Source: Acidobacteriota bacterium (GTDB lineage Bacteria; Acidobacteriota; Terriglobia; 2-12-FULL-54-10). Taken from it: 64,000 bases of DNA. The stretch lies in the NCBI GenBank assembly GCA_009691245.1, contig SHUM01000003.1, positions 3,099 through 67,098 on the forward strand. Direction: 5' to 3'. Made by a program: the position numbers and the translations under genes. This document shows positions 1 through 64,000 of the stretch, one piece after another. The notes under the pieces were generated by a model. The model searched no databases and was not told where the DNA came from. It worked only from the letters and a program-made list of their open reading frames with translations. Within the stretch, counting starts at the first letter, position 1. Every line of letters starts with the position of its first letter.

Positions 1-413
1 CCTCCCCAACGATTGGCGTATTGCTGGGCGGTGTGTGGATCGGAGCACACTACGAAGTCAGCGGTGGGAATGCCGTGGCGTTGCATGAACTGCTTGGCGT
101 GAATCTTGCTGCCCTCCAATTGCGCAGCCGCTTTGGCAGGACCGGCAACCAACACTCCCTGAGATTGCAAATCATCCACCAATCCAGCTACCAGGGGGGC
201 TTCTGGTCCGACCACAACCAGGTCGACCTGATTTTCTCGGACCAACTGCAAGACAGCCGTTGTAGTCATTTCGCGCAACGGCAGACAGACCGCATCTCTG
301 CTAATGCCACCGTTACCGGGCGCGCAGAACACACGCTCCAGCAAAGAGCTTTGCGCAAGTTTCCAGACCAGCGCGTGTTCGCGCCCGCCACCGCCAATAA
401 CCAAGACTCTCAA
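1..413 (-). CDS. purD: Phosphoribosylamine--glycine ligase, N-terminal part (gene runs off the window start); TTG start at 411-413
   Basis: Reverse-strand translation MRVLVIGGGGREHALVWKLAQSSLLERVFCAPGNGG...GSKIHAKQFMQRHGIPTA matches the PurD N-terminus (GGGGREHAL motif, ATP-grasp). The track ORF 21..545 (+) is its antisense shadow. Confidence 0.8.
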   Translation of the reverse strand, partial: MRVLVIGGGGREHALVWKLAQSSLLERVFCAPGNGGISRDAVCLPLREMTTTAVLQLVRENQVDLVVVGPEAPLVAGLVDDLQSQGVLVAGPAKAAAQLEGSKIHAKQFMQRHGIPTADFVVCSDPHTAQQYANRWG

Positions 414-480
414 GCGATCATCCTCCGAATATTTATCAATGGATCAAAAAAACTTCAAGTACCAAGCGCACCTGTTGTAA

Positions 481-1539
481 TCAAGGGCGATCAGACGCAG
501 CGCGTTCCAGGCGGACCTGTCGGCCGATCATATAATAGCGTCTGACGATGCGCTGTCCCTGGCTATTTTCATGCTCAAAGTTAAACGATGGCGAAACACC
601 TTCCGGGTGCGTCTCCATGGAAACGTGAATGGGCATGAACCCTTTAAGGTTCCGCTCGCGGTACGAGGTTTCGTAGCGGGAGGCCGCAGGATTCCAAACC
701 AGGACGCGGATCTCCTCGAAATCGTGCACCAAGCCTACAGACTTGGGCACCGTTGCCCACAGGTACCACGGGTGTATCTGATCGCCAACGTGCTCCTTGT
801 AGATCTCGAACCAGGCGCGAATTCGCTGGCTCTCGCGATATCGCGCGACTTCCAGCGGGGGAACCAACTCAATGAACGTTTCCAGCACCCAGCCCGTGCG
901 GTTATCCGATGCCCGTACCAGCAACCAATCCTCCGGGATGGGATTGGAGAGGCCGCGCCGAATATCGTCGGCGGTGGGCTCGCGCGTGGCAACGTCATGG
1001 CGCAGAACTTCAACCTTTTCATCCGCGGCGAGCTGATAGAAAACCTGCGTGGTCCGACCTGGCCTGAATCGCATATTGGCCAGCCTGCGGACCAGCGCCT
1101 TGCCCTGCAAGGGTAGTTCGCGGGAACCCGCTGCCAATTTCTGGAATAGCTCGAAGACGGCGGCGGAAACTATTTGCCGCTGATGCATCCAGCCTTCGAG
1201 TGGCGGAGCTGCGTTGTTCGCGCCCCGCTCTTTAGTTTCGGTAGTCAGGACACGAACGCGGGTCCAGCGATTGATCCGTTCGAGGATCTCCACGCGCTGT
1301 CCGCTGCGGATCCTCGCGATCACCCTGGACTCAGGTCCCAGTTGATCGAGCAGCTCCCCCTGGGCTTCGCTGGTATAAGCAACTTCCTGGGATTGCAACA
1401 TCAAATAGCTTTGACACGACTGCAGCACGATCAACAGGCTCGCCAATACCAACCTTACGATCACACGCAATCTCACCGGACGAATATCTGCCGCGATGGG
1501 ATAACGACGGGGAGGAGGAAGAATCAAGTGAAGGGTCAT
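481..1539 (-). CDS. Hypothetical membrane-anchored protein with SH3b-like segment
   Basis: 352-aa ORF. N-terminal hydrophobic helix (LVLASLLIVLQS). Region GQRVEILERINRWTRVRVL resembles bacterial SH3 domains. No catalytic motif recognised. Confidence 0.5.
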   Translation of the reverse strand: MTLHLILPPPRRYPIAADIRPVRLRVIVRLVLASLLIVLQSCQSYLMLQSQEVAYTSEAQGELLDQLGPESRVIARIRSGQRVEILERINRWTRVRVLTTETKERGANNAAPPLEGWMHQRQIVSAAVFELFQKLAAGSRELPLQGKALVRRLANMRFRPGRTTQVFYQLAADEKVEVLRHDVATREPTADDIRRGLSNPIPEDWLLVRASDNRTGWVLETFIELVPPLEVARYRESQRIRAWFEIYKEHVGDQIHPWYLWATVPKSVGLVHDFEEIRVLVWNPAASRYETSYRERNLKGFMPIHVSMETHPEGVSPSFNFEHENSQGQRIVRRYYMIGRQVRLERAASDRP

Positions 1540-1580
1540 TCGGATGCGTTGCTCATTTGAAAGTTAGCTCTAATCGCCGC

Positions 1581-2696
1581 CTAGTCCCCGAATGAAATGT
1601 CCAATGCCCGCGCCGTACGAACCAGCTCGCTGTTTGGTTGGACAATTTTCAGTTCACCGACGGCATCAGCCATGGGTGCGGACTTCACCGAATTACAGTG
1701 CAGACAAACCATGTTGCCGAATTCACCGCGCGCGATGACCTCCACAGCCTCGGTGCCAAGCCGTGAGCTGAGCACACGGTCAAATGGAGTGGGAGAGCCG
1801 CCGCGCTGAATGTGTCCCAGCACGGTTACGCGCGTCTCCCGCCCAGTCTCCTTCCCGATCAGCGAACCAATGGTGTTGGCGGCCTCGCCGCTGCGAGGGG
1901 TCAGGCGGTGCTGCTTCAGGGATTCGCTAAGAGGCTGGCCATCGATCATGCGGCACCCTTCGGCGACAACGACGATGCTGAAGCGGCGGCCAATCTCTTC
2001 GCGCTCGTGAATCTTCCGGCAGATGGCCGCCAGCGAAAATGGAATCTCGGCCAGCAAGATGATGTGCGCGCCAGCGGCAATGCCGGAATGTAGCGCGATC
2101 CAGCCGGCATCGCGGCCCATGACCTCGACCAGCATCACGCGATGATGGCTTTCCGCCGTACTGTGCAGTTTGTCGATGGCTTCGGTGGCGGTGCGCACCG
2201 CGGTGTCAAAGCCAAAAGTAATCTCCGTTGACGACAGGTCATTGTCGATGGTCTTGGGAACGCCAACGACTGGAATCCCCCGGCGGTACAACTCGAGGGC
2301 GATCTTCATCGTACCGTCGCCACCGACGACGATCAATCCATCGAGCTTGAGCTTGTGAAAGTTCTCGATGATTTGCGGCGAGACATCCTTCTCTACGGAA
2401 ATGCCGTTTTCCGTAATGGGATAGGCAAATGGATTGCCGCGGTTGGAGGTTCCCAGTATGGTGCCGCCCCGTGGAAGAATTCCGGAGATCTCTTTGCGAG
2501 TCAATTCACAGAGCTTGTTGGGGAAGATCAGGCCATCGAAGCCATCTTGAATTCCCACTACACGCCAATGGTGCTTGATTGTCGCCGATTTGACCACGGC
2601 CCGGATAACGGCGTTCAGTCCGGGACAGTCACCGCCGCCTGTCAATATGCCGATGGACCTTACGGGAGCCGATGAGGACACGTCTTGGGCAGACAT
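1581..2696 (-). CDS. pfkA: 6-phosphofructokinase (ATP/PPi-dependent PFK family)
   Basis: GILTGGGDCPGLNAVIRAVV, GGDGT, PKTIDNDL and MGRDAGWIA motifs are diagnostic of PFK. Confidence 0.9.
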   Translation of the reverse strand: MSAQDVSSSAPVRSIGILTGGGDCPGLNAVIRAVVKSATIKHHWRVVGIQDGFDGLIFPNKLCELTRKEISGILPRGGTILGTSNRGNPFAYPITENGISVEKDVSPQIIENFHKLKLDGLIVVGGDGTMKIALELYRRGIPVVGVPKTIDNDLSSTEITFGFDTAVRTATEAIDKLHSTAESHHRVMLVEVMGRDAGWIALHSGIAAGAHIILLAEIPFSLAAICRKIHEREEIGRRFSIVVVAEGCRMIDGQPLSESLKQHRLTPRSGEAANTIGSLIGKETGRETRVTVLGHIQRGGSPTPFDRVLSSRLGTEAVEVIARGEFGNMVCLHCNSVKSAPMADAVGELKIVQPNSELVRTARALDISFGD

Positions 2697-2889
2697 CGCT
2701 GTTCTCCTGGCCGATCATGATGAGGCGAACCCTGCTGAATAGAGACTACCCATTATATGCGGAAAGCCTTTGCAAAGTTGCGGGTGGATAGGAGGCAGCG
2801 GGCTGCCCAAAGATGATTTTTCGTCCGTGGAACATTAAAGCGGTAGCGAGGAATGGAACCTTGAATCAAGTACTGAGCTACACCGCGGT

Positions 2890-5142
2890 CTAGGGCGCGA
2901 CCGGGATGGTAATGTTTTGCGTGGGGTTGCTGGGCACTCCATTCTGCCGAAGCAGCAGCGGGACGGCATTGCCGGTTTGGATTTCTCTAGGAACCAATAC
3001 GTTTATTTGATAGAGTCCGACAAAGGTCGGAGCGAGACCATCGTACAGGACCTGGGCATCAATGCCGCCAATGCTGACAGAGACTGGTACCGTGATATCG
3101 CTTCCTGTTTGCAGCGCGTCGCCGGAACCGACCGGCGGGATCGTGTCGCCCAGCCCGCCCGCGAAGATCTGAATGATTCGACCCAAACGCGCCGGGTTTG
3201 CCACAGTGACCCGGCGGAACTGATTATCCAGTACCGCGGCGCCGTTTGAATCGACGAATATGCCGGGTTGAGCCGCAGCGATCTGGTAATTCTGCGGAGT
3301 GGTCAGGCGTCCTCCAGCATTGACGACGATGGATACGGTGTCGCCAGGCCGCGACTCGAAAGGTACCTGTGCATTGATCTGGCCTTCGCTGACGAAATAT
3401 AGCGGTGCCGGGACGCCGCCGATGAGCACCGAGGTTTGAGAAAGCTCCGTCTCCAGTGGTATGGTCGAGGCGGCTGCCGTTGTGGGTGCCAGGGCTGATC
3501 CGAACAAGGAAACAATCCCTCCGGGCACCAGTGGACGGCGTTGTGCGAATCCCGCGCCTTCCACCACGCCGTCGTTGAACAACACGGGCAGGACGGTCCC
3601 GCCGGAAGCGGTTATGGACGACACCGCAAATATCTGCTGCACGGAACTGAAGTTCGGGTGGAAGCCGGCAAACGTGATGTTCACGGTTGCAGCGGCTTGT
3701 TGCGGAGTCCAAGTGCCGTTGTAGAAACCGCCTCCGGCATTCGACATTGGAATGGAAACGCCCCCGGCGGTGGCTACCACGGTCCCATTTGTTACGGGAT
3801 CCCCGCAACTATCCACCAATTGCGCCAGGAGCGCCTGCGGGAAGGAAACAGGGGAGTTTGAGCCGTTGCCTACAGTGCTGCCGATGAGGGACATCCTGAT
3901 AGGCGTGCATCCTGCAAGGGACGCGCCGCCGGTTTGCTCGTCGGTCACGGATGACCCACGAAGGCAGTATGTGGAATTGGGATTGCACGGTGGTTGCGGC
4001 TCGTAACCGGTGGGGTCCAATTCGGTAATGATCAACGCGACGTCAACCGTCTGAGGAGATCTACCCGGGAAGCTCGCGGTAATCGTGCCGCGATAAGTGC
4101 CCGCCCGCAATCCGGTCGGGTTCACAGTTACCTGGATGGTGGTCGGCGCAGCGCTGGTGGCAACAACGCTGGTTGGCAATACGTTGACCCAATTTCCGGT
4201 GGTGGTGGTGGTGGTGAACTGCGTAGTGATCGATCCACCTCCCGTGTTGCTGAGGGAGATCGATTTCTGCAAATTGTTGGTGCTGCCCACGGGAGCCGTG
4301 AACGTCATGCCGTAATTGGTGATTCGGGGAACCGCTCCAGCCGTGGGACGCACCACATGGTAGGTTACCGAAAGATATTGCGGGGAGTTTCTGGCCGTGG
4401 ATGAACGGAAAGGGATCAGTGCCGAATAAACACCGTTGTCAAGCGCAGCGGTATTAAGGGCCACGGTAATCTCCGTGCCCGATGTATTGCTGGCAGACAA
4501 TGAGCCACTGCGGGGCGTGATATTCAGCCATGCGGGTATCGAAGCCGCATTCACCGTCCAATCGAGCGTTCCCGTGCCTGAATTGAAAATGGAAATGGGA
4601 TGCCCTGGCGGAATTCCCGTGCGCTCGACGGTCTGAAACACGATGGAAGACCAACTCAACGATAGGCGGGGGCTGGGGGCCGCCAGCGAGGCATTGACCG
4701 GGATGGAAAGTATCCCAACAACGGATGGAATGCGTATGTTCACAAATCCTTGATAGGTGCCAACTCCGGGAAGCAAAGCAGGCGTGAATGTGACGCGAAG
4801 GAAATTGCGCTGCCCTTGCTGGAATGTCCCCGTGGATGGAGTAACTCTGAGCCAGTTATTGCCGCCATTCAAGTATGCAATGGTTGCCGTAAAGGGTTCG
4901 GGAACATCAATGCTACAGCCTGTAACCGAGCTGTTCCCTATGAATAGCGAGTGCGTACTCGGTGCGTCGCCGATGCGGGCGGTCAGTTGGAACGAATTGG
5001 GCTGGGCGCAATTAGGAAGAGAATTTAAGTCAATGGCGTGTAGGTCGGCGCGCCATCCTGGAAGCACAAGCGCCATCAAACAGAGGGCAAGGGAAATCGC
5101 CACTGCCGCATGTCTGTGATCATTCACACGAGTTTTCTTCAA
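2890..5142 (-). CDS. Secreted Ser/Thr/Gly-rich protein with Solibacter-type C-terminal domain (TIGR03437-like)
   Basis: Signal peptide (MKKTRVNDHRHAAVAISLALCLMALVL). Long low-complexity beta-rich body. C-terminus ...FVGLYQINVLVPREIQTGNAVPLLLRQNGVPSNPTQNITIPVAP is typical of the uncharacterised Solibacter usitatus C-terminal domain family. Confidence 0.6.
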   Translation of the reverse strand: MKKTRVNDHRHAAVAISLALCLMALVLPGWRADLHAIDLNSLPNCAQPNSFQLTARIGDAPSTHSLFIGNSSVTGCSIDVPEPFTATIAYLNGGNNWLRVTPSTGTFQQGQRNFLRVTFTPALLPGVGTYQGFVNIRIPSVVGILSIPVNASLAAPSPRLSLSWSSIVFQTVERTGIPPGHPISIFNSGTGTLDWTVNAASIPAWLNITPRSGSLSASNTSGTEITVALNTAALDNGVYSALIPFRSSTARNSPQYLSVTYHVVRPTAGAVPRITNYGMTFTAPVGSTNNLQKSISLSNTGGGSITTQFTTTTTTGNWVNVLPTSVVATSAAPTTIQVTVNPTGLRAGTYRGTITASFPGRSPQTVDVALIITELDPTGYEPQPPCNPNSTYCLRGSSVTDEQTGGASLAGCTPIRMSLIGSTVGNGSNSPVSFPQALLAQLVDSCGDPVTNGTVVATAGGVSIPMSNAGGGFYNGTWTPQQAAATVNITFAGFHPNFSSVQQIFAVSSITASGGTVLPVLFNDGVVEGAGFAQRRPLVPGGIVSLFGSALAPTTAAASTIPLETELSQTSVLIGGVPAPLYFVSEGQINAQVPFESRPGDTVSIVVNAGGRLTTPQNYQIAAAQPGIFVDSNGAAVLDNQFRRVTVANPARLGRIIQIFAGGLGDTIPPVGSGDALQTGSDITVPVSVSIGGIDAQVLYDGLAPTFVGLYQINVLVPREIQTGNAVPLLLRQNGVPSNPTQNITIPVAP

Positions 5143-5393
5143 CGGTTACTCCTCTGCTGGCGTTTCAGAGCAAAGTTGCCTGACTCCGATTCATTTTCAG
5201 GCAATCTCTTTCCGATCCCTAGTCGCCATGTATAGCAAACGACCTAATTGTAGCGGGACGCCGGGGAGGGCCGTACGTGGCTCTACTCTAAGCAAAGTAT
5301 CGCGATATCTAGTGTGCGTGTCAATGGGATTGTGGGCCATTTGTTCAGGATGTAGCCCTAGTAAGTATAGGACTAAATCGAGCCACATTGCTG

Positions 5394-6539
5394 TCAATGG
5401 GAGGAGTCATTAGTTCTTTGCTGGGGGTTCAAGCTGTAACGGGTCCGGGCTTTTTCGCGGTGCCGCTTGATGGCCAGCTCCACCAGTCGATCGATTAGCT
5501 TAGAGCAGGATAGCCCGCTCGCCGCCCACAGTTGCGGATACATGCTGATTCTGGTGAATCCAGGTATGGTATTGATTTCATTTACATAGAACTTGCCTGT
5601 CTTTTTCTCGAGGAAGAAGTCTACGCGCGCCATGCCCGCACAATCCAAGGCCTGGAAAGCCTCCACAGCCAGTTTTTGCGCCCGCTCCGCCTGCGCAGGT
5701 TTCAGTGGTGCCGGAATCAGCAATTGCGAGTTGTCATCGAGATACTTTGCGGCATAGTCGTAGAACTCATTGCCAGGAACAATTTCGCCAGGCACGGATG
5801 AGATGGGATCTTCATTGCCTAGCACGGAGCATTCGATCTCTCTTGCGTTCATGCCGCGCTCCACCAGAACCTTCAGATCGAAATCGCCGGCCAGCCGTAG
5901 CGCCGGTACCAACTCGTCGCGATTGCTTGCTTTGCTCACACCCACCGACGAGCCCATATTAGCGGGCTTCACGAATACCGGATAACGAAACTCCGCCTCA
6001 ATTTCTTTGCAGAGATCATCCAGACGGACATGGATATCGCGCCGATTCGTTACCACATAGGGAACCACCGGCAACTTGGCCTGTTGGAATAGGCGCTTCA
6101 TGACAACCTTGTCCATCCCCACCGCCGAGCCGAGCACTCCCGAGCCCACGTAAGGAATCTCCGCCAGCTCCAGCAATCCCTGCACCGTGCCATCCTCGCC
6201 GTATGTACCATGCAGGACCGGGAAGACCACGTCGAGGGCACCGGGAAACGTTGTTGCGTTCTGGCTGGCAAGTGGCACCAGAAGTCCTATGCCATCCGGA
6301 CAGGCCGATGGAATTACTTCCACGGCGCCCACGGGTATGGAATCAATCGCCCCATGTCCATTGGGTTCCGGCGGCAACGCGCCCACGCACCAGCGCCCTT
6401 GCTTGGTGATGGCGATGGGGACGACATCGTATTTTTCCGGGTCCGCTGCGGCAATGATGTTCCGCGCCGACTGAATCGATATCTCGTGTTCAGCCGAGCG
6501 GCCGCCGAAGAGGATGCCCAATCTTTTTTTGTTGGCCAT
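5394..6539 (-). CDS. ddl: D-alanine--D-alanine ligase
   Basis: MANKKRLGILFGGRSAEHEISIQSA N-terminus and ATP-grasp architecture; standard Ddl length (381 aa). Confidence 0.9.
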   Translation of the reverse strand: MANKKRLGILFGGRSAEHEISIQSARNIIAAADPEKYDVVPIAITKQGRWCVGALPPEPNGHGAIDSIPVGAVEVIPSACPDGIGLLVPLASQNATTFPGALDVVFPVLHGTYGEDGTVQGLLELAEIPYVGSGVLGSAVGMDKVVMKRLFQQAKLPVVPYVVTNRRDIHVRLDDLCKEIEAEFRYPVFVKPANMGSSVGVSKASNRDELVPALRLAGDFDLKVLVERGMNAREIECSVLGNEDPISSVPGEIVPGNEFYDYAAKYLDDNSQLLIPAPLKPAQAERAQKLAVEAFQALDCAGMARVDFFLEKKTGKFYVNEINTIPGFTRISMYPQLWAASGLSCSKLIDRLVELAIKRHREKARTRYSLNPQQRTNDSSH

Positions 6540-6812
6540 GCTATTTTGAGTGCGTCAATGGTGGATAGGAACTAAGCGTTGCTAACGAACCCCTGCCGCA
6601 GTCTCCCATTATCCACGAGTTATTTTCCTTCGTCCAAACCCGACGGTGCCTGCCCTTCAATGCTGCCACGGTGATCGCCGCGCCCGCAGGCTTTCCAGTG
6701 CGTACAGGTCTATTGACAGTAGCTTATATGGTTCGCTAGTCTAGCCTTTACTTCCCAGACTTGGCTGCACAGGCAGGCCTGCAAGATATCCCGGAACGCA
6801 GAGGCAGTCACC

Positions 6813-7352
6813 ATGAACTTCCGTATCGGCGAGAAGGTCGTATACCCCACGCATGGCGTGGGAATTGTCGAGCAAATTCACAACATGCCTCCCCCCGCCG
6901 CTGCCGCAGTGCTCGTCGGCCACGCGCTGGAAACCGCCCCAAAAGCCTACTTGCTGCGCATCTACTCGAGCAGCTTGCGTGTGATGGTACCCTTCATCAA
7001 TGTCGGCAGCGTGGGCCTGCGCCGTGTGGTCCGCCGCCAGGATGTGAACCAAGTGCTTCGCTATCTCTCCGCCGGCGACTGCCAGCCCGCGCCGGACTGG
7101 AAGTGCCGCTTCAAGGAAAACACCAACAAGATGCGCAGCGGCTGCCTATTCCGCGTGGCCGAGGTCCTCAAGTGCCTGCTGCTGATCAATCGCGCGAAGG
7201 ATCTCTCCTTCCGCGAGCGCAAGATGCTAGAGCGCGCCCGCTACCTCCTCATCAGCGAGCTGGCCGTGGTCAGCGGGATTAGCGAGGCCATTGCCGAAGC
7301 TACCCTCACTAAGGCGCTTGCCGAGGCGCAGCTCAAACTGCTCCCCAACTAA
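6813..7352 (+). CDS. CarD/CdnL family RNAP-binding transcriptional regulator
   Basis: MNFRIGEKVVYPTHGVGIVEQI is the CarD_CdnL_TRCF N-terminal RNAP-interaction domain. 179 aa. Confidence 0.85.
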   Translation: MNFRIGEKVVYPTHGVGIVEQIHNMPPPAAAAVLVGHALETAPKAYLLRIYSSSLRVMVPFINVGSVGLRRVVRRQDVNQVLRYLSAGDCQPAPDWKCRFKENTNKMRSGCLFRVAEVLKCLLLINRAKDLSFRERKMLERARYLLISELAVVSGISEAIAEATLTKALAEAQLKLLPN

Positions 7353-7499
7353 CTCCGCTACCACCGCTGGGCAGCCCGCCGAATCGTTCAAATCTTCGGC
7401 CCTGCCCACTCTGACAAACTTTGCGGTTCTTGCGGAATAAAACAGAGCCGGGATGTTCCATGGCGGCTCCGTTACTCCATCTTAAACGTGGCTGGTTAC

Positions 7500-9398
7500 T
7501 CAGGCTGGAAGTTGAATGATGAAGCGCGTGCCGGCGCTGGGGGCGGACTCCACCTCGACTGTGCCACCGTGGTGGGTGATGATTTCCCGCGCGATGGCCA
7601 GGCCCAGGCCGAAGCCCGGCGCGGTTGAGTGCTCCGCCTGCGCCGTGCGGAAGAAGCGGTCGAACAAGCGCCGCTGATCCGGCTGGGCGATGCCGGGTCC
7701 GTTGTCGGCGACGATGATCTCCACGCCATTCTTGTTATGGCGCCATTCCAGCAGCACCCAACAGCCGCTCGGCGAGTACTTCACGGCGTTGGTCAGCAGG
7801 TTCGAGACGGCGAACTCCAGTAACTCAGCGTCGGCCTCGAAAGTGAGTGGGCCGTTACCAGCAGTCACTCGAAATTCCAGGCCCTTGCGCTCGGCTAGCG
7901 GGCGGATGCGCTCACTGATCGTCGTCAGCAGCGGCGTCAACTCGACCGGCGCGCGGCGCAATTCCAACTCTCCTGCGGAGAGCCGTTCGACACTCAAGAA
8001 GCGCTCGACCAGGCGCGCCAGACGCTGCGACTCTTCGTGCAGCAGGCGCAGCATCTGCTCACGGCGCGCGGGCTCCAGCGCGTAGCGCGCCAGCAACTCG
8101 CTCGATGCTTGTATGGACGCCAGCGGCGTGCGCATCTCGTGCGTGGCCATCTCGAATTGCTGGCGCGCCAGCATCCGCTTATTCTCGGAGTCGAGATAGC
8201 GCCGCCGCCCGACGAGCAACTCGTACGCCTCTCCCGCCATAATCGACACGCCAAAGCACAGCAACAGGCTGAACGCAGGCCATATCTGCCCGGCCAAGAA
8301 CAACACATAGGGAACGATCACGACGGTCGCGCCGATGGCCAGCAGCGCCAGCCACTGCGCCGGCCCGTGCGCGCGCGCCAGCGCGAGCAGCGTAAACGCA
8401 GCGATCAGCAGCATGGCCAGCGCCACGCCCGCATCGCCGATGGGAGTGAGGAACTTTTTCCCGATCAGCGTGTGCAGAATGTTAGCGTGAATCTCGATGC
8501 CGGGCATTCCCGAGGCGGAGTAGTACGGCGTGAATAGCCGGTCGCCGGTGCCCTGCGCGGTAACGCCCAACAGGACGATCTTGCCGCCAAGTTCGGCGGA
8601 TGCGGCGGGATCATCCAGCAACTTCGCAAAACTCACGCGCGGAAATGTCCCGTCCGGCCCGGCGTAGTTGATCCACAGCGTTCGCTGCGTGGTATCCGGC
8701 GCGGGAATGTGCATGACCTCGGTGCTGGCTGTCGGCGCAAGGTGAGCAATTTCGAGGTCGTCGGGAGTCTCGGTGATCAGGGCCGACTGGCCGCTGTCTG
8801 GGCTGGCCATGCCACGCACACACTCCAGCGCGAAGGCCCATAGGCGCTCGCGACCGGAGTATTTTGAAAGCAACACCTGACGGCTGACGCCATCGCCATC
8901 GGGATCGGCGTGAACGTGGCCGATCCTCGCCGCCTGCGCCGCCAGACGCGATAGCGGATGCAGCCAGCCCGAACCCGCCTCCAGCGCGCTCGACAACACC
9001 ACCGGCGTGCCCCCGTCGCGCGCTGCGCGCAGCGCGGCCTCCAGCGCGGCATCATTCGTATCGGCTCCCTGATCGACCAGCAGGATGTCGATGCCCAGCA
9101 AACGAGGTCCGGCGGTGGTGATGCGGCTGATGCCCTCGGCCAGCAGCGCGCGATGCAGCGGCAATGCGCCGTGCCGGGCCAGCGTCGCGTCGTCAATGGC
9201 CACAATCACGATGTCGCTGGAAGAGGCTTCACCATTGGCGTCTATGGTGGTTGGTCCGCGCTGACGAAAATAGAGATCGTAAAAATTCAAGTTGACGCGG
9301 CGGGCGAACGAACTCCACCCCAGCAGCAGCGAGATCGTCGCGCACACCACGCCCAGCAGCAGAGAGGCGACCAGCGGTTTGCGCGGAGAAATCTTCAT
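7500..9398 (-). CDS. CHASE2-domain sensor histidine kinase (orphan; no adjacent response regulator)
   Basis: N-terminal TM, CHASE2-like periplasmic region, TM block, HisKA (MATHEMRTPLASIQ), HATPase_c (ADNGPGIA...GLGLAIA). Confidence 0.8.
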   Translation of the reverse strand: MKISPRKPLVASLLLGVVCATISLLLGWSSFARRVNLNFYDLYFRQRGPTTIDANGEASSSDIVIVAIDDATLARHGALPLHRALLAEGISRITTAGPRLLGIDILLVDQGADTNDAALEAALRAARDGGTPVVLSSALEAGSGWLHPLSRLAAQAARIGHVHADPDGDGVSRQVLLSKYSGRERLWAFALECVRGMASPDSGQSALITETPDDLEIAHLAPTASTEVMHIPAPDTTQRTLWINYAGPDGTFPRVSFAKLLDDPAASAELGGKIVLLGVTAQGTGDRLFTPYYSASGMPGIEIHANILHTLIGKKFLTPIGDAGVALAMLLIAAFTLLALARAHGPAQWLALLAIGATVVIVPYVLFLAGQIWPAFSLLLCFGVSIMAGEAYELLVGRRRYLDSENKRMLARQQFEMATHEMRTPLASIQASSELLARYALEPARREQMLRLLHEESQRLARLVERFLSVERLSAGELELRRAPVELTPLLTTISERIRPLAERKGLEFRVTAGNGPLTFEADAELLEFAVSNLLTNAVKYSPSGCWVLLEWRHNKNGVEIIVADNGPGIAQPDQRRLFDRFFRTAQAEHSTAPGFGLGLAIAREIITHHGGTVEVESAPSAGTRFIIQLPA

Positions 9399-9458
9399 GG
9401 GTGAGGGCGCTCGCGCACCCTGCTCATATTAGCAGAAGGCGGAGAGGCTAGAGTCCGA

Positions 9459-9543
9459 ACAGAGCCGCGACCGGAAGGGAGCGGTTGCAATATAGAGTCT
9501 CGCAGGTCCAATGAGAACCGCTCCCTCCCGGTCGCGGCTCTGT
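9459..9543. repeat. Palindromic hairpin repeat, family 1 copy A (28-bp arms ACAGAGCCGCGACCGGAAGGGAGCGGTT / AACCGCTCCCTCCCGGTCGCGGCTCTGT, ~29-nt loop)
   Basis: Arms read directly from the sequence, 1 mismatch. Lies 8 bp downstream of the SprT-like gene stop. Confidence 0.7.
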
Positions 9544-9550
9544 CACGCCA

Positions 9551-10237
9551 CTAGAGCTGCTTCAGCAACTCCTTGGCCTCCGCGTATTGCGGGAAGCGCT
9601 GCTCCTCGGCACGGAACTCGGAGGAATGCACGCAGCGTCGCGTGCCGCGATGCAGCACGGGATATTTCAGGTGTAGCATCTCGTGATAGAGGATGTACTC
9701 CACCAGCCACAACGGCGTCTGTGGACGGTCAAAGATGCGACTCACGATGATGGCGTTATGCGCGGAGTCAAAGTGTCCCAGCAGCACGCGTGACGCCGTG
9801 CGGCTCCAGCCCAGCGAGGGCCGGGCCATCAGCCCGCCGAAGTAGCGCTGGTTCAAGTCCTCGAACATTTCATCCAGATGAAAGTGTGAGCCCGCCGCCA
9901 CGCCCACATGCTTGCGTCCGCGCACACGGCGGATGATCTGCGCCTGATGGCGCACGCTGCTGCGGTTGAGGAACTGGCGGTAGCGTGCCTGGAACTGTGG
10001 CGGAATGGGTTTGCGATAGAGCTTCGAGATCAGGATGTAGGCGATGGACTCCAGCACCGGCGGCGGCGAACCTTCGAGCAGATCGGAGAGGCTGACTTCC
10101 ATGCGGCCCGCGCGCATGCGGATGACGTTGTTGATGTCCGCGTAGGGGCGAAACGACAAGGCGATCTCCGGCAGCGGCGTGCGTGGCCGCACCGCCAGAT
10201 GAACGCGCTCGAAAATTTCCATGCCTGCTGAAGTCAT
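9551..10237 (-). CDS. SprT-like/DUF45 (YgjP-like) zinc metallopeptidase
   Basis: HEXXH motif in ...WLVEYILYHEMLHLKYP...; ~228 aa; fold-family assignment by motif only. Confidence 0.55.
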   Translation of the reverse strand: MTSAGMEIFERVHLAVRPRTPLPEIALSFRPYADINNVIRMRAGRMEVSLSDLLEGSPPPVLESIAYILISKLYRKPIPPQFQARYRQFLNRSSVRHQAQIIRRVRGRKHVGVAAGSHFHLDEMFEDLNQRYFGGLMARPSLGWSRTASRVLLGHFDSAHNAIIVSRIFDRPQTPLWLVEYILYHEMLHLKYPVLHRGTRRCVHSSEFRAEEQRFPQYAEAKELLKQL

Positions 10238-10278
10238 CTTGAAGAGATTAGAATACCGCGTAATGCGGGCGCGCGGGG

Positions 10279-10974
10279 CTACTGTCGATCACTCTTGCGC
10301 GGCGGGCCTTCTTCTGGTGACGGGGCGGGGGCGGCGCCTGAAGTTGAGGCGGGCGGCGCTGGCCGCTTACGAGGCGGACCCTCTTCGCCGTCCTTGCCCG
10401 CTGCTGGACGCGGCCTTTCGCGTGGGTTATCCGGGCGCGGCGGCGCGGCGGGGAACTCCGTGGGCGCGGTGCGCTCGTCCACTTCCGGGAACATTCCCTT
10501 GGCCACGTCTTCGAGCAGTTCTTCGGTAACGGCGATCGATTCTTCCAGAGTGAACTGATAGTTGGCGTAGATGGGCGAAGCGTCATTGTCGAGCGATTCC
10601 AGAAATTGCCGCGACTCGGGCAAACGCGTCTTCAGCAGCTCCATCGCTTTGGGAAACGGCGCGCGGCGTTCACGGGCATCCGCCATCGTGGTCTCAATGG
10701 CTTCGAGTATCTTCGTGTACTGCTCCAGACTTTTCTGCACCGCGCGACCCGCACTGGATTTTGCCGAACCCAGCGCCGCGCGCATCGCGCCCAGCCGCAT
10801 GTCGGCGATCTCCAGATAGAGCGGGATACGCTTCTCCGGCTCCTGCGCGTCGCGCGCCGCATCCACTTCTTCGCGCGTGAGGAAATCCTCCTGCGCCGTC
10901 GCGTGGACTGCGACCGCCAGGAAAATCAGCGCCAGCAGCGCGCATCGCATTATGGAAAACTTCCGGCTCACCAA
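10279..10974 (-). CDS. Hypothetical secreted protein with Pro/Arg/Glu-rich C-terminal tail
   Basis: Signal peptide MRCALLALIFLAVAVHATA; helical body; low-complexity C-terminus (PRPDNPRERPRPAAGKDGEEGPPRKRPAPP). Confidence 0.5.
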   Translation of the reverse strand: MVSRKFSIMRCALLALIFLAVAVHATAQEDFLTREEVDAARDAQEPEKRIPLYLEIADMRLGAMRAALGSAKSSAGRAVQKSLEQYTKILEAIETTMADARERRAPFPKAMELLKTRLPESRQFLESLDNDASPIYANYQFTLEESIAVTEELLEDVAKGMFPEVDERTAPTEFPAAPPRPDNPRERPRPAAGKDGEEGPPRKRPAPPASTSGAAPAPSPEEGPPRKSDRQ

Positions 10975-10991
10975 GGGACGCTCCTTACGGG

Positions 10992-11498
10992 TTACTTCTT
11001 GCTTGGTGGGTGCATGACGCTATACAAAACCGCTTCGCGTAATTGCAGAACCTGCTTCATGACCGCTTCAATCAGCGGACGTTCGTCAGATGAAACGTTG
11101 ATTTGAATCTGTTCCAGTTCGCGCGAATGTCGTCGCAAGCCGACTTCGATATTCCTGGCAGTGCCTGTATGCGCGGCTTCGCTGTTGGCGGCGCTGAGCC
11201 GCGCAAGGGCCGCCGTGTACGATAACAAAATAGAATTACTCTCTTCCATCATGGTGCCGGTGGCGACGAAGGTGCGAATCTTCAACAAATGGTGGTCGAG
11301 CATTTCCAGCGTGAGGCGCGCCCGCTTGCGCGAGTCCTTCTGCTGAGAGAGCGCTTGCTCCAACTCTGCGAGGCTCTTTGGTTCGGCGGATTGGCCCCCC
11401 AAGGCAATACACACCAGCAACAGGGCTGCCATTGCGCGCGCGGTTGCGCGTGAAGTATCTGGACTGAATCGGAGATGCCGCTGGACGCCCGTATTCAT
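10992..11498 (-). CDS. Hypothetical secreted coiled-coil protein
   Basis: Signal peptide (AMAALLLVCIALGGQSA). 168 aa. No recognised domain. Confidence 0.45.
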   Translation of the reverse strand: MNTGVQRHLRFSPDTSRATARAMAALLLVCIALGGQSAEPKSLAELEQALSQQKDSRKRARLTLEMLDHHLLKIRTFVATGTMMEESNSILLSYTAALARLSAANSEAAHTGTARNIEVGLRRHSRELEQIQINVSSDERPLIEAVMKQVLQLREAVLYSVMHPPSKK

Positions 11499-11582
11499 GC
11501 CGATGCACTCCCGCGCTGGTGTATCTGAATGCGATTATAACTTCAAAGGCAGTTGATCCCTAACAGTCCGCGGAAAAAGCCG

Positions 11583-11680
11583 GTTGGTTGTCATTCCGAG
11601 CGGAGCGAGGAATCTGTTTTTGTCCCGCGCGGCTGAAAACAAAAGCAGGTTCCTCGCTCCGCTCGGAATGACAACCAAAC
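11583..11680. repeat. Palindromic repeat family 2 copy (arms TTGGTTGTCATTCCGAGCGGAGCGAGGAA, 29 bp perfect, with a nested inner dyad CTGTTTTTGT/ACAAAAGCAG)
   Basis: Near-perfect ~100-bp palindrome read directly. Sits 6 bp downstream of the TPR gene stop (minus strand). Confidence 0.65.
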
Positions 11681-11686
11681 AACGTA

Positions 11687-13063
11687 CTACTTGCGGCCAC
11701 CCTTGCGTTGCAACTCGCGCGTCAGGACCCGAGATCGTTCTTTCGCCTGAAACTGCTGGTCGGGATTCTTGCCGTCGGCGAGCGCAAGAAACTTTTGATA
11801 ATTATCCAGCGCGCCCTGCTGCGCCCGGAGCTGATCGAGCGACAGCGCGCGCAGAAAGTAGGTGCCCGCCGTATCCGCGCCCAGCTTGGCCACCTGATCC
11901 AGCGCGGCGACGGTGCGGGGATAGTCCTTGAGCAGATAGAGTGCGGAAGCGAGGTTCGTCCAGCCCAGCGAGGATTTGGGGTCCAGCTCCACGCCGCGCG
12001 CGAACGACTGCGCGGCCTCGGCGTAGCGCTTCACCTCGTTGCGCAAGCTGCCGAGCGCCAGATGCAGGTTCGCCTGGTTCGGCTGGGCAGCGATCATCTC
12101 GATCAGCAGAGGCTCGGCGCGGCCCTTCTGGTTCGTTGCGAGATAGGCTTCGAGCAGCAACTGATTGGCCCCTGGCGCGCGCGCAGCCTCGGTCCGCACG
12201 GCTTCCAGATGCGTGATAGCCTCGGTGGCGCGCTTTTCGGCCAGATAGAGTTCGGCCAGATGCAGACGCAACTCCTTGCGCGCGGGCTGGGCTTTCAGAA
12301 AGTCTTCGTAAAGTTGCAGCGCCTCATCGCGAACCGTTGTGGCGGGCGCGCTGCGGTCTTCGAGCAGACGGGCGAGCGTGAGACGCGCTTCCTGCTCCTC
12401 CGGCATCTCGCGCGCCACGATGCGCAACTGCGCCTCGGCCGCCGCCGGATCGCTTTGCGCGAGCAGCGCGGCCAGGTCCATGCGCGTCGTGTGGTTCTCC
12501 GGACGCAGCTTCAGCGCCGCTTCATACGCCGTGCGCGCTTCCGGCACGCGGCCCAGATTTCCCAGCGCATGGCCCAGTTCGGTCAGCGCGGTCCAGTGGT
12601 CCGGCTGCGCGGCAACCACGCGGCGCAGATGCTCGATGGCTTCTTCGTTTTTTCCATCCTGGCGCAACAGCATGCCCAGATTCATGCGGGCGGAAAGCAA
12701 GTCCGGCTGCGCGGCCAGGACTTTGCGATATTGTTCGATGGCCTCCACGGCGCGATTGGTCATGCTGTAGGAGTAAGCGAGATTGAAGCGCGCGGGAACA
12801 TCCGAGGGCGACTGCGCAAGATACGCTTCAAGCAACGCTACGGCCGATTGGTAATCATCTTTATCGAGCGCCGCGCCGGCCTGTTGCAGCAGAGCTTCCG
12901 GGGATGCCGTCGCCGGTGGCGCGGTTTCACTGAATGCGGGCGATGCCGTGCGCGGCGCGGGATACTGCGCCCGCAGGACACTCGGCGCAACGACCAGCAA
13001 AAGCCAGGAGCCGAGGATGACTTTAGATACTCGTGCGAACTTTAGCATTGTGGTATGCACCAA
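11687..13063 (-). CDS. Tetratricopeptide-repeat (TPR) protein, secreted/periplasmic
   Basis: Signal peptide then multiple TPR-like 34-aa units (AxxxYxxAL / LGxxLxxxGxxxEA periodicity). Confidence 0.75.
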   Translation of the reverse strand: MVHTTMLKFARVSKVILGSWLLLVVAPSVLRAQYPAPRTASPAFSETAPPATASPEALLQQAGAALDKDDYQSAVALLEAYLAQSPSDVPARFNLAYSYSMTNRAVEAIEQYRKVLAAQPDLLSARMNLGMLLRQDGKNEEAIEHLRRVVAAQPDHWTALTELGHALGNLGRVPEARTAYEAALKLRPENHTTRMDLAALLAQSDPAAAEAQLRIVAREMPEEQEARLTLARLLEDRSAPATTVRDEALQLYEDFLKAQPARKELRLHLAELYLAEKRATEAITHLEAVRTEAARAPGANQLLLEAYLATNQKGRAEPLLIEMIAAQPNQANLHLALGSLRNEVKRYAEAAQSFARGVELDPKSSLGWTNLASALYLLKDYPRTVAALDQVAKLGADTAGTYFLRALSLDQLRAQQGALDNYQKFLALADGKNPDQQFQAKERSRVLTRELQRKGGRK

Positions 13064-13171
13064 GGCTTGAAATATCCGCCTGTTGCCACCTCCATGCTAC
13101 TTCAAATGAATGGGCAAGGATCAACTGACAACGGAACTTTTCTCTAACCTTTTTTTTGACGGACACTGTAT

Positions 13172-13252
13172 CAGAGCCCCGACCGCCAGGGAGGGGGCAC
13201 GTTCGCCGATTAGCAGTGACCGTTGTGCGTGCCCCCTTCCTGGCGGTCGGGC
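13172..13252. repeat. Hairpin repeat family 1b, degenerate copy (left arm CAGAGCCCCGACCGCCAGGGAGGGGGCACG; right arm CGTGCCCCCTTCCTGGCGGTCGGGC)
   Basis: Same arm sequence as the perfect copy at 48644..48730, with an indel and loss of the terminal TCTG on the right. 21 bp downstream of the uvrA stop. Confidence 0.55.
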
Positions 13253-13272
13253 CATGATACACCCCTGACAGC

Positions 13273-16200
13273 TTAATCATCGGAGGCGGACTCGCCCCAT
13301 TGCTGATGGCGGTCCAGTATCTGGCGCAGGAAGAGCCCGGTGTGAGACGCGGGACATTCGGCGACCTGCTCGGGCGTGCCGGCGCAGACCACCTCTCCGC
13401 CGCGGTCGCCGCCCTCGGGGCCGAGGTCGATCACCCAGTCGGCGGTCTTGATGACGTCCAGGTTATGCTCGATGACCACGATGCTGCCGCCTTGATCTAT
13501 CAGCTTGCGGAAGGCGGCCAGGAGCTTCGCGATGTCGTCGAAGTGCAGGCCCGTGGTGGGCTCGTCGAATAAAAACAGAGTGCCTTCCGATTCTTTAGCG
13601 GCCAGATGAGAAGCCAGCTTGATGCGCTGCGCTTCGCCGCCCGAGAGCGTCGTCGCCGACTGGCCGAGGCGCAGATAACCGAGGCCTACCTCATCGAGAA
13701 TGCGCAGGCGGTTGGCGACCGTGATGGCCATGCTGAAAAAACTCAGCGCCTCCTTCACGGTGAGGCGCAGGATTTCATGAATGTTCCTGCCGCGGTAATT
13801 GATCTCCAGCACGCCGGGCTTGAAGCGCGTGCCGCTGCAATCCTCGCAGACCAGCTCGACGTCGGCCAGGAACTGCATCTCAACCGTAACGATGCCGCTG
13901 CCCTGACAGGTCTCGCAGCGCCCACCGGGGATGTTGAATGAGAAGTGGCCCGGCAGGTAGCCGCGCTTGCGCGACTCAGGCTGGTCGGCGAACAGCGAGC
14001 GGATGGGATCGAAGGCTTTCATGTACGTAACGGGATTCGAGCGCGGCGTGCGGCCGATGGGCGATTGATCGACCATCACTACTTTCTGAATGGACTCGGC
14101 GCCGTCCACGCGGCGGCAGGCAAGCTTGCGACCCATGGCTACTTCTTCGCTGTCGTCGCCGGCCGGTGCGTCGAATAGCGGCCCGCCGCCTTCCTTCTTC
14201 TCCGCCTTGCCGGAGTCGTCCGCGCCGCGATCGCGCAACGCGTCGAACAGCACATCGTAGATGAGCGACGACTTGCCCGAGCCGGAGACGCCGGTTACCG
14301 CCACTAGCAGTCCCAGTGGGATTGCAACATCCACTTCCTTCAGATTGTGACTGAACGCTCCGTGAATTTTGATCTGTTTTTTGGGTGAAGGCTTGCGACG
14401 TTTTGAAGGCAGGCTGATGCGCAGGTCGCCGCGCAGATAGCGGCCCGTGAGCGTCGAATTGCTGGCCAGCAGTTCGTGGTAGCGTCCCGCGAACTGCACA
14501 CGTCCGCCGTTCTCGCCCGCGGCGGGGCCGAGGTCCAGGATGCGGTCGGCGGCCTCCATCATGGTCGGGTCATGTTCGACGACGACGATGGTGTTGCCTT
14601 GATCGCGCAGCGCCTCCAAAATGCGAATCAGCCGCGCGGTGTCCCGGCTGTGCAGGCCCACCGACGGCTCGTCCAATACATAAAGCGTACCGACCAGATG
14701 CGAGCCGAGCGAAGCGGCCAGTTGAATGCGCTGGGCCTCGCCGCCGGAGAGCGTGGAGGTCAGCCGGTCCAGAGTCAAATACTCGAGGCCCACGTTCTCC
14801 AGATATTCCACGCGCTGGCGAATCTCGGTGAGAATCTTGCCCGCGATGGCCTCCTGCACGCCGCCGAGCAGCAGCTCGTCGAAGAAGCGGCGCAGGCGCT
14901 GGATGCTCATGCGGCAGACGCCGCGGATGTCCTCGCCGCCCACCTTTACGGCAAACGCTTCGCGGCGCAGGCGTCCGCCCTGGCACTCCGGACACAGCGC
15001 GTAGCCACGGAAGCGGCTCAGGAAGACGCGCACGTGCAGCTTGTATTTCTTGGTTTCCAGATACGCGAAGAAGCCGTTGATACCCACCAGCGCGCGGCGT
15101 CCGCGCTTGCCCTCGACGCGGCCATCCCACACGAACTCTTTTTCTTCGGCGGTGAGTTTGTAGTAGGGAACATCCATGCGCACGCCGCGCTCGCGCGCTT
15201 CTTTGCGGAACTCGGTGAAGAAGACCCGGTAGCGCGGCTTGGTCCAGGGCTCGATGGCGCCGTCTTCCAGCGAGCGCGTCTTGTCGGGGATGACCAGTTC
15301 CTCATCAAAGTCGATGGTGTTGCCGAAGCCCTGGCAGCGCGGGCATGCGCCGTAGGGACTATTGAAGGAGAACAGGCGCGGCTCGGGCACTTCGTAGGAA
15401 AGTTTGCAGGGCTTGCACTCGAAGAGTTCGTTGAAGGTGAGCCGCGCAGGCAGCGCGGCCAACGAAGGATGCCCGGCGGCGTCAGTAAATTCGACGATGG
15501 CCTCGCCGCCTTCGCGGTAACACAGCTCCAGACTATCCACCAGGCGCTGCCGCGATTGCGCGTCAATCACCATACGGTCGGCCAGCATCCACACGGGCCG
15601 GCGAAAATCGACATCCAGCAGAGCTTCGGGCGTGGAAAATTCGAAGAGGTTGCCATCCTGATAGAGCCGCGTGTAACCCAGTTTGCGCAGATCGAACAGG
15701 CGGGCCTTCACTTGATCCGAGAGCGAAAGCGGCGTTGCGGTGAGGACCGTATCGATGCTTGCGGCTGCTGCTTTCTTGCGGCTGGCGGCGGTCTTCTTCG
15801 CGGCCTTCACCGCTGCTGGCGATTTTTCGGAAGCGGCTGCGGGTGGTGCTCCGCCAGCGTCTGCGCGGACCAGAGGAAACAAAATGTATGCGCGCAGGCC
15901 GCTTTCGGGGCCGCCGCTGGAGCTGGCGTCGTGGGCGAGCCGCAGCAAGCGCGCGGCGACTTCGTCCACCGTGTCCTTCTTCACTTCGGCGCCGCACTGC
16001 GCGCAATACGTCTGCCCGACGCGCGCGTAGAGCAGGCGCAGATAATCGTAAATTTCGGTGGAGGTGCCCACGGTGGAGCGCGGATTGCGCGTGGTGTTCT
16101 TCTGGCGGATGGCGATGGAGGGCGCGATGCCGTCAATCTCGTCGGCGTCTGGCTTCTCCATGCGCTCCAGGAACTGCCGCGCATAGGCTGACATCGACTC

Positions 16201-16410
16201 GACATACCGGCGCTGCCCCTCGGCATAGAGCGTGTCAAACGCCAGCGACGACTTGCCCGAGCCGCTCACGCCGGTGATGACCGTCAGATGATTGAGCGGA
16301 ATATCAACGTCAATATTCTTGAGGTTGTGGACGCGGCAGCCGCGCACACGGATGCTCTCCACCTCAGTGGATCGAGGCGCGGGAACAGCGCGATGTATGG
16401 CGGTGGCCAT
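13273..16410 (-). CDS. uvrA: Excinuclease ABC subunit A (long form, 1045 aa, with Ala/Lys-rich inserts)
   Basis: Two ABC ATPase modules (GVSGSGKSSLAFDT; GVSGSGKSSLIYD), zinc-finger cysteines, LSGGEAQRI signatures. Confidence 0.95.
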   Translation of the reverse strand: MATAIHRAVPAPRSTEVESIRVRGCRVHNLKNIDVDIPLNHLTVITGVSGSGKSSLAFDTLYAEGQRRYVESMSAYARQFLERMEKPDADEIDGIAPSIAIRQKNTTRNPRSTVGTSTEIYDYLRLLYARVGQTYCAQCGAEVKKDTVDEVAARLLRLAHDASSSGGPESGLRAYILFPLVRADAGGAPPAAASEKSPAAVKAAKKTAASRKKAAAASIDTVLTATPLSLSDQVKARLFDLRKLGYTRLYQDGNLFEFSTPEALLDVDFRRPVWMLADRMVIDAQSRQRLVDSLELCYREGGEAIVEFTDAAGHPSLAALPARLTFNELFECKPCKLSYEVPEPRLFSFNSPYGACPRCQGFGNTIDFDEELVIPDKTRSLEDGAIEPWTKPRYRVFFTEFRKEARERGVRMDVPYYKLTAEEKEFVWDGRVEGKRGRRALVGINGFFAYLETKKYKLHVRVFLSRFRGYALCPECQGGRLRREAFAVKVGGEDIRGVCRMSIQRLRRFFDELLLGGVQEAIAGKILTEIRQRVEYLENVGLEYLTLDRLTSTLSGGEAQRIQLAASLGSHLVGTLYVLDEPSVGLHSRDTARLIRILEALRDQGNTIVVVEHDPTMMEAADRILDLGPAAGENGGRVQFAGRYHELLASNSTLTGRYLRGDLRISLPSKRRKPSPKKQIKIHGAFSHNLKEVDVAIPLGLLVAVTGVSGSGKSSLIYDVLFDALRDRGADDSGKAEKKEGGGPLFDAPAGDDSEEVAMGRKLACRRVDGAESIQKVVMVDQSPIGRTPRSNPVTYMKAFDPIRSLFADQPESRKRGYLPGHFSFNIPGGRCETCQGSGIVTVEMQFLADVELVCEDCSGTRFKPGVLEINYRGRNIHEILRLTVKEALSFFSMAITVANRLRILDEVGLGYLRLGQSATTLSGGEAQRIKLASHLAAKESEGTLFLFDEPTTGLHFDDIAKLLAAFRKLIDQGGSIVVIEHNLDVIKTADWVIDLGPEGGDRGGEVVCAGTPEQVAECPASHTGLFLRQILDRHQQWGESASDD

Positions 16411-16516
16411 AGATAAGTCTGATACAGACTGCCGAACCCTGTATTATACCGCCTATTGCCGCCGCGTTCCACTCTACCGACGTGGGGCTCGATGGCAGGG
16501 AGCGGCTGGTTGCCGA

Positions 16517-17233
16517 TTAGTTGATGGAGATGTAGCGCTCCAGCCGCGCGACTTCTTTTTCATTCACGTACTTGCCCATTTCCTTGCGAAATTGCTCGAT
16601 AGTTTTGTACGGGCGATACTCCTTGAACTCGCGCAACATGCGCGCGCCGAGGCCAGGGATGGTGCTCAGGTCGGCGGCAGCGGCGATGTTCAGGTTCAGG
16701 TGGATGAAGACGTAGCGCTCCAGCCGCGCGACTTCCGCCGCGCTGGCGTACTTGCCCATCTCCTTGCGGAACTGGTCCAGCGTCTTGTAGGGGCGGTATT
16801 CCTTGAACTCGCGCATCATGCGCGCTCCCATGTTTGTGATCAACTGCATCTCCGCGGCGCTGGCGGAGTTGAGATTGATGTGGACAAACAATTTGGCGTA
16901 CAGCTCGGCGAGCTGCTCTTTGCTGAGCGACTTGCTCAACAGCGCATTCAGCTCCGTTACGCTGAGAAACGGGCGGGCGGCCAGCACCGTCTTGGCGAGC
17001 GCGGCATTCATGTGCGGCAGCGCAGCCAACTGCGGCTCGGTGGCGGTGTTGGCTTCCAGCAATCCAGTTTGATTGCCGAGTTGCGACTGCCCGCGAACGG
17101 CCATGCCGACGACGAGGCCAGCGACCAGGCCGGCGATCGCCAGCAGCATCGCGGCGCGTCTCGTTACAGGGAATTTTGTATAGGCTGAATAAGTCATATA
17201 ACCCCCTCGATTTAATTGCAAAATTGCCAACAA
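16517..17233 (-). CDS. ComEA-like tandem helix-hairpin-helix (HhH) protein with N-terminal TM anchor
   Basis: Two ~65-aa repeats (…HINLNSASAAEMQLITNMGARMMREFKEYRPYKTLDQFRKEMGKY…/…HLNLNIAAAADLSTIPGLGARMLREFKEYRPYKTIEQFRKEMGKY…) matching the ComEA HhH pattern. The underlying DNA is a ~190-bp tandem duplication. The track ORF 16560..17690 (-) is an overlapping out-of-frame artefact. Confidence 0.65.
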   Translation of the reverse strand: MLAILQLNRGGYMTYSAYTKFPVTRRAAMLLAIAGLVAGLVVGMAVRGQSQLGNQTGLLEANTATEPQLAALPHMNAALAKTVLAARPFLSVTELNALLSKSLSKEQLAELYAKLFVHINLNSASAAEMQLITNMGARMMREFKEYRPYKTLDQFRKEMGKYASAAEVARLERYVFIHLNLNIAAAADLSTIPGLGARMLREFKEYRPYKTIEQFRKEMGKYVNEKEVARLERYISIN

Positions 17234-17683
17234 CTATTTTTCGGGCGGCTTGCGCAGCGCCGGATGGCCATACGCCCAGGCTATGCCCAACAGGCCCATC
17301 TGAATCATAACCCCGGGGGCCAGCGCTGGCGGAGCCTGACTCTTCATCGCCCCCCAGAACAGCGCCGCGCCCTGAAGTGATGGGTTTACTTCCATCTGAA
17401 ATTCCGCTTTGGCGCGATAGTGCAGCAAGGTGCCGATGAATCCGCTCAGTATGAACAGCGCCATCAGCTCCTGAATCGTGCGGACCGGCGCGGCGCGTGG
17501 ATAAAGCGCGACCCAGCAGAAAGCCAGCGACGCAGCAGCCATCAACACCAGCGGCACCCACTGCCAGAGGTCTTCGGTGTGCCCGGACAGCAGTAATTCC
17601 GCGCCGATGCCGACCATCTCGGTGACCAGTATGAGCAAGAGGACGGGACGGAGATTGGTTGCATCGGCTGGTCTTGGCGTCAT
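17234..17683 (-). CDS. Small integral membrane protein (3-4 TM), function unknown; start placed at internal ATG (MTPRPADATNL...)
   Basis: Hydrophobic segments throughout. The longer track ORF (to 17791) runs into the hairpin repeat, so its N-terminal extension is rejected. Confidence 0.45.
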   Translation of the reverse strand: MTPRPADATNLRPVLLLILVTEMVGIGAELLLSGHTEDLWQWVPLVLMAAASLAFCWVALYPRAAPVRTIQELMALFILSGFIGTLLHYRAKAEFQMEVNPSLQGAALFWGAMKSQAPPALAPGVMIQMGLLGIAWAYGHPALRKPPEK

Positions 17684-17743
17684 GTCCCATTCTCGCTTGG
17701 CGCGGCTACCGCCCGCAACCCGACGTGGCGCGGGCGTTGCGCA

Positions 17744-17826
17744 ACAGAGCCGCGACCGAGAGGGAGCGGTAGTTGGATGGCATATCAGCATTCATGGAAC
17801 CGCTCCCTCTCGGTCGCGGCTCTGTT
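17744..17826. repeat. Palindromic hairpin repeat, family 1 copy B (27-bp perfect arms AACAGAGCCGCGACCGAGAGGGAGCGGT, 28-nt loop)
   Basis: Perfect inverted repeat read directly. Lies between divergent gene starts (17683 minus, 17966 plus). Confidence 0.75.
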
Positions 17827-17965
17827 GCGGTCTTTCGCTGCGCTCAAGATGACAGCCTTGTATGACGGGCGTAACGAGTTGGCCCACTCGCTTGAAGTCG
17901 CCCAACGGAACCTGTATTCTCTTTCCTACCCCGGCACATTGGGACTTATTACAGGAGGATCATTT

Positions 17966-19081
17966 ATGCCTAGCACCAACAGCGCCGCGCGTTTGCGGAT
18001 GCTCTATTGCACTTTGATATTTTCCGTCGCCATCGCCATTACCGGCTACACGCAGAAGGGCGGCGAGTATGAGACCGGCCCCTATGACGTGGACACGGCC
18101 TGGCCGCAGAACGTTTGCGGCGACGGCTTTCAGATCGGCTCGGTGGGCGGCGTGTGGGCGCAGAGCCAGGACCGCGTGTTCGTCTACGCGCGCGGCTGCT
18201 TGGTGACGGCCAAGCCCACCGGCACCATCCTGCCGGAGCGCAACGCCTCGGGCTACTCGCTCTCCTCCGAGGATCCCAAGATGTTCCCGCGCTGGGACCA
18301 CGTGCTGATGGTGTTTGACCGCAACGGCAAGATGGTCGAGAGCTGGGAGCAGCACAACAAGCTCTTCGTCCGCCCGCACCGCGTGGTGATGAATCCCTAC
18401 GACGCCGAGCGCAACGTGTGGCTGATCGATGACGGCGCGCACTCCATCTATAAGTTCACCAACGACGGCAAGAAGTTGTTAATGACACTGGGTGAGTTCC
18501 GCGTTCCAGGCAGTGACAAGACGCACTTTGGCCGCCCCACCGACATCGCCTGGCTGCCCAACGGCGACTTCTTCGTCAGCGACGGCTACGTCAACACCCG
18601 CGTCGTGAAGTTCAATAAGGACGGGCAGTATCTGCTCGAATGGGGCAAGCCCGGCAAGGGGCCGAGTGAGTTCAACACCGTGCATGGCATCGCGGTGGAT
18701 AACAACGAGCGCGTGTACGTCGGCGACCGCGCCAACTCACGCGTGCAGATATTCGACAAGAACGGCAAGTATCTGGAAGAGTGGAACAACCTGCGCTTCC
18801 CTTATTACATTTACATGTCCAAGGACCAGCACCTGTGGGTGGGCGACGGCTACACCAACAAGATTCTCAAGTACGACCTGAACGGCAAGATGCTGTTCCA
18901 CTGGGGCACCTTCGGCAGTTGGCCCGGCGGCATCTGGGGCCCGCACCAGTTCAGCGTGGACGAAGCTAACAACTTCTACATCGCCGACGTCCACATTGGC
19001 CGCATCCAGAAGTTCAAGCCCAAGCCCGGCGCCAAACTGGAAGAGCTGGTAGGCCAGCGCTTCGAAGTGCCGGCGAAGTAG
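17966..19081 (+). CDS. NHL-repeat beta-propeller protein, secreted
   Basis: AGGAGG RBS at 17953-17958 then ATG at 17966 (MPSTNSAARLRMLYCTLIFSVAIAITG signal). Repeated YVxDxxNxRVxKF / IAVD / YVGDRANSRVQIFD / YIADVHIGRIQKF blades typical of NHL repeats. The track ORF N-terminal extension overlaps the repeat and is rejected. Confidence 0.75.
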   Translation: MPSTNSAARLRMLYCTLIFSVAIAITGYTQKGGEYETGPYDVDTAWPQNVCGDGFQIGSVGGVWAQSQDRVFVYARGCLVTAKPTGTILPERNASGYSLSSEDPKMFPRWDHVLMVFDRNGKMVESWEQHNKLFVRPHRVVMNPYDAERNVWLIDDGAHSIYKFTNDGKKLLMTLGEFRVPGSDKTHFGRPTDIAWLPNGDFFVSDGYVNTRVVKFNKDGQYLLEWGKPGKGPSEFNTVHGIAVDNNERVYVGDRANSRVQIFDKNGKYLEEWNNLRFPYYIYMSKDQHLWVGDGYTNKILKYDLNGKMLFHWGTFGSWPGGIWGPHQFSVDEANNFYIADVHIGRIQKFKPKPGAKLEELVGQRFEVPAK

Positions 19082-19100
19082 CTGAAGGGGTTGCCTTACT

Positions 19101-19225
19101 AAGTTGTCATTCCGAGGAGCGTCGCGACGAGGAATCTGCTGTTCATCAGAGCCGCGCGCGCAAGCAAGCGGACCCGCCCGGTCAACGCGGAAAGCAGATT
19201 CATCACTGCGCTCGGAATGACAGTA
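19101..19225. repeat. Palindromic repeat family 2, degenerate copy (TTGTCATTCCGAGGAGCG...GAGGAATCTGCTG // CAGATTCATCACTGCGCTCGGAATGACAG)
   Basis: Shares the GTCATTCCGAG / CTCGGAATGAC termini and GAGGAATCTG core with 11583..11680. Sits 20 bp after the NHL gene stop. Confidence 0.5.
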
Positions 19226-19278
19226 CAACAGGTACAGTCCTCCAAGTGAAAAACGTCACCACGGGCGGTAACATTTAG

Positions 19279-19473
19279 ATAGGCAAGCTTCGGCAGGGCG
19301 GCTACGCGTTCAAGACGGGGACAGGCTACCACTCGCCACGCCACGTGCCTGTGTTCCGCGACGAAAGGCTCATCCTGAAGTGGGATCTGGAAAATGGCAA
19401 GCCGTTGAATGGCAGAGCCTCACGAAAACTGCGCAAGATCATTGCATCGCTGATCGTGGAGGGGCAGCTGTAA
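19279..19473 (+). pseudogene. DUF4160-like small protein remnant (no canonical start; frame opens right after a TAG)
   Basis: Frame translates ...GGYAFKTGTGYHSPRHVPVFRDERLILKWDLENGKPLNGRASRKLRKIIASLIVEGQL*. The G-x9-H-x-P-x-H-V spacing matches DUF4160 (GivIrMYfnDHnPPHFHa...). It ends 6 bp before the DUF2442-like gene, the usual DUF4160-DUF2442 pairing. Low-GC context. Confidence 0.35.
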
Positions 19474-19479
19474 CTGGAC

Positions 19480-19965
19480 ATGAAGATCAAGAGCGTTAGT
19501 TACAACAACCGGAAGAAAGTCTTCATCATCACCGCTCGCGGCAGGGGGTGGTCGTTTCCCTACGCCAAACTAGATGTGAAGCCCACTGCGGATGATCCAA
19601 TCGTGAATCTCTATGTTGATGCAAAATTGGCCCGCGAGGGTTTCACCTACACGCTGAGATCCGGCCGCGAAGACTCCGTGCTCGCAGACCAATTTCTGGA
19701 TTACAACCGCGACCCCAATTACATGCGCGATATGATGCTGTACCGGCTTTCGCTGGAAGCGCAGAAGCGCGTCGCATCGAGCGGTCTCGCCAAGCGCGAG
19801 ATCACCCTCCGCCTCGGCACCTCCGCCTCGCAACTCTGCCGCCTGCTCGACCAGACCAACTACCGCAAATCCATCGACCATATGCTCGCCCTGCTACAAG
19901 TGCTGGACTGCGAAGTGGAGTTGTCTGTGCATCCAAGAGCTTCTGCGGGCAGGCGGGCAGCGTAA
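19480..19965 (+). CDS. DUF2442-like N-terminal domain fused to a C-terminal helix-turn-helix domain
   Basis: N-terminus IKSVSYNNRKKVFIITARGRGWSFPY resembles DUF2442. C-terminus LAKREITLRLGTSASQLCRLLD is an HTH. Gene sits in a ~50% GC islet. Confidence 0.45.
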   Translation: MKIKSVSYNNRKKVFIITARGRGWSFPYAKLDVKPTADDPIVNLYVDAKLAREGFTYTLRSGREDSVLADQFLDYNRDPNYMRDMMLYRLSLEAQKRVASSGLAKREITLRLGTSASQLCRLLDQTNYRKSIDHMLALLQVLDCEVELSVHPRASAGRRAA

Positions 19966-19981
19966 TGTTTATGGCCCAAGG

Positions 19982-20788
19982 ATGAATCACGCACAAGCAC
20001 TCTACGCAGCCGCCCGCCGATACTGCGAGGAACAGTCACGCGTGTGGATGACCAGGTACCAGCGCCTGCCTAATGATGGAAGGGAATCCGACGGATATAA
20101 CTATACAGCTGAAGCGCTTTCAATATTTCCTCGCTACAATGTGCTGGACGCAATACGGTTTGAAACGGAGCAGATGAATCCCGACCTCCTTGAATCTTTA
20201 GATCAAACGCGACAGCAATTACTAGCGGCGGACAAGAGCGGGTCAACTATGTTCACCAGAGAACCCTGCGGGCCAATTGAGTCAGCCGCAATTTCCCAAG
20301 AACGAGAGCTGTTCTGCGCTTACATCGCCAATTTGACAATTGACCAACTCGGGAGAGTTGAGCCCATGCCCTACAAGCGGGCACTTTCGAGTGGGAAATC
20401 CAAGCAGCTGTGGGATCGGCTAGATTCCATTTGGAAGTTCGATGGTCCGACATCTGAGTATCTGCAGAAGGGCCTTGCGATATTCAAAGCACAGGCATTC
20501 GAATGTACTATTTCGATAGAAAGTCTGCGGGCGCTGTTGGCATCTCACGGAATCCGTCGAGTGTGGCAGCTTATTGATGTGCAGGATATCGAACCTTATT
20601 ACGAAATTGAAACGAACCTTCTCGATCTGCAGTACGACTGGGATCGCTACTGGACATCTGGTGAGTTTGACTGGATTATCTGGGCTTCTCATGAGCACTC
20701 CGTCACCGTCGGCGGATGGCTCCTTGATTCGATAAAGGCAGCATGGCCCGGTTGGAGAGAGGGAATCTGGGATCCAGCGCTTGATTAG
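19982..20788 (+). CDS. Hypothetical protein (orphan, low-GC islet)
   Basis: 268-aa ORF, ~50% GC versus ~63% surroundings. No recognisable motif. Confidence 0.45.
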   Translation: MNHAQALYAAARRYCEEQSRVWMTRYQRLPNDGRESDGYNYTAEALSIFPRYNVLDAIRFETEQMNPDLLESLDQTRQQLLAADKSGSTMFTREPCGPIESAAISQERELFCAYIANLTIDQLGRVEPMPYKRALSSGKSKQLWDRLDSIWKFDGPTSEYLQKGLAIFKAQAFECTISIESLRALLASHGIRRVWQLIDVQDIEPYYEIETNLLDLQYDWDRYWTSGEFDWIIWASHEHSVTVGGWLLDSIKAAWPGWREGIWDPALD

Positions 20789-20908
20789 CGCAGATCCGAG
20801 TTGAGCATCGTGGCTCCTGGGACTTCCGGCGCATACGCAGTTGCAAGAATGCATGCTCTGCTAGAATTGAGGATGGGGCTTCGTCACTTAAGCCCCGCAG
20901 AGCACACT

Positions 20909-22888
<1,980 letters not shown>

Positions 22889-22913
22889 GCAAAGTGAATA
22901 GACAAAACCATTC

Positions 22914-23498
22914 TTACGGGGATGTGCGGAATTTGAGCCATCGGTAAGTGGAATGAACGACGGCAATTGCACAAAGAACCACACTCAGCTTGAACAAGAA
23001 TTGCAAAGTTGGATCCGAATATCCTGGGTGAAAGGCGGTCATGTAGCGATTGCCATCCACAACAAGACTTACTACATAGCCGTGCCAGACTTTACCCTCA
23101 GTCAATTCTCCCAGACGGATCAAGCCGTAGAGTTCGCGTGGCACACTGATCGAAGTGTACGACTCGCCTGACTCATCAATGAAATCAAAGTACCAACTGG
23201 TGCTGTTCTTGGAGTCCACAATTTGACGATTTGTCAGTCGTAGGGTCTTATTTGTGCAGGGGCTGAAATTCGGATTCGATTCAATCTTGTCCGAGCAGTC
23301 TGGCGAGTGGAGAAATTCATCAAGCAAACGACCGTTATACCAGTGGACTAGCCCTGCTATGACCAGAAGCGTTCCCAGCATCAACAAGTACTCGCCGGAG
23401 TATACCCAAACTCCATCCCGAACGAATTGGGCCCAAGCCCGCTTCCGTATAGCCTTTCTCTCGGGCGAGTCAGGCTTATAGAGATCCAGTGACAGCAT
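22914..23498 (-). CDS. Hypothetical membrane protein (two TM helices flanking an extracytoplasmic Cys-containing domain), low-GC
   Basis: 194-aa ORF. TMs at YLLMLGTLLVIAGLV and LSVVLCAIAVV. ~48% GC. Confidence 0.45.
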   Translation of the reverse strand: MLSLDLYKPDSPERKAIRKRAWAQFVRDGVWVYSGEYLLMLGTLLVIAGLVHWYNGRLLDEFLHSPDCSDKIESNPNFSPCTNKTLRLTNRQIVDSKNSTSWYFDFIDESGESYTSISVPRELYGLIRLGELTEGKVWHGYVVSLVVDGNRYMTAFHPGYSDPTLQFLFKLSVVLCAIAVVHSTYRWLKFRTSP

Positions 23499-23669
23499 AA
23501 GATCGCTCGTGTTTTAGCCCGTCTATCATATTCCGTACGATTCCTTTAGTAAGTGTCCCTGACCTTCCCTCCGACTAGAACAAGTACCGCCCCATCGCCG
23601 AAGTGATGTCGGGCGGGAGGTGGGTGGGTGGATGGGTGGCTGGTAGCCGGTTCTTACCTCTTCTACTTG

Positions 23670-23966
23670 TCAGCGCGAGGGCTTGCTCTCCATCTGGCGG
23701 CGGAGGATGGCGTTGATGCGGGTTAGGTGGCCGGGGCCCTGGGACTTCAGCCAGTCCAGCACGTCGCGGTCAACGCGGACCGAGATTTGCGTTTTCAACG
23801 GGCGGTAGTACTTGCCAATCGTGCCTTTGGCCCAGACTGCAGGGGAAAGTTGCGGGACGTCGTCGCTGCTCAGGCCGCCGTCCAGCCGCCGGTCACGCTG
23901 CTTGTAAAGCTGCCGGGTGCGCGCGCTGACCTTAATTGGCTTGCTCTTCGTTGATGCCTTCTTCAT
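23670..23966 (-). CDS. BrnA/DUF4415-like antitoxin (orphan; no BrnT partner found)
   Basis: C-terminal ...VRVDRDVLDWLKSQGPGHLTRINAILRRQMES matches the BrnA/DUF4415 ribbon-helix-helix signature (...qtRiNaiLreym). Confidence 0.55.
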   Translation of the reverse strand: MKKASTKSKPIKVSARTRQLYKQRDRRLDGGLSSDDVPQLSPAVWAKGTIGKYYRPLKTQISVRVDRDVLDWLKSQGPGHLTRINAILRRQMESKPSR

Positions 23967-24017
23967 AGCCCACTTCTATTTCATTCATCCTACACGAAAC
24001 CACTTACAAGATGATCG

Positions 24018-24272
24018 CCGTCAGGGCACGACTTTAGTCGTGCTGTAGAAACGGGTTTATCAACTTTTTTACCACTCTGCCGAAGGCCCAAGCGCAGGCG
24101 CAGCCGGAGCGGGAAGGATGAATTGCGCCGTCCTGCTGGGGCCATGTTAGCGCCGGAAGGTCCAACACAACATTATCTCGCTGCGCCTGCGGCTGCGGTT
24201 GAGCCTTCGGCAGAGAGGCAGAACTGTTTCTCTTGCATGCTATGGCGGCACGACTAAAGTCGTGCCCTGACG
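24018..24272. repeat. 255-bp palindromic element with 25-bp perfect terminal inverted repeats (CGTCAGGGCACGACTTTAGTCGTGC) and inner imperfect dyads; MITE-like
   Basis: TIRs read directly at 24018-24042 and 24248-24272. Inner arms CTCTGCCGAAGGCCCAAGCGCAGGCGCAGC / GCTGCGCCTGCGGCTGCGGTTGAGCCTTCGGCAGAG. Immediately upstream of the BrnA-like gene. Confidence 0.55.
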
Positions 24273-24898
24273 TGAACAAGTGTCTGGGGCAGGTAAGGCT
24301 GGCTGGAGAGGATGCGGGCTCCAGCGAGTGCCCTACTTATACGCGACCGCGGCGCTGCTGGGGCCGGCCATATGGATGACTTCGAAGCGCTGGAAGTCTG
24401 TCTTGGTGCATCAGGCGCGGAATTCGGCGTCGGAGCGCGCTGGGGGCGTGTGCCTTTCATGGTCGAGAGGCCTCGCAAGGCGGTTGCGTGGAAATTGCTA
24501 AGGTTGAGAAAGTACCGTGCGGAGATGGCCAGGCTGGCCGGTGAAGGAAGCTCAGTCCCTGGACTGTTCGGGAGGGAGATTTTCCGCTGCGAACGCTGAG
24601 CCGGCCGTGAGAAACGCGGCCACCGCATTTGCCGAGCACATAAAGCTGGCTGATATTGTCTGTGCAAGCGGGGTCGGCGCCCCGTGGGCGGGTTTCGCGA
24701 CCGCATCTGCCGAGGCCGCCGAGAACTCCTGAACAGTAGATGATTTGGTCAACGCGGAGAATTCGGAGAGTTTGGAGCGCCCGATCTGGACTCGAAATTG
24801 TGCGCCGATGGTGGCGCTCGATGAGCGCGGTTGGGCCGTCCGCTGTACAATACTTTTTCCCCCGCTGGAGTGCTCGCGGCGCCCACTCGACCAAGATC

Positions 24899-25792
24899 AT
24901 GCTAAGAAGATTACTGCTGTTCATCCTGACCGTCCCGTCCCTCGTGGCTCTCGTGGTGGCGCCGTTGCGGTTGGCTGCACAAAATGGCGCGACGCCGTAT
25001 GTGCCCAACATGAAGGAGACGGTGCGCGTCGCCGGGCAGGCAGTCAACTACACGATTGAGCCGGGGCGCATCGAGATGGCCGAGCTGCGCAAGCGCTTCA
25101 CGTCGGAGCAGATGGCGCTGATCGAGAAGCTGAATCGCGCCGACCTGGCGCACCTGCCGCGCATGAGGCAGCTCGTGGTGCCGGAGGCGTTCGGCTCAAC
25201 GATCTCTAACGATGACGAGCTCGACTACGCACCGCTGCCGCGCGAGTGGCCCAGCGCCGCGCAGACTCCCAAGGCCATCGTGGTGCATCTGCCCGGGCAG
25301 ATGTTCGGCGGATATGAATACGGCAAGCTGGTGCGCTGGGGGCCGATCAGTTCGGGGTCTGACAAGATGCCCACGCCGGAGGGGTTCCATCACCTCAACT
25401 GGAAATCGAAGGGGCGCACCAGCACGGAAGATCCGACGTGGTACATGAAGTGGTATTTCAACTTCCAGAACGTCGAAGGCCGCGCGCTGCACGCGCTGGA
25501 GATGCCGGGCTACCCGGCGAGTCACTCCTGCATACGGATGCTGGAGCGCGATGCCATGTGGCTTTACGGCTGGGGCGAGCAGTGGCAGCTCGATCCCACG
25601 GGAGTGACTGTGATGGAGTACGGCACGCCGGTGTTACTAGTGGGCCAGTACGACTTCAACTCGTATTATCCGTGGCGCGTGCCGCAGTGGCTGGCCCAGC
25701 CGGTAACATTGCCACCATTGCCGGCCACCCCGCCTATCGCTTCTATAACCCCGCCCATCACGGCAAAGCCTGAACCGACTGCTGCCAACTAG
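24899..25792 (+). CDS. L,D-transpeptidase (YkuD domain) with Pro/Thr-rich C-terminal tail
   Basis: Signal peptide MLRRLLLFILTVPSLVALVVA. Catalytic motif ...GYPASHSCIRML... (H-x-S-H-S-C-I-R). Start at the internal ATG 24899. Confidence 0.75.
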   Translation: MLRRLLLFILTVPSLVALVVAPLRLAAQNGATPYVPNMKETVRVAGQAVNYTIEPGRIEMAELRKRFTSEQMALIEKLNRADLAHLPRMRQLVVPEAFGSTISNDDELDYAPLPREWPSAAQTPKAIVVHLPGQMFGGYEYGKLVRWGPISSGSDKMPTPEGFHHLNWKSKGRTSTEDPTWYMKWYFNFQNVEGRALHALEMPGYPASHSCIRMLERDAMWLYGWGEQWQLDPTGVTVMEYGTPVLLVGQYDFNSYYPWRVPQWLAQPVTLPPLPATPPIASITPPITAKPEPTAAN

Positions 25793-25884
25793 AGTTGGGT
25801 TCCGGTTTCTATTCGAATGACAGCGAGTGGGGGAATATTGAAGAGCCGCGATGCTGGACACAATCGACTGAGTCGTTGATCGAA

Positions 25885-26769
25885 TTACGATACAGAACTC
25901 GACGTGGTGTCCTCGCGCAGCAGTTCGATGAAGCGGGCCACGGCGGGCGAGAGCGGCTTATTGCGGCGATGGATGGCGCCGATGGGGCGGCTCAGATCGG
26001 GGATGTCGAAGGGCACGACGGCCAGCGTGCCGATGCCCGCTTCCTTGGTGACGCTTGGTCCCGGCAGCAGGCCCACGCCGGTGCCGTTGATGATGGCCTG
26101 CTTGATGGTCTCCACATTGTCGAACTCCATGACCACCTGCGGGCGGACTTCATACTTACGCAGCGCACGGTCAATGGCTTTGCGGATGGCGAGGGAAGCC
26201 TCGAAGGCGATGAATGGCTCGTTCAGCAAATCTTGCGGCGCGACTTTTTTCTTTTTTGCCAGACGATGGCCGGGATGGCAGACGAAGACCATCGGCTCGT
26301 CATGCAGATGCACCACGGAGAGTGCCCGCTTGGCGGGTGGATAGGAGAGCAAACCGAGGTCGGCTTCGTCGTTCAGCACCGCCTCCACCACCTGATGCGG
26401 ATGCAGGCACTCCAGCCGCACGCGCACCTGCGGGTACTGCGATTGAAAGCGCTGCATCGGTCCGCTCATGCCTTGCAAGCCGATTGAGTAGATGGCCGCC
26501 ACGCGCACGGTGCCGGAGAGTTCGTGCAGGCTGGCGGTGATCTCGGCGCGCATTTCTTCGTAGGTTTGCAGGATGCTGCGGCAGGTGTCGTAGAATTTCT
26601 GCCCCTCGGCGGTTACTCCAAACGGTCTCATGCTGCGGTCAATCAGCCGCACGCGCATGTCGGTTTCAATCTGCTGAATTGTCTGGCTGGCGGCTGATTG
26701 GGAGATATTGTGCTCGTCAGCCCCCCGCGAAAAGCTTCGTAAGCGTATGATATCACAGTATAATTGCAT
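25885..26769 (-). CDS. LysR-family transcriptional regulator, divergent from gltBD (GltC-like arrangement)
   Basis: N-terminal HTH MQLYCDIIRLRSFSRGADEHNISQSAASQTIQQIE plus LysR substrate-binding domain. Start chosen at the Met aligning with canonical LysR position 1. Confidence 0.8.
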   Translation of the reverse strand: MQLYCDIIRLRSFSRGADEHNISQSAASQTIQQIETDMRVRLIDRSMRPFGVTAEGQKFYDTCRSILQTYEEMRAEITASLHELSGTVRVAAIYSIGLQGMSGPMQRFQSQYPQVRVRLECLHPHQVVEAVLNDEADLGLLSYPPAKRALSVVHLHDEPMVFVCHPGHRLAKKKKVAPQDLLNEPFIAFEASLAIRKAIDRALRKYEVRPQVVMEFDNVETIKQAIINGTGVGLLPGPSVTKEAGIGTLAVVPFDIPDLSRPIGAIHRRNKPLSPAVARFIELLREDTTSSSVS

Positions 26770-26953
26770 GGAACCAAAATTCATAAAGGCCATTATACAA
26801 TATAAGAAAATATAATGTAAAGAATATTTATTTTCGGCTTGGATTATGAACAAACTTCTTGTACTATTAATTCCCAGGTAGTCCGAGGTATTCCCCGGCA
26901 TTACGCAGACAATCTGTCGTTAACACCTGACCGCTATTCATGGAGGAAGGCCT
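26770..26953. promoter_or_regulatory. AT-rich (~30% GC) divergent control region between the LysR gene and gltB; imperfect dyad TACAATATAAG-AAA-ATATAATGTA
   Basis: Marked drop in GC relative to the genome. Dyad read directly around 26795-26821. Position between divergent starts. Confidence 0.4.
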
Positions 26954-31535
<4,582 letters not shown>

Positions 31536-31543
<8 letters not shown>

Positions 31544-32987
31544 GGTAACTGGATTTATCGAGTACGACCGCGAGAAATTCAAATATCGGCCAGTCGAGGA
31601 GCGCCTCCACGACTACCGCGAAGTGACGCTGCCCGCCGAAGATGCCAAGCTTAAGAAGCAGGCCGCGCGCTGCATGGACTGCGGCATTCCCTTCTGCCAC
31701 ATGGGCTGTCCGCTGGGCAATCTGATCCCAGATTGGAACGACCTGGTCTATCGCGACCGTTGGTCGGAGGCGATCACGCGGCTGCACTCGACGAATAATT
31801 TCCCCGAGTTCACGGGACGCCTCTGCCCCGCGCCGTGCGAAGGCTCCTGCGTGCTGGGCATCAACAATCAGCCGGTTACGATCAAGCAGGTGGAAGTCTC
31901 CATCATCGAGCGTGCCTTCGAGAGTGGCTTCGTCAAGCCGTTCACGCCCACCGTGCGCACGGGCAAGAAGGTCGCTGTGGTGGGCTCCGGCCCGGCGGGG
32001 TTGGCGACGGCGGACCAGCTCAACAAGGCCGGCCATCTGGTAACCGTCTTCGAGCGCGCCGACCGCGTCGGCGGCTTGATGCGTTATGGCATCCCTGAAT
32101 TCAAGATGGAGAAAAACGTCCTGAACCGGCGGCTCGCGCTGATGGAGCAGGCTGGAGTTATCTTCCGCACCAGCGCCAACATCGGCGTGAATGTTCCGGT
32201 TAAGGAATTGCAGAAGGACTTTGACGCCATCGTGCTGGCCGGCGGCGCCACCGCTCCGCGCGACCTGCCCATTCCCGGACGCGAGCTCAAGGGCATCTAT
32301 TACGCGATGGACTTTCTGCCCTTGCAGAATAAGAAGTGCGAAGGCGACACCATTCCCGACGCTCAGTTCATCTCCGCCGAGGGCAAGCGCGTGGTGATCA
32401 TCGGCGGCGGCGACACTGGCGCGGACTGCCTGGGCACGGTGCATCGACAGGGATGTAAGTCCGTCCACCAACTCGAACTGCTGCCTAAGCCTCCCGACGC
32501 GCGTGATGTGCTCAACAACCCCTGGCCGCTGTGGCCGAACATCTTCCGCACCTCCTCGGCGCATGACGAGGGCGGCATTCGCGAGTATTCCATTTCGACC
32601 AAGAACTTTTCCGGCGTTGATGGCGTGGTGAAGAAGCTGCACACCGTGCAGGTGAAGATGGCTCCCGACGCGCAGGGCCGCCTCGGCTTTGTCGACATTC
32701 CCGGCACCGAGATGGAGATCGAAGCCGATCTGGTGCTGCTGGCCATGGGCTTCCTCGGCCCCGAGAAGAAAGGCATGCTCGATCAGTTCGGCGTAAAGCT
32801 CACCGAGCGCGGCAACGTGGCGCGCGACGCCAACTGGATGACCAACGTCCCTGGCGTATTCACCGCCGGCGACATGCAGCGCGGCCAATCGCTGATCGTC
32901 TGGGCCATCGCCGAAGGCCGCTCCGCCGCCCGCGGCGTGGATACCTTCCTCATGGGCCGCTCTGATTTACCCGCGCCTCTTGCCTAG
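31536..32987 (+). CDS. gltD: Glutamate synthase small (NADPH) subunit
   Basis: [30 protein letters not shown], Fe-S cysteines, FAD/NAD Rossmann GSGPAGLA. Overlaps gltB by 8 nt. Confidence 0.95.
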
Positions 32988-33020
32988 GCTGCTCCGCCGC
33001 GATTGCCCGTCGAACTATAA

Positions 33021-33539
33021 TTGCATGGGATGGAAATGACGAACCCGTACGCAACGCAGTTGGGAGACAGCGATCCGCTGCACGTAGTGGCGACCACGCC
33101 CCAGCGTCTCGAACAACTCTCAGCATTGCTTGGCGAGGACGGGATGCAGCAATCAGTCGCTCCCGGCAAGTGGACGGCGCGGGAAATCTTGTGCCACCTG
33201 GCAGATTGCGAAGTGGCCTTTGCCTTTCGGCTCCGACAGACTCTGGCGGAGAATTTCCACGTCATGCAGCCGTTCGATCAGGACAGATGGGCGAGCGCTT
33301 ACGCAGCATATGAAGCTCCGGAAGCGCTCTCCGTCTTTTCCGCATTGCGGTAGTGGAACTTCCGGCTGATCCGTTCGCTGAGCCCGGCGGCCTTCGCGAA
33401 ACCCGTGAACCATCCCGAGCGCGGCGACATGACCTTCCAAGCGATCGTCGAAACGATGGCCGGCCACGATATCAATCACCTCCGCCAGCTACAGCTAATC
33501 GCCGGCAGGAAATCGGATCGACAGCAATCCTCCTCCTAG
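33021..33539 (+). pseudogene. DinB_2/DinB-YfiT-like metal-dependent protein interrupted by one in-frame TAG (33351-33353)
   Basis: The same frame continues after the TAG: ...SVFSALR*WNFRLIRSLSPAAFAKPVNHPERGDMTFQAIVETMAGHDINHLRQLQLIAG. Combined length ~170 aa fits the family. Conserved H residues lie on both sides of the stop. Confidence 0.55.
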
Positions 33540-33643
33540 TGTTTCGGCGCATTAATCGCTCGTAGCTTCAGCGATCTATCCCCAGGCACCCCCGCCGGGC
33601 GTGGAGATGCGCAGGATGGTGATCTTCTGTGCGATGAAGGCGG

Positions 33644-33856
33644 CTACAAGAAAATCTTCCGCATCTGGCTGAGTACCGCGTCCATCTTGGCGAGGCTCAG
33701 CGCGGCGATTGCAGCCAGGATCAAATCCTCGGTGAGTTGATTGGCAGAATCGGGTGAAATAACGAGGGCAGGCCTGTTTTTGGTTGCGGTAAGGTCGGTG
33801 AAGGGAAAGGAAACCAGGACAATGTCGTCGCGCCTATAGCTTGTCGTAGACGGCAT
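33644..33856 (-). CDS. PemK/MazF-like toxin, apparently truncated (70 aa)
   Basis: N-terminus RRDDIVLVSFPFTDLTATKNRPALVIS matches the PemK family core (GDIvlvdFPfsd...KkRPalVls). The C-terminal half diverges. Confidence 0.45.
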   Translation of the reverse strand: MPSTTSYRRDDIVLVSFPFTDLTATKNRPALVISPDSANQLTEDLILAAIAALSLAKMDAVLSQMRKIFL

Positions 33857-34034
33857 CTTCTTCGTTATTCCAGAACTGGAAGCTCTTTTCCGTTGCCTTC
33901 AGCCAGCCGGAATGCTTTGTTAGGCTTAACAGTTCTTCTTCGGAAAAGATACGATGCTTCTTCCCGGGAGCTGCGTCGGCGACTTTCTCCAGCGGCCGAA
34001 AGATTCCGTCGATATATTCCGCTCTAACGCTCAT
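33834..34034 (-). CDS. Small antitoxin-like protein (DUF104-like N-terminus), overlapping the toxin start by 23 nt
   Basis: MSVRAEYIDGIFRPLEKV... resembles DUF104 antitoxins (IEAiYEnGvlkPLEpl). C-terminus WNNEEDAVYDKL is a common antitoxin tail. Typical TA gene overlap. Confidence 0.45.
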   Translation of the reverse strand: MSVRAEYIDGIFRPLEKVADAAPGKKHRIFSEEELLSLTKHSGWLKATEKSFQFWNNEEDAVYDKL

Positions 34035-34106
34035 GCCTGCGACCTCTTCGATAGTTCTATCACCACAGACGGGGAAATCTAGATATAGGGGTGTGCCACC
34101 GGTTGC

Positions 34107-34571
34107 TTAGCGCGCGGGCTGGCTGGCGGCGCGGAACTCGCGCATGAAGTCTTCCACGCTCATGACGTAGACGGGCGGGAAGTTGGCTTGCGGGCGGGCC
34201 TCGGTGATCATGTTGATGGCCTGCTTGCGCTCGTAGCCCAGCGCCCGCATGATGGCCAGCACCATGAGCGGGCTGCGGTGAACGCCCGCCGCGCAATGCA
34301 CGTAAATCTTCGCGTTGGGATTTTCCAGCGCGAGCAAAGTAAAATCCACCACGGTCCAGAAGAGCGACGATGGCTTGGGAAGAAAATCGTCCGTAGTCCC
34401 GTTCTGGAGCACAACGATACCGGTGCCGTCGTTGATGGTGTGATCGTCAAACTCGTGCATCATGTTGATCACGTGCGTGAAGCCAGCCTCGGCCAGTTCG
34501 CGCATGTTCTCCACGTTGCGGATGAATCCGCCGACCGCGAGTTCTTCCGTTACAAACTGATAGTCGACCAT
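34107..34571 (-). CDS. Dual-specificity (Tyr/Ser/Thr) protein phosphatase
   Basis: CX5R P-loop VHCAAGVHRSPLMVLAIM; 154 aa. Confidence 0.75.
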   Translation of the reverse strand: MVDYQFVTEELAVGGFIRNVENMRELAEAGFTHVINMMHEFDDHTINDGTGIVVLQNGTTDDFLPKPSSLFWTVVDFTLLALENPNAKIYVHCAAGVHRSPLMVLAIMRALGYERKQAINMITEARPQANFPPVYVMSVEDFMREFRAASQPAR

Positions 34572-34795
34572 TGCTCGCTGCTCCCGCGGAGCGAATCATC
34601 GCTTTCCCGAACTTGGACCCCAGCGCCGCCAATCAGCGCTGACGGCCCTACATTGATAATCGGCCAAACACGACCCATTGTGAAAATAATTATGATTCAA
34701 CAGGGCGTCGCAGGCACACGAAGTTACTGGTTCGGCACCCGCCTCTAGTACCATCCTCGGCGGTGCAGGTGAGTTGTTGAAACTCTGGAAAGTAT

Positions 34796-35371
34796 TTAGC
34801 GGCGTGATTTCTTCGCTCTGCCTGGGGGCTTCCTGGCCGGCGATTTCCTGCGAGCGGGGGCCTTTTTCCTTGCGGCTTTGCCACGTTTAGCCGCCACCGG
34901 CTTCACGGCTTTCTTGCGCACCGGTGATTTTGCGCGAACTACCCGCGCGGTCTTTTTGCGCACCGGTTTGGCGGCCCGTTTGGCAATTGGTCTAGCGGGT
35001 GCTTTGGCCATCTTCCTGGCCGTTGGTTTCTTGCGGACCAGCGCTTTTTTCGGACTCGGCTTCGTTGCCGCGGTCTTCTTCGGCTTGCCTGCGGATTTCT
35101 TCGAGGCTGGGGCAGCTGAGGAAGCTGCTTTTTTGCGAGGGGTGGCTGGCGCTGCGGTGGCTTCAATCACCGTCGCTAGTGCTGGCGACAGGCTGGTCTC
35201 GGTGATGATGATCCCCTCGACGACCATCCCTTCATCAGCGGAATCATCATCGTCTTCCTCGAAGCCGGAGGCGAACTCATCGAGTTCCTTGTCAAACTCG
35301 CCCGACATTTCATCGAGCTCATCAAACATGTCCTCATCATTCATTCCGAAGTTCATTTCATCCGCGCTCAT
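34796..35371 (-). CDS. Histone H1-like protein: acidic N-terminal domain fused to a Lys/Ala/Pro-rich basic tail
   Basis: N-terminus MSADEMNFGMNDEDMFDELDEMSGEFDKELDEFASGFEEDDDDSADEG. C-terminal ~110 aa is KKAA/PKK repeats (AAKPVRKKTARVVRAKSPVRKKAVKPVAAKRGKAARKK...), like Hc1/AlgP-type bacterial histone-like proteins. Confidence 0.6.
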   Translation of the reverse strand: MSADEMNFGMNDEDMFDELDEMSGEFDKELDEFASGFEEDDDDSADEGMVVEGIIITETSLSPALATVIEATAAPATPRKKAASSAAPASKKSAGKPKKTAATKPSPKKALVRKKPTARKMAKAPARPIAKRAAKPVRKKTARVVRAKSPVRKKAVKPVAAKRGKAARKKAPARRKSPARKPPGRAKKSRR

Positions 35372-35634
35372 GGTTCCCCCTGATTGGCCCGCCGATTCGC
35401 TCTGGGACTTGGATGTTGCTGTCCGCTGGCAAAAGCTCTCAAAAATTGGGTTTTATCTCAGACCGTGGATGGTGTCAAGTCGAATCCATATGGCGAACCC
35501 CAGGGTTGAATCCCTAAGCCACCCTCCGAGGATGATTGCCAGCAGAACGGACAGGCCAATCTTTCCAGGTGCAAATTCCTGTTGTCCCCAATAGCAAAGC
35601 TCGATAGAGTACCGTCAGACTCAGTTTTGGAGGC

Positions 35635-36480
35635 GTGCGTCGCACACGGATGGCTTTGCGGGCGGTGGAACATCTTCGACGCATGCGTGGTGGGGCGCAA
35701 TCGCATCTGATGCGTTGCAGCGATGAGCAATATTACGTGGTCAAGTTCCGCAACAATCCGCAAGGCCCGCGCATCCTGGCCAATGAGATGCTGGCCAGCC
35801 ATCTGGCCATGTCGCTGGGCTTGCCCGTCTCGGAGCCGGACATTGTGTTGGTCAGCGAATGGCTGATTGCGCACACGCCGGACCTGTACATTCAAAACGG
35901 CAGCATCCAGGAACGCTGCCAGAGTGGATTTGCCTTTGCCTCCCGGTTTCCCTGCGATCCCTTGCGCTCTCCAGCCTTCGACTACCTTCCCGCTGAGCAG
36001 ATGCCGCTGGTGGCCAACCTGGATGCGTTTGCCGGCATGCTGGTGTTCGATCAATGGACCTGCAACTGCGACACGCGCCAAGTAGTCTTCCACCAGACAA
36101 ACTCGCAGGCCAATGAAGCCGCACCAGCGTTTCACGCGACGATGATCGATCAGGGCTACTGCTTCAACGGTAATCAATGGAACTTCCCCGACTCGCCGCG
36201 CCGCGGCCTGTTTCCCAACGTGGCTGCCTACGCTGGAATCAGTGGATCGTCGGCGATTGAACCATGGCTGAGCCGCTTGCGGAATTTTCCCGATGACTTT
36301 TTGGACGAGGCGGCCGCCACCGTTCCGGTGGAGTGGTACGAGGGCCAGACCGATGAGTTGAGCCGTCTGATGACCACCTTGGCCGAACGCCGCGGGCAAA
36401 TTCGGAATTTGATGGAGGAATGCATGCGCGCGGCGCAAGGCTCATTTCCGAACTGGCCGTCGCATCCTGCGAAGGCCTGA
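35635..36480 (+). CDS. HipA-like (HipA_C superfamily) putative Ser/Thr protein kinase, stand-alone
   Basis: ...AGMLVFDQWTCNCDTRQVVF... aligns with the HipA catalytic loop (vFNvLIGNtDDHaKNfs). Upstream RILANEMLASHLAMSLGLPVSE resembles the HipA core (NEhltmrLA...GI.vpe). The overlapping minus-strand ORF 35458..36438 looks like antisense noise. Confidence 0.45.
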   Translation: MRRTRMALRAVEHLRRMRGGAQSHLMRCSDEQYYVVKFRNNPQGPRILANEMLASHLAMSLGLPVSEPDIVLVSEWLIAHTPDLYIQNGSIQERCQSGFAFASRFPCDPLRSPAFDYLPAEQMPLVANLDAFAGMLVFDQWTCNCDTRQVVFHQTNSQANEAAPAFHATMIDQGYCFNGNQWNFPDSPRRGLFPNVAAYAGISGSSAIEPWLSRLRNFPDDFLDEAAATVPVEWYEGQTDELSRLMTTLAERRGQIRNLMEECMRAAQGSFPNWPSHPAKA

Positions 36481-36637
36481 CTCCAGCGCAGGGGTTCTCC
36501 TGAGCCAAGGGAGATGACGAGATGCAGGCGGACCGTTCGGGACATCCCCTGCCGTCCATGCCGTATGGTCCGCTGCGCTACAATGGAAAGCGCAGCCGGA
36601 GCGGTGCGATCCTGTTTATTCCGACGGCTGACTTACC

Positions 36638-37534
36638 ATGAACCTTGATGCTGTCCGCCGAATGATCGAATCTCTGCCTCCGCTGACTCCGTTGGCGGTG
36701 GGCGAACTTTTTATTCTCGCCGCGCTCATCTACGGGGCGTTACAGTTCATCCGGCAGGCGGTGGCGGCGCAGTTCCTGGTTTGGATGGCCCTGCTCGGCG
36801 TCGCCTACTTCGGCGGGAGATGGGCCGGGCTCACGGTGGCCCCCGAGCTGATCGGAACGCTGTTCCCTTATCTCAGCTTTGCGCTGATCGTGTTGTTCCA
36901 AGCGGAGATTCGCCGCGGCCTGTCGCGCTTGAGCCGCAATCCATTCGGCTCTCGCCGCATGTCGCCGTTTGAGGCGAGGCATCTGTTTGAGGACATCCTA
37001 ATGGCAGTCAATCGCCTGGCCGCGCAGAAGATCGGTGCGTTGATTGTGGTCGAGCGCGAAACCTCGCTGCGCAACTACGCCGAAAGCGGTGTCCCGTTGC
37101 AGGCCCGGCTGACGCAGGATCTGCTGGCGACCATCTTTCAGCCGCGCGCGCCACTGCATGACGGCGCGGTGATCATTCGCCGGGACCGCGTGCTGGCCGC
37201 CGCCTGTTTTCTGCCGCTGACGGTGAACCCGGCGCTGGGTTCTCGACTGGATCTGCAATTGGGCACGCGCCATCGCGCGGCGATTGGCATCACCGAGGAG
37301 ACCGACGCGATGGCCATCGTCATCTCCGAGCAGACCGGCTTCATCTCGCTGGCCATGCGCGGCGCCATCGAAATGGACATCACGCTCGAGGTGCTTGGCC
37401 AGCGGCTGATGGAGGCCTTCGGCCAGCCTGCCAACCCCGCCATCTCTGCCGCGCTATCTTCGGCGGCGCGGACAGCGACTGCGACGCTGGTGCCGGAGCC
37501 GAGCGCACGAGAAAACGCCCGGCATTCTGAGTAA
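36638..37534 (+). CDS. cdaA: Diadenylate cyclase (c-di-AMP synthase), membrane-anchored CdaA type
   Basis: N-terminal TM helices, then a DAC domain with DGA (PLHDGAVIIRRD) and GTRHRAAIGITEETDAMAIVISEQTG motifs. Confidence 0.85.
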   Translation: MNLDAVRRMIESLPPLTPLAVGELFILAALIYGALQFIRQAVAAQFLVWMALLGVAYFGGRWAGLTVAPELIGTLFPYLSFALIVLFQAEIRRGLSRLSRNPFGSRRMSPFEARHLFEDILMAVNRLAAQKIGALIVVERETSLRNYAESGVPLQARLTQDLLATIFQPRAPLHDGAVIIRRDRVLAAACFLPLTVNPALGSRLDLQLGTRHRAAIGITEETDAMAIVISEQTGFISLAMRGAIEMDITLEVLGQRLMEAFGQPANPAISAALSSAARTATATLVPEPSARENARHSE

Positions 37535-37575
37535 TTGGCAGAGTAAAGAGCTGCGTGGATAGCCGCGCGGGAGTG

Positions 37576-37983
37576 ATGATGGACTGGCTCAAGACAATTC
37601 TGACGAAGAACCTGCCCTTGAAGGCGTTGGCACTGTCGCTGGCCTTCGCTGTCTGGGCCATGCTGGCAAGCAACACCACGACAGAGATTTTGATGAATGT
37701 GCCAATCGAGTTTCGCAATGTGCCGGCCGGAATGATTTTGTCCGCCGATCCGACGGAGGTTCAGTTGCTATTGCGCGGGCCGCGCCCGATCCTGCGCCGC
37801 ACTCGTCCCGAAGAAATTCACCTGCAACTGGATTTGGCCTTAAGCTCCTCGGGAAATCAGCAGGTCATGGCGCTATCTCCCCAGTCGGTGGAGGTCCCTG
37901 CGGCGATCGAAGTGCTGCAAGTCCGTCCCGCCGAGACCAGAATTTCCTTGACCGCTGCGGAGGCGGCTGTGCCGTCCAGGTGA
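37576..37983 (+). CDS. CdaR/YbbR-like protein (short, single TM + one YbbR-like domain)
   Basis: TM segment LPLKALALSLAFAVWAMLA then a YbbR-like beta domain. Sits between cdaA and glmM as in the Firmicute cdaA-cdaR-glmM operon. GGGAG RBS before ATGATG. Confidence 0.55.
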   Translation: MMDWLKTILTKNLPLKALALSLAFAVWAMLASNTTTEILMNVPIEFRNVPAGMILSADPTEVQLLLRGPRPILRRTRPEEIHLQLDLALSSSGNQQVMALSPQSVEVPAAIEVLQVRPAETRISLTAAEAAVPSR

Positions 37984-38118
37984 ATTCACGCAGGTGTGGG
38001 GTTCCGGAATCTAGCCAGGTTTCGGTGAGTAGAGAGTAAAGCAACAAGAGTGAAGTAACAGCCGCGCCCCGAATTCCGCCGTCAGCAGAGCTGTGGAGAG
38101 GAAAAACAAGCAGACCCG

Positions 38119-39513
38119 ATGGAGAAAACGCTATTTGGAACGGATGGAATTCGCGGCGTTGCGGGCGACTTGCCGCTGGACCCGACCACGATTGCTTGCG
38201 TAGGGCGCTGCCTAGGGCGGCACTTAAAGAAGAAGCAGGGGCAGGACTGCCGCGTGCTAATCGGACAAGACACGCGGGAGTCCGGCTCGTGGATCGTCGC
38301 CACCCTGTCCGCCGCGCTCGGTGAGGTGGGCGTAGCGGTCGCCTCGCCGGGCATTGTGCCCACTCCGGGCCTCGCGTATCTGGCGGTGGCTGGGAAGTAT
38401 TCCGCGGCGGTCATGGTCTCGGCTTCACACAATCCATTTCAGGACAACGGTATTAAGATTTTCGGCAGCGATGGGTATAAGCTGCCCGACGCAGTTGAGC
38501 TGGCGCTCGAGGCGGAGATTCACGGTGAACTCAAGGGTATCCGGCGCGTTCCCGTAGAGCCAACTTTGGCGATACTGCCAACGGATCGTACTCTGCTTCA
38601 GCCCTACCTCAATCATCTTCTGGAGATTGCCCGTAGCGTGAAACCGCTGCCGGGTCGTCGCGCCGTCATCGACTGTGCCAACGGTGCTGCCACGGCGCTG
38701 GCCCGCGAAGTGTTCTCCGCGATCCCCTATGAGTGGGTTTATATCGGCGACCGTCCCGATGGGCGCAACATTAACCTCGGCTGCGGCTCGATGCACCTTG
38801 AGCTGCTGCGCAGTTGCGTTAAACAAGCGCATGCGGATTTTGGCGTGGCCTTCGACGGCGATGCGGATCGCGCCCTGTTCGTGGACGGCGGTGGCCACGT
38901 GGTGAACGGCGACGGCGTTCTGATCGCTGCCGCCCGTTACATGCAGCGCACCGGCACGCTGCGCGGCAGCGCCGTCATCGGCACGGTGATGACCAACCTG
39001 GGCCTGGAGCGCGCTCTGGAGAAAGAGGGCCTGGCGCTGCGGCGCACGGCGGTCGGCGATAAATATGTTCTCGAGGAGATGACCCGCTGCGGCGCCAACC
39101 TGGGCGGCGAGCAATCCGGCCACATCATCTTCAGCGACAACGCCACGACCGGCGATGGCCTGCTCACAGCGCTCGAGATGGTTACCATCATGGCGGCGGA
39201 GAATCGGCCTCTGGCCGACCTGGTAAAAGACCTGCACGTCTATCCGCAAAAGATCCGCAACATGGCCGTGCGTGAGCGCATACCGCTCGAGATGCTGGTG
39301 GGCTTCCAGAAGCAGCTTCGCGCCAGCGAGGAGCATCTCGGCGCGGGGGGCCGCATCGTGGTGCGCTACTCCGGCACCGAGCTGCTGCTGCGCATCATGG
39401 TGGAGGCCGAGACCGTCGAATTGGTGGACGAGCACATTGCCGCGTTGGAACAGGCCTTGGCGGGTTCTCTCAAAGCGGCGCCCAATGCAGGCAAACACCG
39501 CGCCCATGCTTGA
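38119..39513 (+). CDS. glmM: Phosphoglucosamine mutase
   Basis: MEKTLFGTDGIRGVAG..., active-site Ser loop SASHNP, and sugar-binding loops. Confidence 0.92.
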   Translation: MEKTLFGTDGIRGVAGDLPLDPTTIACVGRCLGRHLKKKQGQDCRVLIGQDTRESGSWIVATLSAALGEVGVAVASPGIVPTPGLAYLAVAGKYSAAVMVSASHNPFQDNGIKIFGSDGYKLPDAVELALEAEIHGELKGIRRVPVEPTLAILPTDRTLLQPYLNHLLEIARSVKPLPGRRAVIDCANGAATALAREVFSAIPYEWVYIGDRPDGRNINLGCGSMHLELLRSCVKQAHADFGVAFDGDADRALFVDGGGHVVNGDGVLIAAARYMQRTGTLRGSAVIGTVMTNLGLERALEKEGLALRRTAVGDKYVLEEMTRCGANLGGEQSGHIIFSDNATTGDGLLTALEMVTIMAAENRPLADLVKDLHVYPQKIRNMAVRERIPLEMLVGFQKQLRASEEHLGAGGRIVVRYSGTELLLRIMVEAETVELVDEHIAALEQALAGSLKAAPNAGKHRAHA

Positions 39514-39621
39514 TTGCCGGTGACATGTGCCATTTTCCTCCGCTTGGCCCTCCGCTTGGCTTGTACGTCGACATGGCCTTCCCCTACAATGTGGAATTCA
39601 TTGAAGAGCATCGCGGGGGAC

Positions 39622-39900
39622 ATGGAAGCTCGACAGTTTCGCATTACGGGAAGAGTGCAGGGCGTGGGGTTCCGTTTCTTCGTGGAGCGCGTCGCTCGTG
39701 AGATTGGCGTGCATGGCTGGGTGCGCAACTGTCAGGACGGCGCGGTGGAAGTCCTCGCGGAATGCTCCCTTGAAAAAATGGAGCAACTGCGCGCCGCTCT
39801 CTTCCAAGGCCCGCCAGGCAGCCGCGTAGAGCAGGTGAGTGAGCAGGCTACTGCGCGGTCGATCTCCCGTCGCGGCTTCAGCATTGAGGCGACACGTTGA
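39622..39900 (+). CDS. acyP: Acylphosphatase
   Basis: VQGVGFRFFVERVAREIGVHGWVRNCQDGAVEV signature. Start at the internal ATG 39622 (MEARQFRITGRVQGVGFR). Confidence 0.8.
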   Translation: MEARQFRITGRVQGVGFRFFVERVAREIGVHGWVRNCQDGAVEVLAECSLEKMEQLRAALFQGPPGSRVEQVSEQATARSISRRGFSIEATR

Positions 39901-39983
39901 GATCGCTCAGCCGCGAATCGAACAGGGCGCCATTATGGCGGTAAATTTATTGAACGGATCGAAAGGATGACGACTCAAACTAT

Positions 39984-40505
39984 ATGGACAATCTGAAGAA
40001 ACTCATTCGGCAGGTTCCCGACTGGCCCAAGCCCGGGATTCTTTTTTACGACATCACCACGCTGTTAAAGGATCGCGACGGCTTCCACTCTTTGATCGAT
40101 GCCATGGCCGCGCAGTACGCCGGAGCCAGGCTCGATCTGGTGCTGGGCATTGAAGCGCGCGGATTTATTTTTGGCCCTGCGCTCGCATACCGGCTCGGCG
40201 CGGGATTCGTTCCCGTGAGGAAACCCAAGAAGCTGCCGGCCGAGACGGTGCGCATCACCTACGATCTGGAGTACGGCACCGACTCGCTGGAAATGCACCG
40301 CGATGCGATTCAACCAGGCCAGCGTGTGTTGATCGTCGATGATCTGCTGGCCACCGGCGGCACCGCGAACGCGTGTGTGCGTTTGGCTGGCGATCTTGGG
40401 GCGGAGATCGTTGGCCTCGGAGTGGTGATCGAGCTTACCTTCCTGAATGGCCGCAAGAAATTGGATGGCGTGGATGTTTTCTCGCTGCTGCAATACGCTG
40501 ATTAG
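39984..40505 (+). CDS. apt: Adenine phosphoribosyltransferase
   Basis: FYDITTLL...PRPP-binding [13 protein letters not shown] motif; 173 aa. Confidence 0.9.
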
Positions 40506-40634
40506 GATTCGTTGAGACGCTTGCGACTGAAAAATCTGTCGTGCTGGATGCAAATTCCAGTGCCGAAGCGGTGAGAGGCGCAGAGTTATTCAGAAGCGTG
40601 AAGCGACTAAGTGACCGGAATATCACTTTTTCTC

Positions 40635-40663
40635 TTGACAATTATTTTGTCAGTCCTTATACA
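40635..40663 (+). promoter_or_regulatory. Sigma-70-type promoter TTGACA-N17-TATACA
   Basis: TTGACA at 40635-40640, 17-nt spacer, TATACA at 40658-40663, in an AT-rich stretch upstream of the mini-ORF. Confidence 0.45.
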
Positions 40664-40730
40664 TAAGACATCAAGCAACGATTTCACTATGTTGCGAGGA
40701 GATAGAAAACGAAAAAGGAGAATTACGACA

Positions 40731-40787
40731 ATGCCGACCAAGAAAGCACCAGCAAAAAAGAAGCCAGCCGCCAAGAAAAAGAAATAA
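40731..40787 (+). CDS. 18-codon Lys/Ala/Pro-rich mini-ORF (MPTKKAPAKKKPAAKKKK) with strong SD (AAAAGGAG)
   Basis: ATG 9 nt after AAGGAG. Flanked by a consensus promoter and an intrinsic terminator. Could instead be an sRNA. Confidence 0.3.
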   Translation: MPTKKAPAKKKPAAKKKK

Positions 40788-40810
40788 CTCGGCTGTAGCT
40801 GCAAGTTTGG

Positions 40811-40839
40811 GGGGGGCGATGCAAATCGCCCCCTTTTTT
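40811..40839 (+). terminator. Rho-independent terminator (GGGGGGCGAT-GCAA-ATCGCCCCC + TTTTTTATTT)
   Basis: Perfect GC-rich hairpin followed by a U-tract, read directly. Confidence 0.65.
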
Positions 40840-40973
40840 ATTTCTCCTCAACTTCCCCAATCCATCGCAAAAACAATACTGCCGAAGAGGCACGGAGACA
40901 CTGAGAAATCAGGGGTTCCAGCGCATCCCTTAGCCTCGCTGTGCCACCGTGCCTCTGTGGCGGCATGGTGGGA

Positions 40974-41363
40974 TTAATCCGTGAGGCCGAGCGGCTCAAG
41001 TAACGCTGCGATGTTGGATTCGTTCACTGCGCCGCCTCGCAACTGGCTTGGTTCGGGGCATTCATCCAGAGTGTGAAACAACCCCATTTTGGCGGCGGCG
41101 TAGCGCTCCATCTCAGCCAGCTCGCGCCCGTTGATCTTCTTCCATGCGCGCAACGCCTTGTCCTCCACCACCACTTCCACCACGGAGAAATTTTTGCGGT
41201 TGGTGGTTACGTGGTAGAGGTAGGCGTAATCGGGTCCGCCAAAAAGTTTACGGCGCTGCCGCGATTCCAGGAAGTAGTATTCATAGACATAGCCCGACTG
41301 CGCCGAGTAGATCTTCAGTCGCTTGGGCTTGGCTTCTGGCTTGGGGTCTGGTGTGGTATCCAT
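40974..41363 (-). CDS. Hypothetical protein (129 aa)
   Basis: ORF with plausible composition; no recognised domain. Confidence 0.4.
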   Translation of the reverse strand: MDTTPDPKPEAKPKRLKIYSAQSGYVYEYYFLESRQRRKLFGGPDYAYLYHVTTNRKNFSVVEVVVEDKALRAWKKINGRELAEMERYAAAKMGLFHTLDECPEPSQLRGGAVNESNIAALLEPLGLTD

Positions 41364-41389
41364 GGAGGTCTGGGGGGTCGAGGCAGTCT

Positions 41390-42373
41390 TTAGGCGATGC
41401 CCGCTTTGCGTGAGCGGCCAATCACTCGGGCGACCGAGTATATGCGGCGTTGTTGCCCTTCGAAGTAAATGCGCGTCAGCAGCTCCCCGATCAAGCCAGT
41501 TGAGATGAGTTGAATGCCAGCGATCACGGCCATTGCCCCCACGATCAGCAGCGGCCCGTGTTCGATGAAGATGGCATGACCCATCAGCTTACGCGCCAGC
41601 AGAAAGCTGAACACACCGCCACCCACCGTGAAGCAGGCCAGCCCGATCATGCCGAAGAAGTGCAGCGGGCGCGTAATATACCGCAGCAGAAAGCGCACTG
41701 TCAGCAGATCAAACAGGACACGAAAGGTCCGATCCAGCCCGTAATGGGACTTCCCCGCGGGCCGCTCGATATTGTGAATGGGAATCTCCGTCATCCGCGC
41801 GCCCTGCAAACTGGCCAGTGCTGGAATGAATCGATGCAGCTCGCCGTAGAGATTAACGGCGCGAATCGTGTCCCTGCGGTAGGCCTTGAACGTCGTCCCG
41901 AAATCATGCAGCTCCACTCCAGAGAGTTTGCGCATGGCCCAGTTGGCCATCCTGGAGGGCAGCCGTCGCGTGACGTAATCGTCCACGCGCTCCTTGCGCC
42001 ATCCGCTGACAATGTCGTAGCCCTCATGAATCTTGGTAATGAACGCGGGTAGGTCAGTGGGATCGTGTTGATAGTCGCCGTCCATGGAGATGATGATGTC
42101 GCCGCGCGCGTAGTCGAATCCGGCGGCCAGCGCCGGCGTCTGGCCGAAGTTACGGCGCAACTGCACGATCACCACGCGCGAATCAAGCGAGGCGATCTGT
42201 TCCAGCAGCGCGGGTGAGCCGTCGGAGCTCGCGTCATCGACGAAGACGATCTCAAATTCCCAACCGTGGGCTTCCATGGTCTCTACAATCTTGGAGAACA
42301 GCGGGATGAGGCTGTCCTCTTCGTTGTGGATGGGAATCACGACGGAGTAGAGCGGAGACTTCTCTTTTTTCAT
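41390..42373 (-). CDS. GT2-family polyprenyl-phosphate hexose/HexNAc transferase (DPM1/ArnC/GtrB-like) with two C-terminal TM helices
   Basis: YSVVIPIHNEEDSL, DDASSDGS, DGDYQHDP (DXD) motifs; C-terminal TM pair typical of GtrB/ArnC-type enzymes. Confidence 0.8.
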   Translation of the reverse strand: MKKEKSPLYSVVIPIHNEEDSLIPLFSKIVETMEAHGWEFEIVFVDDASSDGSPALLEQIASLDSRVVIVQLRRNFGQTPALAAGFDYARGDIIISMDGDYQHDPTDLPAFITKIHEGYDIVSGWRKERVDDYVTRRLPSRMANWAMRKLSGVELHDFGTTFKAYRRDTIRAVNLYGELHRFIPALASLQGARMTEIPIHNIERPAGKSHYGLDRTFRVLFDLLTVRFLLRYITRPLHFFGMIGLACFTVGGGVFSFLLARKLMGHAIFIEHGPLLIVGAMAVIAGIQLISTGLIGELLTRIYFEGQQRRIYSVARVIGRSRKAGIA

Positions 42374-42396
42374 GCCTGAATCTGATCCCTCCCCTC

Positions 42397-43365
42397 TCAC
42401 TTTGCCCGTCCGAGCTTGGCGTGTCCAACTGAGTTGGCCGAGTTTGAGGACATCCCCAGAACCGAGCTGCCGGCGGCCTGATGTGCCAGCACGGGCAGCT
42501 CACGATAGCTGACCAGTTGGATGCCATATTCGCGGAGTGTGTCATGCACGGCGGGATCGCAGAGCGCCTCCAACTCGCGCTGTCGCTCCGCCTGCAGGAT
42601 TGTAGGGGAACCGGCCAGCGCGGCGTCAGCGTATCCAGGGTGGCATATCAGTTCCGTAGTGCCCTCCGGAAGCCGCACTAGCGTGGCATGCAGAGAATGG
42701 ATCGTCAACGCTCCAGTCAGGACAAACCCGCTGAAGTGATCCGGGCAGCGCAGACCGTTGGTGGCTCTCATGTCGGACACTGCGCGGTCAAATGAACCGG
42801 CCAGCATACGGAGAACCGCCGCCAGGATACGCCGCGTGCCGTTTCCAAATTGCGCGGGCGGTGAAACATTTTCAAACGGGCGGCGCAGCCATCCAATGCC
42901 ATAGCGCAGGGCCGTTCGCGCGACGGCCGCCGCCACCGTCGGGTGCAGTTGCGTGTGTTGATGCGTGTCCAGGTGGCTGGGCTGAATCCCCGCGGCCAGC
43001 AGCCGCTCCACCTGCGCCGCGCACTCACGCTCAATCTCCGTGCCGCTTACCGCTCGCGTGATTAGACGCCAGCCCAATCGTTTCGAGCCCAGCAATCGTC
43101 CGCCCGCATCCACCAGACTGGGTAGCGACGCTGCGGGTGAGACCGGCTGGCCATCCACAAGATTCAGATGACAACCAACATCCAGCCACGGCGATTGGCG
43201 AGCTAGTTCCACGGCGTCATCAAACGCCGGAGCGTTCGCCATTAAGGAAGTGGCGGTAACAATTCCGCGCCCGCCCTGCCCATTTTGATGACAAGCTTCG
43301 ACAATGGCCCGGTTGACTCCCCGGGTGTAGCCAAAATCATCCGCGTTGACGATTAACTGCTTCAT
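42397..43365 (-). CDS. YdjC/ChbG-family carbohydrate deacetylase
   Basis: MKQLIVNADDFGYTRGVNRAI N-terminus and conserved His/Asp metal site (HLDTHQH). 23 bp upstream of the GT2 gene, same strand. Confidence 0.8.
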   Translation of the reverse strand: MKQLIVNADDFGYTRGVNRAIVEACHQNGQGGRGIVTATSLMANAPAFDDAVELARQSPWLDVGCHLNLVDGQPVSPAASLPSLVDAGGRLLGSKRLGWRLITRAVSGTEIERECAAQVERLLAAGIQPSHLDTHQHTQLHPTVAAAVARTALRYGIGWLRRPFENVSPPAQFGNGTRRILAAVLRMLAGSFDRAVSDMRATNGLRCPDHFSGFVLTGALTIHSLHATLVRLPEGTTELICHPGYADAALAGSPTILQAERQRELEALCDPAVHDTLREYGIQLVSYRELPVLAHQAAGSSVLGMSSNSANSVGHAKLGRAK

Positions 43366-43719
43366 CTCTGGAAAATTCACCAATTCCCGCAGGTCCGGGG
43401 CGCCGCCGCCCTATCATTATATATCCAGTTTGGTGAGGTTCCAGAGCAACCGCAGCCAACCAATGCGGCAAGGATGCATCCATGTAATTGACAGGAAAGG
43501 CCCTTGCTGACGAGTGATGAGGAGAGAATCCATATTGACTGGCATTTTCCGGCGAACGGATAAGGTCGCCACGGAACTGGCCAATGGTTCCGTTGTTCGA
43601 GTACACTTGATCTCTAGTGATTTCAAGGTGATAGGGCGATCTGCGTGGCGCACATCGGAAGTCCAGGCGGGCTGTAACACCCAGTGTAAAGGCTCGGTTG
43701 GAGGAATTGGACTAACTAT

Positions 43720-45018
43720 ATGACCAATAAAAATGATGAGAAAATCGGCTATTGCCAATTGGCGATTTCTGTCCGTCCACTCCTGCTCGCGGTGGCTTCC
43801 CGTCTGCTGGTCCTGCTCCCTCTGACTATCTGGCAAACTCCATTTGCCCGCGCTCAGGCCGTTCCCTCCGAGGACCCGGTTCCGCTGATCATCTTGATGG
43901 ACAAGCTGGATCATGGTCAGGTGGCTGACGCCGAGCGTTACCTGAAGGACAATCCGCCGGTCATCAAGAAGCGCCTGGAGGAGTTGATCGAGCAGCGCGA
44001 CACGCGCTTCGACGAACTCGGTCGTTTCGGGGCGACCAGCGGCCACGACATTCACAAGCGGGTGCTTGACCAGTTTGTCTCGGAGAATCTTCGTTACGCC
44101 AAACTGTTCGACCTGTATCGTAAAGTTACCGGCGATCAGAACATCTTCAAGCGCTTCGAGGCGCGCCGCCTGCGCTATGAAGGCGCATTCCTGACGCACG
44201 ATGGCGAGGACCTCTGCGGCGAGGAGTTCAACTGGGACGAGGCGCGCAAGCACTATCAGCAATCACTCGACAAGCTGGAGGCCGGCTTCGCCATCGCCAA
44301 GGAGATCAATGAACTGCGCGTGATGGCCTCGGCCAAGATCAACATCGGTTCCACGCTCATCCGCATGCTGGAGACCGACCGCGCCATCGCTGCCTACAAG
44401 GAGGGCATGGAGTATGCCGACAAGCTGCCCGGCGAGCTGTACCGTGGCATGGTGCGGCTGAACCTCGGCAACACCTACGTATGGACCGTCGAGCCCGAGA
44501 AGGCCTTTACCTACGCCAACGACGCGCTGACCAGCTTCAAGAAGATGGGCCGTGGCACTTGGCAATCGAACGCCATGATGGTGATCGGCAACGCGCAGAT
44601 GGAGCAGAAGAATTTCGCCAGTTCTTGGGAGACGCTCAGCGCCGCGCTCGCTGTCGCCAAGCAGTCCGGGGAAGATCGCGTGCGCGGCAAGGCGCTGATG
44701 AACCTGGGTGCCGTCGCGGCGCAGCTCAAGCGTCCTGATGCCGCCAGCTACATCCTGGAAGCGCAGGATTGGTACCGCACGCACGGCGAGGTCTTCACGC
44801 AGATCGAGCGCGAGACGGTGGCCGTGGATGGCCTGATGTCGCTCAGTCGCATCTACCAGCAGGCCGGCAACAAGGCTGAAGCGGACAAATACCGCATGGC
44901 CTATCACAAAGCGGTTGGCGAAGACCCCGACCATTACAATCTGGTGCGCAACAGCCCGTGCTACGCGCTCTACAAAGCCAATCCGGCCAACAAGAACAAC
45001 GAAGCAAAAAATAAGTAA
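43720..45018 (+). CDS. Secreted TPR-like repeat protein, function unknown
   Basis: Signal-like LLAVASRLLVLLPLTIWQTPFARAQA. Helical repeat composition (LNLGNTYV..., ALMNLGAVAAQL...). The overlapping minus ORF 43417..44262 is Leu-rich antisense-like. Confidence 0.5.
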   Translation: MTNKNDEKIGYCQLAISVRPLLLAVASRLLVLLPLTIWQTPFARAQAVPSEDPVPLIILMDKLDHGQVADAERYLKDNPPVIKKRLEELIEQRDTRFDELGRFGATSGHDIHKRVLDQFVSENLRYAKLFDLYRKVTGDQNIFKRFEARRLRYEGAFLTHDGEDLCGEEFNWDEARKHYQQSLDKLEAGFAIAKEINELRVMASAKINIGSTLIRMLETDRAIAAYKEGMEYADKLPGELYRGMVRLNLGNTYVWTVEPEKAFTYANDALTSFKKMGRGTWQSNAMMVIGNAQMEQKNFASSWETLSAALAVAKQSGEDRVRGKALMNLGAVAAQLKRPDAASYILEAQDWYRTHGEVFTQIERETVAVDGLMSLSRIYQQAGNKAEADKYRMAYHKAVGEDPDHYNLVRNSPCYALYKANPANKNNEAKNK

Positions 45019-45095
45019 GCCGGTTTGCGGCTCACCGTTGCGGATACAATAGGCTTCAGTTGCACCGAGTCAGTTTGCGATTGAAGGTGAGCTTC

Positions 45096-48000
45096 ATGAT
45101 CTGGCCACCATCTGGAAAGTCACCGCGCCTGCGCGCCAGAACGTTTTCTCGTTCCCATTCCACATTGCTATCCGCTTTGCTAGTCCTGCTTACCCCGCAG
45201 GTGGCCGTACACGCGCAATCAGTCGGCGGGACCATCCGCGGGCAGGTGCGTGATTCGAGTGGCGGGGCCATTGCTTCCGCGGTGCTCCTGTTGCGCGACA
45301 CCGATAAAGGTCTCGACTACACCGGCCACAGCGACCCCTCCGGCGTGTTTCAATTCGCAGCCCCGGTAGGCAACTACGAGCTTCAGGCGTCCGCGCCGAA
45401 TTTCACGGCGGTGAAAGAGGTGAGGCTCAATCTGTCGCTCGGGCAAACCATCATGCTGGAGATTGCGCTGCCCGTCGCGGGCATCCAGCAAAGTATTGAA
45501 GTGGTCGCGACGGCCCCGCTGGTCGAGACCACCAGCGGCGTGTTGGCGGGACTGGTCAGTCGCGAGCAGTTGGCCGCGCTGCCGCTGAACGGCCGCGACT
45601 TCGGACAGCTCGCGCTACTGCAGCCCGGCGTGGCCGCCAACTCGAACGGTGCGAACTCGCCTTTCGGCGGACGCTGGGCCACGTTTGTAGTGAATGGACA
45701 GCTCGATCAATCCACATTGTTCCTCGTCGATGGCTCGGAGTTGAACGACTTGGCCTCAGGGCGGAACCCCAGTGGATCAAGCGGCCTGCTGCTCGGACTC
45801 GACTCGGTGCAGGAGTTTCAGGTCCTGTTGCACAACTACAAAGCCGAGTTCGGCAAGAACTCCGGCGGCGTCATCCACGTGGCCACGCGCTCGGGCACCA
45901 ACGCGCTGCGCGGCACGGTGTTCGAATTTCTGCGCAACAGCAGGCTCGACGCGAAGAATTTCTTCGACCTTTCCGCGCAGCCCATCCCCGCCTTCCAGCG
46001 CAATCAATTCGGCGCATCGCTCGGCGGCCCGCTGCGCCGCGACCGAACGTTTTTCTTCTTGAGCTACGAGGGACTGCGCGAGCGCAAGGCCATCACCAGC
46101 GTGGCCACTGTTCCTGCGGCGGGGGTGCGTGCGAGCGCGGCGGGTAACGTCATTCCCTTTCTCAATCTCTATCCGCTGCCCAACGGCCCGCTAAATCCAG
46201 ACGGTCGCACCGCCAGCTTCTCTTCGAGCGTCGTGCAACCCGCGCGGGAGGATTTCGGGTTGGTGCGCATCGATCATCGCCTGCGCCGCGAATGGAACTC
46301 CCACACGAAGTTTTCCACGCAAGACAGCCTGGTCGAGCCGCCCTTTGCTTCCACTCCCGTGCCGGGATTTCCGCAGAGCTTGCCGCATCGCATCACCAAC
46401 GCGCTGGTGGGCCTCACCGTGCCCTTCTCGGCGAATGCGCTGGGCGATTTTCACTTCGCCTTCAATCGTACTTTCGGCGCCATCGAGCTGCCGCCGCCGC
46501 CCGGCGGGCTGACCATCACGCCAGTGGCAGGCCGCAACTTTGGCCTGATCAACGTAACGGGCATCTCCAATCTCGGCACGCAGACGTTCGTGCCGCGCGC
46601 CGCGCAGAATCTTTTTGAATCTGCCGCACAGTTTTCTATCCGCCAGGGCCGCCACGCACAGAAGTACGGCGTTACCGTACAGCGCTATCAGGACAACGAA
46701 CTGCGCGGGACGTTCTTCAACGGTCAGTACACCTTTGCCGGACTCACGCAGTTTCTCGCCGGCACACCCGCTTCGTGGCTTGGCGTGCTGGGCGGAACCA
46801 GTGCCGCTGGCCCCGCTTCGCCCGCTGGGTGGCGCTGGACTACGATCAGTGCATTCGCGCAGGAAGATTTCGAGCTGACGCCGCGCTTCACCTTGAACCT
46901 CGGCCTGCGCTATGAGTTCACTACTTCGCCCGGCGATGTCCTCGGCCAGATCGCCAACTTGCGCTCGCCGCTGGACGCCACCGTCACGCTCGGCGGGTCG
47001 CTGTTCAACACCATCGCGCGCTCCTTCTCGCCGCGCTTTGGATTTGCATGGAGTCCGACTCGAGGTAATCGAAGTGATGAGCGCTCGGCGCTGCGCGGCG
47101 GCTTCGGAATTTTCTATAATCCGCTGGTGGTGAACATGTGGGCCAACTCGCGCCTGGTGCCGCCGTTTGTGAACACCGTGCTGCTGGCGGGCGGGCCGCC
47201 ATTTCCCAATCCGCTGGCCACGGGCCGCGCGCCCGCGCTCTCGACCACGGGGCAGGCGCTCGACTTCAATCTCAGCCAGCCTTATACCATGCAGTGGAAC
47301 ATCGAGTGGCAGCAGCAGTTCGCCGACGGCTGGGTGACGCGCGCCGCCTACGCCGGCAATCGCAGCCTGCACATCCTGCGCTCGCTCGAATCGAACCCCG
47401 GCACGCCGGTCGTCCTCGCCGACGGGCGCAAGTGCTTCAACTTTCTCGCCGCCGCCGGTGGCTCCAACGCCGCCTGCCCGTCCGGCTCCACCGTACGCCG
47501 CAACCTGAATTTCGGGCCGATCCGCGGTCGCTCCTCCGACGGACGCTCGTGGTATGACTCGCTGCAATTCACCGCCGAGCGCCGCATCTCCGATGGAGCA
47601 ACCGTGCAGGGTTCCTACACATGGAGCAAGTCGCTCAGCACCAACAACTCGTCGTTCACCTCGTTTCCGAGTCAACCGTCGAACACGCAAGACCCCGACG
47701 ACATATACCTCGACAAAGCCGTCTCGGCTTTCGATGTTCGCCACCGCCTTGCCGTACACGCCATCCTCGCGCTGCCCTCGTTCGCGCCGGGCGCGCCCGG
47801 GCGCGTGCTGCACGGGTGGCGCATTGCGGCCATCGGCTCGCTCTCTTCTGGGTATCCGTTCACGGTGGTGGACGGCATCAATCGCTCGCAGAATCTCCAG
47901 ACCGATGTCGCTCTCGCCGACCGTCCGAACTGGGCCGCTCGCGCGACTGTTGCAGGGGCGACCAGCGGAGTCTCCAGGGCTTGTCGCATTGATGGACAGG

Positions 48001-48377
48001 AGCTTTTCGGCGGACGCAAACTGGGCACTCCCGATCTGTACTTCGATCCGTGCGCGTTCGTTCTACAGCCGCAGGGCTTCTACGGCAACGCCGCGCGCAA
48101 CGCGCTCACCGGCCCGGGATTTTTCAATGCCGATCTTTCGCTGAGCAGAAACTTTGCGCTGCACGAGCGGCAGCAGCTTGAGTTCCGCGCCGACCTGTTC
48201 AACATTCTGAACAGGCCCAACTTCGCGACGCCCAGCAGCCCCACCGGCGCGCAGGTCTCCGGCGGCGCCATCGTGTTTCCCGATGCCACCGGCGCGCCCG
48301 CCGGGAATGCGGGACAGATCTTCCGCACGGTGAATGACTCGCGACAGATTCAGTTTTCGTTGCGCTACAGCTTTTAG
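45096..48377 (+). CDS. TonB-dependent receptor with N-terminal carboxypeptidase-regulatory-like domain (start uncertain, 45060-45096)
   Basis: Signal peptide, then a CarboxypepD_reg-like domain (GTIRGQVRDSSGGAIASAVLLL...YELQASAPNF), plug and a long beta-barrel ending in the aromatic terminal strand (...FSLRYSF). Confidence 0.8.
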   Translation: MIWPPSGKSPRLRARTFSRSHSTLLSALLVLLTPQVAVHAQSVGGTIRGQVRDSSGGAIASAVLLLRDTDKGLDYTGHSDPSGVFQFAAPVGNYELQASAPNFTAVKEVRLNLSLGQTIMLEIALPVAGIQQSIEVVATAPLVETTSGVLAGLVSREQLAALPLNGRDFGQLALLQPGVAANSNGANSPFGGRWATFVVNGQLDQSTLFLVDGSELNDLASGRNPSGSSGLLLGLDSVQEFQVLLHNYKAEFGKNSGGVIHVATRSGTNALRGTVFEFLRNSRLDAKNFFDLSAQPIPAFQRNQFGASLGGPLRRDRTFFFLSYEGLRERKAITSVATVPAAGVRASAAGNVIPFLNLYPLPNGPLNPDGRTASFSSSVVQPAREDFGLVRIDHRLRREWNSHTKFSTQDSLVEPPFASTPVPGFPQSLPHRITNALVGLTVPFSANALGDFHFAFNRTFGAIELPPPPGGLTITPVAGRNFGLINVTGISNLGTQTFVPRAAQNLFESAAQFSIRQGRHAQKYGVTVQRYQDNELRGTFFNGQYTFAGLTQFLAGTPASWLGVLGGTSAAGPASPAGWRWTTISAFAQEDFELTPRFTLNLGLRYEFTTSPGDVLGQIANLRSPLDATVTLGGSLFNTIARSFSPRFGFAWSPTRGNRSDERSALRGGFGIFYNPLVVNMWANSRLVPPFVNTVLLAGGPPFPNPLATGRAPALSTTGQALDFNLSQPYTMQWNIEWQQQFADGWVTRAAYAGNRSLHILRSLESNPGTPVVLADGRKCFNFLAAAGGSNAACPSGSTVRRNLNFGPIRGRSSDGRSWYDSLQFTAERRISDGATVQGSYTWSKSLSTNNSSFTSFPSQPSNTQDPDDIYLDKAVSAFDVRHRLAVHAILALPSFAPGAPGRVLHGWRIAAIGSLSSGYPFTVVDGINRSQNLQTDVALADRPNWAARATVAGATSGVSRACRIDGQELFGGRKLGTPDLYFDPCAFVLQPQGFYGNAARNALTGPGFFNADLSLSRNFALHERQQLEFRADLFNILNRPNFATPSSPTGAQVSGGAIVFPDATGAPAGNAGQIFRTVNDSRQIQFSLRYSF

Positions 48378-48390
48378 GTTTAGTTTCGAA

Positions 48391-48470
48391 AACAGAGCCG
48401 CGACCGTTAGGGAGCGCGGGTTGCTCCCCGTAACGAAAGCAACCACCGCTCCCTAACGGTCGCGACTCTG
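48391..48470. repeat. Palindromic hairpin repeat, family 1 copy C (arms AACAGAGCCGCGACCGTTAGGGAGCG / CGCTCCCTAACGGTCGCGACTCTG, loop with nested hairpin)
   Basis: Read directly. 14 bp after the TonB-dependent receptor stop. Confidence 0.65.
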
Positions 48471-48489
48471 ATCCGATTTCCCGACTTAT

Positions 48490-49281
48490 ATGAATTCACC
48501 GTGGCACCTTCCGCGCATCCCCGAGCCTGAGGAGATGGACTGCTCGGACGAGGTGGAGGTCTACAACTCCGCTGCCGCCTCGGCACACCTCGATGCCATC
48601 GACAACACGTTTGTAGAACATCTGATGAGGCTGCTGCCGGAATCAGAGCCCCGACCGCCAGGGAGGGGGCACGCCAGGGACACAGGGATGATCGGCAACC
48701 GTGCCCCCTCCCTGGCGGTCGGGGCTCTGAGGGATCAAGTGCGAAAATCACAATATCTTGGGTTGGATATTGGCTGCGGCCCGGCGCAGATTCCTGTGAA
48801 GACGCTTCAGCGGGTTCCAGGCCTGCGGTTGGTTGGTCTGGATGGCGCGGGCAACATGCTGCGCTGCGCGCGCGCGAATGCCGTGCAAGCTGGCGTTGAG
48901 GATCGGCTGATACTGGCCCAAGGCGACGCGAAGAATCTGCCCTTCGCGGACGGCACGTTCTCCATCGTCACCTGCAACTCGATGCTGCACCATGCGCGTG
49001 ATCCTCTGGCGCTGTTGCGCGAGATACGCCGCGTGGCCGCTCCCGGTGCGGCGATCCTACTGCGCGACCTACGGCGTCCGGCGTATCCGCTTCAGGCCTG
49101 GCACCTATGGCGGCATGGACGGAAATACAGTGGGCTGATGCGCCGCCTGTTCGACTTGAGCGTGCAAGCCGCATACACCGCCGACGAACTGGAGGCCATG
49201 CTGCGCGCCGTGCCCATCCCAGGCGCGCGCGTGTTCCGCTACAAGGGCGCGCATATTGGAATTGAAAGGCGGGGGAATTGA
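48490..49281 (+). CDS. Class I SAM-dependent methyltransferase carrying an in-frame 87-bp hairpin-repeat insertion
   Basis: SAM motif LDIGCGPAQ and acidic motif (ILLRDL). N-terminal region is ~30 aa longer than usual. The extra residues SEPRPPGRGHARDTGMIGNRAPSLAVGAL are exactly the translation of the repeat at 48644..48730. Confidence 0.7.
   Translation: MNSPWHLPRIPEPEEMDCSDEVEVYNSAAASAHLDAIDNTFVEHLMRLLPESEPRPPGRGHARDTGMIGNRAPSLAVGALRDQVRKSQYLGLDIGCGPAQIPVKTLQRVPGLRLVGLDGAGNMLRCARANAVQAGVEDRLILAQGDAKNLPFADGTFSIVTCNSMLHHARDPLALLREIRRVAAPGAAILLRDLRRPAYPLQAWHLWRHGRKYSGLMRRLFDLSVQAAYTADELEAMLRAVPIPGARVFRYKGAHIGIERRGN
48644..48730. repeat. Hairpin repeat family 1b, perfect copy (30-bp arms TCAGAGCCCCGACCGCCAGGGAGGGGGCACG, 25-nt loop), located inside the CDS
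   Basis: Perfect 30-bp inverted repeat read directly. 87 bp = 29 codons, so the frame is preserved. Confidence 0.75.
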
Positions 49282-49385
49282 TACGAGCCTGTCCGCAGAT
49301 TACACAGATGGCGGGTTAACCCTTCTGCGAAATCTGTGCAATCTGCGGACAGGCTCCGTTACTTCGTTTCGGGAACATGCGTTGG

Positions 49386-50453
49386 CTACGAGTGGGGTTG
49401 CAGAATGACCTTCAGGGAATTCTCTCTGGGGTTGGAGGCCAGATCGAAGGCGTTGCGGATGCCGCTCAACGGGAAGCGGTGGGTGATGAGGTCCTCTACC
49501 TGAACACGGCGCGTGGCGATCCAGTCGAGCGCCTCGGCCATGTCGCGCGGCGCGGCGCCGTAGCTGAACAGTACGGATGGTTGCGCGATCCAGAAGCGGG
49601 TGAAGGGAATTTCGAGTTTCTTGTCGGGGCCGTCGGCGGCGAAGAACATGATCTGCCCGCCCCGGTTGATACACTCCAGCGCCTGAGTGGCCGCGGCGGG
49701 CGCGCCCGTGCAGACAATCACGCGATCAGCGGAGGGCAGCTTCTGGCTGGCCAGGCAGACTTCATCGGCACCGCTGTGCAGCGCCGCTTGCAGACGATCC
49801 TGGCTCATATCGACGGCGATGATCTTCCCCGCGCCCAGCGCGCGCAGCAACTTAATGTGTAGCAAGCCGGCTAGGCCGCTGCCGATTACCAGCGCGGAAC
49901 GATCCGCCACCGGCATGATTTTGCGCACCGAGCGCACCACGCAGCCGAGCGGCTCAACGAAAGAGGCTTCGTCAAAACTCACCGAGTCGGGAATCCGGTA
50001 GAGGCCGTTGGTGATGCCGGATTCAAGAATGCGCACATACTGCGCGAACCCGCCCGGTTCGATGTGCTTGTGGTGCATGGTCTCGCAGGCGGTCTCATTG
50101 CCATCCAGGCAGGGCACGCATTTCAGGCAGGGAAAATGATGCGTGATCACTACGCGATCACCGGGTGAGAAACTGGAGACCTGCTCACCGACGCGCACAA
50201 TCTCGCCGGCGATCTCATGGCCGGTGTTGATGGCACCGCGCTTGATGGCTTCGGGCTCGCGGTACCAGCGCATGGTGTCACTGCCGCAGATGCCACAGGA
50301 GCGCACTGCCGCCAGAATTTCCGAAGCGCCGATGGCCGGAACGGAGCAATCTTCCACACGCACGTCCTGATGGCTGTAGTAGAAGCCCGCCTTCATCTGT
50401 GCGGGAAGATTGTCGTTGGCGCCGGAAGATGTAGGAGTGGGTGGCGTCGCCAT
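49386..50453 (-). CDS. Zinc-dependent medium-chain alcohol dehydrogenase (threonine/sorbitol/galactitol-1-P dehydrogenase-like)
   Basis: GICGSD catalytic-zinc motif, structural zinc Cys cluster (CLKCVPCLDG), Rossmann GSGLAG. Confidence 0.8.
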   Translation of the reverse strand: MATPPTPTSSGANDNLPAQMKAGFYYSHQDVRVEDCSVPAIGASEILAAVRSCGICGSDTMRWYREPEAIKRGAINTGHEIAGEIVRVGEQVSSFSPGDRVVITHHFPCLKCVPCLDGNETACETMHHKHIEPGGFAQYVRILESGITNGLYRIPDSVSFDEASFVEPLGCVVRSVRKIMPVADRSALVIGSGLAGLLHIKLLRALGAGKIIAVDMSQDRLQAALHSGADEVCLASQKLPSADRVIVCTGAPAAATQALECINRGGQIMFFAADGPDKKLEIPFTRFWIAQPSVLFSYGAAPRDMAEALDWIATRRVQVEDLITHRFPLSGIRNAFDLASNPRENSLKVILQPHS

Positions 50454-50458
50454 TTGAA

Positions 50459-51412
50459 CTAGCCTCGCACTTGCTCGAAGATTTTGTAGCCCTCGTCCGG
50501 AGTAGCGCCGTTGTGGACCACGGCACGCAGCGCCTGAATCATCGCCACGGGATGCTTGTGCCGCCAGACGCGGCGGCCGAAGTCGATACCCTTGGCGCCC
50601 TTCTGGATGGAGTCATAGGCGAGGTTCAGGCTGTCGCGCGTTTCGTCAATTCCCTTGGGCGCCTTGCCGCCGGCGACGATGACGGGCACGCCGCTGGTCA
50701 CAATGACACGCTCGAAGCCCACGCCGCAGTTGTAGGTCTTGATCATGTCGGCGCCGTGCGCGACCATAATGGCGCTGGCGCGCGTGAGGAAGTCGGAGTC
50801 CTTCTCGAGATAGCCGAGCGCATTGCCCACGGCGACCACGCCCAGCACGGCGATGCCGGCCTTGCGCGCGTGCCGCGACATGGTGGCCAGATTGTTCAGC
50901 GTGCTCGACTGGTACTTCGTGCGCAGATACACGGAGACCGCGGCGGCCACCGCGCCTTCTTCCTTCACATTCTGGCCGGAGAGAATCAGCCGCTCGTTGG
51001 CGATGGTGTCGGGCTCGTGCAGGAAGCTATCGAGATAACGGAACCATTCAAACTCCGCATCGCTGGCCTGGCCACTGTCCGTCTTCGTTCTTAACTCGGC
51101 GTAGGTGCTGTCGAAATCCCTGCCGGTGCGTTGCTGATAGGCGAACTTCGCAGGCTCCTGAAGATACCCGGGCACGGAGACGTCCATGGTGCTGGTGCAG
51201 CCGGAGGCGCGCAGGATCACCGGCGCGCTGACCTTGCCGCCAAAGTCGTTGCGCAGCACGGCTGGGTCGGTCATCAACACGTCCACGTAAGGCAGCAGCG
51301 GCCGCAGCACCTGGCCGGGGCGCTCCAGTCCCGCCACCACGCCGAAATATCGATGGTCGGAGGCCAGCACCACGATCCGTTCATTACGGCCAAAAATCTT
51401 CTTCAAGCTCAT
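50459..51412 (-). CDS. Class I aldolase of the DhnA/DeoC-LacD family (fructose- or tagatose-bisphosphate aldolase-like)
   Basis: 317 aa. TIM-barrel aldolase pattern with Schiff-base Lys context (…MIKTYN…). 5 bp downstream of the ADH gene on the same strand. Confidence 0.6.
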   Translation of the reverse strand: MSLKKIFGRNERIVVLASDHRYFGVVAGLERPGQVLRPLLPYVDVLMTDPAVLRNDFGGKVSAPVILRASGCTSTMDVSVPGYLQEPAKFAYQQRTGRDFDSTYAELRTKTDSGQASDAEFEWFRYLDSFLHEPDTIANERLILSGQNVKEEGAVAAAVSVYLRTKYQSSTLNNLATMSRHARKAGIAVLGVVAVGNALGYLEKDSDFLTRASAIMVAHGADMIKTYNCGVGFERVIVTSGVPVIVAGGKAPKGIDETRDSLNLAYDSIQKGAKGIDFGRRVWRHKHPVAMIQALRAVVHNGATPDEGYKIFEQVRG

Positions 51413-51573
51413 ACTGCTCTCCCTTCATAACTGAATGGGGGATTCCCTGCGGCTGAAAGTCTCAGCGCAAAACACTCCCACCAGTATAGAACAGGATCAA
51501 ACGGCCCAGCAAAATTCCGGGTCCTTGAATCGTGTGGGCGATCCAACGGGGGTGTTCAGGCTACAATCAGGCG

Positions 51574-52317
51574 ATGGAGATTAATGCGAGAAGCCTGTCG
51601 CGGTTGGGGCTGGTGCTCGGCACAGCCTGCGAATACATTGTGCGTTATGGAGCCCGTAGGCTCTTTGGACGGCTCACGGCGCAGGCCCGAGCCCAGTGGC
51701 TGCATCGGTGCTGCGGTCGCGGCCTAAGGCGGCTGGGAATTCCCGTCCAGGTCTCCGGAAAATTTCCGTCGCGCGGACTGATCGTCTCGAATCACTTGAG
51801 CTATCTCGACATTCTCATCTACAGCAGCATCTCGCCGTGCGTGTTTGTCTCCAAACGCGAAGTGCGTTCCTGGCCGGTGTTCGGGATCATGGCCGCCATC
51901 GCCGGCACCGTCTTTATTGATCGTGCGCGCAATGTGGACGCGCTGCGCGTGAACCATGAGATGTTGGAGACGTTGGCGCAGGATGCGGTTGTAGTTCTCT
52001 ACGCCGAGGGCACCAGCAGCGATGGGCACGGGGTTCTCCCCTTTCGCCCCGCGCTGTTCGATGGCGTGGTGAGGTCCGGCGTGCCCATTACCCCCGCGCA
52101 CATCAGCTATCGCTTGAGCGATGGCCGGCCAGAGGACGATGTTTGCTACTGGGGCGACCACTCGTTCCTGCCGCACCTGCTCAGGTGCCTCTCGCGCCAC
52201 GGCTTGCAGGCGACCGTGCAGTTCTCGGCTGAGTCCCGCACCTATGAAGACCGCAAAGTGGCCGCACAACAGACGCACGACGCCGTTGCACAGCTCGCGC
52301 AACAGGCCAGCGGTTAA
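51574..52317 (+). CDS. PlsC-family lysophospholipid acyltransferase
   Basis: HX4D motif (SNHLSYLDIL) and EGT motif (YAEGTSS). Confidence 0.75.
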   Translation: MEINARSLSRLGLVLGTACEYIVRYGARRLFGRLTAQARAQWLHRCCGRGLRRLGIPVQVSGKFPSRGLIVSNHLSYLDILIYSSISPCVFVSKREVRSWPVFGIMAAIAGTVFIDRARNVDALRVNHEMLETLAQDAVVVLYAEGTSSDGHGVLPFRPALFDGVVRSGVPITPAHISYRLSDGRPEDDVCYWGDHSFLPHLLRCLSRHGLQATVQFSAESRTYEDRKVAAQQTHDAVAQLAQQASG

Positions 52318-52557
52318 CCAGAATAATATTGTCTGATGTGAGGATATTGCGGAGAGGCTGCGACCCCGACAGGGTCGGTGTTCTTGCGGTACGGTTTCCG
52401 GGGGCGTTGCCACCGGCTCTTCACCTTAATCCCCTTCGGGGACGGTTCGTCCTGCTGCTTTCCATCTCCTACAAATCTTGTGAAAGCAGGCCATGCAAAA
52501 ATAGCGTGAGCTTACTGTCAGCGCAGACTCCCCGGTCGCTGAAGACAAGCCGCAGCC

Positions 52558-52785
52558 TTATACTGCTTCCGGCCAGGCAATTCCCTTTAGCGCGAACATC
52601 TCGCGTGCCGAGGCGCGCGTCGCGCACTCGCTGCACATCCACACCGGAGGCTCGTCGTCGACCACCGCCGCCTCACACTCCGATACATTCTGGCAGGACC
52701 AGCAGACTTCGATGGCATCCACCACGCGGCGAATGTTTCCACGCATTTCAATCAACTCCCGGTATTCCATGATTGAGACTGTCAT
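52558..52785 (-). CDS. Small Cys-rich (zinc-ribbon-like) protein, 75 aa
   Basis: CWSC...C...CSEC cysteine pairs; function unknown. Confidence 0.4.
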   Translation of the reverse strand: MTVSIMEYRELIEMRGNIRRVVDAIEVCWSCQNVSECEAAVVDDEPPVWMCSECATRASAREMFALKGIAWPEAV

Positions 52786-53085
52786 AAGCCACCTCCACCT
52801 TCACCTACACAATAGCAGCGGCCAGATCGGCATTGAATAGCGCGGAAGCCACATTCTTCACTAGTTCCCGAGTACTACTCCCAACATCTTTCGGCTTCTG
52901 CAAACCGAAGATTAATACTGTTCCCGATAATACCAATGCTGATTGTTTGGATTGTTACTTTTGAGAGACGGTTGCCTGCCAGGCAAAAGACTTAAGAATC
53001 AGGCGCTGGAGGAGTGCGCGATCCCTCCAGCGCCTGACTAAGTTGTGGTCCTGATGTAGAGGTGCTACGCTCGGTTACCGTGAAA

Positions 53086-55518
53086 CTAGAACTCCCAGCG
53101 CAGTCCTGTCCGCAGTGTGGCCTTGGGCGCGAGGAATCCTGCGTTGTAGTATTCTTCGTTCAATAGATTGTCCACGCGGATGACGTAGCGCAGCGTGTGG
53201 CTCTCGCGCTCCAGCAAATCAGTGCTCGCCGTTAAATCTACCCGCGCATACCCCGCGAAGCGGTACACACCGAATGGAAAGGGGAACGCCGAGCCAAACA
53301 GCGGAAAGTCATGATCGGCCACCGCGTAGGTTTGCAGATGGAGGTGAACGCGGCGGATCGGTTCGAGCAGCACCCCTGAATTGAACTGATGCTCGGAGAC
53401 GCCCAACACGCGCGTCGTTCCGGCGGCGGAAGCAAATGGCAGATCGGAGTTGGCCAGTGTATATCCCGCGTTGAAGCTGACCATCCGATGCGGTCGGGCG
53501 CGAACCATGAACTCCACGCCGCGCGCGATGCCGCCGCGCGTATTCACGTATCCGAAGGAGCGCCCGAAAGGATCGCCCGGCGTGCCGCCAAAATCAATGA
53601 TGGTGTGCAGCCGCGTGTAGAACCATGTCGCGCTCAACTCCAGTCGATCGCGCCAGAGCTGCTGGTCAACACCCACGTCGATGAAATTCGTCCGCTCCGC
53701 TTTCAGCAACGGATTACCGTAGTAGAAGCCGCGCCCGCCGCTGCCGTATCGTTCATAGAGCGAAGGCGAGCGGAACCCGTTGCCAGCGTGAGCGCGGAGC
53801 TTGGTTCCCATGCTTCGCAGCGTATATGCCAGAGAAGCATCCGCCGTGTAGGCATTGGGCGCATCGAGTTCCCCCACGACCGTGTATGGACTCGGATTGC
53901 TGGTGCCCCCGGGCGAGAGAAACTCCGGACTCGATAGGACATAGAACTGCGCCTGGCCTCCGATCTGAAATTGCAAACGTCCATCGGCCAGCCGCGCATG
54001 ATTGCGCGCCTGCAAGGCCAAGGCTTTTTGAACCGCCACTGTCGTCTGCCCGAACTCCAACTGGTCAATGGCGGTGCGGTCGTACTCCACTCCAAAGTGC
54101 AGGGTGTCGACACTGGAAGCAGAGAGTGCGTTGCGCCAGAACAGTTGCTCATAGGAGCCGTTGTAACTGCGGCGATTCGTAGTAGCCGGCTCTGGGTAGC
54201 CCAGCGTTACGGCCAGCGGGTCGGTGCCGGGGCCGTCATCGTAGCCGCGGCGCACGCGCAGGCTCTGAAAGCCAACGGACTGCCGCCAGAAATCTCCCAC
54301 TTCAAACTCCAGCCGCGCCGCGCCGGAATAGAACCGCACGCGTTGGTGGTAGTCAGGGTCATTGATCTGCGGATAGAAATTCGCCTGCGGGTCTGGAAAT
54401 TCCCGCGCCTCGCGCACCAGCGTGCCGGCGGGCAGCTCGGGCAGATTGGCCAGCGGCGAGGGGTCCTCGTTTAGGTAAGAGAAGCCATCGGCGATCAGAA
54501 AGCGCGTGAACAGCCGGACCCGCGGCGTAAGATCGAACCACGATGCGGCGGAGGCGTTGGTGTCGCGCGAGGCGTCCTGGCCATCCTGGCCGGAGAGATA
54601 ATTCTGATGCGTCAGGTTGAGAGAGTAGGAAAAACGTCGCGAGGCGTTCCATCCAGACAAACCCGCGCTGGGTAGCAGCAGCCCCAACGAGCCGCCTTCG
54701 AGTGAGAGGAACCCGGCCTGCGGGCGGTCGGCCACGCGATCAGGTTGCTGCGTCTGCACGTTAACTACTCCGCCGACCGCATGTGTTCCATAGAGCGACG
54801 ACGCGGCCCCGCGCAGAATCTCCACGCGATCCGCGGTGGCCACCGAAATCTCAGAGAGCAGCGAGCGCGCCGAGCCTTTATTGTCGGAAGGGTCTGACAG
54901 GCGGAAGCCATCGAGCTGAATCGCGGCGTCCTCGGGACGTAGTCCGCGGAAGCGGAAGCTGGCCAGACCAGCTGGCCCTCCCAGTTGCTGGAGTTGCAGG
55001 CCGGGCACGGAACGCAGCGCGTCGGCGAGCGTTACCACGTCGCGCGCGCGCAGCTCCTCGCGTGTGATGATGCTGACGGACTTGGCCGTCTCCTCCGGTA
55101 TCTCCGGCAGACCGGAGGCCAGCACGTTCACGCTCTGGTGGATTCCGGCGATTTCGAGAACCCATTCGAGTGAGTCGCTATCGGATGGAAGAGTCAGGCG
55201 TTGGCTTTGCGTTTGAAATCCAGCGGCGCTGATCTCCACAACGTAGGTGCCATTGGATAAGTTGGTCAACTCGATGCGCCCATCCGCGCTGGCCACCTCC
55301 AGCGCGGTGGAGGTGGAGGCTCCGTAGATGCGAACACGAGCGCCGGTAATGCGGCCGCCGGTGCGGTCGCGCACCACGGCGCTGAGCATATGCGTTGCGC
55401 TCGATTGCGCGCGGGCCAATCGCCATGCGGGTTGCGAAGCGTTTATCAGACAGATCAGGGATAACAGGCAGGCAAAGACACGAATACGACGAAGCACTTT
55501 CATGGACGTTTTCGACAT
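53086..55518 (-). CDS. TonB-dependent receptor with CarboxypepD_reg-like N-terminal domain
   Basis: AAAGGAG RBS then ATG at 55518 (MSKTSMKVLRRIRVFACLLSLICL signal). Plug domain (VSIITREELRARDVVTLADALRSVPGL) and C-terminal barrel ending ...TGLRWEF. Confidence 0.85.
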   Translation of the reverse strand: MSKTSMKVLRRIRVFACLLSLICLINASQPAWRLARAQSSATHMLSAVVRDRTGGRITGARVRIYGASTSTALEVASADGRIELTNLSNGTYVVEISAAGFQTQSQRLTLPSDSDSLEWVLEIAGIHQSVNVLASGLPEIPEETAKSVSIITREELRARDVVTLADALRSVPGLQLQQLGGPAGLASFRFRGLRPEDAAIQLDGFRLSDPSDNKGSARSLLSEISVATADRVEILRGAASSLYGTHAVGGVVNVQTQQPDRVADRPQAGFLSLEGGSLGLLLPSAGLSGWNASRRFSYSLNLTHQNYLSGQDGQDASRDTNASAASWFDLTPRVRLFTRFLIADGFSYLNEDPSPLANLPELPAGTLVREAREFPDPQANFYPQINDPDYHQRVRFYSGAARLEFEVGDFWRQSVGFQSLRVRRGYDDGPGTDPLAVTLGYPEPATTNRRSYNGSYEQLFWRNALSASSVDTLHFGVEYDRTAIDQLEFGQTTVAVQKALALQARNHARLADGRLQFQIGGQAQFYVLSSPEFLSPGGTSNPSPYTVVGELDAPNAYTADASLAYTLRSMGTKLRAHAGNGFRSPSLYERYGSGGRGFYYGNPLLKAERTNFIDVGVDQQLWRDRLELSATWFYTRLHTIIDFGGTPGDPFGRSFGYVNTRGGIARGVEFMVRARPHRMVSFNAGYTLANSDLPFASAAGTTRVLGVSEHQFNSGVLLEPIRRVHLHLQTYAVADHDFPLFGSAFPFPFGVYRFAGYARVDLTASTDLLERESHTLRYVIRVDNLLNEEYYNAGFLAPKATLRTGLRWEF

Positions 55519-55948
55519 GTGGACTCCTTTGGCCCTCGGAAGGAGGAAACGCAATACCGCCGAGACGGGGAGGCCAGTGTTGGTGGAAGCGGAGGATGAG
55601 GCGAAGGCGCGACCCTTACACAAAATAAACAACGATGCACTAAATCAGCGCAACAGTGATTTCAAAGATGGAAAGACAGCGCCAAGCTCATCGGACTTCC
55701 CCTCGAAGCCGATTCCCGCAGGGGGGTTCTTGGCAGGTCTCCTGGCTGATGCTTTAACGGATCGAGCGCCTTCCCATCCCGGCGTGCCTATTACGGCAGT
55801 ACGGAACAGTGGCGAATTGCTCAATCCAACGCAATCACAGTGGCGGGGCCGCGCTGGTTTCTCACCAGCTTCCCTATTGATGATTAAGCACCAAGAACAT
55901 TTTCCATGTTGCAGGCAGGAAGGCACGGCTGTCAAGCGGCGCGTAAAT

Positions 55949-56025
55949 TGGGGTGGGCGACGGGGCTCGAACCCGCGACTTCCGGAATCACAATCCGGCG
56001 CTCTGCCAGCTGAGCTACGCCCACC
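55949..56025 (-). tRNA. tRNA-His (anticodon GTG) with encoded G-1 and 3' CCA
   Basis: Reverse strand GGTGGGCGTAGCTCAGCTGGCAGAGCGCCGGATTGTGATTCCGGAAGTCGCGGGTTCGAGCCCCGTCGCCCACCCCA. Cloverleaf folds: acceptor GTGGGCG/CGCCCAC, anticodon loop TTGTGAT, T-loop TTCGAGC, discriminator C73, extra 5' G typical of tRNA-His. Confidence 0.9.
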
Positions 56026-56155
56026 GTAAACGGTGCATTGATTATAGGGAACCGGCGGCGTGCAGGTCAATCCGGCCTCCAGCGAGATCTGTATCTGGTA
56101 TGCTAAGGCGATCGCGGTTCAACGAGGCATCAGCCAGACAATAGAGGAGAAACAG

Positions 56156-56582
56156 ATGGACATGCTGGGAAATGTTTTGGGGAGCCTGAAGGGTGGCGGC
56201 CAAGGCGGCGGACTGGCCGGAGCCGTCATGCAGCTGCTGATCCATAAAGGTGGGTCGAGTGGCCAAGGCGGCAGCACCGGCTTGGCGGGGCTAATCCAGA
56301 CTATGAACTCGAATGGTTTGGGGGATGTGGTAAGCTCCTGGGTCGGTACAGGACAGAACAAAGCGATCAGCGCCGCACAGTTATCATCTGTGCTGGGCAA
56401 GAATCAAATCGCATAATTGGCGCAGAAGGCCGGCGTCGCGGAACATGACGCGCCCAATTTGTTGGCCGGGCTGTTGCCCAATCTGGTGGACAAGCTGACA
56501 CCAACGGGGCAGGTTCCCGCCGAGAATGATCTAGCCTCGATGGGTATGAATCTGCTAAAAGGCATCATGGGCGGCAAATAGT
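56156..56582 (+). pseudogene. YidB/DUF937-family protein interrupted by one in-frame TAA (56414-56416)
   Basis: AGGAGA RBS then ATG 56156. MDMLGNVLGSLKGGGQGGGLAGAVMQLL...NGLGDVVSSWVGTGQNKAISAAQLSSVLGKNQIA*LAQKAGVAEHDAPNLLAGLLPNLVDKLTPTGQVPAENDL...LLKGIMGGK aligns end-to-end with YidB. The stop replaces a conserved sense position. Confidence 0.55.
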
Positions 56583-56595
56583 GCCCCGCGTTTCC

Positions 56596-58488
56596 CTACC
56601 AGCCGTCGGGGAAGCGCTCCTTCCAAGCGGTGGCCCCCGCCGGCTGCATGCCGATTTCACTCGCCAGCGCGGACATCAGGTGAATTACCTTGCCGCCCAC
56701 CACGGTCATCTGCGGGCGGATGGTGGGTATCTCCTCTTCAGGCACTGCGAGGAAATCCTTGTCGAGGACGATGAAGTCGGCGAACTTACCAGGCTCGATG
56801 GACCCCATTACTTTTTCGCGCAGCATGTAGTGCGCGCCCCAGCGCGTCAGCGCCTTCAACTGCGTGATGCGGTCGGTGCGCTCGCCGGGGCCGTAGACCA
56901 TCTTGTCGCGGTCGTTGTAGCGATTCATGCCCTTGGTGATGAAGAAGAAAAGTTTGTGCGGTAGTGGACGGTCGATCTCGAAACCGCTCATCACGCCGCC
57001 GGCGGTGAGGCTCTTGCGTGGCGAGACCCAGGACGTGTACTCGGTCCCATAGACGCGCGCGATCATGGCCGTGCCCATCATGTTGGGCACTACTCCGGCG
57101 GGCTCCCAGAGCAGATTGTTATTCAGACTGGTCAACATGCCGAGGTGTTTGATGCGCGGGATTTGCTGTGGGCGCGGCGCTCCGGCGCTATGGTCAAAGG
57201 CGTGGCGCTTGGCGCGAATGTCGTCGAGCGAGAAGCCGGCCTCGGCGCTCGACTGCTCGATGATGTCCATCAGGTAATCGATATCTTTGTCGCCGCCGGT
57301 GTGGATGGTGGCTATCCTCATGCCGCTCTTGACCACTGTCTCCATGCGCGCGCGGCCCTCTGATCCCGGCGCGTAACTGCAACTGCCCTCGCTGCGGCGA
57401 CCGGCGATCTCGAGTGGATTGGTTTTCCACTGTTCGCTTACCGGTGCGGTCATGCAATTGCCTCCGGCTCCCGCAAAAGCCCCGATCATCCAGATGTTAT
57501 CCGTGCCGGTGCCAACGTTGCTGGCCAGATAGCGCAGCGTGGTCAGGTCCCAGGCGTCGCCGGAGTAGCCCCAGGCAAAGCGCGCGGGCATTTCGCCTCG
57601 CTCGTCGAGATAGCGCAGCGCGCGCAGATTCGAGTAGGAATAGGGGGACGACGCAAACGCGACCGCGCCGTAGCTGGCCCATAGTTCCATCTCCGACTTC
57701 AGCACCTGCGCCAGTTGCGGCGTCTTGCCCTTGAACATGGCGTTCGGCTCCATCTCGCGGCTGAAGCCGAAGCCGTTCTTCCTGAACTCGGGATCGAGCG
57801 CGCCGTCGGCCGACTCCAGACTCTCCATCGCCCGCGTGTTCACCATTGAGGTGATGAATCCGTTGCGCACCTTCACAGGATTGTTAGGCGCGAGCAGGTC
57901 GAGATATTCTTTCTTAATGCTCCTGGCGAAAAGCTGGGCCATCTCGGTGGCGTGCTCGTAGTCTGGGCCGTAGTTGAAGCTGAGGAACAGCCACTGGCCG
58001 GGCTTGGCCTTCGCCAGCACTTCGCGCATCATCGGCTCGAAGCGCGCCATCTGCTCCTTCGGAGGAAGGTTGGGCATCCAGCGATGGATGATCTCATTGT
58101 CATTGGGAAAAATGTGCGTCAGCGCTCGCGGCTCCTGAAAAGCCCAATCGGTGGGATGCTCGTGGGTGATGATGAAGCCCGGCAGCACCATGCGCCCCCT
58201 CAAGTCGATAACCTTGGTTGAAGGCCCAGCCAGCGACCGGATGTCGGCGGTGCGGCCCGTCGCCAGGATGCGGTCGCTACGCACGGCCATGGCTTCCACG
58301 ATGGTGCCCACGCGGGACTCGAACGAGGCGTCGTCCATGGTGACGATTTTCCCGTTGATGAGAATCATCTCGGGATGGCCGAGCTTGGCGGCCTGCGCGG
58401 GGACGCTGCCTTGTTGGGCAGCGCCGAGGTTGGCATGAAGCAGGACGGAAATTCCAATCACAGCCTGTAAGATTCGCGCGCGCATCAT
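56596..58488 (-). CDS. Secreted amidohydrolase-family (Amidohydro_3-like) metal-dependent hydrolase
   Basis: Signal peptide. HxH metal motif near the N-terminus (GFIITHEHP) and distal His/Asp ligands. 630 aa. Confidence 0.75.
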   Translation of the reverse strand: MMRARILQAVIGISVLLHANLGAAQQGSVPAQAAKLGHPEMILINGKIVTMDDASFESRVGTIVEAMAVRSDRILATGRTADIRSLAGPSTKVIDLRGRMVLPGFIITHEHPTDWAFQEPRALTHIFPNDNEIIHRWMPNLPPKEQMARFEPMMREVLAKAKPGQWLFLSFNYGPDYEHATEMAQLFARSIKKEYLDLLAPNNPVKVRNGFITSMVNTRAMESLESADGALDPEFRKNGFGFSREMEPNAMFKGKTPQLAQVLKSEMELWASYGAVAFASSPYSYSNLRALRYLDERGEMPARFAWGYSGDAWDLTTLRYLASNVGTGTDNIWMIGAFAGAGGNCMTAPVSEQWKTNPLEIAGRRSEGSCSYAPGSEGRARMETVVKSGMRIATIHTGGDKDIDYLMDIIEQSSAEAGFSLDDIRAKRHAFDHSAGAPRPQQIPRIKHLGMLTSLNNNLLWEPAGVVPNMMGTAMIARVYGTEYTSWVSPRKSLTAGGVMSGFEIDRPLPHKLFFFITKGMNRYNDRDKMVYGPGERTDRITQLKALTRWGAHYMLREKVMGSIEPGKFADFIVLDKDFLAVPEEEIPTIRPQMTVVGGKVIHLMSALASEIGMQPAGATAWKERFPDGW

Positions 58489-58624
58489 ATCGTGGCTCCT
58501 TCAAGTCTCGCGATCGGAGCGGCTGGGCATCGCTCAGGAACAGTATTGTAACTCCGCGGCGTGGAATGCCGGGGCATTTTCCGTATGAGTGGAGAAATAT
58601 GATTTGCCTGGTCGGCAAGAAGAC

Positions 58625-59524
58625 CTAATCGAAGATGACCGTCTTGCGGCCGTAGGGGATGACGCGGCGTTCGAGGTGCAGGCGCACGGCGCGGGCCAGC
58701 ACGACACGCTCGAGGTCGCGGCCCTTGCGCACCATGTCCTCCACGGTGTCGCGATGGCTGCTGCGGGCCACGTCCTGTTCGATGATGGGGCCCTGATCGA
58801 GATCGGCGGTTGCGTAATGGCTGGTCGCGCCAATGAGTTTCACGCCGCGCTCAAACGCCTGGTGGTACGGTTTTGCGCCAACAAAGGCTGGAAGAAATGA
58901 ATGGTGGATATTGATAATGCGGTTGGGGAAGGCCTCCACCATCTGCGGACTGAGCACCGGCATGTAGCGCGCCAGCACCACCAGATCAACGCGGTGCTGG
59001 CGCAGCAGCTCAAGTTCAGCTTTCTCTTGCGCGAGCTTGGTGTCCGCGGTAATGGGAAACACATGAAAGGGGATGCCGAACTTTTCGACCGCCGAGCCGA
59101 GATCGGGATGATTGCTGATGACCAGCGCGACCGTACACGGCAACTCGCCCTCGACGCTGCGCCAGTGCAAATCATAAAGGCAGTGCGACTCCTTGGAGAC
59201 GAACAGGGCCACGCGGTCGAGCTGATCGCGATAATGAATCTCCCATTGCAGATTCAGCTTGCGCGCCAGGGGAAGAAAGGCGGCGGCGAACTCATCTCGC
59301 CCAATCTGGAAACCAGTCGTCTCCCACTCCATGCGCATCAGGAAAAGCCCAGACTGCAGATCGGTGTGATGATCCGAGTGGACGATGTTGCCGTTATATT
59401 GAAAGACAAATTGCGATATCTGAGCGACCAAACCGCGCTGGTCCGGACAGTGGATCCGTAGGACGGCATTTGAGTGGTGGGGTGAGTGGTTGGGCATGAT
59501 CTTCGGGGCCTCCATGTGTGTCAA
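58625..59524 (-). CDS. purU: Formyltetrahydrofolate deformylase (start codon uncertain: TTG 59524 / ATG 59515 / ATG 59497)
   Basis: N-terminal ACT domain (LRIHCPDQRGLVAQIS) plus formyl-transferase domain (NIHHSFLPAFVGAKPY, ...SHYATADLDQGPII). Confidence 0.85.
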   Translation of the reverse strand: MTHMEAPKIMPNHSPHHSNAVLRIHCPDQRGLVAQISQFVFQYNGNIVHSDHHTDLQSGLFLMRMEWETTGFQIGRDEFAAAFLPLARKLNLQWEIHYRDQLDRVALFVSKESHCLYDLHWRSVEGELPCTVALVISNHPDLGSAVEKFGIPFHVFPITADTKLAQEKAELELLRQHRVDLVVLARYMPVLSPQMVEAFPNRIINIHHSFLPAFVGAKPYHQAFERGVKLIGATSHYATADLDQGPIIEQDVARSSHRDTVEDMVRKGRDLERVVLARAVRLHLERRVIPYGRKTVIFD

Positions 59525-59622
59525 TCTGTATTACATCGCCTGTATTACCTTGCAGGACGCAGGTGCGACGCCAGCCAGTAGTGCCACTTCGCTTTAAGCA
59601 GGCATTGACTGGTCCGGGAATT

Positions 59623-60696
59623 TTATCTCTTTTTGGCGCGTACAAAACGGGTGAGGTCCGGAAGCACCTCCCGGGTTTGCAACAGCGGAAACAGCACGGC
59701 CCCTGACAGATTGATCAGCACCTGCGAGATCATATAAAGCGTGAAGAGGTTGGCTCCCTGCGTTGATCCCGCAAGTTGGAAGAGCGCCAGGAACGCCACC
59801 TGGCCAACTCCCAGGCTGGCCGGCGTGATGGGAATCGTGGTCAGCACCAACCCCACCGGCACCAGCACCATATATTCCAGCAGATCCACTTCAATTCCCA
59901 AGGCGCGTCCGTAGAGCACGAGGCTGCTCAGAATCAATCCCTGACTGGCACAGGAGATCAGCGCAATCTTACGAATCAGCGCGGCATCACGGACATAATC
60001 GTGCGTGCCGCGATACAGCTCCTCGAACATCTCGCCCATGCGCAGTTTCTTCGCCCAGTGCGCCAGTATCACCGGCGGCGCCGGTCGCAGATAGGCCAAC
60101 CATAATAGGGCCAGAGTGGCGAGTATTCCGCAACCAGCCAGCACGCTGAAGGGCACTACGAAGCGCGCCGGCAACGGATGATAAAAGGTTCCCAAGGTTC
60201 CCAGCAGACAGAACACCAGTAACGCCGAAACGCCGAAAAGGCGGTCAAACAGAATACTTGGCACCACGGCGTACGGCCCCAATGGCGGATGGTTGCTGCC
60301 TCCCGCGGGAGAGTTCTCCGAAGCGCGCCGCGAAATGAACACGCCCCTCAACACATCGCCGCCAATGTGGCCAGGCAACGCCATATTTAAAAATTTAGAG
60401 ACCATCAGTAAGGCGAAGACTTCGCCGGTGGGTAGATGTAATTGACGCGCGCGCAGCAGGCTCTGCCAACGCCAGAGCTGGCCCAAGGGCGTGAGGAATA
60501 ACAAGAGCAGAGCAGGCACGGAATATTGCCACTGCTGCATGGAAGCGAGTAGCGGCTCCCAGGCAATGTGCTCTTTCTTCACCAGATAAACCACCAGCGC
60601 AATCGCCACAGCCAGCTTCACGACGATGGTCAGCCAACTCCTGCTGCTGCCGGTGGAGTCCTGCGAATGGAGTTTACTCGGGGTAGAGGACCACAT
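59623..60696 (-). CDS. Flippase-like / lysylphosphatidylglycerol-synthase-TM-domain (UPF0104) membrane protein
   Basis: ~8 TM helices. Conserved ...LNMALPGHIGGDVLRGVFISRRA... loop typical of UPF0104/MprF-N family. Confidence 0.6.
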   Translation of the reverse strand: MWSSTPSKLHSQDSTGSSRSWLTIVVKLAVAIALVVYLVKKEHIAWEPLLASMQQWQYSVPALLLLFLTPLGQLWRWQSLLRARQLHLPTGEVFALLMVSKFLNMALPGHIGGDVLRGVFISRRASENSPAGGSNHPPLGPYAVVPSILFDRLFGVSALLVFCLLGTLGTFYHPLPARFVVPFSVLAGCGILATLALLWLAYLRPAPPVILAHWAKKLRMGEMFEELYRGTHDYVRDAALIRKIALISCASQGLILSSLVLYGRALGIEVDLLEYMVLVPVGLVLTTIPITPASLGVGQVAFLALFQLAGSTQGANLFTLYMISQVLINLSGAVLFPLLQTREVLPDLTRFVRAKKR

Positions 60697-60954
60697 ACTG
60701 GGGAAAGTTTAATCGAACCAGATAGGAAAGGAAAGCATGCGTAGCAGAACAGTCAGGCTGTTTCACAGGAGACACCCAAGGCGCGCTGATGCCTTGGTAG
60801 CCACGATCAGCGTCTTTCTGGTGGTGAAGTTTCCAGTGAAAACCACAAGCCCACGGCGAGAGAAGCACTCACCTTGGCTACCAGGGCCTTCAGGGTCCCC
60901 AGGGTCCCCAGGGTCAACGATACATTAGATGTGAAAATGGGCCAGGCCCGGGTT

Positions 60955-61233
60955 TTAGGCCGCGGCCGTGGCTGTGGCTGTGGCTTTGTTGGCGCGGGTC
61001 ACCAAGCGTGACTTCAGCCGTGCCGCGGTGTTGCGGTGGATCAGGCCCTTGCGCACCGACTTGTCGATGCGGGAAACCGTCGCACTCACTTGCAGAGGAT
61101 CGGCTTTGCCTTCGTCCAGCGTGCTCCGAAGTCCGCGCAGGCTAGCGCGCAGCACGCCTTTGTTGGAGCGGTTGACGGCTGTCTTGCGTTTGGTCTGACG
61201 CACGCGCTTGAGCGCGGAATAATGATTAGGCAT
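60955..61233 (-). CDS. rpsT: 30S ribosomal protein S20 with Ala/Thr-rich C-terminal extension
   Basis: [25 protein letters not shown]... is the canonical S20 N-terminus. Start at the internal ATG 61233. Confidence 0.85.
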
Positions 61234-61516
61234 GGAACGTCCTTCTGGCCGGGCTATATCAAGTTCGAGCATATATATATTTGCTCAAGAACCCAGCGCA
61301 ATTGCTCATTGTAGCCAGAACCATCACCCGCCGTCAACGCATTTGACGTACAGGTAGTGGGCAGTTTGACGCACTCATGATGTAGCGCCGGTATCCAGTC
61401 GGACCCAAGGGCCGCAAGGATGGCGGCGTTACTTTAAACACTCGCCTTACTTACAGAGGAGAGGGCCGTCACGGACGTGGAAAATAGGCTACATTAGTCT
61501 GCGGAGGAATTGCGTT

Positions 61517-62962
61517 TTGGAGTCTCAATCTACAATTGGAGGGCGCTCGGCCGTCTTGCCGGAAGTCTTAATCGTCGAGGATGATTTCGCTTTCTCGCAG
61601 ACCATGCTGGCACTGCTGGAGGCGGAGGGGTTCGCTGCTGAGGCCGTAAACTCGACCGCCGATGCGCTCGATCGGTTCTCGGCGCGTTCCTATCCCATTG
61701 TCATCTCCGACATCTACATTGACGAGCGCACTGGGCTGGATGTGCTGCGCCGCGCGCGCGCCGTGGAGCCGGAGTGCGCGGTGATCCTGATTACCGGGCA
61801 GGGATCGCTCGACACCGTGCTGGAAGCCACGCGCGCCGGTGCGTTCGATTACATCGCCAAGCCCTTCCCGCTCGACCGGCTGGTGCAGACGGTGCGCAAT
61901 GCCGCGAATGCCTGGGCAGCCCGCCGCCAGAACTCGCTTGATGAGACAGCGACTCTCCCTGGCCCCGGCGAATACTCACCAGCGTTGGTGGGCCACTCCG
62001 ACGCCATGGTGGAGACGTACAAGTTCATCTCGCGCGTGGCCGACTCCGACGCCACCGTGCTGCTACAAGGCGAGACCGGCACGGGCAAGGAGATGGTGGC
62101 GCGGCTGATCCACCAGGCCAGCCCGCGGCGCGCGCGGCGCATGGTGGTGGTGGATTGCGGCGCGCTCTCCGGCTCGCTACTGGAAGCTGAATTGTTCGGC
62201 GCCACGCGCGGCGCCTACACTGGCGCGGATCGTGATCGCACGGGGTTGCTGGAAGCCGCCGAGGGCGGCACGGTCTTCCTGGATGAGATCGGCGAAATGG
62301 AGTGGGCCTTCCAGCAGCGGCTGCTGCGCTTCCTCCAGGAGCGCGAGGTGCGTCCGCTAGGCAGCAACACAGCGAAGAAGGTAGATGTGCGCGTAGTTGC
62401 CGCCACAAACTGTGATTTGCGCGGGATGGTCGCCGAGAAGAAGTTTCGCGAGGACCTCTGGTATCGCCTGCAGGTAGCCACCTGCCAGCTGGCGCCGCTG
62501 CGTGATCGCCGGCAGGACATTCCCGAACTGGTGAGCTTCTTTCTAGCGAAGTTTGCACGTCAGGCCGGCACCCAGACAAGCACCTCATCCGTTCGCGCGC
62601 TGCGCTTCAGCGACGACGCGCTGGTTGTGGCTCAACAATACGGCTGGCCGGGCAATGTGCGGCAGTTGGAGAATCTGCTGGAGCGGCTGGCGATTCTGCA
62701 CTCCGGTGCGGTGGTGGATGCGGCGGGATTGCGCAGTGCGCTGTCGGCGATGGACCCCACTAGTCAGAGCCAAACCAGCCCGCATCAGCCAGGATCGACG
62801 ATAGCCGGCCCTGCGGAGTCGCTATCCAGCCTGGAAGAAGACCACATCCGCAGGGTGTTGGAAGCCACGCGCGGCAACAAAACTCGCGCGGCGGAGATTC
62901 TCGGCATCGAGCGCAAGACACTCTATCGCAAACTTGAAAAGATGCGTCTGGCGCATTCCTAA
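61517..62962 (+). CDS. Sigma-54-dependent response regulator (NtrC family: REC + AAA+ + Fis-type HTH); start may be the TTG at 61556 (MPEVLIVEDD)
   Basis: REC domain (LIVEDD...D...), Walker A GETGTGKE, GAFTGA-like loop (GAYTGA), ESELFGH-like (EAELFGAT), C-terminal HTH (TRGNKTRAAEILGIERKTLYRKL). Confidence 0.85.
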   Translation: MESQSTIGGRSAVLPEVLIVEDDFAFSQTMLALLEAEGFAAEAVNSTADALDRFSARSYPIVISDIYIDERTGLDVLRRARAVEPECAVILITGQGSLDTVLEATRAGAFDYIAKPFPLDRLVQTVRNAANAWAARRQNSLDETATLPGPGEYSPALVGHSDAMVETYKFISRVADSDATVLLQGETGTGKEMVARLIHQASPRRARRMVVVDCGALSGSLLEAELFGATRGAYTGADRDRTGLLEAAEGGTVFLDEIGEMEWAFQQRLLRFLQEREVRPLGSNTAKKVDVRVVAATNCDLRGMVAEKKFREDLWYRLQVATCQLAPLRDRRQDIPELVSFFLAKFARQAGTQTSTSSVRALRFSDDALVVAQQYGWPGNVRQLENLLERLAILHSGAVVDAAGLRSALSAMDPTSQSQTSPHQPGSTIAGPAESLSSLEEDHIRRVLEATRGNKTRAAEILGIERKTLYRKLEKMRLAHS

Positions 62963-63133
62963 TGCGGTCGAGGCTCTGTTTGCGGCGTGTGTCATTCTGA
63001 CACGCCCGCCAAGCAATGTCTCAATGTGGTGGGGCGGAATGCTACGGTTGGATGTTCCAACCTTGTTCGCGAGCCGGATACTGCAACAAATTAAATCAAT
63101 GGGATGCGGGCGATGTGGCGGACACGTCAGTTT

Positions 63134-63149
63134 TGGCACACCTCTTGCA
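63134..63149 (+). promoter_or_regulatory. Sigma-54 promoter, exact -24/-12 consensus TGGCAC-N5-TTGCA
   Basis: TGGCACacctcTTGCA read directly. Perfect dyad GTGTCA-TTC-TGACAC (62989-63003) ~140 bp upstream in UAS position. Immediately downstream of the NtrC-family gene. Confidence 0.5.
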
Positions 63150-63367
63150 CTAGGCAATGGTAGTTCAGAACAAACGATTGCGAGCCAGTGGGCTTGGTGG
63201 ATCGGGAGGGACATAGGGCTGCTCTCCCTAGTCAATGCGGACCCGACCTGCCGAGTTCACTGGCTCTCTTTTTTTCCCAAAAACAATTTTCCAATAGCCA
63301 TCCTGTAACTACGGGTTTCCCGCCCGCTCGGGATGACGACTCTGGGGTATGGCGCCGCAACGTTCCG

Positions 63368-63727
63368 TTACAGGTTTTTGATTCGGTTCTTGATTTTCTC
63401 GGCCAATTTTTCGATGGCCTCGGCCTTTTTCATCGCGCCTAATGACATTTCGTCTTCCGTGGTGGCGCGCAAAATGTCGCGCAACTCGGTGCTCATCTCC
63501 ACTAATTGCCGCGACTCCTTCTGCATCGCTTCGAAACTTTCCTTGAGCATGCGCCTGGCGAGCTTCTTGCGAGGATCGTTGGGATCCGTCTCGTCGTGGC
63601 GGGAATTGGTGGATGGGAGACGGGGGCTGTTCCGCTGGGCCTGACCCACCCAGGCGGCCCCCAGCAGTATCCCGATCACCAGTATCATGATTCGCATGAT
63701 GGCGTTTCGTAAACAGGTGTTCTTCAT
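63368..63727 (-). CDS. Small secreted/periplasmic helical protein, function unknown
   Basis: Signal peptide MRIMILVIGILLGAAWVGQA. Charged helical body. 119 aa. Confidence 0.5.
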   Translation of the reverse strand: MKNTCLRNAIMRIMILVIGILLGAAWVGQAQRNSPRLPSTNSRHDETDPNDPRKKLARRMLKESFEAMQKESRQLVEMSTELRDILRATTEDEMSLGAMKKAEAIEKLAEKIKNRIKNL

Positions 63728-63927
63728 GATGCCCTCCTCTGCAGGGACAGTGCATCCGCGGCCCGAGTAGCGGCCTTCTGGCTCTCATCATACAAAATTA
63801 ATGGGCGGATGTTGGAGGATTATTCAGCGAGCAGGCAGGTCGCGCGAAGGACGAACCAGGCCGCGCTCGTGAGATTCTGCGACTGGGCATTCTTGGACCG
63901 GGAGTACGCCGACCCTTACTCGCGATA

Positions 63928-64000
63928 ATGGAAACGCAGTTGAACTTTCTTGATTTGGATGATGTCGCCCTCATTCAACTCCTGCGGCGCGGTCAGCGCC
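63928..64000 (+). CDS. 5' end of an ORF running off the window (METQLNFLDLDDVALIQLLRRGQR...), possibly an ECF sigma-factor-like N-terminus
   Basis: Only 24 codons visible. Assignment speculative. Confidence 0.2.
   Translation, partial: METQLNFLDLDDVALIQLLRRGQR

Follow-up and report, generated by a model that had tools for sequence, protein, structure and literature searches.

The closest described relatives of the hairpins analyzed here are the REP-like sequences that Quentin and colleagues (Quentin et al. 2018, BMC Genomics 19:475, PMC6006769) listed for the "class 3" TnpA-Y1 (HuH) transposases and that carry a CnGA foot. In Acidobacteria and Planctomycetes, this class 3 unit was described as flanking a small IS200-like ("class 3" Y1) transposase, and Solibacter usitatus has ~600 copies of it. 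Table S1 of that paper gives CAGAGCCGCGACCGTTAGGGAGCG... and CAGAGCCGCGACCGTCAGGGAGCG... for S. usitatus and CCGAGCCGCGACCGTAAGGGAGCGGA for Legionella, together with the fold .....((((..((....))..)))). Experiments on these systems were called for by the authors themselves, and in the literature that we searched, we found no biochemical work on a class 3 TnpA.

The hairpins are real. Our window, the whole 64-kb stretch of DNA that was analyzed, contains 10 full units and 2 partial ones (Table 1). By direct reading of the sequence, hairpins are present at all five places named in the original prediction. An inverted-repeat search gave arms of 24-39 nt that are 85-100% complementary and 12-29 nt apart; in 4 of the 5, the arms pair at 91-100% without bulges. 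The loops had been said to differ completely, and indeed the five have no match to one another, to the rest of the window or to ~250 fetched loci. One detail has to be corrected: The right arm of 13170..13251 lacks its outer 7 nt, and its CnGAG head is gone. The head motif CAGAGCCSCGACCG has 10 matches at ≤1 mismatch in the window, against 0.12 expected from shuffles, and a weight matrix trained on units from other genomes only scores the 10 window units at 29.5-41.4 bits (null maximum 9.6). Folded as single-stranded DNA, the hairpins have energies of -33 to -46.5 kcal/mol (z = -8 to -13). In an independent short-read assembly (Logan SRR8561391, L248), the sequence into the arm by the SprT-like gene is identical, and a break follows there.

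Table 1. Copies and remnants of the repeat unit in the window, with the gene that hosts one of them.
Feature	Position	Strand	Parts or score	Setting
Dimer, tail-to-tail (heads-outward), class 3 REP-like unit	9458..9544		unit(+) 9458-9485, loop, unit(-) 9517-9544	~7 nt past stop of SprT-like gene (9551..10237, -); ~60 nt before start of CHASE2 histidine kinase gene (7500..9398, -)
Subfamily-b dimer (CCCC...GGGG variant, loop GCCA)	13170..13251		unit(+) 13170-13197; right arm 13228-13251	~20 nt past uvrA stop (13273..16410, -)
Perfect dimer, 31/31-nt arms	17743..17826		units 17743-17770 (+), 17799-17826 (-)	divergent 5' intergenic region; membrane protein start ~17683 (-), NHL-repeat protein start ~17969 (+)
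Dimer	48391..48472		units 48391-48418 (+), 48445-48472 (-)	13 nt past OMP/TonB-like stop (48377); before methyltransferase ATG (48490)
Subfamily-b dimer	48642..48731		units 48642-48669 (+), 48704-48731 (-)	within methyltransferase ORF
Solo unit, variant type ATCAGAGCCGCGCGCGCAAGCAAGCGGA	19145..19172	+	30.3 bits	63 nt beyond NHL-repeat gene stop
Half-unit remnant CAGAGCCTCGACCG, head and left stem	62965..62978	-	13/14 bases	2 nt past stop of sigma-54 activator gene (61517..62962, +)
Doubtful collapsed remnant AACAGAGCCG ... CGGCTCCGTT	7441..7473		no full-length score	between convergent CarD-like and kinase genes
Host gene, class I SAM-dependent methyltransferase, 263 aa	48490..49281	+

The repeated entity is the arm and not the hairpin. 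It is a 27-nt unit of the form (W)(W)C-n-G-A-G / CCGCGACC / GNNA / GGGAGCGG, with a 5' foot C-n-G-A(G), a stem of 8 bp (CCGCGACC/GGGAGCGG) whose centre holds two conserved G·A mismatches, and a loop of 4 nt, GNNA. The foot is CAGA in all intact window units, and across 268 units its frequencies are C 0.90, n, G 0.97 and A 0.98. The stem covaries (Fisher 3e-12, 2e-16 and 4e-8): At pair 5-20, 196 units have GC and 12 have CG; at pair 9-16, 183 have CG, 16 have GC and 9 have AT. The G·A at positions 7/18 is retained in 214 of 247 units. ViennaRNA folds a lone arm as ((((..((....))..)))), which is the published shape of 4 bp, 2 mismatches, 2 bp and a 4-nt loop. Each arm is thus a structured stem-loop on its own and is also found alone, which had been overlooked; elsewhere, arms occur solo, head-to-head and in tandem. 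Direct comparison shows that the class 3 sequences of Table S1 match the window arms, and at the level of sequence, the arms are the unit published for the class 3 TnpA-Y1 (HuH) transposases, base for base.

Two of the five hairpins (48391..48472 and 48642..48731) are insertions relative to orthologous loci. At the orthologous loci L122 and L121, the OMP and methyltransferase genes lie 1-5 nt apart, whereas here the dimer 48391..48472 stands between them. The dimer 48642..48731 is in frame in the methyltransferase ORF, where it encodes residues 52-80 (SEPRPPGRGHARDTGMIGNRAPSLAVGAL) and so adds 29 residues; this intragenic copy had escaped the original prediction. The 29-residue segment is missing from the closest homologues (231-239 aa) and falls in a low-confidence linker, with pLDDT < 50 at residues 53-78 and 80-86 and mostly 80-96 in the remainder. 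The same linker of the methyltransferase has been hit repeatedly. The solo unit, also absent from the original prediction, sits in the hairpin loop of another repeat family (19103-19228). Two collapsed remnants had been put forward as possible: The one at 62965-62978 is probably genuine, given its base matches and its place just past a stop codon, and the one at 7441-7473 is indistinguishable from chance.

As had been stated before, there is no cognate transposase in the window; our search of the 64 kb found no class 3 gene. A metagenome scan with the back-translated motif NHVH...YV[VI]xEQ gave 82 in-frame matches, 73 of them with identical spacing. The products match PF01797 Y1_Tnp at 32-34 bits (cutoff 23) and have the motifs NHVH and YV(V/I)xEQ. 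Among the 56 metagenomic class 3 genes with sufficient flank, 41 have a unit(+) on the upstream side, 500-660 nt from the stop; in 36, a unit(-) ends 25-49 nt past the stop; and 31 have both, against a background of 0.053 units per kb. Units also bracket the class 3 gene of L065 (Solibacteraceae), and other class 3 subgroups have their own variant units. The bracketed protein scores 28 bits against NF047646 REP_Tyr_transpos (cutoff 80) and 29-30 bits against NF033573 transpos_IS200 (cutoff 55). The autonomous element, or "REPtron," is 545-580 nt of unit(+) - tnpA - unit(-). Its ends and the window hairpins have the same heads-outward polarity, and the hairpins can therefore be regarded as gene-less miniatures of the REPtron.

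Based on these findings, we propose that the hairpins are very probably non-autonomous paired units of the class 3 TnpA-associated REP that would spread in trans. In each, one 27-nt REP-like unit is present twice, in inverted orientation with the heads outward, and 12-29 nt of unrelated sequence take the place of the gene. Being the REPtron structure minus its gene, they would therefore be non-autonomous elements, as REPINs, BIMEs and PATEs are. The enzyme that makes and spreads them is most likely a class 3 TnpA whose gene lies in another part of the genome; it would act on the folded single-stranded unit and cut at the foot without a target-site duplication. The copies probably persist where they do little harm, that is, in short intergenic regions and in one disordered protein linker.

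The position of the hairpins could also be read as that of host RNA elements, terminators or 3' mRNA stabilizers after genes, whose similarity comes from selection for function. We consider this very unlikely. Three dimers, the solo unit and the half-unit do lie 2-63 nt past stop codons, the folding energies given above are those of highly stable hairpins, and E. coli REPs are established to stabilize the upstream mRNA (cited in PMC6006769). Still, only three of the five hairpins follow a stop, not four as claimed before (those by the SprT-like, uvrA and OMP/TonB-like genes); the exceptions are 17743..17826, in a divergent promoter region, and 48642..48731, inside a coding frame. None of the five is followed by a T-run, and a terminator scan calls none of them, its only two hits being sub-arm ones on the antisense strand at 48439-48463. 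On these grounds, neither terminator use nor targeted insertion at gene ends, both suggested originally, holds up. A scan of a genome collection found at least 120 loci, mostly in Acidobacteriota and Planctomycetota, with crude gene calls. Among the matches listed from these other genomes, the upstream stop is not clearly preferred over the downstream start (39 of 76); solo units among them show no strand bias relative to neighboring genes (27 vs 30). A strong intergenic bias is seen: By the crude calls, 19 of the 137 matches listed that could be classified lie within genes, vs ~76% coding DNA. The same 27 nt, moreover, are found across phyla and bracket a transposase gene, which also argues against an RNA element. 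The original label "REP/MITE-like" is right as to the kind: The arms are a REP-like unit already published together with an IS200-like Y1 transposase, and the hairpins are built like that transposase's own element without the gene. It does not hold for a classical MITE, which derives by deletion from a DDE-transposase insertion sequence and is defined by its terminal inverted repeats. Inverted terminal arms without coding capacity would suit such an origin, but 39 of 66 dimers have no target-site duplication (the others have only 1-4 nt, consistent with an A/T-rich flank), the arms also occur alone, head-to-head and in tandem, each has its own covarying stem-loop, and the bracketed gene encodes a Y1 HuH enzyme and not a DDE one. 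The MITE reading is already contradicted by this evidence and has hardly any probability left. We give even less credence to integron attC-like recombination sites, an analogy drawn earlier from the conserved ends and unrelated centre. That resemblance is formal only, and the sequence already contradicts it: Direct reading of the five copies finds no fit to the RYYYAAC / GTTRRRY cores outside or inside the arms, and the arms have none of the extrahelical bases that define a folded attC. Single copies lie dispersed among housekeeping genes and form no cassette array, and a recurrent-protein screen of the 120 loci listed saw no integrase next to any copy.

How the dimers come to enclose unrelated loops is a separate matter. 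The mobile piece could be the single 27-31-nt unit, with the hairpin assembled on site, either because a newly inserted unit is duplicated in inverted orientation or because a second unit lands beside it, and the loop being local or filler sequence and not cargo; we regard this as possible but rather doubtful. Every window loop is unique, and even the two subfamily-b dimers, which are at separate loci and have 31-nt arms in common, share nothing in their 26-nt loops, an outcome that plain copying of entire dimers does not predict. One and the same variable triplet of the unit's loop stands in both arms of 3 of the 4 window dimers scored and of 24 of 49 elsewhere, vs 7.9 +/- 2.5 for random pairing, a control that takes no account of genome-specific subfamilies. 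Solo units outnumber paired arms (136 vs 82), and tail-to-tail REP dimers tend toward variable spacers (Di Nocera et al. 2013, PMC3733652). Against on-site assembly, nothing in the orthologous empty sites corresponds to the window loops. Some Planctomycetota MAGs contain dimers that have their loops in common although they lie at different loci (two in L037; L051), and on a Bryobacterales chromosome head-to-head dimers have related spacers; whole-dimer copying therefore does occur. A further point against assembly on site is that we know of no established mechanism for inverted duplication at 12-30 nt. It is improbable, in our judgment, that a class 3 TnpA-dependent process propagates only the 27-31-nt unit and makes the inverted partner of that unit on site, around a spacer that is unique in every case, with no dimer copied whole. 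If it did, REP doublets would arise here in another way than by REPIN replication; this would account for arms that are identical around loops that are unrelated and would make the hairpins markers of individual insertion events. A related possibility is that hairpin loops and disordered linkers of proteins serve as targets that are preferred as single strands or are tolerated, which fits the solo unit inside the other family's loop and the repeatedly hit methyltransferase linker.

Gene-less pairs of the class 3 unit share features with several known systems. With attC sites, they have in common conserved ends, a variable centre and single-strand folding, and differ in the cores, extrahelical bases, cassette array and integrase noted above. 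Rickettsia palindromic elements (RPEs) are likewise palindromic repeats that insert in frame into coding genes, where the added peptide segment falls at a surface position that tolerates it, but their sequence is unrelated, they belong to another host group, and no transposase is known for them. Like IS200/IS605 elements and PATEs, the present system combines a Y1 HuH transposase (PF01797), subterminal DNA hairpins that have a short guide/cleavage motif at the foot, and non-autonomous miniature derivatives, and it shows no target-site duplication. Its copy numbers and dispersal seem REP-like, unlike those of IS200/IS605, and it has no tnpB. The units at the two ends of the REPtron are in inverted orientation, whereas the ends of IS608 lie on the same strand, and the IS200/IS605 mechanism is therefore not simply transferable. 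REP/BIME/REPIN sequences with RAYT (class 2 TnpA-REP, Proteobacteria) are also short palindromes of an imperfect kind in which a 5' tetranucleotide is conserved. They, too, occur in single, head-to-head and tail-to-tail forms, the inverted pairs folding into one larger hairpin, and lie mainly between genes, with an occasional in-frame insert of 20-30 aa inside one (Di Nocera et al. 2013, PMC3733652). Their foot is GT[AG]G and not CnGA, REPs are usually species-specific whereas the present unit is conserved across phyla, REPIN spacers are conserved whereas the loops here are not, and the protein bracketed by the present unit, below the NCBIfam REP_Tyr_transpos cutoff, belongs to a separate class from class 2 RAYT. 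As for the class 3 REPs themselves (Quentin et al. 2018), the known systems carry a class 3 gene and the present window does not. PMC6006769 gives units flanking genes and a copy number, and does not include gene-less heads-outward dimers having unrelated loops, in-frame intragenic copies or insertion polymorphism. Yet the CnGAG foot, CCGCGACC / GNNA / GGGAGCGG, the fold, the phyla and the bracketed Y1 gene of ~160-180 aa are all the same, and so, probably, is the high copy number. Each hairpin is a back-to-back pair of an already described 27-base repeat, and the hairpins therefore add a further case to a kind of selfish DNA that is already known.

The five hairpins of the original prediction are all present in the sequence as described, and the family that they form in the window is real and well above chance. 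An inverted-repeat search of the window gave arms of 24-39 nt that are 85-100% complementary, with 12-29 nt between them. The head motif CAGAGCCSCGACCG has 10 matches at no more than 1 mismatch, versus 0.12 expected from dinucleotide-preserving shuffles of the window, and the hairpins, folded as single-stranded DNA, have energies between -33 and -46.5 kcal/mol and z-scores between -8 and -13. The same population was also assembled independently from short reads, and contig L248 of that assembly agrees exactly with the window from the SprT-like gene up to a point inside the arm, where it ends; the hairpins are therefore not an assembly artefact, and the contig ends in the arm because dispersed repeats break assemblies. 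Four of the five copies had been placed just after stop codons, which is true of only 3 of the 5 dimers, since one lies between divergent genes and another within a gene. Among the supposed collapsed remnants, the one at 62965-62978 is probably a half-unit, while that at 7441-7473 is indistinguishable from chance.

Class 3 units and dimers in the window with their gene context from Pfam annotation, and the state of the methyltransferase linker (N-terminal helix to motif I, hypervariable among orthologues) in the window and in comparison loci
Sequence	Position	Feature	Context
Window	9458-9544	dimer	~7 nt past SprT-like stop, ~60 nt ahead of CHASE2 kinase start
Window	13170-13251	dimer, subfamily b	~20 nt past uvrA stop; right arm without outer head
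Window	17743-17826	dimer	between divergently transcribed genes; ~60 nt to one start, 145 nt to the other
Window	48391-48472	dimer	13 nt past outer-membrane-protein stop, 17 nt ahead of methyltransferase ATG
Window	48642-48731	dimer, subfamily b	within methyltransferase ORF, in frame
Window	19145-19172	solo variant unit	in hairpin loop of second repeat family (19103-19228)
Window	62965-62978	half-unit	begins 2 nt past stop codon
Window	48643-48760	subfamily b dimer	methyltransferase linker
L121	1740-1840	subfamily a dimer	methyltransferase linker
L246	1656-1742	9-nt tandem repeat x7	methyltransferase linker
L247	1051-1076	short perfect palindrome	methyltransferase linker
L122		nothing	methyltransferase linker

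The repeated entity is the arm rather than the whole hairpin. Our scan with the arm pattern, with one genome per species, found at least 120 loci; among the matches listed, with taxa read from record titles, about 49 are from Acidobacteriota, about 60 from Planctomycetota and 11 from others (Chloroflexi, Verrucomicrobia, Desulfobacteraceae, a deltaproteobacterial MAG, Rhizomicrobium and Fibrobacteres), some of which may be binning errors. Among these listed matches the arm is commoner alone than paired (136 solo arms versus 41 pairs); head-to-head pairs and tandem arrays of it are seen as well. The consensus of 268 copies is (A/T)(T/A) C-n-G-A-G CCGCGACC G-T-N-A GGGAGCGG (T), and a single arm can form a small stem of 4 bp, two mismatches and 2 bp that is closed by a 4-nt loop. 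At pair 5-20, 196 units have G-C and 12 have C-G; at pair 9-16, 183 have C-G, 16 have G-C and 9 have A-T. Fisher tests of covariation within the arm gave 3e-12, 2e-16 and 4e-8, values that are too strong because the counts are of copies and not of independent events; despite this, the pattern is clear. Of 247 units, 214 retain the central G·A. The covariation supports a small fold within the arm, since a long hairpin has no need of it, and the window's subfamily b (CCCC...GGGG) is a compensated variant of just this kind.

At the gathering threshold, Rfam matches in the window are confined to a cobalamin riboswitch and a tRNA, with nothing for the unit; at permissive E-values the hairpins match only generic miRNA-precursor models, far under their thresholds, and a literature search with the unit's DNA strings returned nothing relevant. 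The unit is found instead in the work on a small class 3 of HuH-Y1 (IS200-like) proteins, mainly of Planctomycetes, Acidobacteria and Proteobacteria (Quentin et al. 2018, PMC6006769). Supplementary Table S1 of that study gives CAGAGCCGCGACCGTTAGGGAGCGTCCCG and CAGAGCCGCGACCGTCAGGGAGCGATCG for S. usitatus and CCGAGCCGCGACCGTAAGGGAGCGGA for Legionella pneumophila, with the fold .....((((..((....))..))))., and the window arm matches these class 3 units base for base. With a weight matrix derived from 197 units in other genomes, the ten window units score 29.5-41.4 bits, and the best of 20 shuffled windows scores 9.6.

Since protein motif searches of the window and of the first 140 unit-selected loci gave no class 3 gene, we scanned metagenome contigs with back-translated class 3 motifs (NHVH, gap, YV[VI]xEQ). 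Of the 102 loci that matched, 82 are in frame, and 73 share an identical span of 201 nt. The products reach 32-34 bits against Pfam Y1_Tnp, above its cutoff of 23. In keeping with a class of their own, they miss the NCBIfam cutoffs for IS200 transposases and for REP-associated tyrosine transposases. Where the flanks are long enough (56 class 3 genes), unit(+) lies 500-660 nt upstream of the stop in 41 (mode 518), an inverted unit has its head ending 25-49 nt past the stop in 36, and both are present in 31; the background density more than 1 kb from class 3 genes is 0.053 units per kb. From this flanking arrangement, the autonomous element is unit(+) - tnpA - unit(-); it spans 545-580 nt, and its CnGAG heads face outward. 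A class 3 gene fragment also adjoins a unit in a Solibacteraceae MAG (L065, by tblastn). Other class 3-like subgroups in metagenomes (L176, L187, L205, L198) are bracketed by ACGAGCCGGAAGCGTCAGCGACGGGC, the Planctomyces limnophilus type listed in Table S1 (PMC6006769), or by CAGAACCGAGCGCGGTAGCGCCGGG. Such subgroup-specific variant units fit cognate recognition and suggest co-evolving enzyme/hairpin pairs.

We saw no tnpA remnants in the loops or in long-spacer pairs, and all-against-all ORF clustering of the at least 120 unit-containing loci gave no recurrent neighbour protein. A plasmid collection held no meaningful match to the unit, and among 2.9 million viral contigs it was found at only 18 loci, so that it is not notably phage-borne. 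Exact-protein look-ups past the window edges returned only short contigs of the same population. A search with a RAYT-like probe gave only an in-frame Y1-like segment in a valyl-tRNA synthetase gene, class 2-like and unrelated to the unit. This gene (L038 89-4117, Phycisphaerales MAG JBGAOZ010000003.1) is a 1342-aa ORF with a segment similar to RAYT-type Y1 transposases (DHVH ... WQ ... YILNNP), beyond which a solo class 3 unit is translated as PLPDGRGSE.

The reading of the repeats as REP-like and non-autonomous, with the cognate enzyme most likely elsewhere, stands in kind, while those of terminators, gene-end targeting and attC sites do not. No T-run follows any of the five hairpins, and none was called terminator-like. 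Gene context was assessed with our own crude gene calls in at least 120 loci from other genomes. Among the matches listed, 19 of 137 classifiable elements are inside genes, about 76% of the DNA being coding; the intergenic elements comprise 76 co-directional, 27 convergent and 15 divergent cases. Elements in co-directional spacers are nearer the upstream stop in 39 of 76, with no clear preference, and solo units are oriented either way relative to genes (27 versus 30). The distribution looks like survival at harmless sites rather than gene-end targeting or a strand-specific RNA function; there may be a secondary effect on mRNA 3' ends. The likeness to MITEs fails for want of a target-site duplication, and that to attC because core sites and extrahelical bases are absent.

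The loops are unrelated, as had been claimed: they have no similarity to one another, to the rest of the window or to about 250 fetched loci, and the two subfamily b dimers have 31-nt arms in common and 26-nt loops without any likeness. Either the dimer may move whole and its centre turn over afterwards, or it may be built on site out of a single unit. Elsewhere, both arms of a dimer carry the same variable loop triplet in 24 of 49 cases, versus 7.9 +/- 2.5 under random pairing, although this control takes no account of genome-specific subfamilies; in some Planctomycetota MAGs, loops are common to dimers at different loci. In other REP families, spacers tend to be variable in tail-to-tail dimers and conserved in head-to-head ones (Di Nocera et al. 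2013, PMC3733652). Head-to-head dimers of the unit, their heads pointing inward, differ from the tail-to-tail dimers of the window and occur at L002 7378-7470 and at L035 1873-1965 and 3633-3725 (Bryobacterales chromosome OZ252029.1); their ~30-nt spacers are alike between loci.

Comparison with orthologues shows two of the copies to be insertions. The window methyltransferase, identical to NCBI MAG protein P0001, has 29 extra residues, SEPRPPGRGHARDTGMIGNRAPSLAVGAL, that its closest homologues (231-239 aa) lack. From the outer-membrane-protein stop to the methyltransferase start there are 1-5 nt in the orthologous loci L122 and L121 versus 112 nt in the window, and L121 has a different dimer, of subfamily a, at the same methyltransferase position. 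The AlphaFold model puts the insert in a linker of low confidence that joins the N-terminal helix to the Rossmann fold; pLDDT is below 50 at residues 53-78 and 80-86, and in the rest of the model it is mostly 80-96. Given this low confidence and the varied inserts in orthologues, the linker is a tolerant site that has been hit repeatedly. The empty site of L122 (ACGGCGTCGCGACCGCTGGG) matches a decayed unit too weakly for a claim; in the same contig, a unit starts 1 nt past the methyltransferase stop. Intragenic REP dimers of 20-30 residues are known in other REP families (Di Nocera et al. 2013, PMC3733652).

A second palindromic family, with the unit GTCATTCCGAGCGGAGCGAGGAATC, occurs at 11584-11678 and 19103-19228. 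Its unit can be drawn as TTCC-GA-GC[GGA]GC-GA-GGAA (4-bp / tandem G·A / 2-bp / loop), the same stem layout as in the class 3 unit. The family is absent from Table S1 (PMC6006769), and a literature search for its string gave no match; another Y1 enzyme may act on it. A third hairpin, at 49285-49356 (25-nt arms, 96% complementary, GAGCCTGTCCGCAGATTACACAGAT), sits between the methyltransferase and alcohol dehydrogenase genes, whose ends converge there. An imperfect palindrome at 24031-24260 has a perfect 13-nt outer inverted repeat, ACTTTAGTCGTGC / GCACGACTAAAGT, around 53-nt arms that are 79% complementary, and it has CTGCCGAAG...CTTCGGCAG-like cores in common with another at 40873-40969. The cobalamin riboswitch (55715-55910, minus strand, 96.7 bits) lies upstream of a TonB-dependent-receptor-like ORF (53086..55632) and is adjoined by the tRNA gene (55952-56024, minus strand).

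For annotation, units and dimers in Acidobacteriota and Planctomycetota MAGs account for breaks in short-read contigs, for spurious small ORFs and for odd peptide inserts (TEPRPxGSG, PLPDGRGS) in real proteins. Class 3 repeats fragment assemblies: short-read contigs from identical or related populations begin or end inside class 3 units at L122 1-24 and 4179-4202 and at the ends of L248 and L249. How REP-type sequences multiply is still unsettled, and the class 3 Y1 transposases, which form a branch between those of IS200 and the RAYTs, have hardly been studied. With a 27-nt cross-phylum substrate, an autonomous element of 545-580 nt and abundant gene-less derivatives, they would offer a compact system for this question. 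The family, its unit sequence, fold, foot and transposase have been known since 2018 (PMC6006769). The window adds examples and no new principle. Its hairpins have the same polarity as the autonomous element, with 12-29 nt in place of the gene, and what they add to the known class is a new host and some anatomical detail, namely dimers with their heads outward, one copy in frame within a gene, and two dated insertions.

Follow-up and report, generated by a model that had tools for sequence, protein, structure and literature searches.

A HipA_2-family kinase of Acidobacteriota beside a dual-specificity phosphatase and a charge-block protein: a possible phosphatase-antagonized variant of a toxin system

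HipA-type kinases are model toxins of persistence and anti-phage defense and, to our knowledge, those described so far are all restrained by binding proteins (HipB, HipS, or DUF3037). The HipA_2 family usually has a DUF3037 protein as partner, and the pair, which is the PADLOC candidate PDC-M66 and is also known as DS-6 or "HipAD", was recognized in experiments of 2025-26 as a toxin/antitoxin-like anti-phage system (PMC12548924, PMC13092281). In such pairs, deletion of DUF3037 is toxic, and deletion or inactivation of the kinase abolishes defense; the published toxicity and anti-phage assays cover distant family members only (PMC12548924, PMC13092281). A different solution is realized in KKP of Pf and other prophages, which combines two Hanks-type kinases, PfkA and PfkB (PF00069), carrying CSD/FHA domains, with the PP2C phosphatase PfpC (PF13672). 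In this system, the phosphatase is the enzymatic antitoxin to the toxic kinases, and a nucleoid protein is among the targets (PMC11341870).

The locus analyzed here lies in a 64-kb stretch of DNA from an Acidobacteriota bacterium (the window) and was compared with approximately 190 related loci, all from Acidobacteriota. Its setting is a stable housekeeping region (gltBD ... cdaA-ybbR-glmM) and not a defense island; MltD-like and E2 acyltransferase genes are further conserved neighbors in the same region. A previous sequence-only reading had described five ORFs, all of which were found in place, and had tentatively grouped a PemK-like toxin-antitoxin pair, a phosphatase, a histone-H1-like protein, and a HipA-like kinase into one module. 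Only the last three form a group. Promoter and terminator scans performed no better than on shuffled sequence.

The kinase ORF (35635..36480, plus strand), which contains MLVFDQWTCNCDTRQ, matched the Pfam family HipA_2 (PF20613) with an E-value of 4e-14 and 52.9 bits (cut-off 27) over profile positions 5-219 of 240, and PADLOC PDC-M66A with an E-value of 1.5e-12 over positions 15-260 of 270. The match to classical HipA_C (PF07804) covered only residues 20-73 and remained below the cut-off (E 0.016, 15.3 bits, cut-off 30.5), and Pfam detected no HipA_N, the N-terminal domain of HipA. On these profile matches, the protein is classed as a HipA_2 protein and not as a classical HipA. Homologues point to the ATG at 35650 as the likely start, which results in 276 aa. 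Among 3,963 homologues, one protein from an Acidobacteria MAG is 100% identical, and the NCBI name is "phosphatidylinositol kinase". The catalytic residues are intact, as K32, D134, N139, R143, D167, and G169 were invariant in 64 aligned sequences including the window kinase. As a sequence profile found no relative in the PDB, a fold comparison was needed. The AlphaFold2 model (pLDDT 93.4, pTM 0.91) is kinase-like and was matched by Foldseek to Fam20C, PI4KIIalpha, CtkA, CotH, and HipA in the PDB (E 1e-6 to 1e-3, TM approximately 0.5); of the matches listed, PI4KIIalpha had the best query TM-score (0.57). The predicted fold is equally close to PI4KIIalpha/Fam20C and to HipA, and we regard the protein as an atypical Ser/Thr-type kinase.

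In comparison to L004, a relative with a 95% identical kinase, the gene showed a dN/dS of 0.135 and thus purifying selection, which together with the intact catalytic residues rules out a decaying orphan. The concern that an overlapping minus-strand ORF (35458-36438) might be the real gene was dispelled, as the kinase frame is the one with about 4,000 homologues and the dN/dS of 0.135.

The phosphatase, here termed DSP (34107..34571, minus strand, 154 aa), matched Pfam DSPc (PF00782; E 4e-13, 49.7 bits, cut-off 33.5) and carries the CX5R motif HCAAGVHRS, which identifies it as an atypical, Cys-based dual-specificity phosphatase. In 11 homologues, H92, C93, A95, G96, H98, and R99 of this loop were invariant, as were D61/D62 of a "DDF" motif in the general-acid Asp loop, a region that is spanned by the VHR/DUSP3 alignment. 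Searching the PDB with the family profile returned VHR/DUSP3, DUSP26, PTPMT1, and PRL at E-values of 1e-11 to 1e-10, the best matches being the protein phosphatases VHR and DUSP26, and also laforin and the glucan phosphatases SEX4 and LSF2. The dN/dS of DSP was 0.12.

Between the genes of DSP and the kinase, a charge-block protein of 191 aa is encoded (34796..35371, minus strand), which we term AB for its acidic head and basic tail. The earlier description of an acidic N-terminus and a Lys/Ala/Pro-rich tail was correct: the acidic part comprises 77 aa with a net charge of -24 (22 Asp/Glu in the first 50 residues), and the last 114 residues have a net charge of +47, with 41% Lys/Arg, 78% K/R/A/P, and zero Asp/Glu. 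At the DNA level, the gene contains no exact repeats but only low complexity. Neither Pfam nor PHROG nor PADLOC matched AB, NCBIfam gave a single, far sub-threshold match to the low-complexity tail (E 0.013, 14.9 bits, cut-off 426), and a database of 5.8 billion proteins contained nothing at E<=0.001. AB is an unannotated family, and its likeness to histone H1 appears to be compositional only. As the low complexity defeats homology searches, homologues were recognized by composition, architecture, and position. For AB as a whole, dN/dS was 0.36, with values of 0.15 for the N-terminal part and 0.49 for the tail, and a single-sequence AlphaFold2 model predicted disorder save for a helix at residues 12-35. 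The divergent intergenic region between AB and the kinase (35372..35634) includes a conserved patch (35446-35478), and alignment with L004 and L001 revealed the conserved block TTGGGTT.TA.C.CAG...TGTCAAG; operator-like inverted repeats were not found in this promoter region.

The remaining two ORFs stand outside the kinase module. The MazF/PemK-like ORF (33644..33856, minus strand, 70 aa) matched Pfam PemK_toxin over profile positions 1-43 of 109 only, and the MazF-like match in the PDB covered only its N-terminal 42 residues, which identifies it as an internally deleted toxin remnant. The putative AF2212-like (DUF104) antitoxin (33834..34034, minus strand, 66 aa) matched Pfam AF2212-like over positions 5-51 of 59, below the cut-off (E 0.0098, 16.7 bits, cut-off 21.6). 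Neither MazF nor AF2212 homologues occurred in 83 related loci, and the pair is absent also from L004. Both ORFs are present as described, but with a degraded toxin and no counterpart in relatives, the pair does not belong to the module; it is an unrelated, decaying insertion.

The kinase, AB, and DSP are found together in many genomes and in several gene orders, which bears out the expected co-localization for these three genes but not for the PemK/DUF104 pair. Of the 35 informative loci in one major kinase clade (clade I), 34 have AB beside the kinase, in three gene orders. The arrangement of the window, with DSP and AB on the minus and the kinase on the plus strand, recurs in L001, L002/L086, L003, L004, L005, L084, L184/L185, and L187, with L002 differing from the window-type loci in its other flanks. 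In about 27 loci of Terriglobia that belong to other named groups (e.g., Acidiferrales and Terriglobales), AB immediately precedes the kinase and shares its strand, and L029 contains AB, DSP, kinase, and DUF3037 in this order on a single strand. In L012, L027, and L121, DSP and the kinase form operons with 4-bp spacing. The proposed link to a phosphatase is supported by these several arrangements, but it is not obligate: DSP homologues adjoin the kinase in 11 of 84 kinase-centered loci and in 15 of 40 informative DSP-centered loci, the other 25 of which have no kinase within 2-6 kb. The kinase-free DSPs include a clade of about 40 that lie behind S24-peptidase/HTH and sigma-like genes.

The kinase had been regarded as stand-alone. 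HipB and HipS are indeed absent, and no HTH gene is adjacent to the kinase, whose neighbors are AB, DSP, and cdaA. However, the family has a regular partner, DUF3037, which 77 of the 84 kinase loci surveyed contain but this lineage has lost. In relatives, the genes downstream of the kinase match DUF3037 and PDC-M66B, and kinases with 45-61% identity to that of the window are followed by such a gene. The order kinase-DUF3037-DAC is found in L003, L005, L006, L184, L186, and L187, whereas in the window, L004, and L001, the kinase is directly followed by DAC. At E<=10, a DUF3037 profile built from the 77 relatives matched nothing in the 64 kb of the window. The site of DUF3037 in relatives corresponds here to a kinase-cdaA spacer (36481..36637) of about 158 bp, in which a -10-like element, GCTACAAT, is conserved, but no small ORF. 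A 44-aa ORF in this spacer was considered as a hidden small partner and rejected, because it lacks conservation and the spacer of L004 carries a tandem insertion of 22 nt.

DUF3037 is missing in six of the 83 kinase-centered loci whose sequence reaches far enough downstream of the kinase to reveal it. Five of these have an adjacent DSP and fall into two separate clades; the sixth, L079, has neither. By this comparison, the window lineage lost DUF3037 cleanly, with kinase, DSP, and AB still under purifying selection, and a second lineage with DSP-kinase operons lost it separately. These losses count as no more than two independent events. As most DSP-linked loci retain DUF3037, the phosphatase is normally an addition and not a replacement. 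Acidobacteriota of soil and peat widely carry the HipA_2-DUF3037 pair, and its two settings there differ greatly, one being a stable housekeeping locus, the other the head-gene module of a prophage-like element.

The retention of DSP and AB beside a kinase without its usual antitoxin gene suggests that DSP now restrains the kinase. We therefore tentatively consider the locus a form of the HipA_2 toxin system that is antagonized by a phosphatase and parallels KKP, a reading that falls somewhat short of probable. Its core would be derived from the HipA_2 kinase/DUF3037 system, in which the kinase acts as a growth-arresting toxin and DUF3037 holds it in check. The ancestral cluster in Acidobacteriota of the class Terriglobia would have been AB-DSP-kinase-DUF3037, as is still intact in L029, and a single inversion of the AB-DSP segment could have generated the order of the window, with DSP and AB on the minus strand and divergent from the kinase, before DUF3037 was deleted in the window's own lineage. 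As the kinase is catalytically intact and under purifying selection, we infer that DSP opposes it; DSP would strip the phosphates added by the kinase from its targets and/or from the kinase itself, following the same logic as the PfpC phosphatase antitoxin in KKP. AB would most likely be a cofactor or regulator that binds a polyanion (DNA, RNA, or polyphosphate), and not a conserved phospho-substrate. The analysis shows the family assignments, catalytic residues, fold, conserved co-localization, DUF3037 loss, and purifying selection; toxicity of the kinase, antagonism by DSP, any role of AB, and a link to phage defense or persistence are what we infer for this locus. The more specific view of a three-part HipA-family module, ancient and vertically kept in Acidobacteriota chromosomes, in which DSP restrains the HipA_2 toxin kinase enzymatically in place of DUF3037 and the disordered AB serves as a sensor or scaffold bound to nucleic acid or polyphosphate, would be rather unlikely in its entirety.

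A serious rival, albeit one that we consider unlikely, is mere inherited synteny: AB, DSP, and the kinase pair would be independent genes, ancestral Terriglobia neighbors that have not yet separated in some lineages, with the kinase being an orphan toxin or defense gene or repurposed and DSP and AB having unrelated roles. As all loci come from one phylum, this rival accounts for part of the pattern, and the MltD-like and E2 acyltransferase genes are likewise conserved neighbors. The 25 of 40 informative DSP loci without a nearby kinase make this rival serious. Moreover, L091 and L099 have AB close to DSP but no kinase, and kinase and DUF3037 occur with neither DSP nor AB in L183 and L186, which belong to the window-type clade (kinases 56-61% identical to that of the window). 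However, the adjacency has outlasted at least three gene orders or strand arrangements while other neighbors changed, the 4-bp spacing of DSP and kinase in three loci indicates co-translation units, both DUF3037 losses occurred in DSP-adjacent loci, and purifying selection keeps the kinase without its antitoxin.

In line with the nucleoid remodeling proposed in the previous reading, AB could be an H1-like nucleoid protein, with the kinase lowering its DNA binding and the phosphatase restoring it. In KKP, the nucleoid protein MvaU is a substrate of the kinases (PMC11341870). The AB gene lies between the kinase and phosphatase genes, and the AB tail of the window contains TPRK, SPKK, SPVR, and SPAR motifs and 12 Ser/Thr, with three S-x-D/E sites in the acidic head. 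Parallels for such a switch are the phosphorylation of H1 tails by CDK and of mycobacterial HupB by Ser/Thr kinases. However, in many kinase-adjacent homologues, the acidic half is free of Ser/Thr (e.g., L011, L057, L063, L073, and L044) and the tail has only 0-3 (none in L029, L035, and L068), the single conserved aromatic position varies between Y, F, W, and L, and most AB-kinase loci have no phosphatase. DNA binding by AB is putative. AB as a conserved phospho-substrate, which had been suggested for the histone-like protein, is thus unsupported, and such a nucleoid-remodeling switch is improbable.

DSP could, in principle, be an activator that removes an inactivating autophosphorylation and thereby re-arms the kinase. 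Such self-inactivation is established for HipA and HipT, and DSP is usually found alongside DUF3037 and not in its place. The equivalent of HipA Ser150 is not a Ser in this family, however, but a Met in a by-eye alignment of the GGAQ loop, and if DSP were only an activator, the loss of DUF3037 with DSP kept would leave an unrestrained toxin, which renders this role quite improbable. Lipids or glycans can also be targets of atypical DSPs. The NCBI name of the kinase, the top TM-score of PI4KIIalpha among the matches listed, and the DSP profile matches to PTPMT1, laforin, SEX4, and LSF2 could suggest that kinase and phosphatase share a substrate other than protein, for instance a glycan or the head group of a lipid. 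This is very improbable, because Pfam and PADLOC group the kinase with HipA-like toxin kinases, the relatives of which are toxins neutralized by a protein partner, and VHR and DUSP26, the top matches of DSP, are protein phosphatases.

If the phosphatase took over the restraint of the kinase, as in our preferred reading, a kinase toxin with a phosphatase antitoxin would have evolved a second time, independently of KKP. The locus would also offer a natural system in which the effect of the toxin can be reversed enzymatically. The persistent place of AB beside the kinase makes it a concrete candidate for what HipA_2 kinases sense or act through.

AB shares its Lys/Ala/Pro-rich, low-complexity, polycationic tail with SPKK-type motifs with AlgP, Hc1/Hc2, the HupB/HupS tails, and PhaF, but has no detectable homology to them. 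We know of none of these proteins with a built-in polyacidic N-terminal block (charge about -22) or a link to a HipA-type kinase. The likeness to HipBA and HipBST is in a distantly related kinase fold, with HipA among the Foldseek matches and a Gly-rich GGAQ loop that resembles the AGAQ loop of HipA; the window kinase differs by its size of approximately 275 aa without the HipA N-terminal domain, by the absence of HipB and HipS, and by gene order and partners. PDC-M66/DS-6, an effector pair beside Retron-Sda1, has a kinase of the same family (PF20613, PDC-M66A). In contrast to this system, the window has no DUF3037 in 64 kb but a conserved DSP and a charge-block protein instead, in a housekeeping context. 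The descriptions of PDC-M66/DS-6 mention neither of these two proteins (PMC12548924, PMC13092281), and no PADLOC model matches DSP or AB. A literature search on HipA-family kinases with phosphatases or AB-like proteins in Acidobacteria gave nothing specific and only the KKP analogy. KKP belongs to unrelated families, and Pfam detected no Pkinase, PP2C, CSD, or FHA domain at the window locus, which has a HipA_2 kinase with a Cys-based DSP, one kinase and not two, and the nucleoid-like protein encoded inside the cluster. KKP is therefore an analogy and not a group to which the locus belongs, and what the two are proposed to share is a toxic kinase, an opposing phosphatase encoded alongside it, and the involvement of a nucleoid-associated protein.

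The locus lies between the glutamate synthase genes gltB (26954-31543) and gltD (31536-32987) on one side and the c-di-AMP synthase operon on the other. It contains an intact HipA_2 kinase that is under selection and lacks the usual partner of its family, DUF3037, and beside it a conserved dual-specificity phosphatase (DSP), predicted from its residues to be catalytically intact, and a conserved charge-block protein (AB). Kinase, DSP and AB recur together, as a trio or quartet, in several gene orders across one phylum. All five open reading frames (ORFs) that the sequence-only reading had grouped into a possible module are present between gltD and cdaA, namely a PemK-like ORF (70 aa, 33644-33856, minus strand, Pfam), an AF2212-like ORF (66 aa, 33834-34034, minus strand, Pfam match below threshold), DSP (154 aa, 34107-34571, minus strand, Pfam DSPc, E 4e-13, motif HCAAGVHRS), AB (191 aa, 34796-35371, minus strand, recognized by composition) and the divergently oriented kinase (35635-36480, plus strand, Pfam HipA_2). 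Next come cdaA (36638-37534, Pfam DAC, E 4e-41), a ybbR-like ORF (37555-37983), named by its position and with a counterpart in the related locus L187 that matches Pfam YbbR, and a glmM-like gene (38119-39513), named from the phosphoglucomutase domains of its counterparts. Throughout the window-type clade (window 36481-39513; related loci L001, L003, L004, L005, L006, L184, L186, and L187), cdaA directly follows the kinase with or without DUF3037, and is itself followed by a ybbR-like gene in most loci, by glmM, and then usually by acylphosphatase and phosphoribosyltransferase genes; the kinase-cdaA-glmM order holds even where the upstream genes vary.

The kinase scored 52.9 bits against Pfam HipA_2 (PF20613, cut-off 27) and matched the PADLOC candidate PDC-M66A (E 1.5e-12). 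A classical HipA identity was ruled out, as its HipA_C score of 15.3 bits is below the cut-off. The ATP-binding K32, the catalytic loop D134-x-W-x-x-N139-x-x-x-R143, and the metal-binding D167-x-G169 are invariant across 64 aligned homologues, and the confident AlphaFold2 model (pLDDT 93.4) superposes on the atypical kinases Fam20C, PI4KIIalpha, CtkA, CotH, and HipA, in agreement with the kinase assignment made earlier. A deposited Acidobacteria MAG protein is 100% identical to the kinase, and its counterpart in locus L004, from Candidatus Sulfopaludibacter sp. SbA3, is 95% identical. As the comparison with L004 gave a dN/dS of 0.135 in the kinase frame, the overlapping minus-strand ORF, which had been considered as the possible real gene, is not one. 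The kinase, read from its likely start (35650-36480, plus strand), also matches phrog_3162, a PHROG family of unknown function (E 1e-16), and related kinases are therefore catalogued in phage genomes.

The proposed membership of the PemK-like toxin and its DUF104-like antitoxin did not survive. Of the 109 profile positions, the PemK-like ORF covers just 1-43; it retains a short C-terminal piece and is an internal-deletion remnant. The AF2212-like match is sub-threshold in Pfam, and the related loci contain no homologue of either gene. The whole DinB/MazF-remnant/AF2212-like block (33021-34034) is absent from L004, and because the distance from gltD to DSP is only about 350 bp there (L004 6132-6480), the block is lineage-specific, by this comparison either a recent insertion in the window or a deletion in L004. 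The pair is unrelated to the kinase module. Within the block, the DinB_2-family ORF (33021-33539, plus strand; not in L004) carries an in-frame TAG at 33351-33353, past which an HxxxH-type C-terminal motif is still encoded, so that it is either a pseudogene or affected by a sequencing error.

That the kinase has neither HipB nor HipS was correctly noted but is beside the point, as the expected partner is DUF3037, which typically comes next after HipA_2 kinases. Pairs of this kind were put to the test in two recent studies (PMC12548924, PMC13092281). For the pair beside Retron-Sda1, deletion of DUF3037 was toxic and deletion of the kinase abolished phage defence (PMC12548924); with DS-6, renamed HipAD, defence was lost in a kinase catalytic mutant (PMC13092281). 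Using purpose-built profiles, we surveyed 80 loci taken from the species-representative genomes of GTDB and another nine taken from assembled metagenomes, all of them Acidobacteriota. In the main set (n = 84: the window, L001-L003, and the 80 GTDB loci), the kinase is directly followed by DUF3037 in 77 loci. DUF3037 is missing from the window, L004, and L001, which form the window's closest clade, from L012 and L027, and from L079; the contig of L028 stops shortly past the kinase, so that this locus could not be scored. In the window, the gap between kinase and cdaA is only 158 bp with no conserved ORF, and a DUF3037 profile search found no match across the full 64 kb. Relatives with 53-58% identity (L003, L005, L006, L184, L186, L187) share this context and have the order kinase-DUF3037-cdaA-glmM, so the window lineage lost DUF3037 by deletion while keeping kinase, DSP, and AB. 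The kinase-cdaA spacer (window 36470-36640, L004 8805-8990) has a conserved, -10-like CGCTGCGCTACAATGG element, likely the cdaA -10 region, and that of L004 has a 22-nt insertion built of CCTGAGCCAAG repeats.

DSP homologues (phmmer E < 1e-39) occur in 14 of the 84 kinase-centred loci, which makes DSP a recurrent neighbour, less faithful than AB. In the window and L001-L005, AB separates DSP from the divergently oriented kinase, and L084, L184/L185, and L187 show this order too; DSP lies on the same strand directly upstream of the kinase in L012 and L027 (4-bp spacing), L074, L083, and L029, and about 5 kb away in L042, L066, and L071. The co-localization suggested earlier was thus borne out, within Acidobacteriota. 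L029 has a single same-strand row of AB, DSP, kinase, and DUF3037, and one inversion of the AB-DSP segment of such a row would yield exactly the window-type order. The two independent losses of DUF3037 that we count (window/L004/L001 and L012/L027/L121), few as they are, both occurred at DSP-adjacent loci, and for this reason we infer that DSP may supply an activity opposing the kinase.

In the reciprocal direction, a scan of metagenomes with the DSP profile gave 80 DSP loci, 15 of which have a kinase nearby (15 of the 40 whose flanks are long enough to tell); most DSP-family genes have no linked kinase. In the DSP tree, all 8 informative cases in the window-type clade are kinase-linked, and so are most members of a second clade. 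About 40 DSPs form a clade without this linkage, in which DSP comes after an S24-peptidase/HTH gene and a gene with sigma-70 region 4. Unlinked DSPs in L133 (3667-6465) and L091 (3517-6354) lie downstream of a divergent LexA-like S24-peptidase/HTH gene and of a sigma-70 region 4 gene, with an AB-type and an MltD-like gene just upstream of these in L091. AB and DSP are close together without a kinase in L091 and L099, and in L183 and L186 kinase and DUF3037 occur with neither AB nor DSP. A 98-aa ORF after DSP in L162 (6392-6688) has kept no more of the kinase than its N-terminal GGAQSHL loop and its C-terminal PFPQW end; this kinase remnant with an internal deletion shows one route to lost linkage and solitary DSP genes. 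On these genomic comparisons, we tentatively read the kinase as a toxin antagonized by DSP, a reading to which we give somewhat less than an even chance. Plain inherited synteny of kinase, DSP, and AB is a strong competing explanation of their proximity, somewhat less probable than this reading. It is also possible that DSP and the kinase act on non-protein substrates, which is compatible with the atypical DSP class and the kinase fold.

In one of the two major clades of the kinase, 34 of 35 informative loci have an AB-type small ORF immediately adjoining it. This ORF is divergent from the kinase in the window-type clade; in about 27 Terriglobia loci of other named groups (Acidiferrales, Terriglobales, others) it is directly upstream on the kinase strand, so that the order is AB-kinase-DUF3037. 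The proteins start with an acidic block of median charge about -22, which a short hydrophobic patch followed by a Pro/Ala linker connects to a Lys-rich tail of median charge about +27. In the window AB, 22 of the first 50 residues are Asp/Glu, and the final 114 residues are 41% Lys/Arg with zero acidic residues. AB is described in none of the family libraries Pfam, PHROG, PADLOC, and NCBIfam, and a large protein database search was empty. Compared with L004, its first 38 residues are identical and dN/dS is 0.36 overall, 0.15 in the acidic part, and 0.49 in the tail; a single-sequence model is disordered except for a predicted helix at residues 12-35. The idea of AB as substrate of the kinase fared poorly, as many homologues have almost no Ser/Thr and AB is therefore unlikely to be a conserved phospho-substrate; our guess is a polyanion-binding cofactor, regulator, or sensor. 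In L003 (4990-5846, minus strand), AB is split, with a change of frame between its acidic N-terminal part and its Lys/Ala-rich part and with a repetitive stretch in the tail region; the cause is either a frameshift or an error in the long-read assembly.

The other major kinase clade, from MAGs mostly labelled Acidobacteriaceae (L008-L081, 39 loci, e.g. L008 9635-10915 and L042 6322-7869; also L164-L182), has HipA_2 and DUF3037 on the same strand between the genes for the terminase large subunit (phrog_2, E 1e-25) and the portal (PF04860, E 1e-45), after which scaffold-like and capsid-like genes follow. This gene order is the same across 39 species-level genomes and in 18 of 19 IMG/VR viral contigs, which indicates a broadly conserved element, prophage- or GTA-like, with a putative toxin pair inside its head module.

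All our readings are comparative and cover a single phylum, Acidobacteriota. The HipA_2-DUF3037 system is already known; in the literature searched, we found neither its association with DSP and a charge-block protein nor a lineage that keeps these two while dropping DUF3037. A tested system with similar logic is KKP of Pf and other prophages, in which a PP2C phosphatase serves as antitoxin against toxic Ser/Thr kinases whose targets include the nucleoid protein MvaU (PMC11341870). By analogy, the window kinase would likewise be opposed by a phosphatase, but the protein families are unrelated, and the window locus would therefore work like KKP rather than belong to it.

Follow-up and report, generated by a model that had tools for sequence, protein, structure and literature searches.

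A class I SAM-dependent methyltransferase (MTase) gene in the 64-kb stretch of DNA analysed here (the window) contains a perfect palindrome that lengthens the predicted product by 29 residues and leaves the gene intact. Each arm is identifiable, from its sequence and predicted fold, as a REP-like hairpin with the CnGA foot of the class 3 HUH-Y1 systems, a family already described in 2018, and the two arms together form an inverted dimer. This insertion of a hairpin into a gene is real, belongs to a kind of event that has been documented previously, and does not amount to a system of a new type. The explanation preferred here, with a probability of about 0.8, is that a class 3 REP-like dimer was inserted in a length-variable linker of the MTase with the frame kept. 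An inverted dimer of the ~26-nt unit would have been mobilised as single-stranded DNA by a class 3 Y1 enzyme whose gene lies elsewhere in the genome, and would have entered the linker that joins the conserved N-terminal helix to SAM motif I.

The left arm of the palindrome, TCAGAGCCCCGACCGCCAGGGAGGGGGCACG (48643-48673), is the reverse complement of the right arm (48700-48730), with 31 of 31 positions complementary (100%) and 26 nt between the arms. The predicted RNA fold has a free energy of -78.5 kcal/mol, compared with -41.3 +/- 3.6 kcal/mol in shuffled sequences (z = -10.5). An initial annotation of the window had described a perfect hairpin at 48644..48730 that lies in the coding sequence ahead of the LDIGCG motif, adds 29 codons and maintains the frame. 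All of this is borne out except the coordinates, which are one base off: the palindrome has 31-nt arms and a full length of 88 nt, of which 87 nt (48643-48729) are net extra coding sequence. The additional codons encode SEPRPPGRGHARDTGMIGNRAPSLAVGAL, residues 52-80 of the ORF. The left unit agrees with the published class 3 architecture '.(((((..((....))..)))))' (PMC6006769), and the spacer between the arms is unique across all sequences compared. No direct repeat that would represent a target-site duplication was found around the palindrome (flanks ...CCGGAA/T...A/GGGATC), and no defined target motif was identified at the insertion site. Coordinates of all features are listed in Table 1.

Table 1. 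Features of the window that bear on the MTase insertion, in order of position.
Feature	Position	Strand	Details
Intergenic dimer, G-subfamily	9448..9554		arms 85% complementary
Sister copy, C-subfamily, intergenic	13172..13252		left arm same as MTase copy over 32 nt; right arm decayed; other spacer
Intergenic dimer, G-subfamily, divergent genes either side	17740..17829		perfect 31-nt arms
Second dimer beside MTase, G-subfamily	48393..48470		loop GTTA; arms 91% complementary
Class I SAM-dependent methyltransferase CDS, host of the insert	48490..49281	+	263 aa; ORF and Pfam
Perfect palindrome, inverted 'feet-outward' dimer of class 3 REP-like unit	48643..48730		88 nt
Left REP-like unit, C-subfamily	48644..48669	+	foot CAGA (48644-48647), stem CCCC/GGGG, tandem G.A pairs, CC/GG, loop GCCA
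Dimer spacer (loop)	48674..48699		CCAGGGACACAGGGATGATCGGCAAC; 26 nt; encodes roughly ARDTGMIGN
Right REP-like unit	48704..48729	-	exact reverse complement of left unit
In-frame GTG, conceivable internal restart 3' of the hairpin	48739..48741	+	GAGG at 48729-48732, 6 nt ahead; from sequence only
Unrelated hairpin repeat	49285..49356		GAGCCTGTCCGCAGATTACACAGAT; arms 96% complementary; fills spacer between MTase stop and convergent ADH gene

Pfam assigns the host ORF to Methyltransf_11/25/31, the Methyltransf_11/25 matches (E 1e-20 to 1e-18; 3.6e-20 for Methyltransf_11) starting at residue 92, and alignments with PDB homologues begin at residue 91. SAM motif I, LDIGCGP (residues 92-98), fits the pattern (V/I/L)(L/V)(D/E)(V/I)G(G/C)G(T/P)G. 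A 100% identical protein, P0001, is derived from a metagenome-assembled genome (MAG) and carries the name 'class I SAM-dependent methyltransferase [Acidobacteria bacterium]', which matches the acidobacterial origin presumed in the initial annotation. In the orthologue alignment the window MTase has all invariant family residues and no frameshift.

The closest orthologues (P0003-P0007; 73-77% identity, 231-239 aa), which share conserved OMP-MTase-ADH synteny, have a linker of ~10 aa where the window MTase has the 29-aa block, and DNA alignment reveals empty sites with conserved flanks and synteny in L002, L003, L127, L128 and L129. The same block was not found in any aligned orthologue, which agrees with the initial annotation in treating it as an insertion and not as ancestral sequence. 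A search of 5.8 billion proteins returned no relative closer than 72% identity, which means that those data contain no empty-site allele of the window species. Repeats unrelated to this one lengthen the same linker in about 30 other orthologues, and permissiveness of the loop is therefore the general feature. Inserts in the linkers of L005 and L006 were considered as class 3 copies and rejected, the first being a 9-nt tandem repeat and the second a different sequence with small hairpins. The L002 linker, GCGTCGCGACCGCTGGGCCCAGCG, was likewise rejected as an arm remnant ('scar'), as the empty linkers of L127 and L129 are homologous to it (T-A-[TS]-R-[LP]-[RL]) and it is unlike the unit.

One orthologue, P0002 (locus L001), has an intact ORF in which a copy of another subfamily, decayed to 84% complementarity, occupies the same codon position; in both genes the element follows ...C[C/T]GAA. 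The site thus tolerates an insert over the long term. The initial view of a mobile unit in a tolerated loop is upheld, whereas a single, very recent event is not the only history to be considered. The two copies belong to different subfamilies, the stem being CCCC/GGGG and the loop GCCA in the window but CCGC/GCGG and GTCA, respectively, in L001. They differ also in the frame of the left arm, which has one extra T in the window, and their spacers are unrelated.

The shared codon could nevertheless reflect a single ancestral occupation, in which the dimer was gained once in the ancestor of the window MTase, P0002 and P0003-P0009, deleted in P0003-P0009, and overwritten in the window lineage by gene conversion or re-insertion. 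Long palindromes are prone to deletion, and in a neighbour-joining tree of the MTase, (window,(P0002,(rest))), the window sequence is basal and P0002 next, so that one gain and one loss are as parsimonious as two gains. However, subfamily, left-arm frame and spacer all differ between the two copies, the window arms are perfect and match the copy at 13172 over 32 nt, and the homologous empty linkers of L002, L127 and L129 have no convincing arm remnant. A clade of the window MTase and P0002 is weakly supported (29 of 200 bootstraps). A single ancestral gain is thus possible but rather doubtful.

Insertion in a length-variable linker is also consistent with the predicted structure. An AlphaFold (AF2) model of the MTase (pLDDT 82, pTM 0.79) has an alternating β/α core, and the insert sits between a helix (residues 28-48) and strand β1 (90-94), ahead of SAM motif I. 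Residues 50-75 are modelled as coil with pLDDT of 43-58, the remainder is confident, and no clash of the insert with the MTase fold is seen in the model. The insert is thus predicted to occupy a disordered, flexible surface loop, as had been suggested initially. Survival of the reading frame can be attributed to the net 87 nt being 29 codons, to the GCCA-loop subfamily being free of stops in the frame used, and to the tolerant surface loop; frame 'a', by comparison, is closed in units with loop GTGA or GTAA. Units of the family were also found in-frame in other genes, flanked by Pfam domains, namely those for a Pyr_redox_2-family flavoprotein (L090), cobW (L049) and PrmC (L068), and, in ACP linkers, between PP-binding domains (L037).

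The perfect arms suggest that the window copy is young, and the full-length MTase is probably produced and active. A perfect 31-bp RNA helix could impede translation or attract RNase III and, because of this possible effect on the mRNA, we infer rather than observe that this young copy is tolerated. If instead the element were a recent disruptive hit on which selection has yet to act, the helix would block translation or trigger RNase III, and the gene would be dead or truncated from GTG 48739, a nascent pseudogene. The lack of any mismatch between the arms, the stability of the helix and the GAGG 6 nt ahead of the GTG are in keeping with such a hit. Moreover, dS between the window MTase and every relative is saturated, and measures of selection are therefore silent on the time since insertion. 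A restart at this GTG is conceivable though the idea is weak, and its product, beginning at residue 84, would be without 13 invariant N-terminal residues. The ORF of L001 stayed intact while its copy decayed to 84% complementarity, units or dimers of the family are in-frame within several other intact genes, and the model predicts no fold clash; a disruptive hit is accordingly judged unlikely.

A consensus for the unit, 5'-CnGA-G-CCSC-GA-CC-GNNA-GG-GA-GSGG-3' (~26 nt), was built from 165 units among the matches listed. In the CnGA foot, position -1 is C in 129 of the 165 units, any base can stand at position 0, and GA occupies positions 1-2. The CCSC/GSGG stem can pair at positions 6 and 21 in every unit (G-C in 144, G.T in 15, C-G in 6). 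The loop is GNNA, with GNRA in 100 of 167 units among the matches listed, and only 7 of these 167 belong to the C-subfamily. ViennaRNA folds the consensus as ....(((((..((....))..))))) at -13.1 kcal/mol, the same structure as that published.

In their account of class 3 systems, Quentin et al. (2018, BMC Genomics 19:475; PMC6006769) describe REP-like hairpins that adjoin class 3 HUH-Y1 transposase genes, have a CnGA foot, and reach ~600 copies in Solibacter usitatus. Hosts named there are Planctomycetes, Acidobacteria and Proteobacteria, including Legionella, and in the 'atypical' secondary structure a 4-5 bp stem leads through a 2x2 internal loop to a 2 bp stem capped by a tetraloop. Table S1 of that paper gives AGCCGCGACCGTCAGGGAGCGGTCG with the structure.(((((..((....))..))))). 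for Solibacter usitatus and CCGAGCCGCGACCGTAAGGGAGCGGA for Legionella. The window units match this description in unit sequence (AGCCGCGACCGTCAGGGAGCGG...), foot, fold, high copy number and host range. The repeat unit recognised in the initial annotation is thus a member of a family already on record, and the insert is an inverted dimer of it. The TIRYT repeats of Acidobacteria (motif GGGGWSAS, PMC3733652) were considered as an alternative identity and do not match the MTase element.

A genome scan recovered at least 120 loci with the unit, in Bryobacterales/Solibacteraceae, Planctomycetota and Gammaproteobacteria, including Legionella shakespearei, with a few further loci in Chloroflexota and Desulfobacterota among the matches listed. 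Outside the window, units are solo or dimeric, and dimers among the matches listed are feet-outward in 39 cases versus feet-inward in 11. About 5% of the sampled copies are verifiably intragenic.

The window itself has ten units arranged as five dimers, against 0.1 expected, and the 26-nt core occurs three times against 0.00 expected from shuffles. The G-subfamily unit GAGCCGCGACCGNNAGGGAGCGG is present at 9462, 9518, 17747 and 17800, with one-base variants at 48395 and 48446, and the C-subfamily variant GAGCCCCGACCGCCAGGGAGGGG at 13174, 48646 and 48705. The degenerate intergenic sister copy at 13172 had been noticed initially, while the dimers starting at 9448, 17740 and 48393 had been overlooked. 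The last of these ends 20 nt upstream of the MTase ATG, within the 112 nt that separate this ATG from the OMP stop, whereas in six orthologous loci the two are only 1-5 nt apart. On the other side of the MTase, the spacer towards the convergent ADH gene contains other hairpin elements in the orthologous loci, and in L002 and L129 these include class 3 units. Spacers of the five window dimers are mutually unrelated; the copies at 48643 and 13172 have common arms but different spacers, and only the spacer of the 13172 copy resembles that of another locus (L046).

Analogy with IS200/IS605 and REP/RAYT would suggest that a class 3 Y1 enzyme mobilises the element and, with this, that the window copies are linked to such an enzyme. 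A motif scan (NHVH ... YV..EQ) of the window and 129 loci found no class 3 tnpA-Y1 gene, and the Legionella locus L076 has an intergenic unit pair only and no class 3 gene. All-against-all clustering of ORFs from 120 loci among the matches listed revealed no enriched transposase-like family near the copies; the top cluster, a candidate sensor protein judged by sequence, occurs in just 10 of the 120 loci listed. The class 3 systems portrayed in PMC6006769 differ in this respect, as there the genes are flanked by units, and according to that account none of the class 3 enzymes has been biochemically tested. The single units flanking transposase genes and the copy counts reported in PMC6006769 are extended by the present data, as, to our knowledge, neither inverted dimers as the common dispersed form nor in-frame units inside genes, as in the window MTase, are among the descriptions of class 3 given there.

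REPs are short hairpin units that occur singly or as inverted doublets folding into a longer hairpin (Bertels and Rainey 2011, PMC3116915; Di Nocera et al. 2013, PMC3733652). Most REPs lie outside genes, frequently where two convergent genes meet, and they are tied to a single-copy HUH-Y1 enzyme (PMC3116915, PMC3733652), and in-frame intragenic REPs are on record (PMC3733652). The window dimers resemble REPINs in having two inverted units, a short spacer and a single hairpin. However, their foot is CnGA with no GT[AG]G or CGTC tag, and the published enzyme association of their family is with class 3, not with class 2 (RAYT). Clonal REPINs replicate the whole doublet including the spacer, whereas window copies with identical arms have different spacers, which is contrary to the prediction of simple self-copying of the whole dimer. 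MITEs (Correia, ERIC, Nezha) are small, non-autonomous elements with terminal inverted repeats and occasional in-frame fusions with host ORFs, but they originate from insertion sequences of the DDE-transposase type and generate target-site duplications (PMC10969869). There is no duplication at 48643/48730, and the window unit matches an HUH-Y1-associated hairpin.

The rickettsial palindromic elements (RPEs; Ogata et al. 2000), as summarised in PMC10969869, are AT-rich, ~100-150 bp, Rickettsia-specific and have no known transposase, and roughly half of those in three families are intragenic. No sequence relationship to the window element, whose host is an acidobacterial MAG, is to be expected. 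The likeness to the window element is one of behaviour only, both being palindromic repeats that are in-frame in unrelated genes, at fold-compatible positions, and that add peptide; it does not extend to frequency, as about 5% of the sampled window-family copies are verifiably intragenic compared with the roughly half given for RPEs in that summary. On another reading the hairpin would be a selected RNA element, kept for regulation of mRNA by stability, processing or attenuation and not selfish. The GNNA loop (mostly GNRA), the tandem G.A pairs and the G.T wobble in 15 stems would suit an RNA, and REPs of other bacteria are often transcribed and influence mRNA stability (PMC3733652). Yet Rfam returned nothing above gathering thresholds for the window hairpins, permissive E-values giving generic long-hairpin matches only (miRNA precursors, and mraW with 32.6 bits where the cutoff is 50), and the family has no Rfam entry. 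Sheared G.A pairs and GNNA loops stabilise hairpins in ssDNA as well, and such hairpins are substrates of HUH enzymes. A scan at the hairpin in the CDS found neither a terminator tail nor a promoter, the closest orthologues are without the hairpin, and both strands of a palindromic dimer look alike, which leaves no orientation signal. Selection as an RNA element is thus considered very improbable.

Two further readings would remove the insertion altogether. A mis-annotated start, in which the gene would begin 3' of the hairpin and the palindrome would be an ordinary REP in an intergenic region or a 5'-UTR, is suggested by the intergenic position of four of the five window dimers and by the GTG at 48739; on sequence comparison it can be regarded as effectively refuted, as residues 1-51 align to all orthologues (71-84% identity, dN/dS 0.05-0.17, equal to the core) with 13 invariant positions and the ATG is 1-5 nt past the OMP stop in all orthologous loci, and conservation of this N-terminal segment argues for 48490 as the true start. 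A repeat-induced chimeric join is conceivable given that the sequence comes from a MAG and that the repeat has many copies, but its probability is negligible, since both flanks continue one orthologous gene in the same frame, the spacer is unique, and an 88-nt element is shorter than a typical read and an unlikely break point.

Insertion of a class 3 dimer in the MTase linker provides a clean, well-controlled example of a REP-like element that adds 29 residues without breaking an enzyme, the controls being empty syntenic sites, the old copy that one orthologue carries at this position, and the structure model. To the class 3 system, which has been little studied, it adds that inverted feet-outward dimers are the usual dispersed form, that the family reaches many uncultured Bryobacterales and Planctomycetota, and that units are in-frame within several unrelated genes. 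For annotation, the family accounts for the recurrent peptides EPRPxGSG, SRDRxGA, AATVRER, PLPxGRGS, RSLTVAA and APSRSRL in soil-metagenome proteins and spurious ORFs alike. A broader proposal, to be taken as speculative and improbable as it stands, is that CnGA hairpins repeatedly, and with selectivity for the site, give rise to in-frame inserts in loops and linkers across Acidobacteria and Planctomycetes, in an RPE-like manner and guided to particular ssDNA targets. Such guidance would explain different subfamilies at the same codon in two orthologous MTases, and also the unit at the equivalent pre-motif I position in PrmC (L068), a second MTase family. If true, it would represent an RPE-like process in free-living, GC-rich bacteria.

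The palindrome lies inside an open reading frame whose product matches Pfam Methyltransf_11 and Methyltransf_25 from residue 92, aligns with PDB homologues from residue 91 and shows 100% identity to a database protein from an Acidobacteria MAG, and which encodes a class I SAM-dependent methyltransferase (MTase). As RNA, the palindrome has a computed folding energy of -78.5 kcal/mol, versus -41.3 +/- 3.6 for dinucleotide shuffles (z = -10.5), and neither a terminator tail nor a promoter was found at the hairpin. The in-frame palindrome reported in the initial annotation is confirmed in every respect except its coordinates, which were off by one base.

Features of the window and in-frame copies in other loci (L numbers, fetched DNA loci)
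Feature	Location	Strand	Description
Palindrome, left arm	48643-48673		TCAGAGCCCCGACCGCCAGGGAGGGGGCACG; perfect; 26 nt between arms
Palindrome, right arm	48700-48730		exact reverse complement of left arm
Host ORF (MTase)	48490..49281	+	263 aa; palindrome inside
MTase residues 52-80	48643-48729		SEPRPPGRGHARDTGMIGNRAPSLAVGAL; in-frame contribution of palindrome
CnGA-family hairpin 1	9448-9554		
CnGA-family hairpin 2	13172-13252		
CnGA-family hairpin 3	17740-17829		
CnGA-family hairpin 4	48393-48470		
CnGA-family hairpin 5	48643-48730		in MTase
L090			full dimer splits Pyr_redox_2; Pyr_redox_dim downstream (Pfam)
L037	443-462, 1322-1341		two solo units, same orientation, SEPRPSGSG; linkers among four tandem PP-binding (ACP) domains; PKS/PUFA-synthase-like, KR domain
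L049			unit inside cobW domain (Pfam)
L068	~6357-6376 (PrmC/HemK gene, 5806-6738)	- (gene)	solo unit, peptide RSLTVAA, between PrmC_N and MTase domain (Pfam)
L038, L072, L103			copies at protein termini; more ambiguous

Each arm is a small hairpin unit, 5'-CnGA-G-CCSC-GA-CC-GNNA-GG-GA-GSGG, and the other four hairpins built from it in the window are intergenic. Among 165 units, taken from the window and from other genomes, pairing is possible at the S positions in every one (G-C in 144, G.T in 15, C-G in 6). The units have a GNNA loop, with C-n-G-A as the consensus at positions -1 to 2. A scan with a 20-nt core, taking one genome per species, gave at least 120 loci, and hosts among the matches listed are Bryobacterales/Solibacteraceae, many Planctomycetota, some Gammaproteobacteria including Legionella, and a few others. 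'Class 3', as described by Quentin et al. 2018 (PMC6006769), is a small class of HUH-Y1 proteins from Planctomycetes, Acidobacteria and Proteobacteria. Their genes have atypical hairpins bearing a CnGA foot at the 5' end on their flanks, and Solibacter usitatus has about 600 copies of these hairpins. Their Table S1 gives AGCCGCGACCGTCAGGGAGCGGTCG, with the structure.(((((..((....))..)))))., for Solibacter and CCGAGCCGCGACCGTAAGGGAGCGGA for Legionella pneumophila. The window unit shares the CnGA foot, the fold and the host range, and the MTase element corresponds exactly to that system. The MTase insert is therefore an inverted dimer of a known REP-like family with its feet facing outward. The earlier reading, a mobile palindromic unit that was tolerated as a loop or is very recent, is supported, and it is sharpened by assignment to a published family.

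In all sequence compared, neighbouring units form 39 feet-outward, 11 feet-inward and 6 tandem pairs, and many units are solo. At about 3440-3530 of L022, GTGGGGCAGCCATTCCTGGCTGCC comes straight after a CnGA unit; it is nearly the subclass 2.7 REP of S. usitatus, GTGGGGCAGCCATTCCTGGCTGTC (Table S1 of PMC6006769), so that two REP families stand next to each other. One dimer in L057 (5568-5752) has a triplicated segment of ~47 nt (TTGCTCAGACTCCGCTTACTGCGTGCGCGGCTCTTTGTG x3) between its arms, which looks like tandem amplification of a degenerate right arm.

The linker between the conserved N-terminal helix (...FVEHLLRLLP) and motif I (LDxGxGP) is short in ~70 of 120 retrieved orthologues, and in the closest, P0003-P0007 (73-77% identical, 231-239 aa), the corresponding stretch is ~10 residues long, against 42 in the window MTase. 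DNA was fetched for six orthologous loci. All have the order TonB-type OMP then MTase, with ADH downstream where the contig reaches; the flanks are alignable, and five of the six carry an empty site. In both the protein and the DNA alignments the 29-aa block is extra in the window MTase, and relative to its nearest relatives it is, as first proposed, an insertion. Three results exclude GTG 48739, downstream of the hairpin, as the true MTase start: residues 1-51 are 71-84% identical to orthologues, have dN/dS of 0.05-0.17, equal to the catalytic core, with 13 invariant positions, and the ATG lies 1-5 nt past the OMP stop in every orthologous locus.

In an AlphaFold2 model (mean pLDDT 82, pTM 0.79) the fold is confident except for residues ~50-75, a coil at pLDDT 43-58 between helix 28-48 and a short helix (76-86) leading into strand b1 (90-94), which agrees with the loop position initially suggested. 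That the linker is a permissive loop is well supported, because ~30 orthologues have it widened by unrelated sequences. In other clades, linker sequences unrelated to CnGA include a 9-nt tandem repeat, (ACCGAGRGA)n, giving a TEGTERTE peptide (L005 10165-10224); L006 (10150-10270) has an 'ATEAQRHRE...' block with a nested 26-nt mini-hairpin, CGAAACGACATAGATATGTCGTTTCG, peptide RNDIDMSF.

Both the perfect arms and a 32-nt stretch of the left arm that the intergenic C-subfamily copy at 13172 shares without mismatch point to a young MTase copy. One orthologue, P0002 (locus L001), has a dimer of another subfamily at the same codon, after ...C[C/T]GAA, with stem CCGC/GCGG, loop GTCA, a different spacer and the left arm read in another frame. 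As the protein tree, (window,(P0002,(P0003-7,P0009))) with weak support, places P0002 between the window and the rest, one ancestral gain plus one loss is as parsimonious as two independent gains. Independent hits, or a replacement, are tentatively favoured because subfamily, frame and spacer differ. In L001 the element is down to 84% complementarity and the ORF is still intact, evidence for long-term tolerance of an insert at this site. The window copy may itself be tolerated, but saturated dS to every relative leaves selection since its insertion beyond measurement, and the perfect 31-bp helix might impede translation of the mRNA or be a target of RNase III.

The spacer of the 13172 copy, TTCGCCGATTAGCAGTGACCGTTG (13202-13227), is identical at 21 of 24 positions to that of a G-subfamily dimer in a Sulfopaludibacter MAG (L046 3274-3297), and the MTase copy has an unrelated spacer despite its identical arms. 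Simple copying of whole dimers does not account for this pattern.

Other repeats surround the gene. The 112-nt spacer from the OMP stop to the MTase ATG consists almost wholly of CnGA-family hairpin 4, and as the two genes are 1-5 nt apart in six orthologous loci, suggesting translational coupling there, its insertion may have separated OMP and MTase expression. Between the MTase and ADH genes, which are convergent, the spacer is filled by a third hairpin family (49285-49356) unrelated to CnGA, GAGCCTGTCCGCAGATTACACAGAT, with arms 96% complementary. Orthologous loci carry other hairpins 3' of MTase, including class 3 units in L002 and L129; the unit at L002 4176-4208 begins right after the MTase gene, and its AACAG end gives a TAA stop (TAACAGAGCCGCGACCGTGAGGGAGCGG). 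Elsewhere in the window, 11584-11678 is a distinct hairpin repeat, TTGGTTGTCATTCCGAGCGGAGCGAGGAATCTG..., with 40-nt arms 95% complementary and unrelated to CnGA, and a cobalamin riboswitch (55715-55910, minus strand; Rfam RF00174, 96.7 bits) adjoins a tRNA-His(GTG) gene (55949-56024, minus strand).

Among copies examined, 51 of 147 sit in a frame with at least 50 open codons to either side, a figure to be taken as an upper bound given the GC-rich DNA. Around in-frame copies in the loci tabulated, Pfam confirms genuine domains, the copies at protein termini being more ambiguous. The unit in L068 falls immediately ahead of motif I (ILDIGAGSG), which in structural terms is where the insert lies in the window's MTase, an unrelated enzyme. 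In L103 (1587-1652) a full dimer occupies the signal-peptide region of an OEP/NodT-type lipoprotein (MKRITAALFL[RSEPRPSGSGMPQAPGTAPSRSRLR]LLAPLALLAASTGC), where the spacer ATG could act as a new start and the arm supply a positively charged n-region. In-frame palindromic repeats are already known: examples are the RPEs of Rickettsia (summarised in PMC10969869), GTAG/CGTC REPs within genes (PMC3733652) and REPs in tnpA-REP genes (PMC6006769). The available passages yielded no description of in-frame class 3 units.

By analogy with IS200/IS605 and REP/RAYT systems, whose mobilisation is established knowledge summarised in PMC6006769 and PMC3116915, the dimer would be mobilised as single-stranded DNA by a class 3 Y1 enzyme whose gene lies elsewhere in the genome. 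No class 3 Y1 gene was found in the window or any fetched locus, and class 3 enzymes lack experimental tests according to PMC6006769. The MTase frame survives because the net addition is 87 nt, because the C-subfamily (stem CCCC/GGGG) has the loop GCCA, the commonest loops GTGA and GTAA giving a stop in the frame used (EPRPxG..), and because the site is a permissive loop.

The MTase element is thus a member of a published REP-like family, and such elements are already documented to insert in frame. What is new on the CnGA family is modest: the dimer is the form in which it is commonly dispersed, it ranges broadly among uncultured soil and aquatic bacteria, class 3 units are found in frame in several gene families, and one MTase linker has been occupied repeatedly.

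Follow-up and report, generated by a model that had tools for sequence, protein, structure and literature searches.

A gene for an NtrC-family response regulator in a member of the Acidobacteriota is followed by a sequence that closely resembles a sigma-54 promoter, and the protein gene beyond it is convergent. What does this promoter transcribe? A preliminary description of the region proposed a sigma-54-dependent transcript of ~110-130 nt under the control of the adjacent activator, either a small RNA or the message of a small ORF. The question is taken up here with the whole 64 kb stretch of DNA that was analyzed (64,000 nucleotides of one contig, "the window") and with related loci from other genomes and metagenomes. 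The features of the locus are collected in Table 1.

Table 1. Positions of the features in the window, in order of coordinate (RNA features are predictions)
Feature	Coordinates	Strand	Remarks
CHASE2-HisKA-HATPase histidine kinase gene	7506..9389	-	Pfam CHASE2, HisKA, HATPase_c
Gene for SprT-like (HEMLH) 228-aa protein	9551..10237	-	precedes the kinase gene, as in several relatives
NtrC-family response regulator / bacterial enhancer-binding protein gene	61517..62962	+	REC, sigma-54-interaction AAA+ and Fis-type HTH domains; presumed activator
Perfect dyad GTGTCA-TTC-TGACAC	62989..63003		putative upstream activating sequence / regulator binding site
A/T-rich tract caacaaattaaatcaatg	63086..63103		between dyad and promoter; a reading of the sequence
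Sigma-54 promoter TGGCAC-acctc-TTGCA	63134..63149	+	-24 GG at 63135-63136, -12 GC at 63147-63148
Predicted non-coding RNA, ~111-116 nt	63160..63275	+	covariance models, folding
Conserved 5' segment GUAGUUCAGAACAAACGAUUGC	63160..63181	+	mostly unpaired; candidate base-pairing seed
Long irregular stem-loop	63182..63266	+	inverted repeat I1; outer arms covary; with the U-run an intrinsic terminator
GTG-start 84-aa frame	63188-63442		ORF exists
Apical module	63203..63245	+	CGGG...CCCG clamp, hairpin GGGCUGCUCUCCCU (63216-63229), internal-loop motif AUGCGGAC (63235-63242)
U7 tract, transcript end	63269..63275	+	at least 4 U after the stem in every member
Convergent gene for 119-aa secreted protein	63368-63727	-	ORF

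The promoter and its upstream region

The sequence TGGCACacctcTTGCA is the sole match to TGGCAC-N5-TTGCW in the whole 64 kb window, both strands included; it lies exactly where the preliminary description had placed it, and TGGCACACCTCTTGCA at this position fits all 11 fixed positions of the pattern. Dinucleotide shuffles of the window gave a mean of 0.11 such matches and at least one match in 11 of 100 shuffles, which bears out the earlier statement that the match is rare by chance, yet rarity of this degree is not decisive alone. The perfect dyad GTGTCAttcTGACAC (bp 62989-63003) is the only one of its type in the window, and GTGTCATTCTGACAC remains the sole match there when one mismatch is allowed (0.08 expected). 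Its center is ~139 bp upstream of the -24 GG (145 bp from start to start), in good agreement with the ~140 bp first noted; this position falls within the enhancer distance of roughly 80-200 bp that sigma-54 activators require, although occupancy of the site by the regulator is a prediction. It is the conservation of the promoter and the dyad in relatives (below), and not their rarity in the window, that raises the pair above chance.

A number of other candidates in the window were dismissed. None of the other relaxed promoter matches has a dyad within reach; the only other near-dyad, at bp 50695 with two mismatches, lies ~1 kb from the nearest of them, and the relaxed match at bp 11431 on the minus strand falls within a signal-peptide coding sequence. 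A second inverted repeat (62997-63011 / 63116-63130) was also set aside, as it is absent even in the relative L081. A simple scan of bp 62700-64000 found no sigma-70-like promoter.

Between the dyad and the promoter is an A/T-rich tract that might perhaps be a DNA-bending or IHF-type site, and A/T-rich patches also occur 30-50 bp upstream of the promoter at other loci. A small hairpin followed by a T-tract (bp 63046-63069) lies between the regulator stop codon and the promoter in both the window and L081.

The regulator and its likely cognate kinase

The NtrC-like gene does end at bp 62962, as had been reported. Its product matches Pfam Response_reg, Sigma54_activat (222 bits), AAA_lid_14 and HTH_8, and is identical to protein MSO19154.1 of an Acidobacteriota metagenome-assembled genome (MAG), where it is annotated from an internal start at ~bp 61556. 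The GAFTGA loop of this class of proteins reads GAYTGA here; this Phe-to-Tyr variant is tolerated in other activators. With its Sigma54_activat domain and GAYTGA loop, the product of the adjacent gene is presumably the cognate enhancer-binding protein that a sigma-54 promoter requires. No ORF with an RpoN box lies within the 64 kb window, so the presence of sigma-54 in this organism is deduced from the presence of the activator, and sigma-54 dependence of the promoter in vivo is correspondingly a presumption from sequence.

The regulator falls below every NCBIfam equivalog cut-off, including those for NtrC (TIGR01818; 371.8 bits vs a cut-off of 558.6), LuxO (318 vs 800 bits), GlrR (320 vs 763 bits), AtoC and ZraR. 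It is thus a member of the NtrC family but not NtrC proper, the nitrogen regulator. The hint of nitrogen control in the preliminary description finds no support in this score, nor in the likely partner of the regulator, which is a CHASE2 sensor. When the histidine kinase of L082 was used as a tblastn query, it was found to be 56% identical over 640 aa to a CHASE2-HisKA-HATPase kinase that is encoded in the window, ~52 kb from the regulator gene. In all eight relatives with called-gene tables that reach far enough upstream (L082-L085 and L168-L171) the gene order is kinase, regulator, RNA, and the kinase ORF is also present in L001. Because the kinase gene adjoins the regulator gene in these relatives, the two are likely to be coupled in the window as well, with the distant kinase as the cognate sensor of the regulator.

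The kinase gene of the window is preceded by a gene for a 228-aa SprT-like protein that is 63% identical to its L082 counterpart (its Pfam SprT-like score of 24.8 bits is slightly below the cut-off of 25.6). The contig with P0004 and the loci L082, L083 and L168 likewise have a SprT-like gene upstream of the kinase gene. The displaced layout of the window would be accounted for by a single inversion that had one of its breakpoints between the kinase and regulator genes; the ends of the 54-kb rearrangement that presumably parted the two genes showed no inverted repeats.

Relatives of the locus

Fourteen distinct loci, drawn from genome and metagenome scans, a protein search and contigs, make up the family as it is now known: the window, L001, L081-L085, L089-L091 and L168-L171. 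The regulators of the relatives are 56-95% identical to that of the window, and at 14 of 14 loci the unit of promoter and RNA lies directly after the regulator gene. The same arrangement of promoter and dyad thus recurs downstream of orthologous regulators, with the promoter at all 14 loci and the dyad at 11 of the 14 by count.

In the 14-sequence alignment the TGG and TGC columns of the promoter are invariant (TGG-N9-TGC). The promoters of L001 and L168 are weak (TGGGCAT.GACGTGCT), retaining only GG-N10-GC. The dyad has the consensus G(T/A)GTCA-N3-(T/G)GACAC, and the 11 loci just mentioned carry it with no more than one mismatch, 109-145 bp upstream of the promoter. Six distinct sequences have it at 109-111 bp, L083 at 120 bp, and both the window and L081 at 145 bp; the dyad frequently overlaps the stop codon of the regulator gene. 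It is degenerate in L001, and no dyad was recognizable in L168 or L169-L171. These observations suggest that the regulator binds the dyad.

The limits of the family follow those of the regulator clade. A scan of a genome collection with the regulator returned, as its first 80 loci, nearly all Bryobacterales-type Acidobacteriota with regulators of 50-54% identity, and a strict promoter pattern found no match after the regulators of these 80. The null result is explained by the make-up of the sample, since 79 of the 80 loci belong to this distant regulator clade and the lone ortholog, L001 (62% identity), has a weak promoter. Downstream of the L001 promoter come GGTTCAAAACAGACGATTG, a long stem of different sequence and a T7 run, and the L001 RNA contains the motifs GGGTTGCTCGCCCT and AATGCGGAC; this locus was also the only match in an nhmmer search with the window RNA alone as query. 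The protein search, on the other hand, returned many metagenome orthologs of the regulator at 56-95% identity.

Two covariance models were built from family members, R1 from the RNA only and R2 from promoter plus RNA with both of the RNA subtypes described below. The window RNA scores 107 bits with R1 and 129 bits with R2 and is present in one copy in the window. Neither model found the RNA at 155 loci where the regulator is 50-54% identical, and a pattern search for the promoter plus GTTCA agrees. At two Bryobacteraceae loci (L015 and L093) the same dyad and a sigma-54 promoter precede an unrelated RNA of ~170 nt, which hints at a module that retains activator and DNA site but exchanges the RNA.

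The neighbor on the 3' side of the unit is of several kinds. A convergent gene for the 119-aa protein follows the RNA in the window, L081 and L083, a convergent FHA gene in L082, and a convergent ParE toxin gene in L084. At eight of the 14 loci by count the gene 3' of the RNA is co-directional with it: coaE in L085 (from the gene table) and in L089-L091 (read from the sequence), a Cu-type P-type ATPase gene in L001 and L168, and a BNR-repeat protein gene in L169-L171. No orthologous protein gene, such as the preliminary description allowed might have been overlooked there, follows the RNA from locus to locus. The unit belongs to the regulator, because the regulator upstream is constant whereas the downstream gene varies in both identity and orientation. 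In L169 and L170 the co-directional gene begins only ~30 nt past the terminator, and read-through into it is possible at these two loci.

Extent and structure of the predicted RNA

The usual sigma-54 spacing sets the +1 of the window transcript at ~G63160; with a C at -12 it falls on the G of GUGGUUCA, which in the window is G63160, and the 3' end should lie inside the U-run. We infer the exact 5' and 3' ends of the RNA in this way. In every member the unit lies outside the protein genes, bounded by its own promoter and by an intrinsic terminator made up of the stem-loop and the U-run, and its length ranges from 103 to 118 nt. The T7 run that had been noted in the window is this U-run. A simple terminator scan overlooked the terminator, owing to its loop limit of 8 nt.

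Measured from its first T, the promoter is 27-28 nt away from GGTTCA in nine relatives, and the spacing is the same in the other four; in the window AGTTCA takes the place of GGTTCA, at 28 nt. The GTTCA block at the predicted start of the RNA is invariant in the 14-sequence alignment, and about 20 nt of the 5' segment are unpaired or weakly paired in the folds. In three loci, L169-L171, the apical part is of another kind, which sets them apart as subtype 2, yet their promoter geometry and 5' end (GUGGUUCAGACGUUUCC) are unchanged; both subtypes retain GUGGUUCA(R)(R)AC...ACG(A/U)UU. The 5' end is thus the most constrained part of the RNA, since subtype 2 replaces the apical part and keeps the 5' end.

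The plus strand of bp 63158-63280 folds at -53.3 kcal/mol (z = -3.8; none of 200 shuffles was as good), and the predicted RNA itself, 63160..63275, at -53.4 kcal/mol (z = -4.7). The minus strand of 63158-63280 folds at -43.5 kcal/mol, ~10 kcal/mol weaker than the plus strand, whose fold is favored because of G-U pairs. Seven members folded singly share one architecture (z from -2.6 to -5.1), in which an open 5' region of ~20 nt is followed by one irregular stem-loop of 80-95 nt and a U-run. The hairpin GGGAG...CTCCC of the preliminary description exists, but it is merely the tip of this longer stem-loop, which in the window extends over bp 63182-63266, up to the U-run.

Ten distinct members were put into an unguided MAFFT alignment, for which RNAalifold gave 23 base pairs; compensatory double changes occur in 14 of these. 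In the consensus structure 92% of the cells are paired; sliding the 3' partner by 1-3 columns lowers this to 34-56%, and the covariation observed was reached in none of 500 column shuffles. The outer stem varies freely in sequence, whereas the apical module, CGGG...GGGCUGCUCUCCCU...AAUGCGGACCCG, is conserved: its GCGG is invariant, and little or no variation occurs in GCTC and in the flanking G/C columns. Because the apical sequence is conserved while the outer stem varies, the module may well have a sequence-specific role, such as contact with a protein or with a second RNA.

ARAGORN found no tRNA or tmRNA here. A search of the window region against Rfam 15 at a permissive E-value returned nothing but microRNA-hairpin noise that fell far short of the gathering score, nine further members had no Rfam match at E<=0.1, and L015, which was also searched, gave miRNA-hairpin noise only. 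By these searches the RNA does not appear to belong to the Pxr, NrsZ, CrcZ, Qrr or GlmY/Z families or to any other Rfam family.

Could the transcript instead be a message, or the stem-loop no gene at all?

The 19-codon ORF, the 84-aa GTG frame and the convergent gene at bp 63368-63727 all exist as described, and the transcript could in principle be a leaderless message that encodes a small peptide in the 19-codon ORF (MVVQNKRL...), or a dual-function RNA. The predicted +1 at ~63160 coincides with an ATG at 63158-63160, and most relatives open with GUG-GUU-CA, so that an in-frame start at the 5' end is frequent. Two members have no start codon, however, L083 opening with ACG and L001 with GCG, and there is no Shine-Dalgarno sequence. 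The frames themselves (read by eye in five members) vary in length and content, from 18-19 aa in the window and L081 to more than 40 to 80 aa in L082, L084 and L085, where they extend across the terminator, and only the first ~7 residues are alike. Moreover, the alignment gaps of 1, 10, 12 and 14 columns are not multiples of three, and substitutions track base-pair covariation rather than codon positions. A coding function, and with it the small-ORF alternative that had been left standing, is therefore extremely improbable.

Nearly as hard to maintain is the idea that the stem-loop is a mere terminator, possibly bidirectional, or a 5' leader or attenuator, with an incidental promoter-like match and no independent RNA gene. 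The hairpin lies between convergent genes in the window, L081, L082, L083 and L084, where it could terminate transcription of both, and it is followed by a co-directional gene in L085, L089-L091, L001 and L168-L171, as a leader would be. But a terminator would leave unexplained the invariant spacing of TGG and TGC, the fixed 27-28 nt to GGUUCA and the conserved dyad ~110 bp upstream, and in the window and L081 the separate small hairpin and T-tract at 63046-63069 already precede the promoter. The G-U pairs favor the plus strand, and the unit stays with the regulator while the downstream gene changes identity and orientation. We consider this explanation very unlikely.

The promoter thus very probably serves a free-standing, sigma-54- and activator-dependent non-coding RNA gene of ~115 nt. 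The sequence elements are conserved jointly and in a fixed geometry, the structure covaries, coding potential is absent and the unit is linked to one regulator clade. The transcript of ~110-130 nt that was first proposed, controlled by the adjacent activator, is in this respect well supported by the conserved promoter, dyad and spacing together with the covarying stem-loop and U-run.

A proposed regulatory circuit

In the circuit that we propose for this RNA gene, the CHASE2 sensor kinase would phosphorylate the NtrC-family response regulator encoded next to the RNA gene, and the regulator would then bind the GTGTCA-N3-TGACAC dyad ~110-145 bp upstream and remodel the closed complex at TGGCAC-N5-TTGCA. 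Sigma-54 RNA polymerase should start at ~G63160 and stop at the U-run after the long stem-loop. The RNA most likely acts in trans, with its open 5' end (GUGGUUCA...ACGAUUG) as a base-pairing seed, and the stem-loop and U-tail would supply termination, stability and probably a platform for chaperone binding. We give the trans-acting, seed-pairing mode in particular about an even chance.

A scan with RNAduplex of all candidate translation-initiation regions of the 64 kb window found no target above background. The best non-self duplex (-22.8 kcal/mol, near bp 56361 on the minus strand) was rejected, as it is antisense to a plus-strand YidB-like gene and not part of an mRNA. Feedback pairing of the seed with the start regions of the SprT-like, kinase, regulator and 119-aa protein genes at eight loci likewise gave nothing (z from -1.6 to +1.9). 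That such searches returned no pairing target, in the window or among the module's own genes, speaks for the main alternative mode of action under the same transcription model, namely that the RNA titrates a protein, as do CsrB/RsmZ and CrcZ, through its apical module CGGGAGGGAC...GGGCUGCUCUCCCU...AAUGCGGAC. This module contains GGA-type motifs, and its conservation beside a freely varying outer stem is more than a terminator needs; CrcZ, likewise a sigma-54 RNA encoded beside its activator gene, works by sequestration. Against titration, there is only one such module, where sponge RNAs typically have repeated motifs, its GGA contexts fit the A(N)GGA consensus of CsrA inconsistently, and subtype 2 (L169-L171) has replaced the apical sequence while keeping the 5' end. 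On balance titration seems rather unlikely, and base pairing through the 5' end is the mode that we prefer.

It is conceivable, though on the whole doubtful, that the RNA is the dedicated and perhaps sole output of a conserved acidobacterial signaling module made up of the SprT-like protein, the CHASE2 kinase, the sigma-54 activator and the small RNA. If so, an extracytoplasmic signal would be converted wholly into post-transcriptional control, as by LuxO-Qrr or GlrR-GlmY. In any case the locus offers a testable circuit: a sensor kinase whose CHASE2 domain is extracytoplasmic, a specific activator for which a clear candidate DNA site can be named, and a single small RNA with a well-defined candidate seed. 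The targets of the RNA could indicate what the CHASE2 system senses, the dyad is a candidate DNA site for an uncharacterized activator clade and so a handle on CHASE2 signaling, and models R1 and R2 can be used to annotate the RNA family in MAGs.

Comparison with known systems

Genes for sigma-54 RNAs lie beside the genes for their NtrC-family activators in several well-studied bacteria: CrcZ with CbrA/CbrB in Pseudomonas, the Qrr RNAs with LuxO in Vibrio, and GlmY with GlrK/GlrR in enterobacteria. These RNAs are main or dedicated outputs of their two-component systems; CrcZ and GlmY sequester proteins or serve as decoys, and the Qrr RNAs work by Hfq-dependent pairing. The acidobacterial RNA differs from all three in RNA family, sensor and phylum. 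To our knowledge no small RNA has been characterized in the Acidobacteriota, and a search of the literature on Acidobacteria or CHASE2 together with small RNAs and sigma-54, RpoN or NtrC found no sigma-54-dependent small RNA in this phylum.

In Pseudomonas aeruginosa, where CrcZ is RpoN-dependent (PMC4253122), a closer parallel in layout is NrsZ, an RpoN- and NtrC-dependent RNA encoded in the tail-to-tail intergenic region after ntrC and discovered by a search of intergenic regions for TGGCAC-N5-TTGCW (PMC4253122). As in the acidobacterial locus, the small RNA is encoded directly after the activator gene, and in the window this region is also tail-to-tail. NrsZ, however, is built of three repeated stem-loop units and undergoes processing, and the acidobacterial RNA has no sequence similarity to it. 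The activator of NrsZ is a true nitrogen regulator, whereas the acidobacterial regulator falls short of the NtrC cut-off and probably pairs with a CHASE2 kinase.

The nearest counterpart in gene order is the PxrK/PxrR system of Myxococcus xanthus (MXAN_1077/1078), in which the gene for the small RNA Pxr occupies the intergenic region immediately downstream of PxrR (PMC5684412, PMC10217877). A sigma-54 promoter has been predicted in that region, with an enhancer-binding region upstream of it, and PxrR is required for synthesis of the RNA (PMC5684412, PMC10217877). In both systems the order is histidine kinase, NtrC-like sigma-54 regulator, small RNA gene, and the two may share ancestry. They differ in phylum and in the RNA itself: Pxr has three stem-loops and is processed to a short form, whereas in the acidobacterial RNA an open 5' end precedes a single long stem-loop, and homology between them is not detectable (no Rfam match). 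The acidobacterial RNA is thus a new family built on an established plan, in which the gene for a sigma-54 activator is followed by that for its small RNA; the design itself is not new, but it now extends to another phylum, one that is abundant in soil and poorly tractable.

Variation of the RNA among relatives

In three of the relatives' loci (L169, L170 and L171) the RNA is present as a second subtype, in which the promoter geometry and the 5′ end (GUGGUUCAGACGUUUCC) are unchanged whereas the apical part differs. In two of these loci, L169 and L170, a BNR/Sortilin-repeat ORF of ~950 amino acids has its start codon just ~30 nt past the terminator, so that read-through or attenuation may be relevant in that lineage.

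The RNA family of the window is absent from L015 and L093, Bryobacteraceae loci whose regulator is 54% identical, and the covariance model of promoter plus RNA (R2) matches there only weakly, at 17 bits. The same dyad (GTGTCACAGTGACAC in L015 and GTGTCACACCGACAC in L093) does occur at both loci, in a unit convergent with the regulator gene, and is followed ~100 bp later by a sigma-54-type promoter (TGGCACTCGGTTTGCT and TGGCGGGACACTTGCT, respectively). The conserved region of this unit is ~170 nt long, is unrelated to the window RNA and terminates with a stem and a T7 run. The two loci are 82% identical to each other, and they possibly encode a second RNA family under an activator of similar type.

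In the window and in its close relative L081, and only there, the stretch from dyad to promoter contains a small hairpin (GGTTGG-ATGTT-CCAACC) with a T-rich tract behind it, which in L081 reads TTTTT. This hairpin may be the terminator of the regulator gene itself.

Coordinates of features in the window and in relatives' loci
Feature	Locus	Position	Strand	Remark
Kinase/SprT-like genes	window	7506-10237	-	
Regulator-RNA	window	61517-63275	+	
Small hairpin	window	63046-63069		between dyad and promoter
Small hairpin	L081	1995-2020		between dyad and promoter
p119	window	63368-63727	-	secreted 119-aa protein; convergent with RNA
PP2C-FHA-p119 operon	window	63368-63727 (-) and beyond 63916		p119 last
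RNA, second subtype	L169	4519-4624		
RNA, second subtype	L170	4520-4625		
RNA, second subtype	L171	4821-4926		
Candidate unit	L015	4931-5240	-	dyad, promoter, conserved region
Candidate unit	L093	4130-4450	-	dyad, promoter, conserved region
YidB-like (DUF937-type) gene	window	56060-56581	+	in-frame TAA 56414-56416
REP-like family 1	window	9448-9554, 17740-17829, 48393-48470		CAGAGCCGCGACCG..AGGGAGCGGT
REP-like family 2	window	13171-13251, 48643-48730		TCAGAGCCCCGACCGCCAGGGAGGGGGCACG
REP-like family 3	window	11584-11678, 19191-19222		TGTCATTCCGAGCGGAGCGAGGAATC

Repeats and an interrupted gene

Three families of REP-like palindromic repeats occupy intergenic positions in the window, and one of these families gives the sole further match there to the covariance model of the RNA alone (R1), a weak one (48375-48472; 18 bits). 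The sense strand of a YidB-like gene is similar to the 5′ segment of the RNA. This gene reads ...GKNQIA* LAQKAGV... around an in-frame TAA; the gene could be a pseudogene, the stop could be read through, or the codon could stem from a sequencing error.

Gene neighborhood

The CHASE2 kinase and SprT-like genes lie immediately upstream of the regulator gene in relatives; in the window they are ~52 kb from the regulator and RNA, on the opposite strand. This layout is consistent with a single ~54-kb inversion, one end of which would fall between the kinase and regulator genes. Neither inverted repeats nor mobile-element remnants were found at its presumed ends in the window.

The convergent gene p119 is the last of an operon that also encodes a PP2C phosphatase and an FHA protein. 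The p119 product matches the Spy/CpxP-type "Metal_resist" family only weakly, at 19 bits, which is under the cut-off. The operon is kept beside the SprT-like-kinase-regulator-RNA module in several relatives (L081, L082 and the contig of the ortholog P0004); its place after the RNA is taken in L001 and L168 by a gene for a heavy-metal P-type ATPase. These neighbors may point, if only faintly, to a theme of envelope or metal functions.
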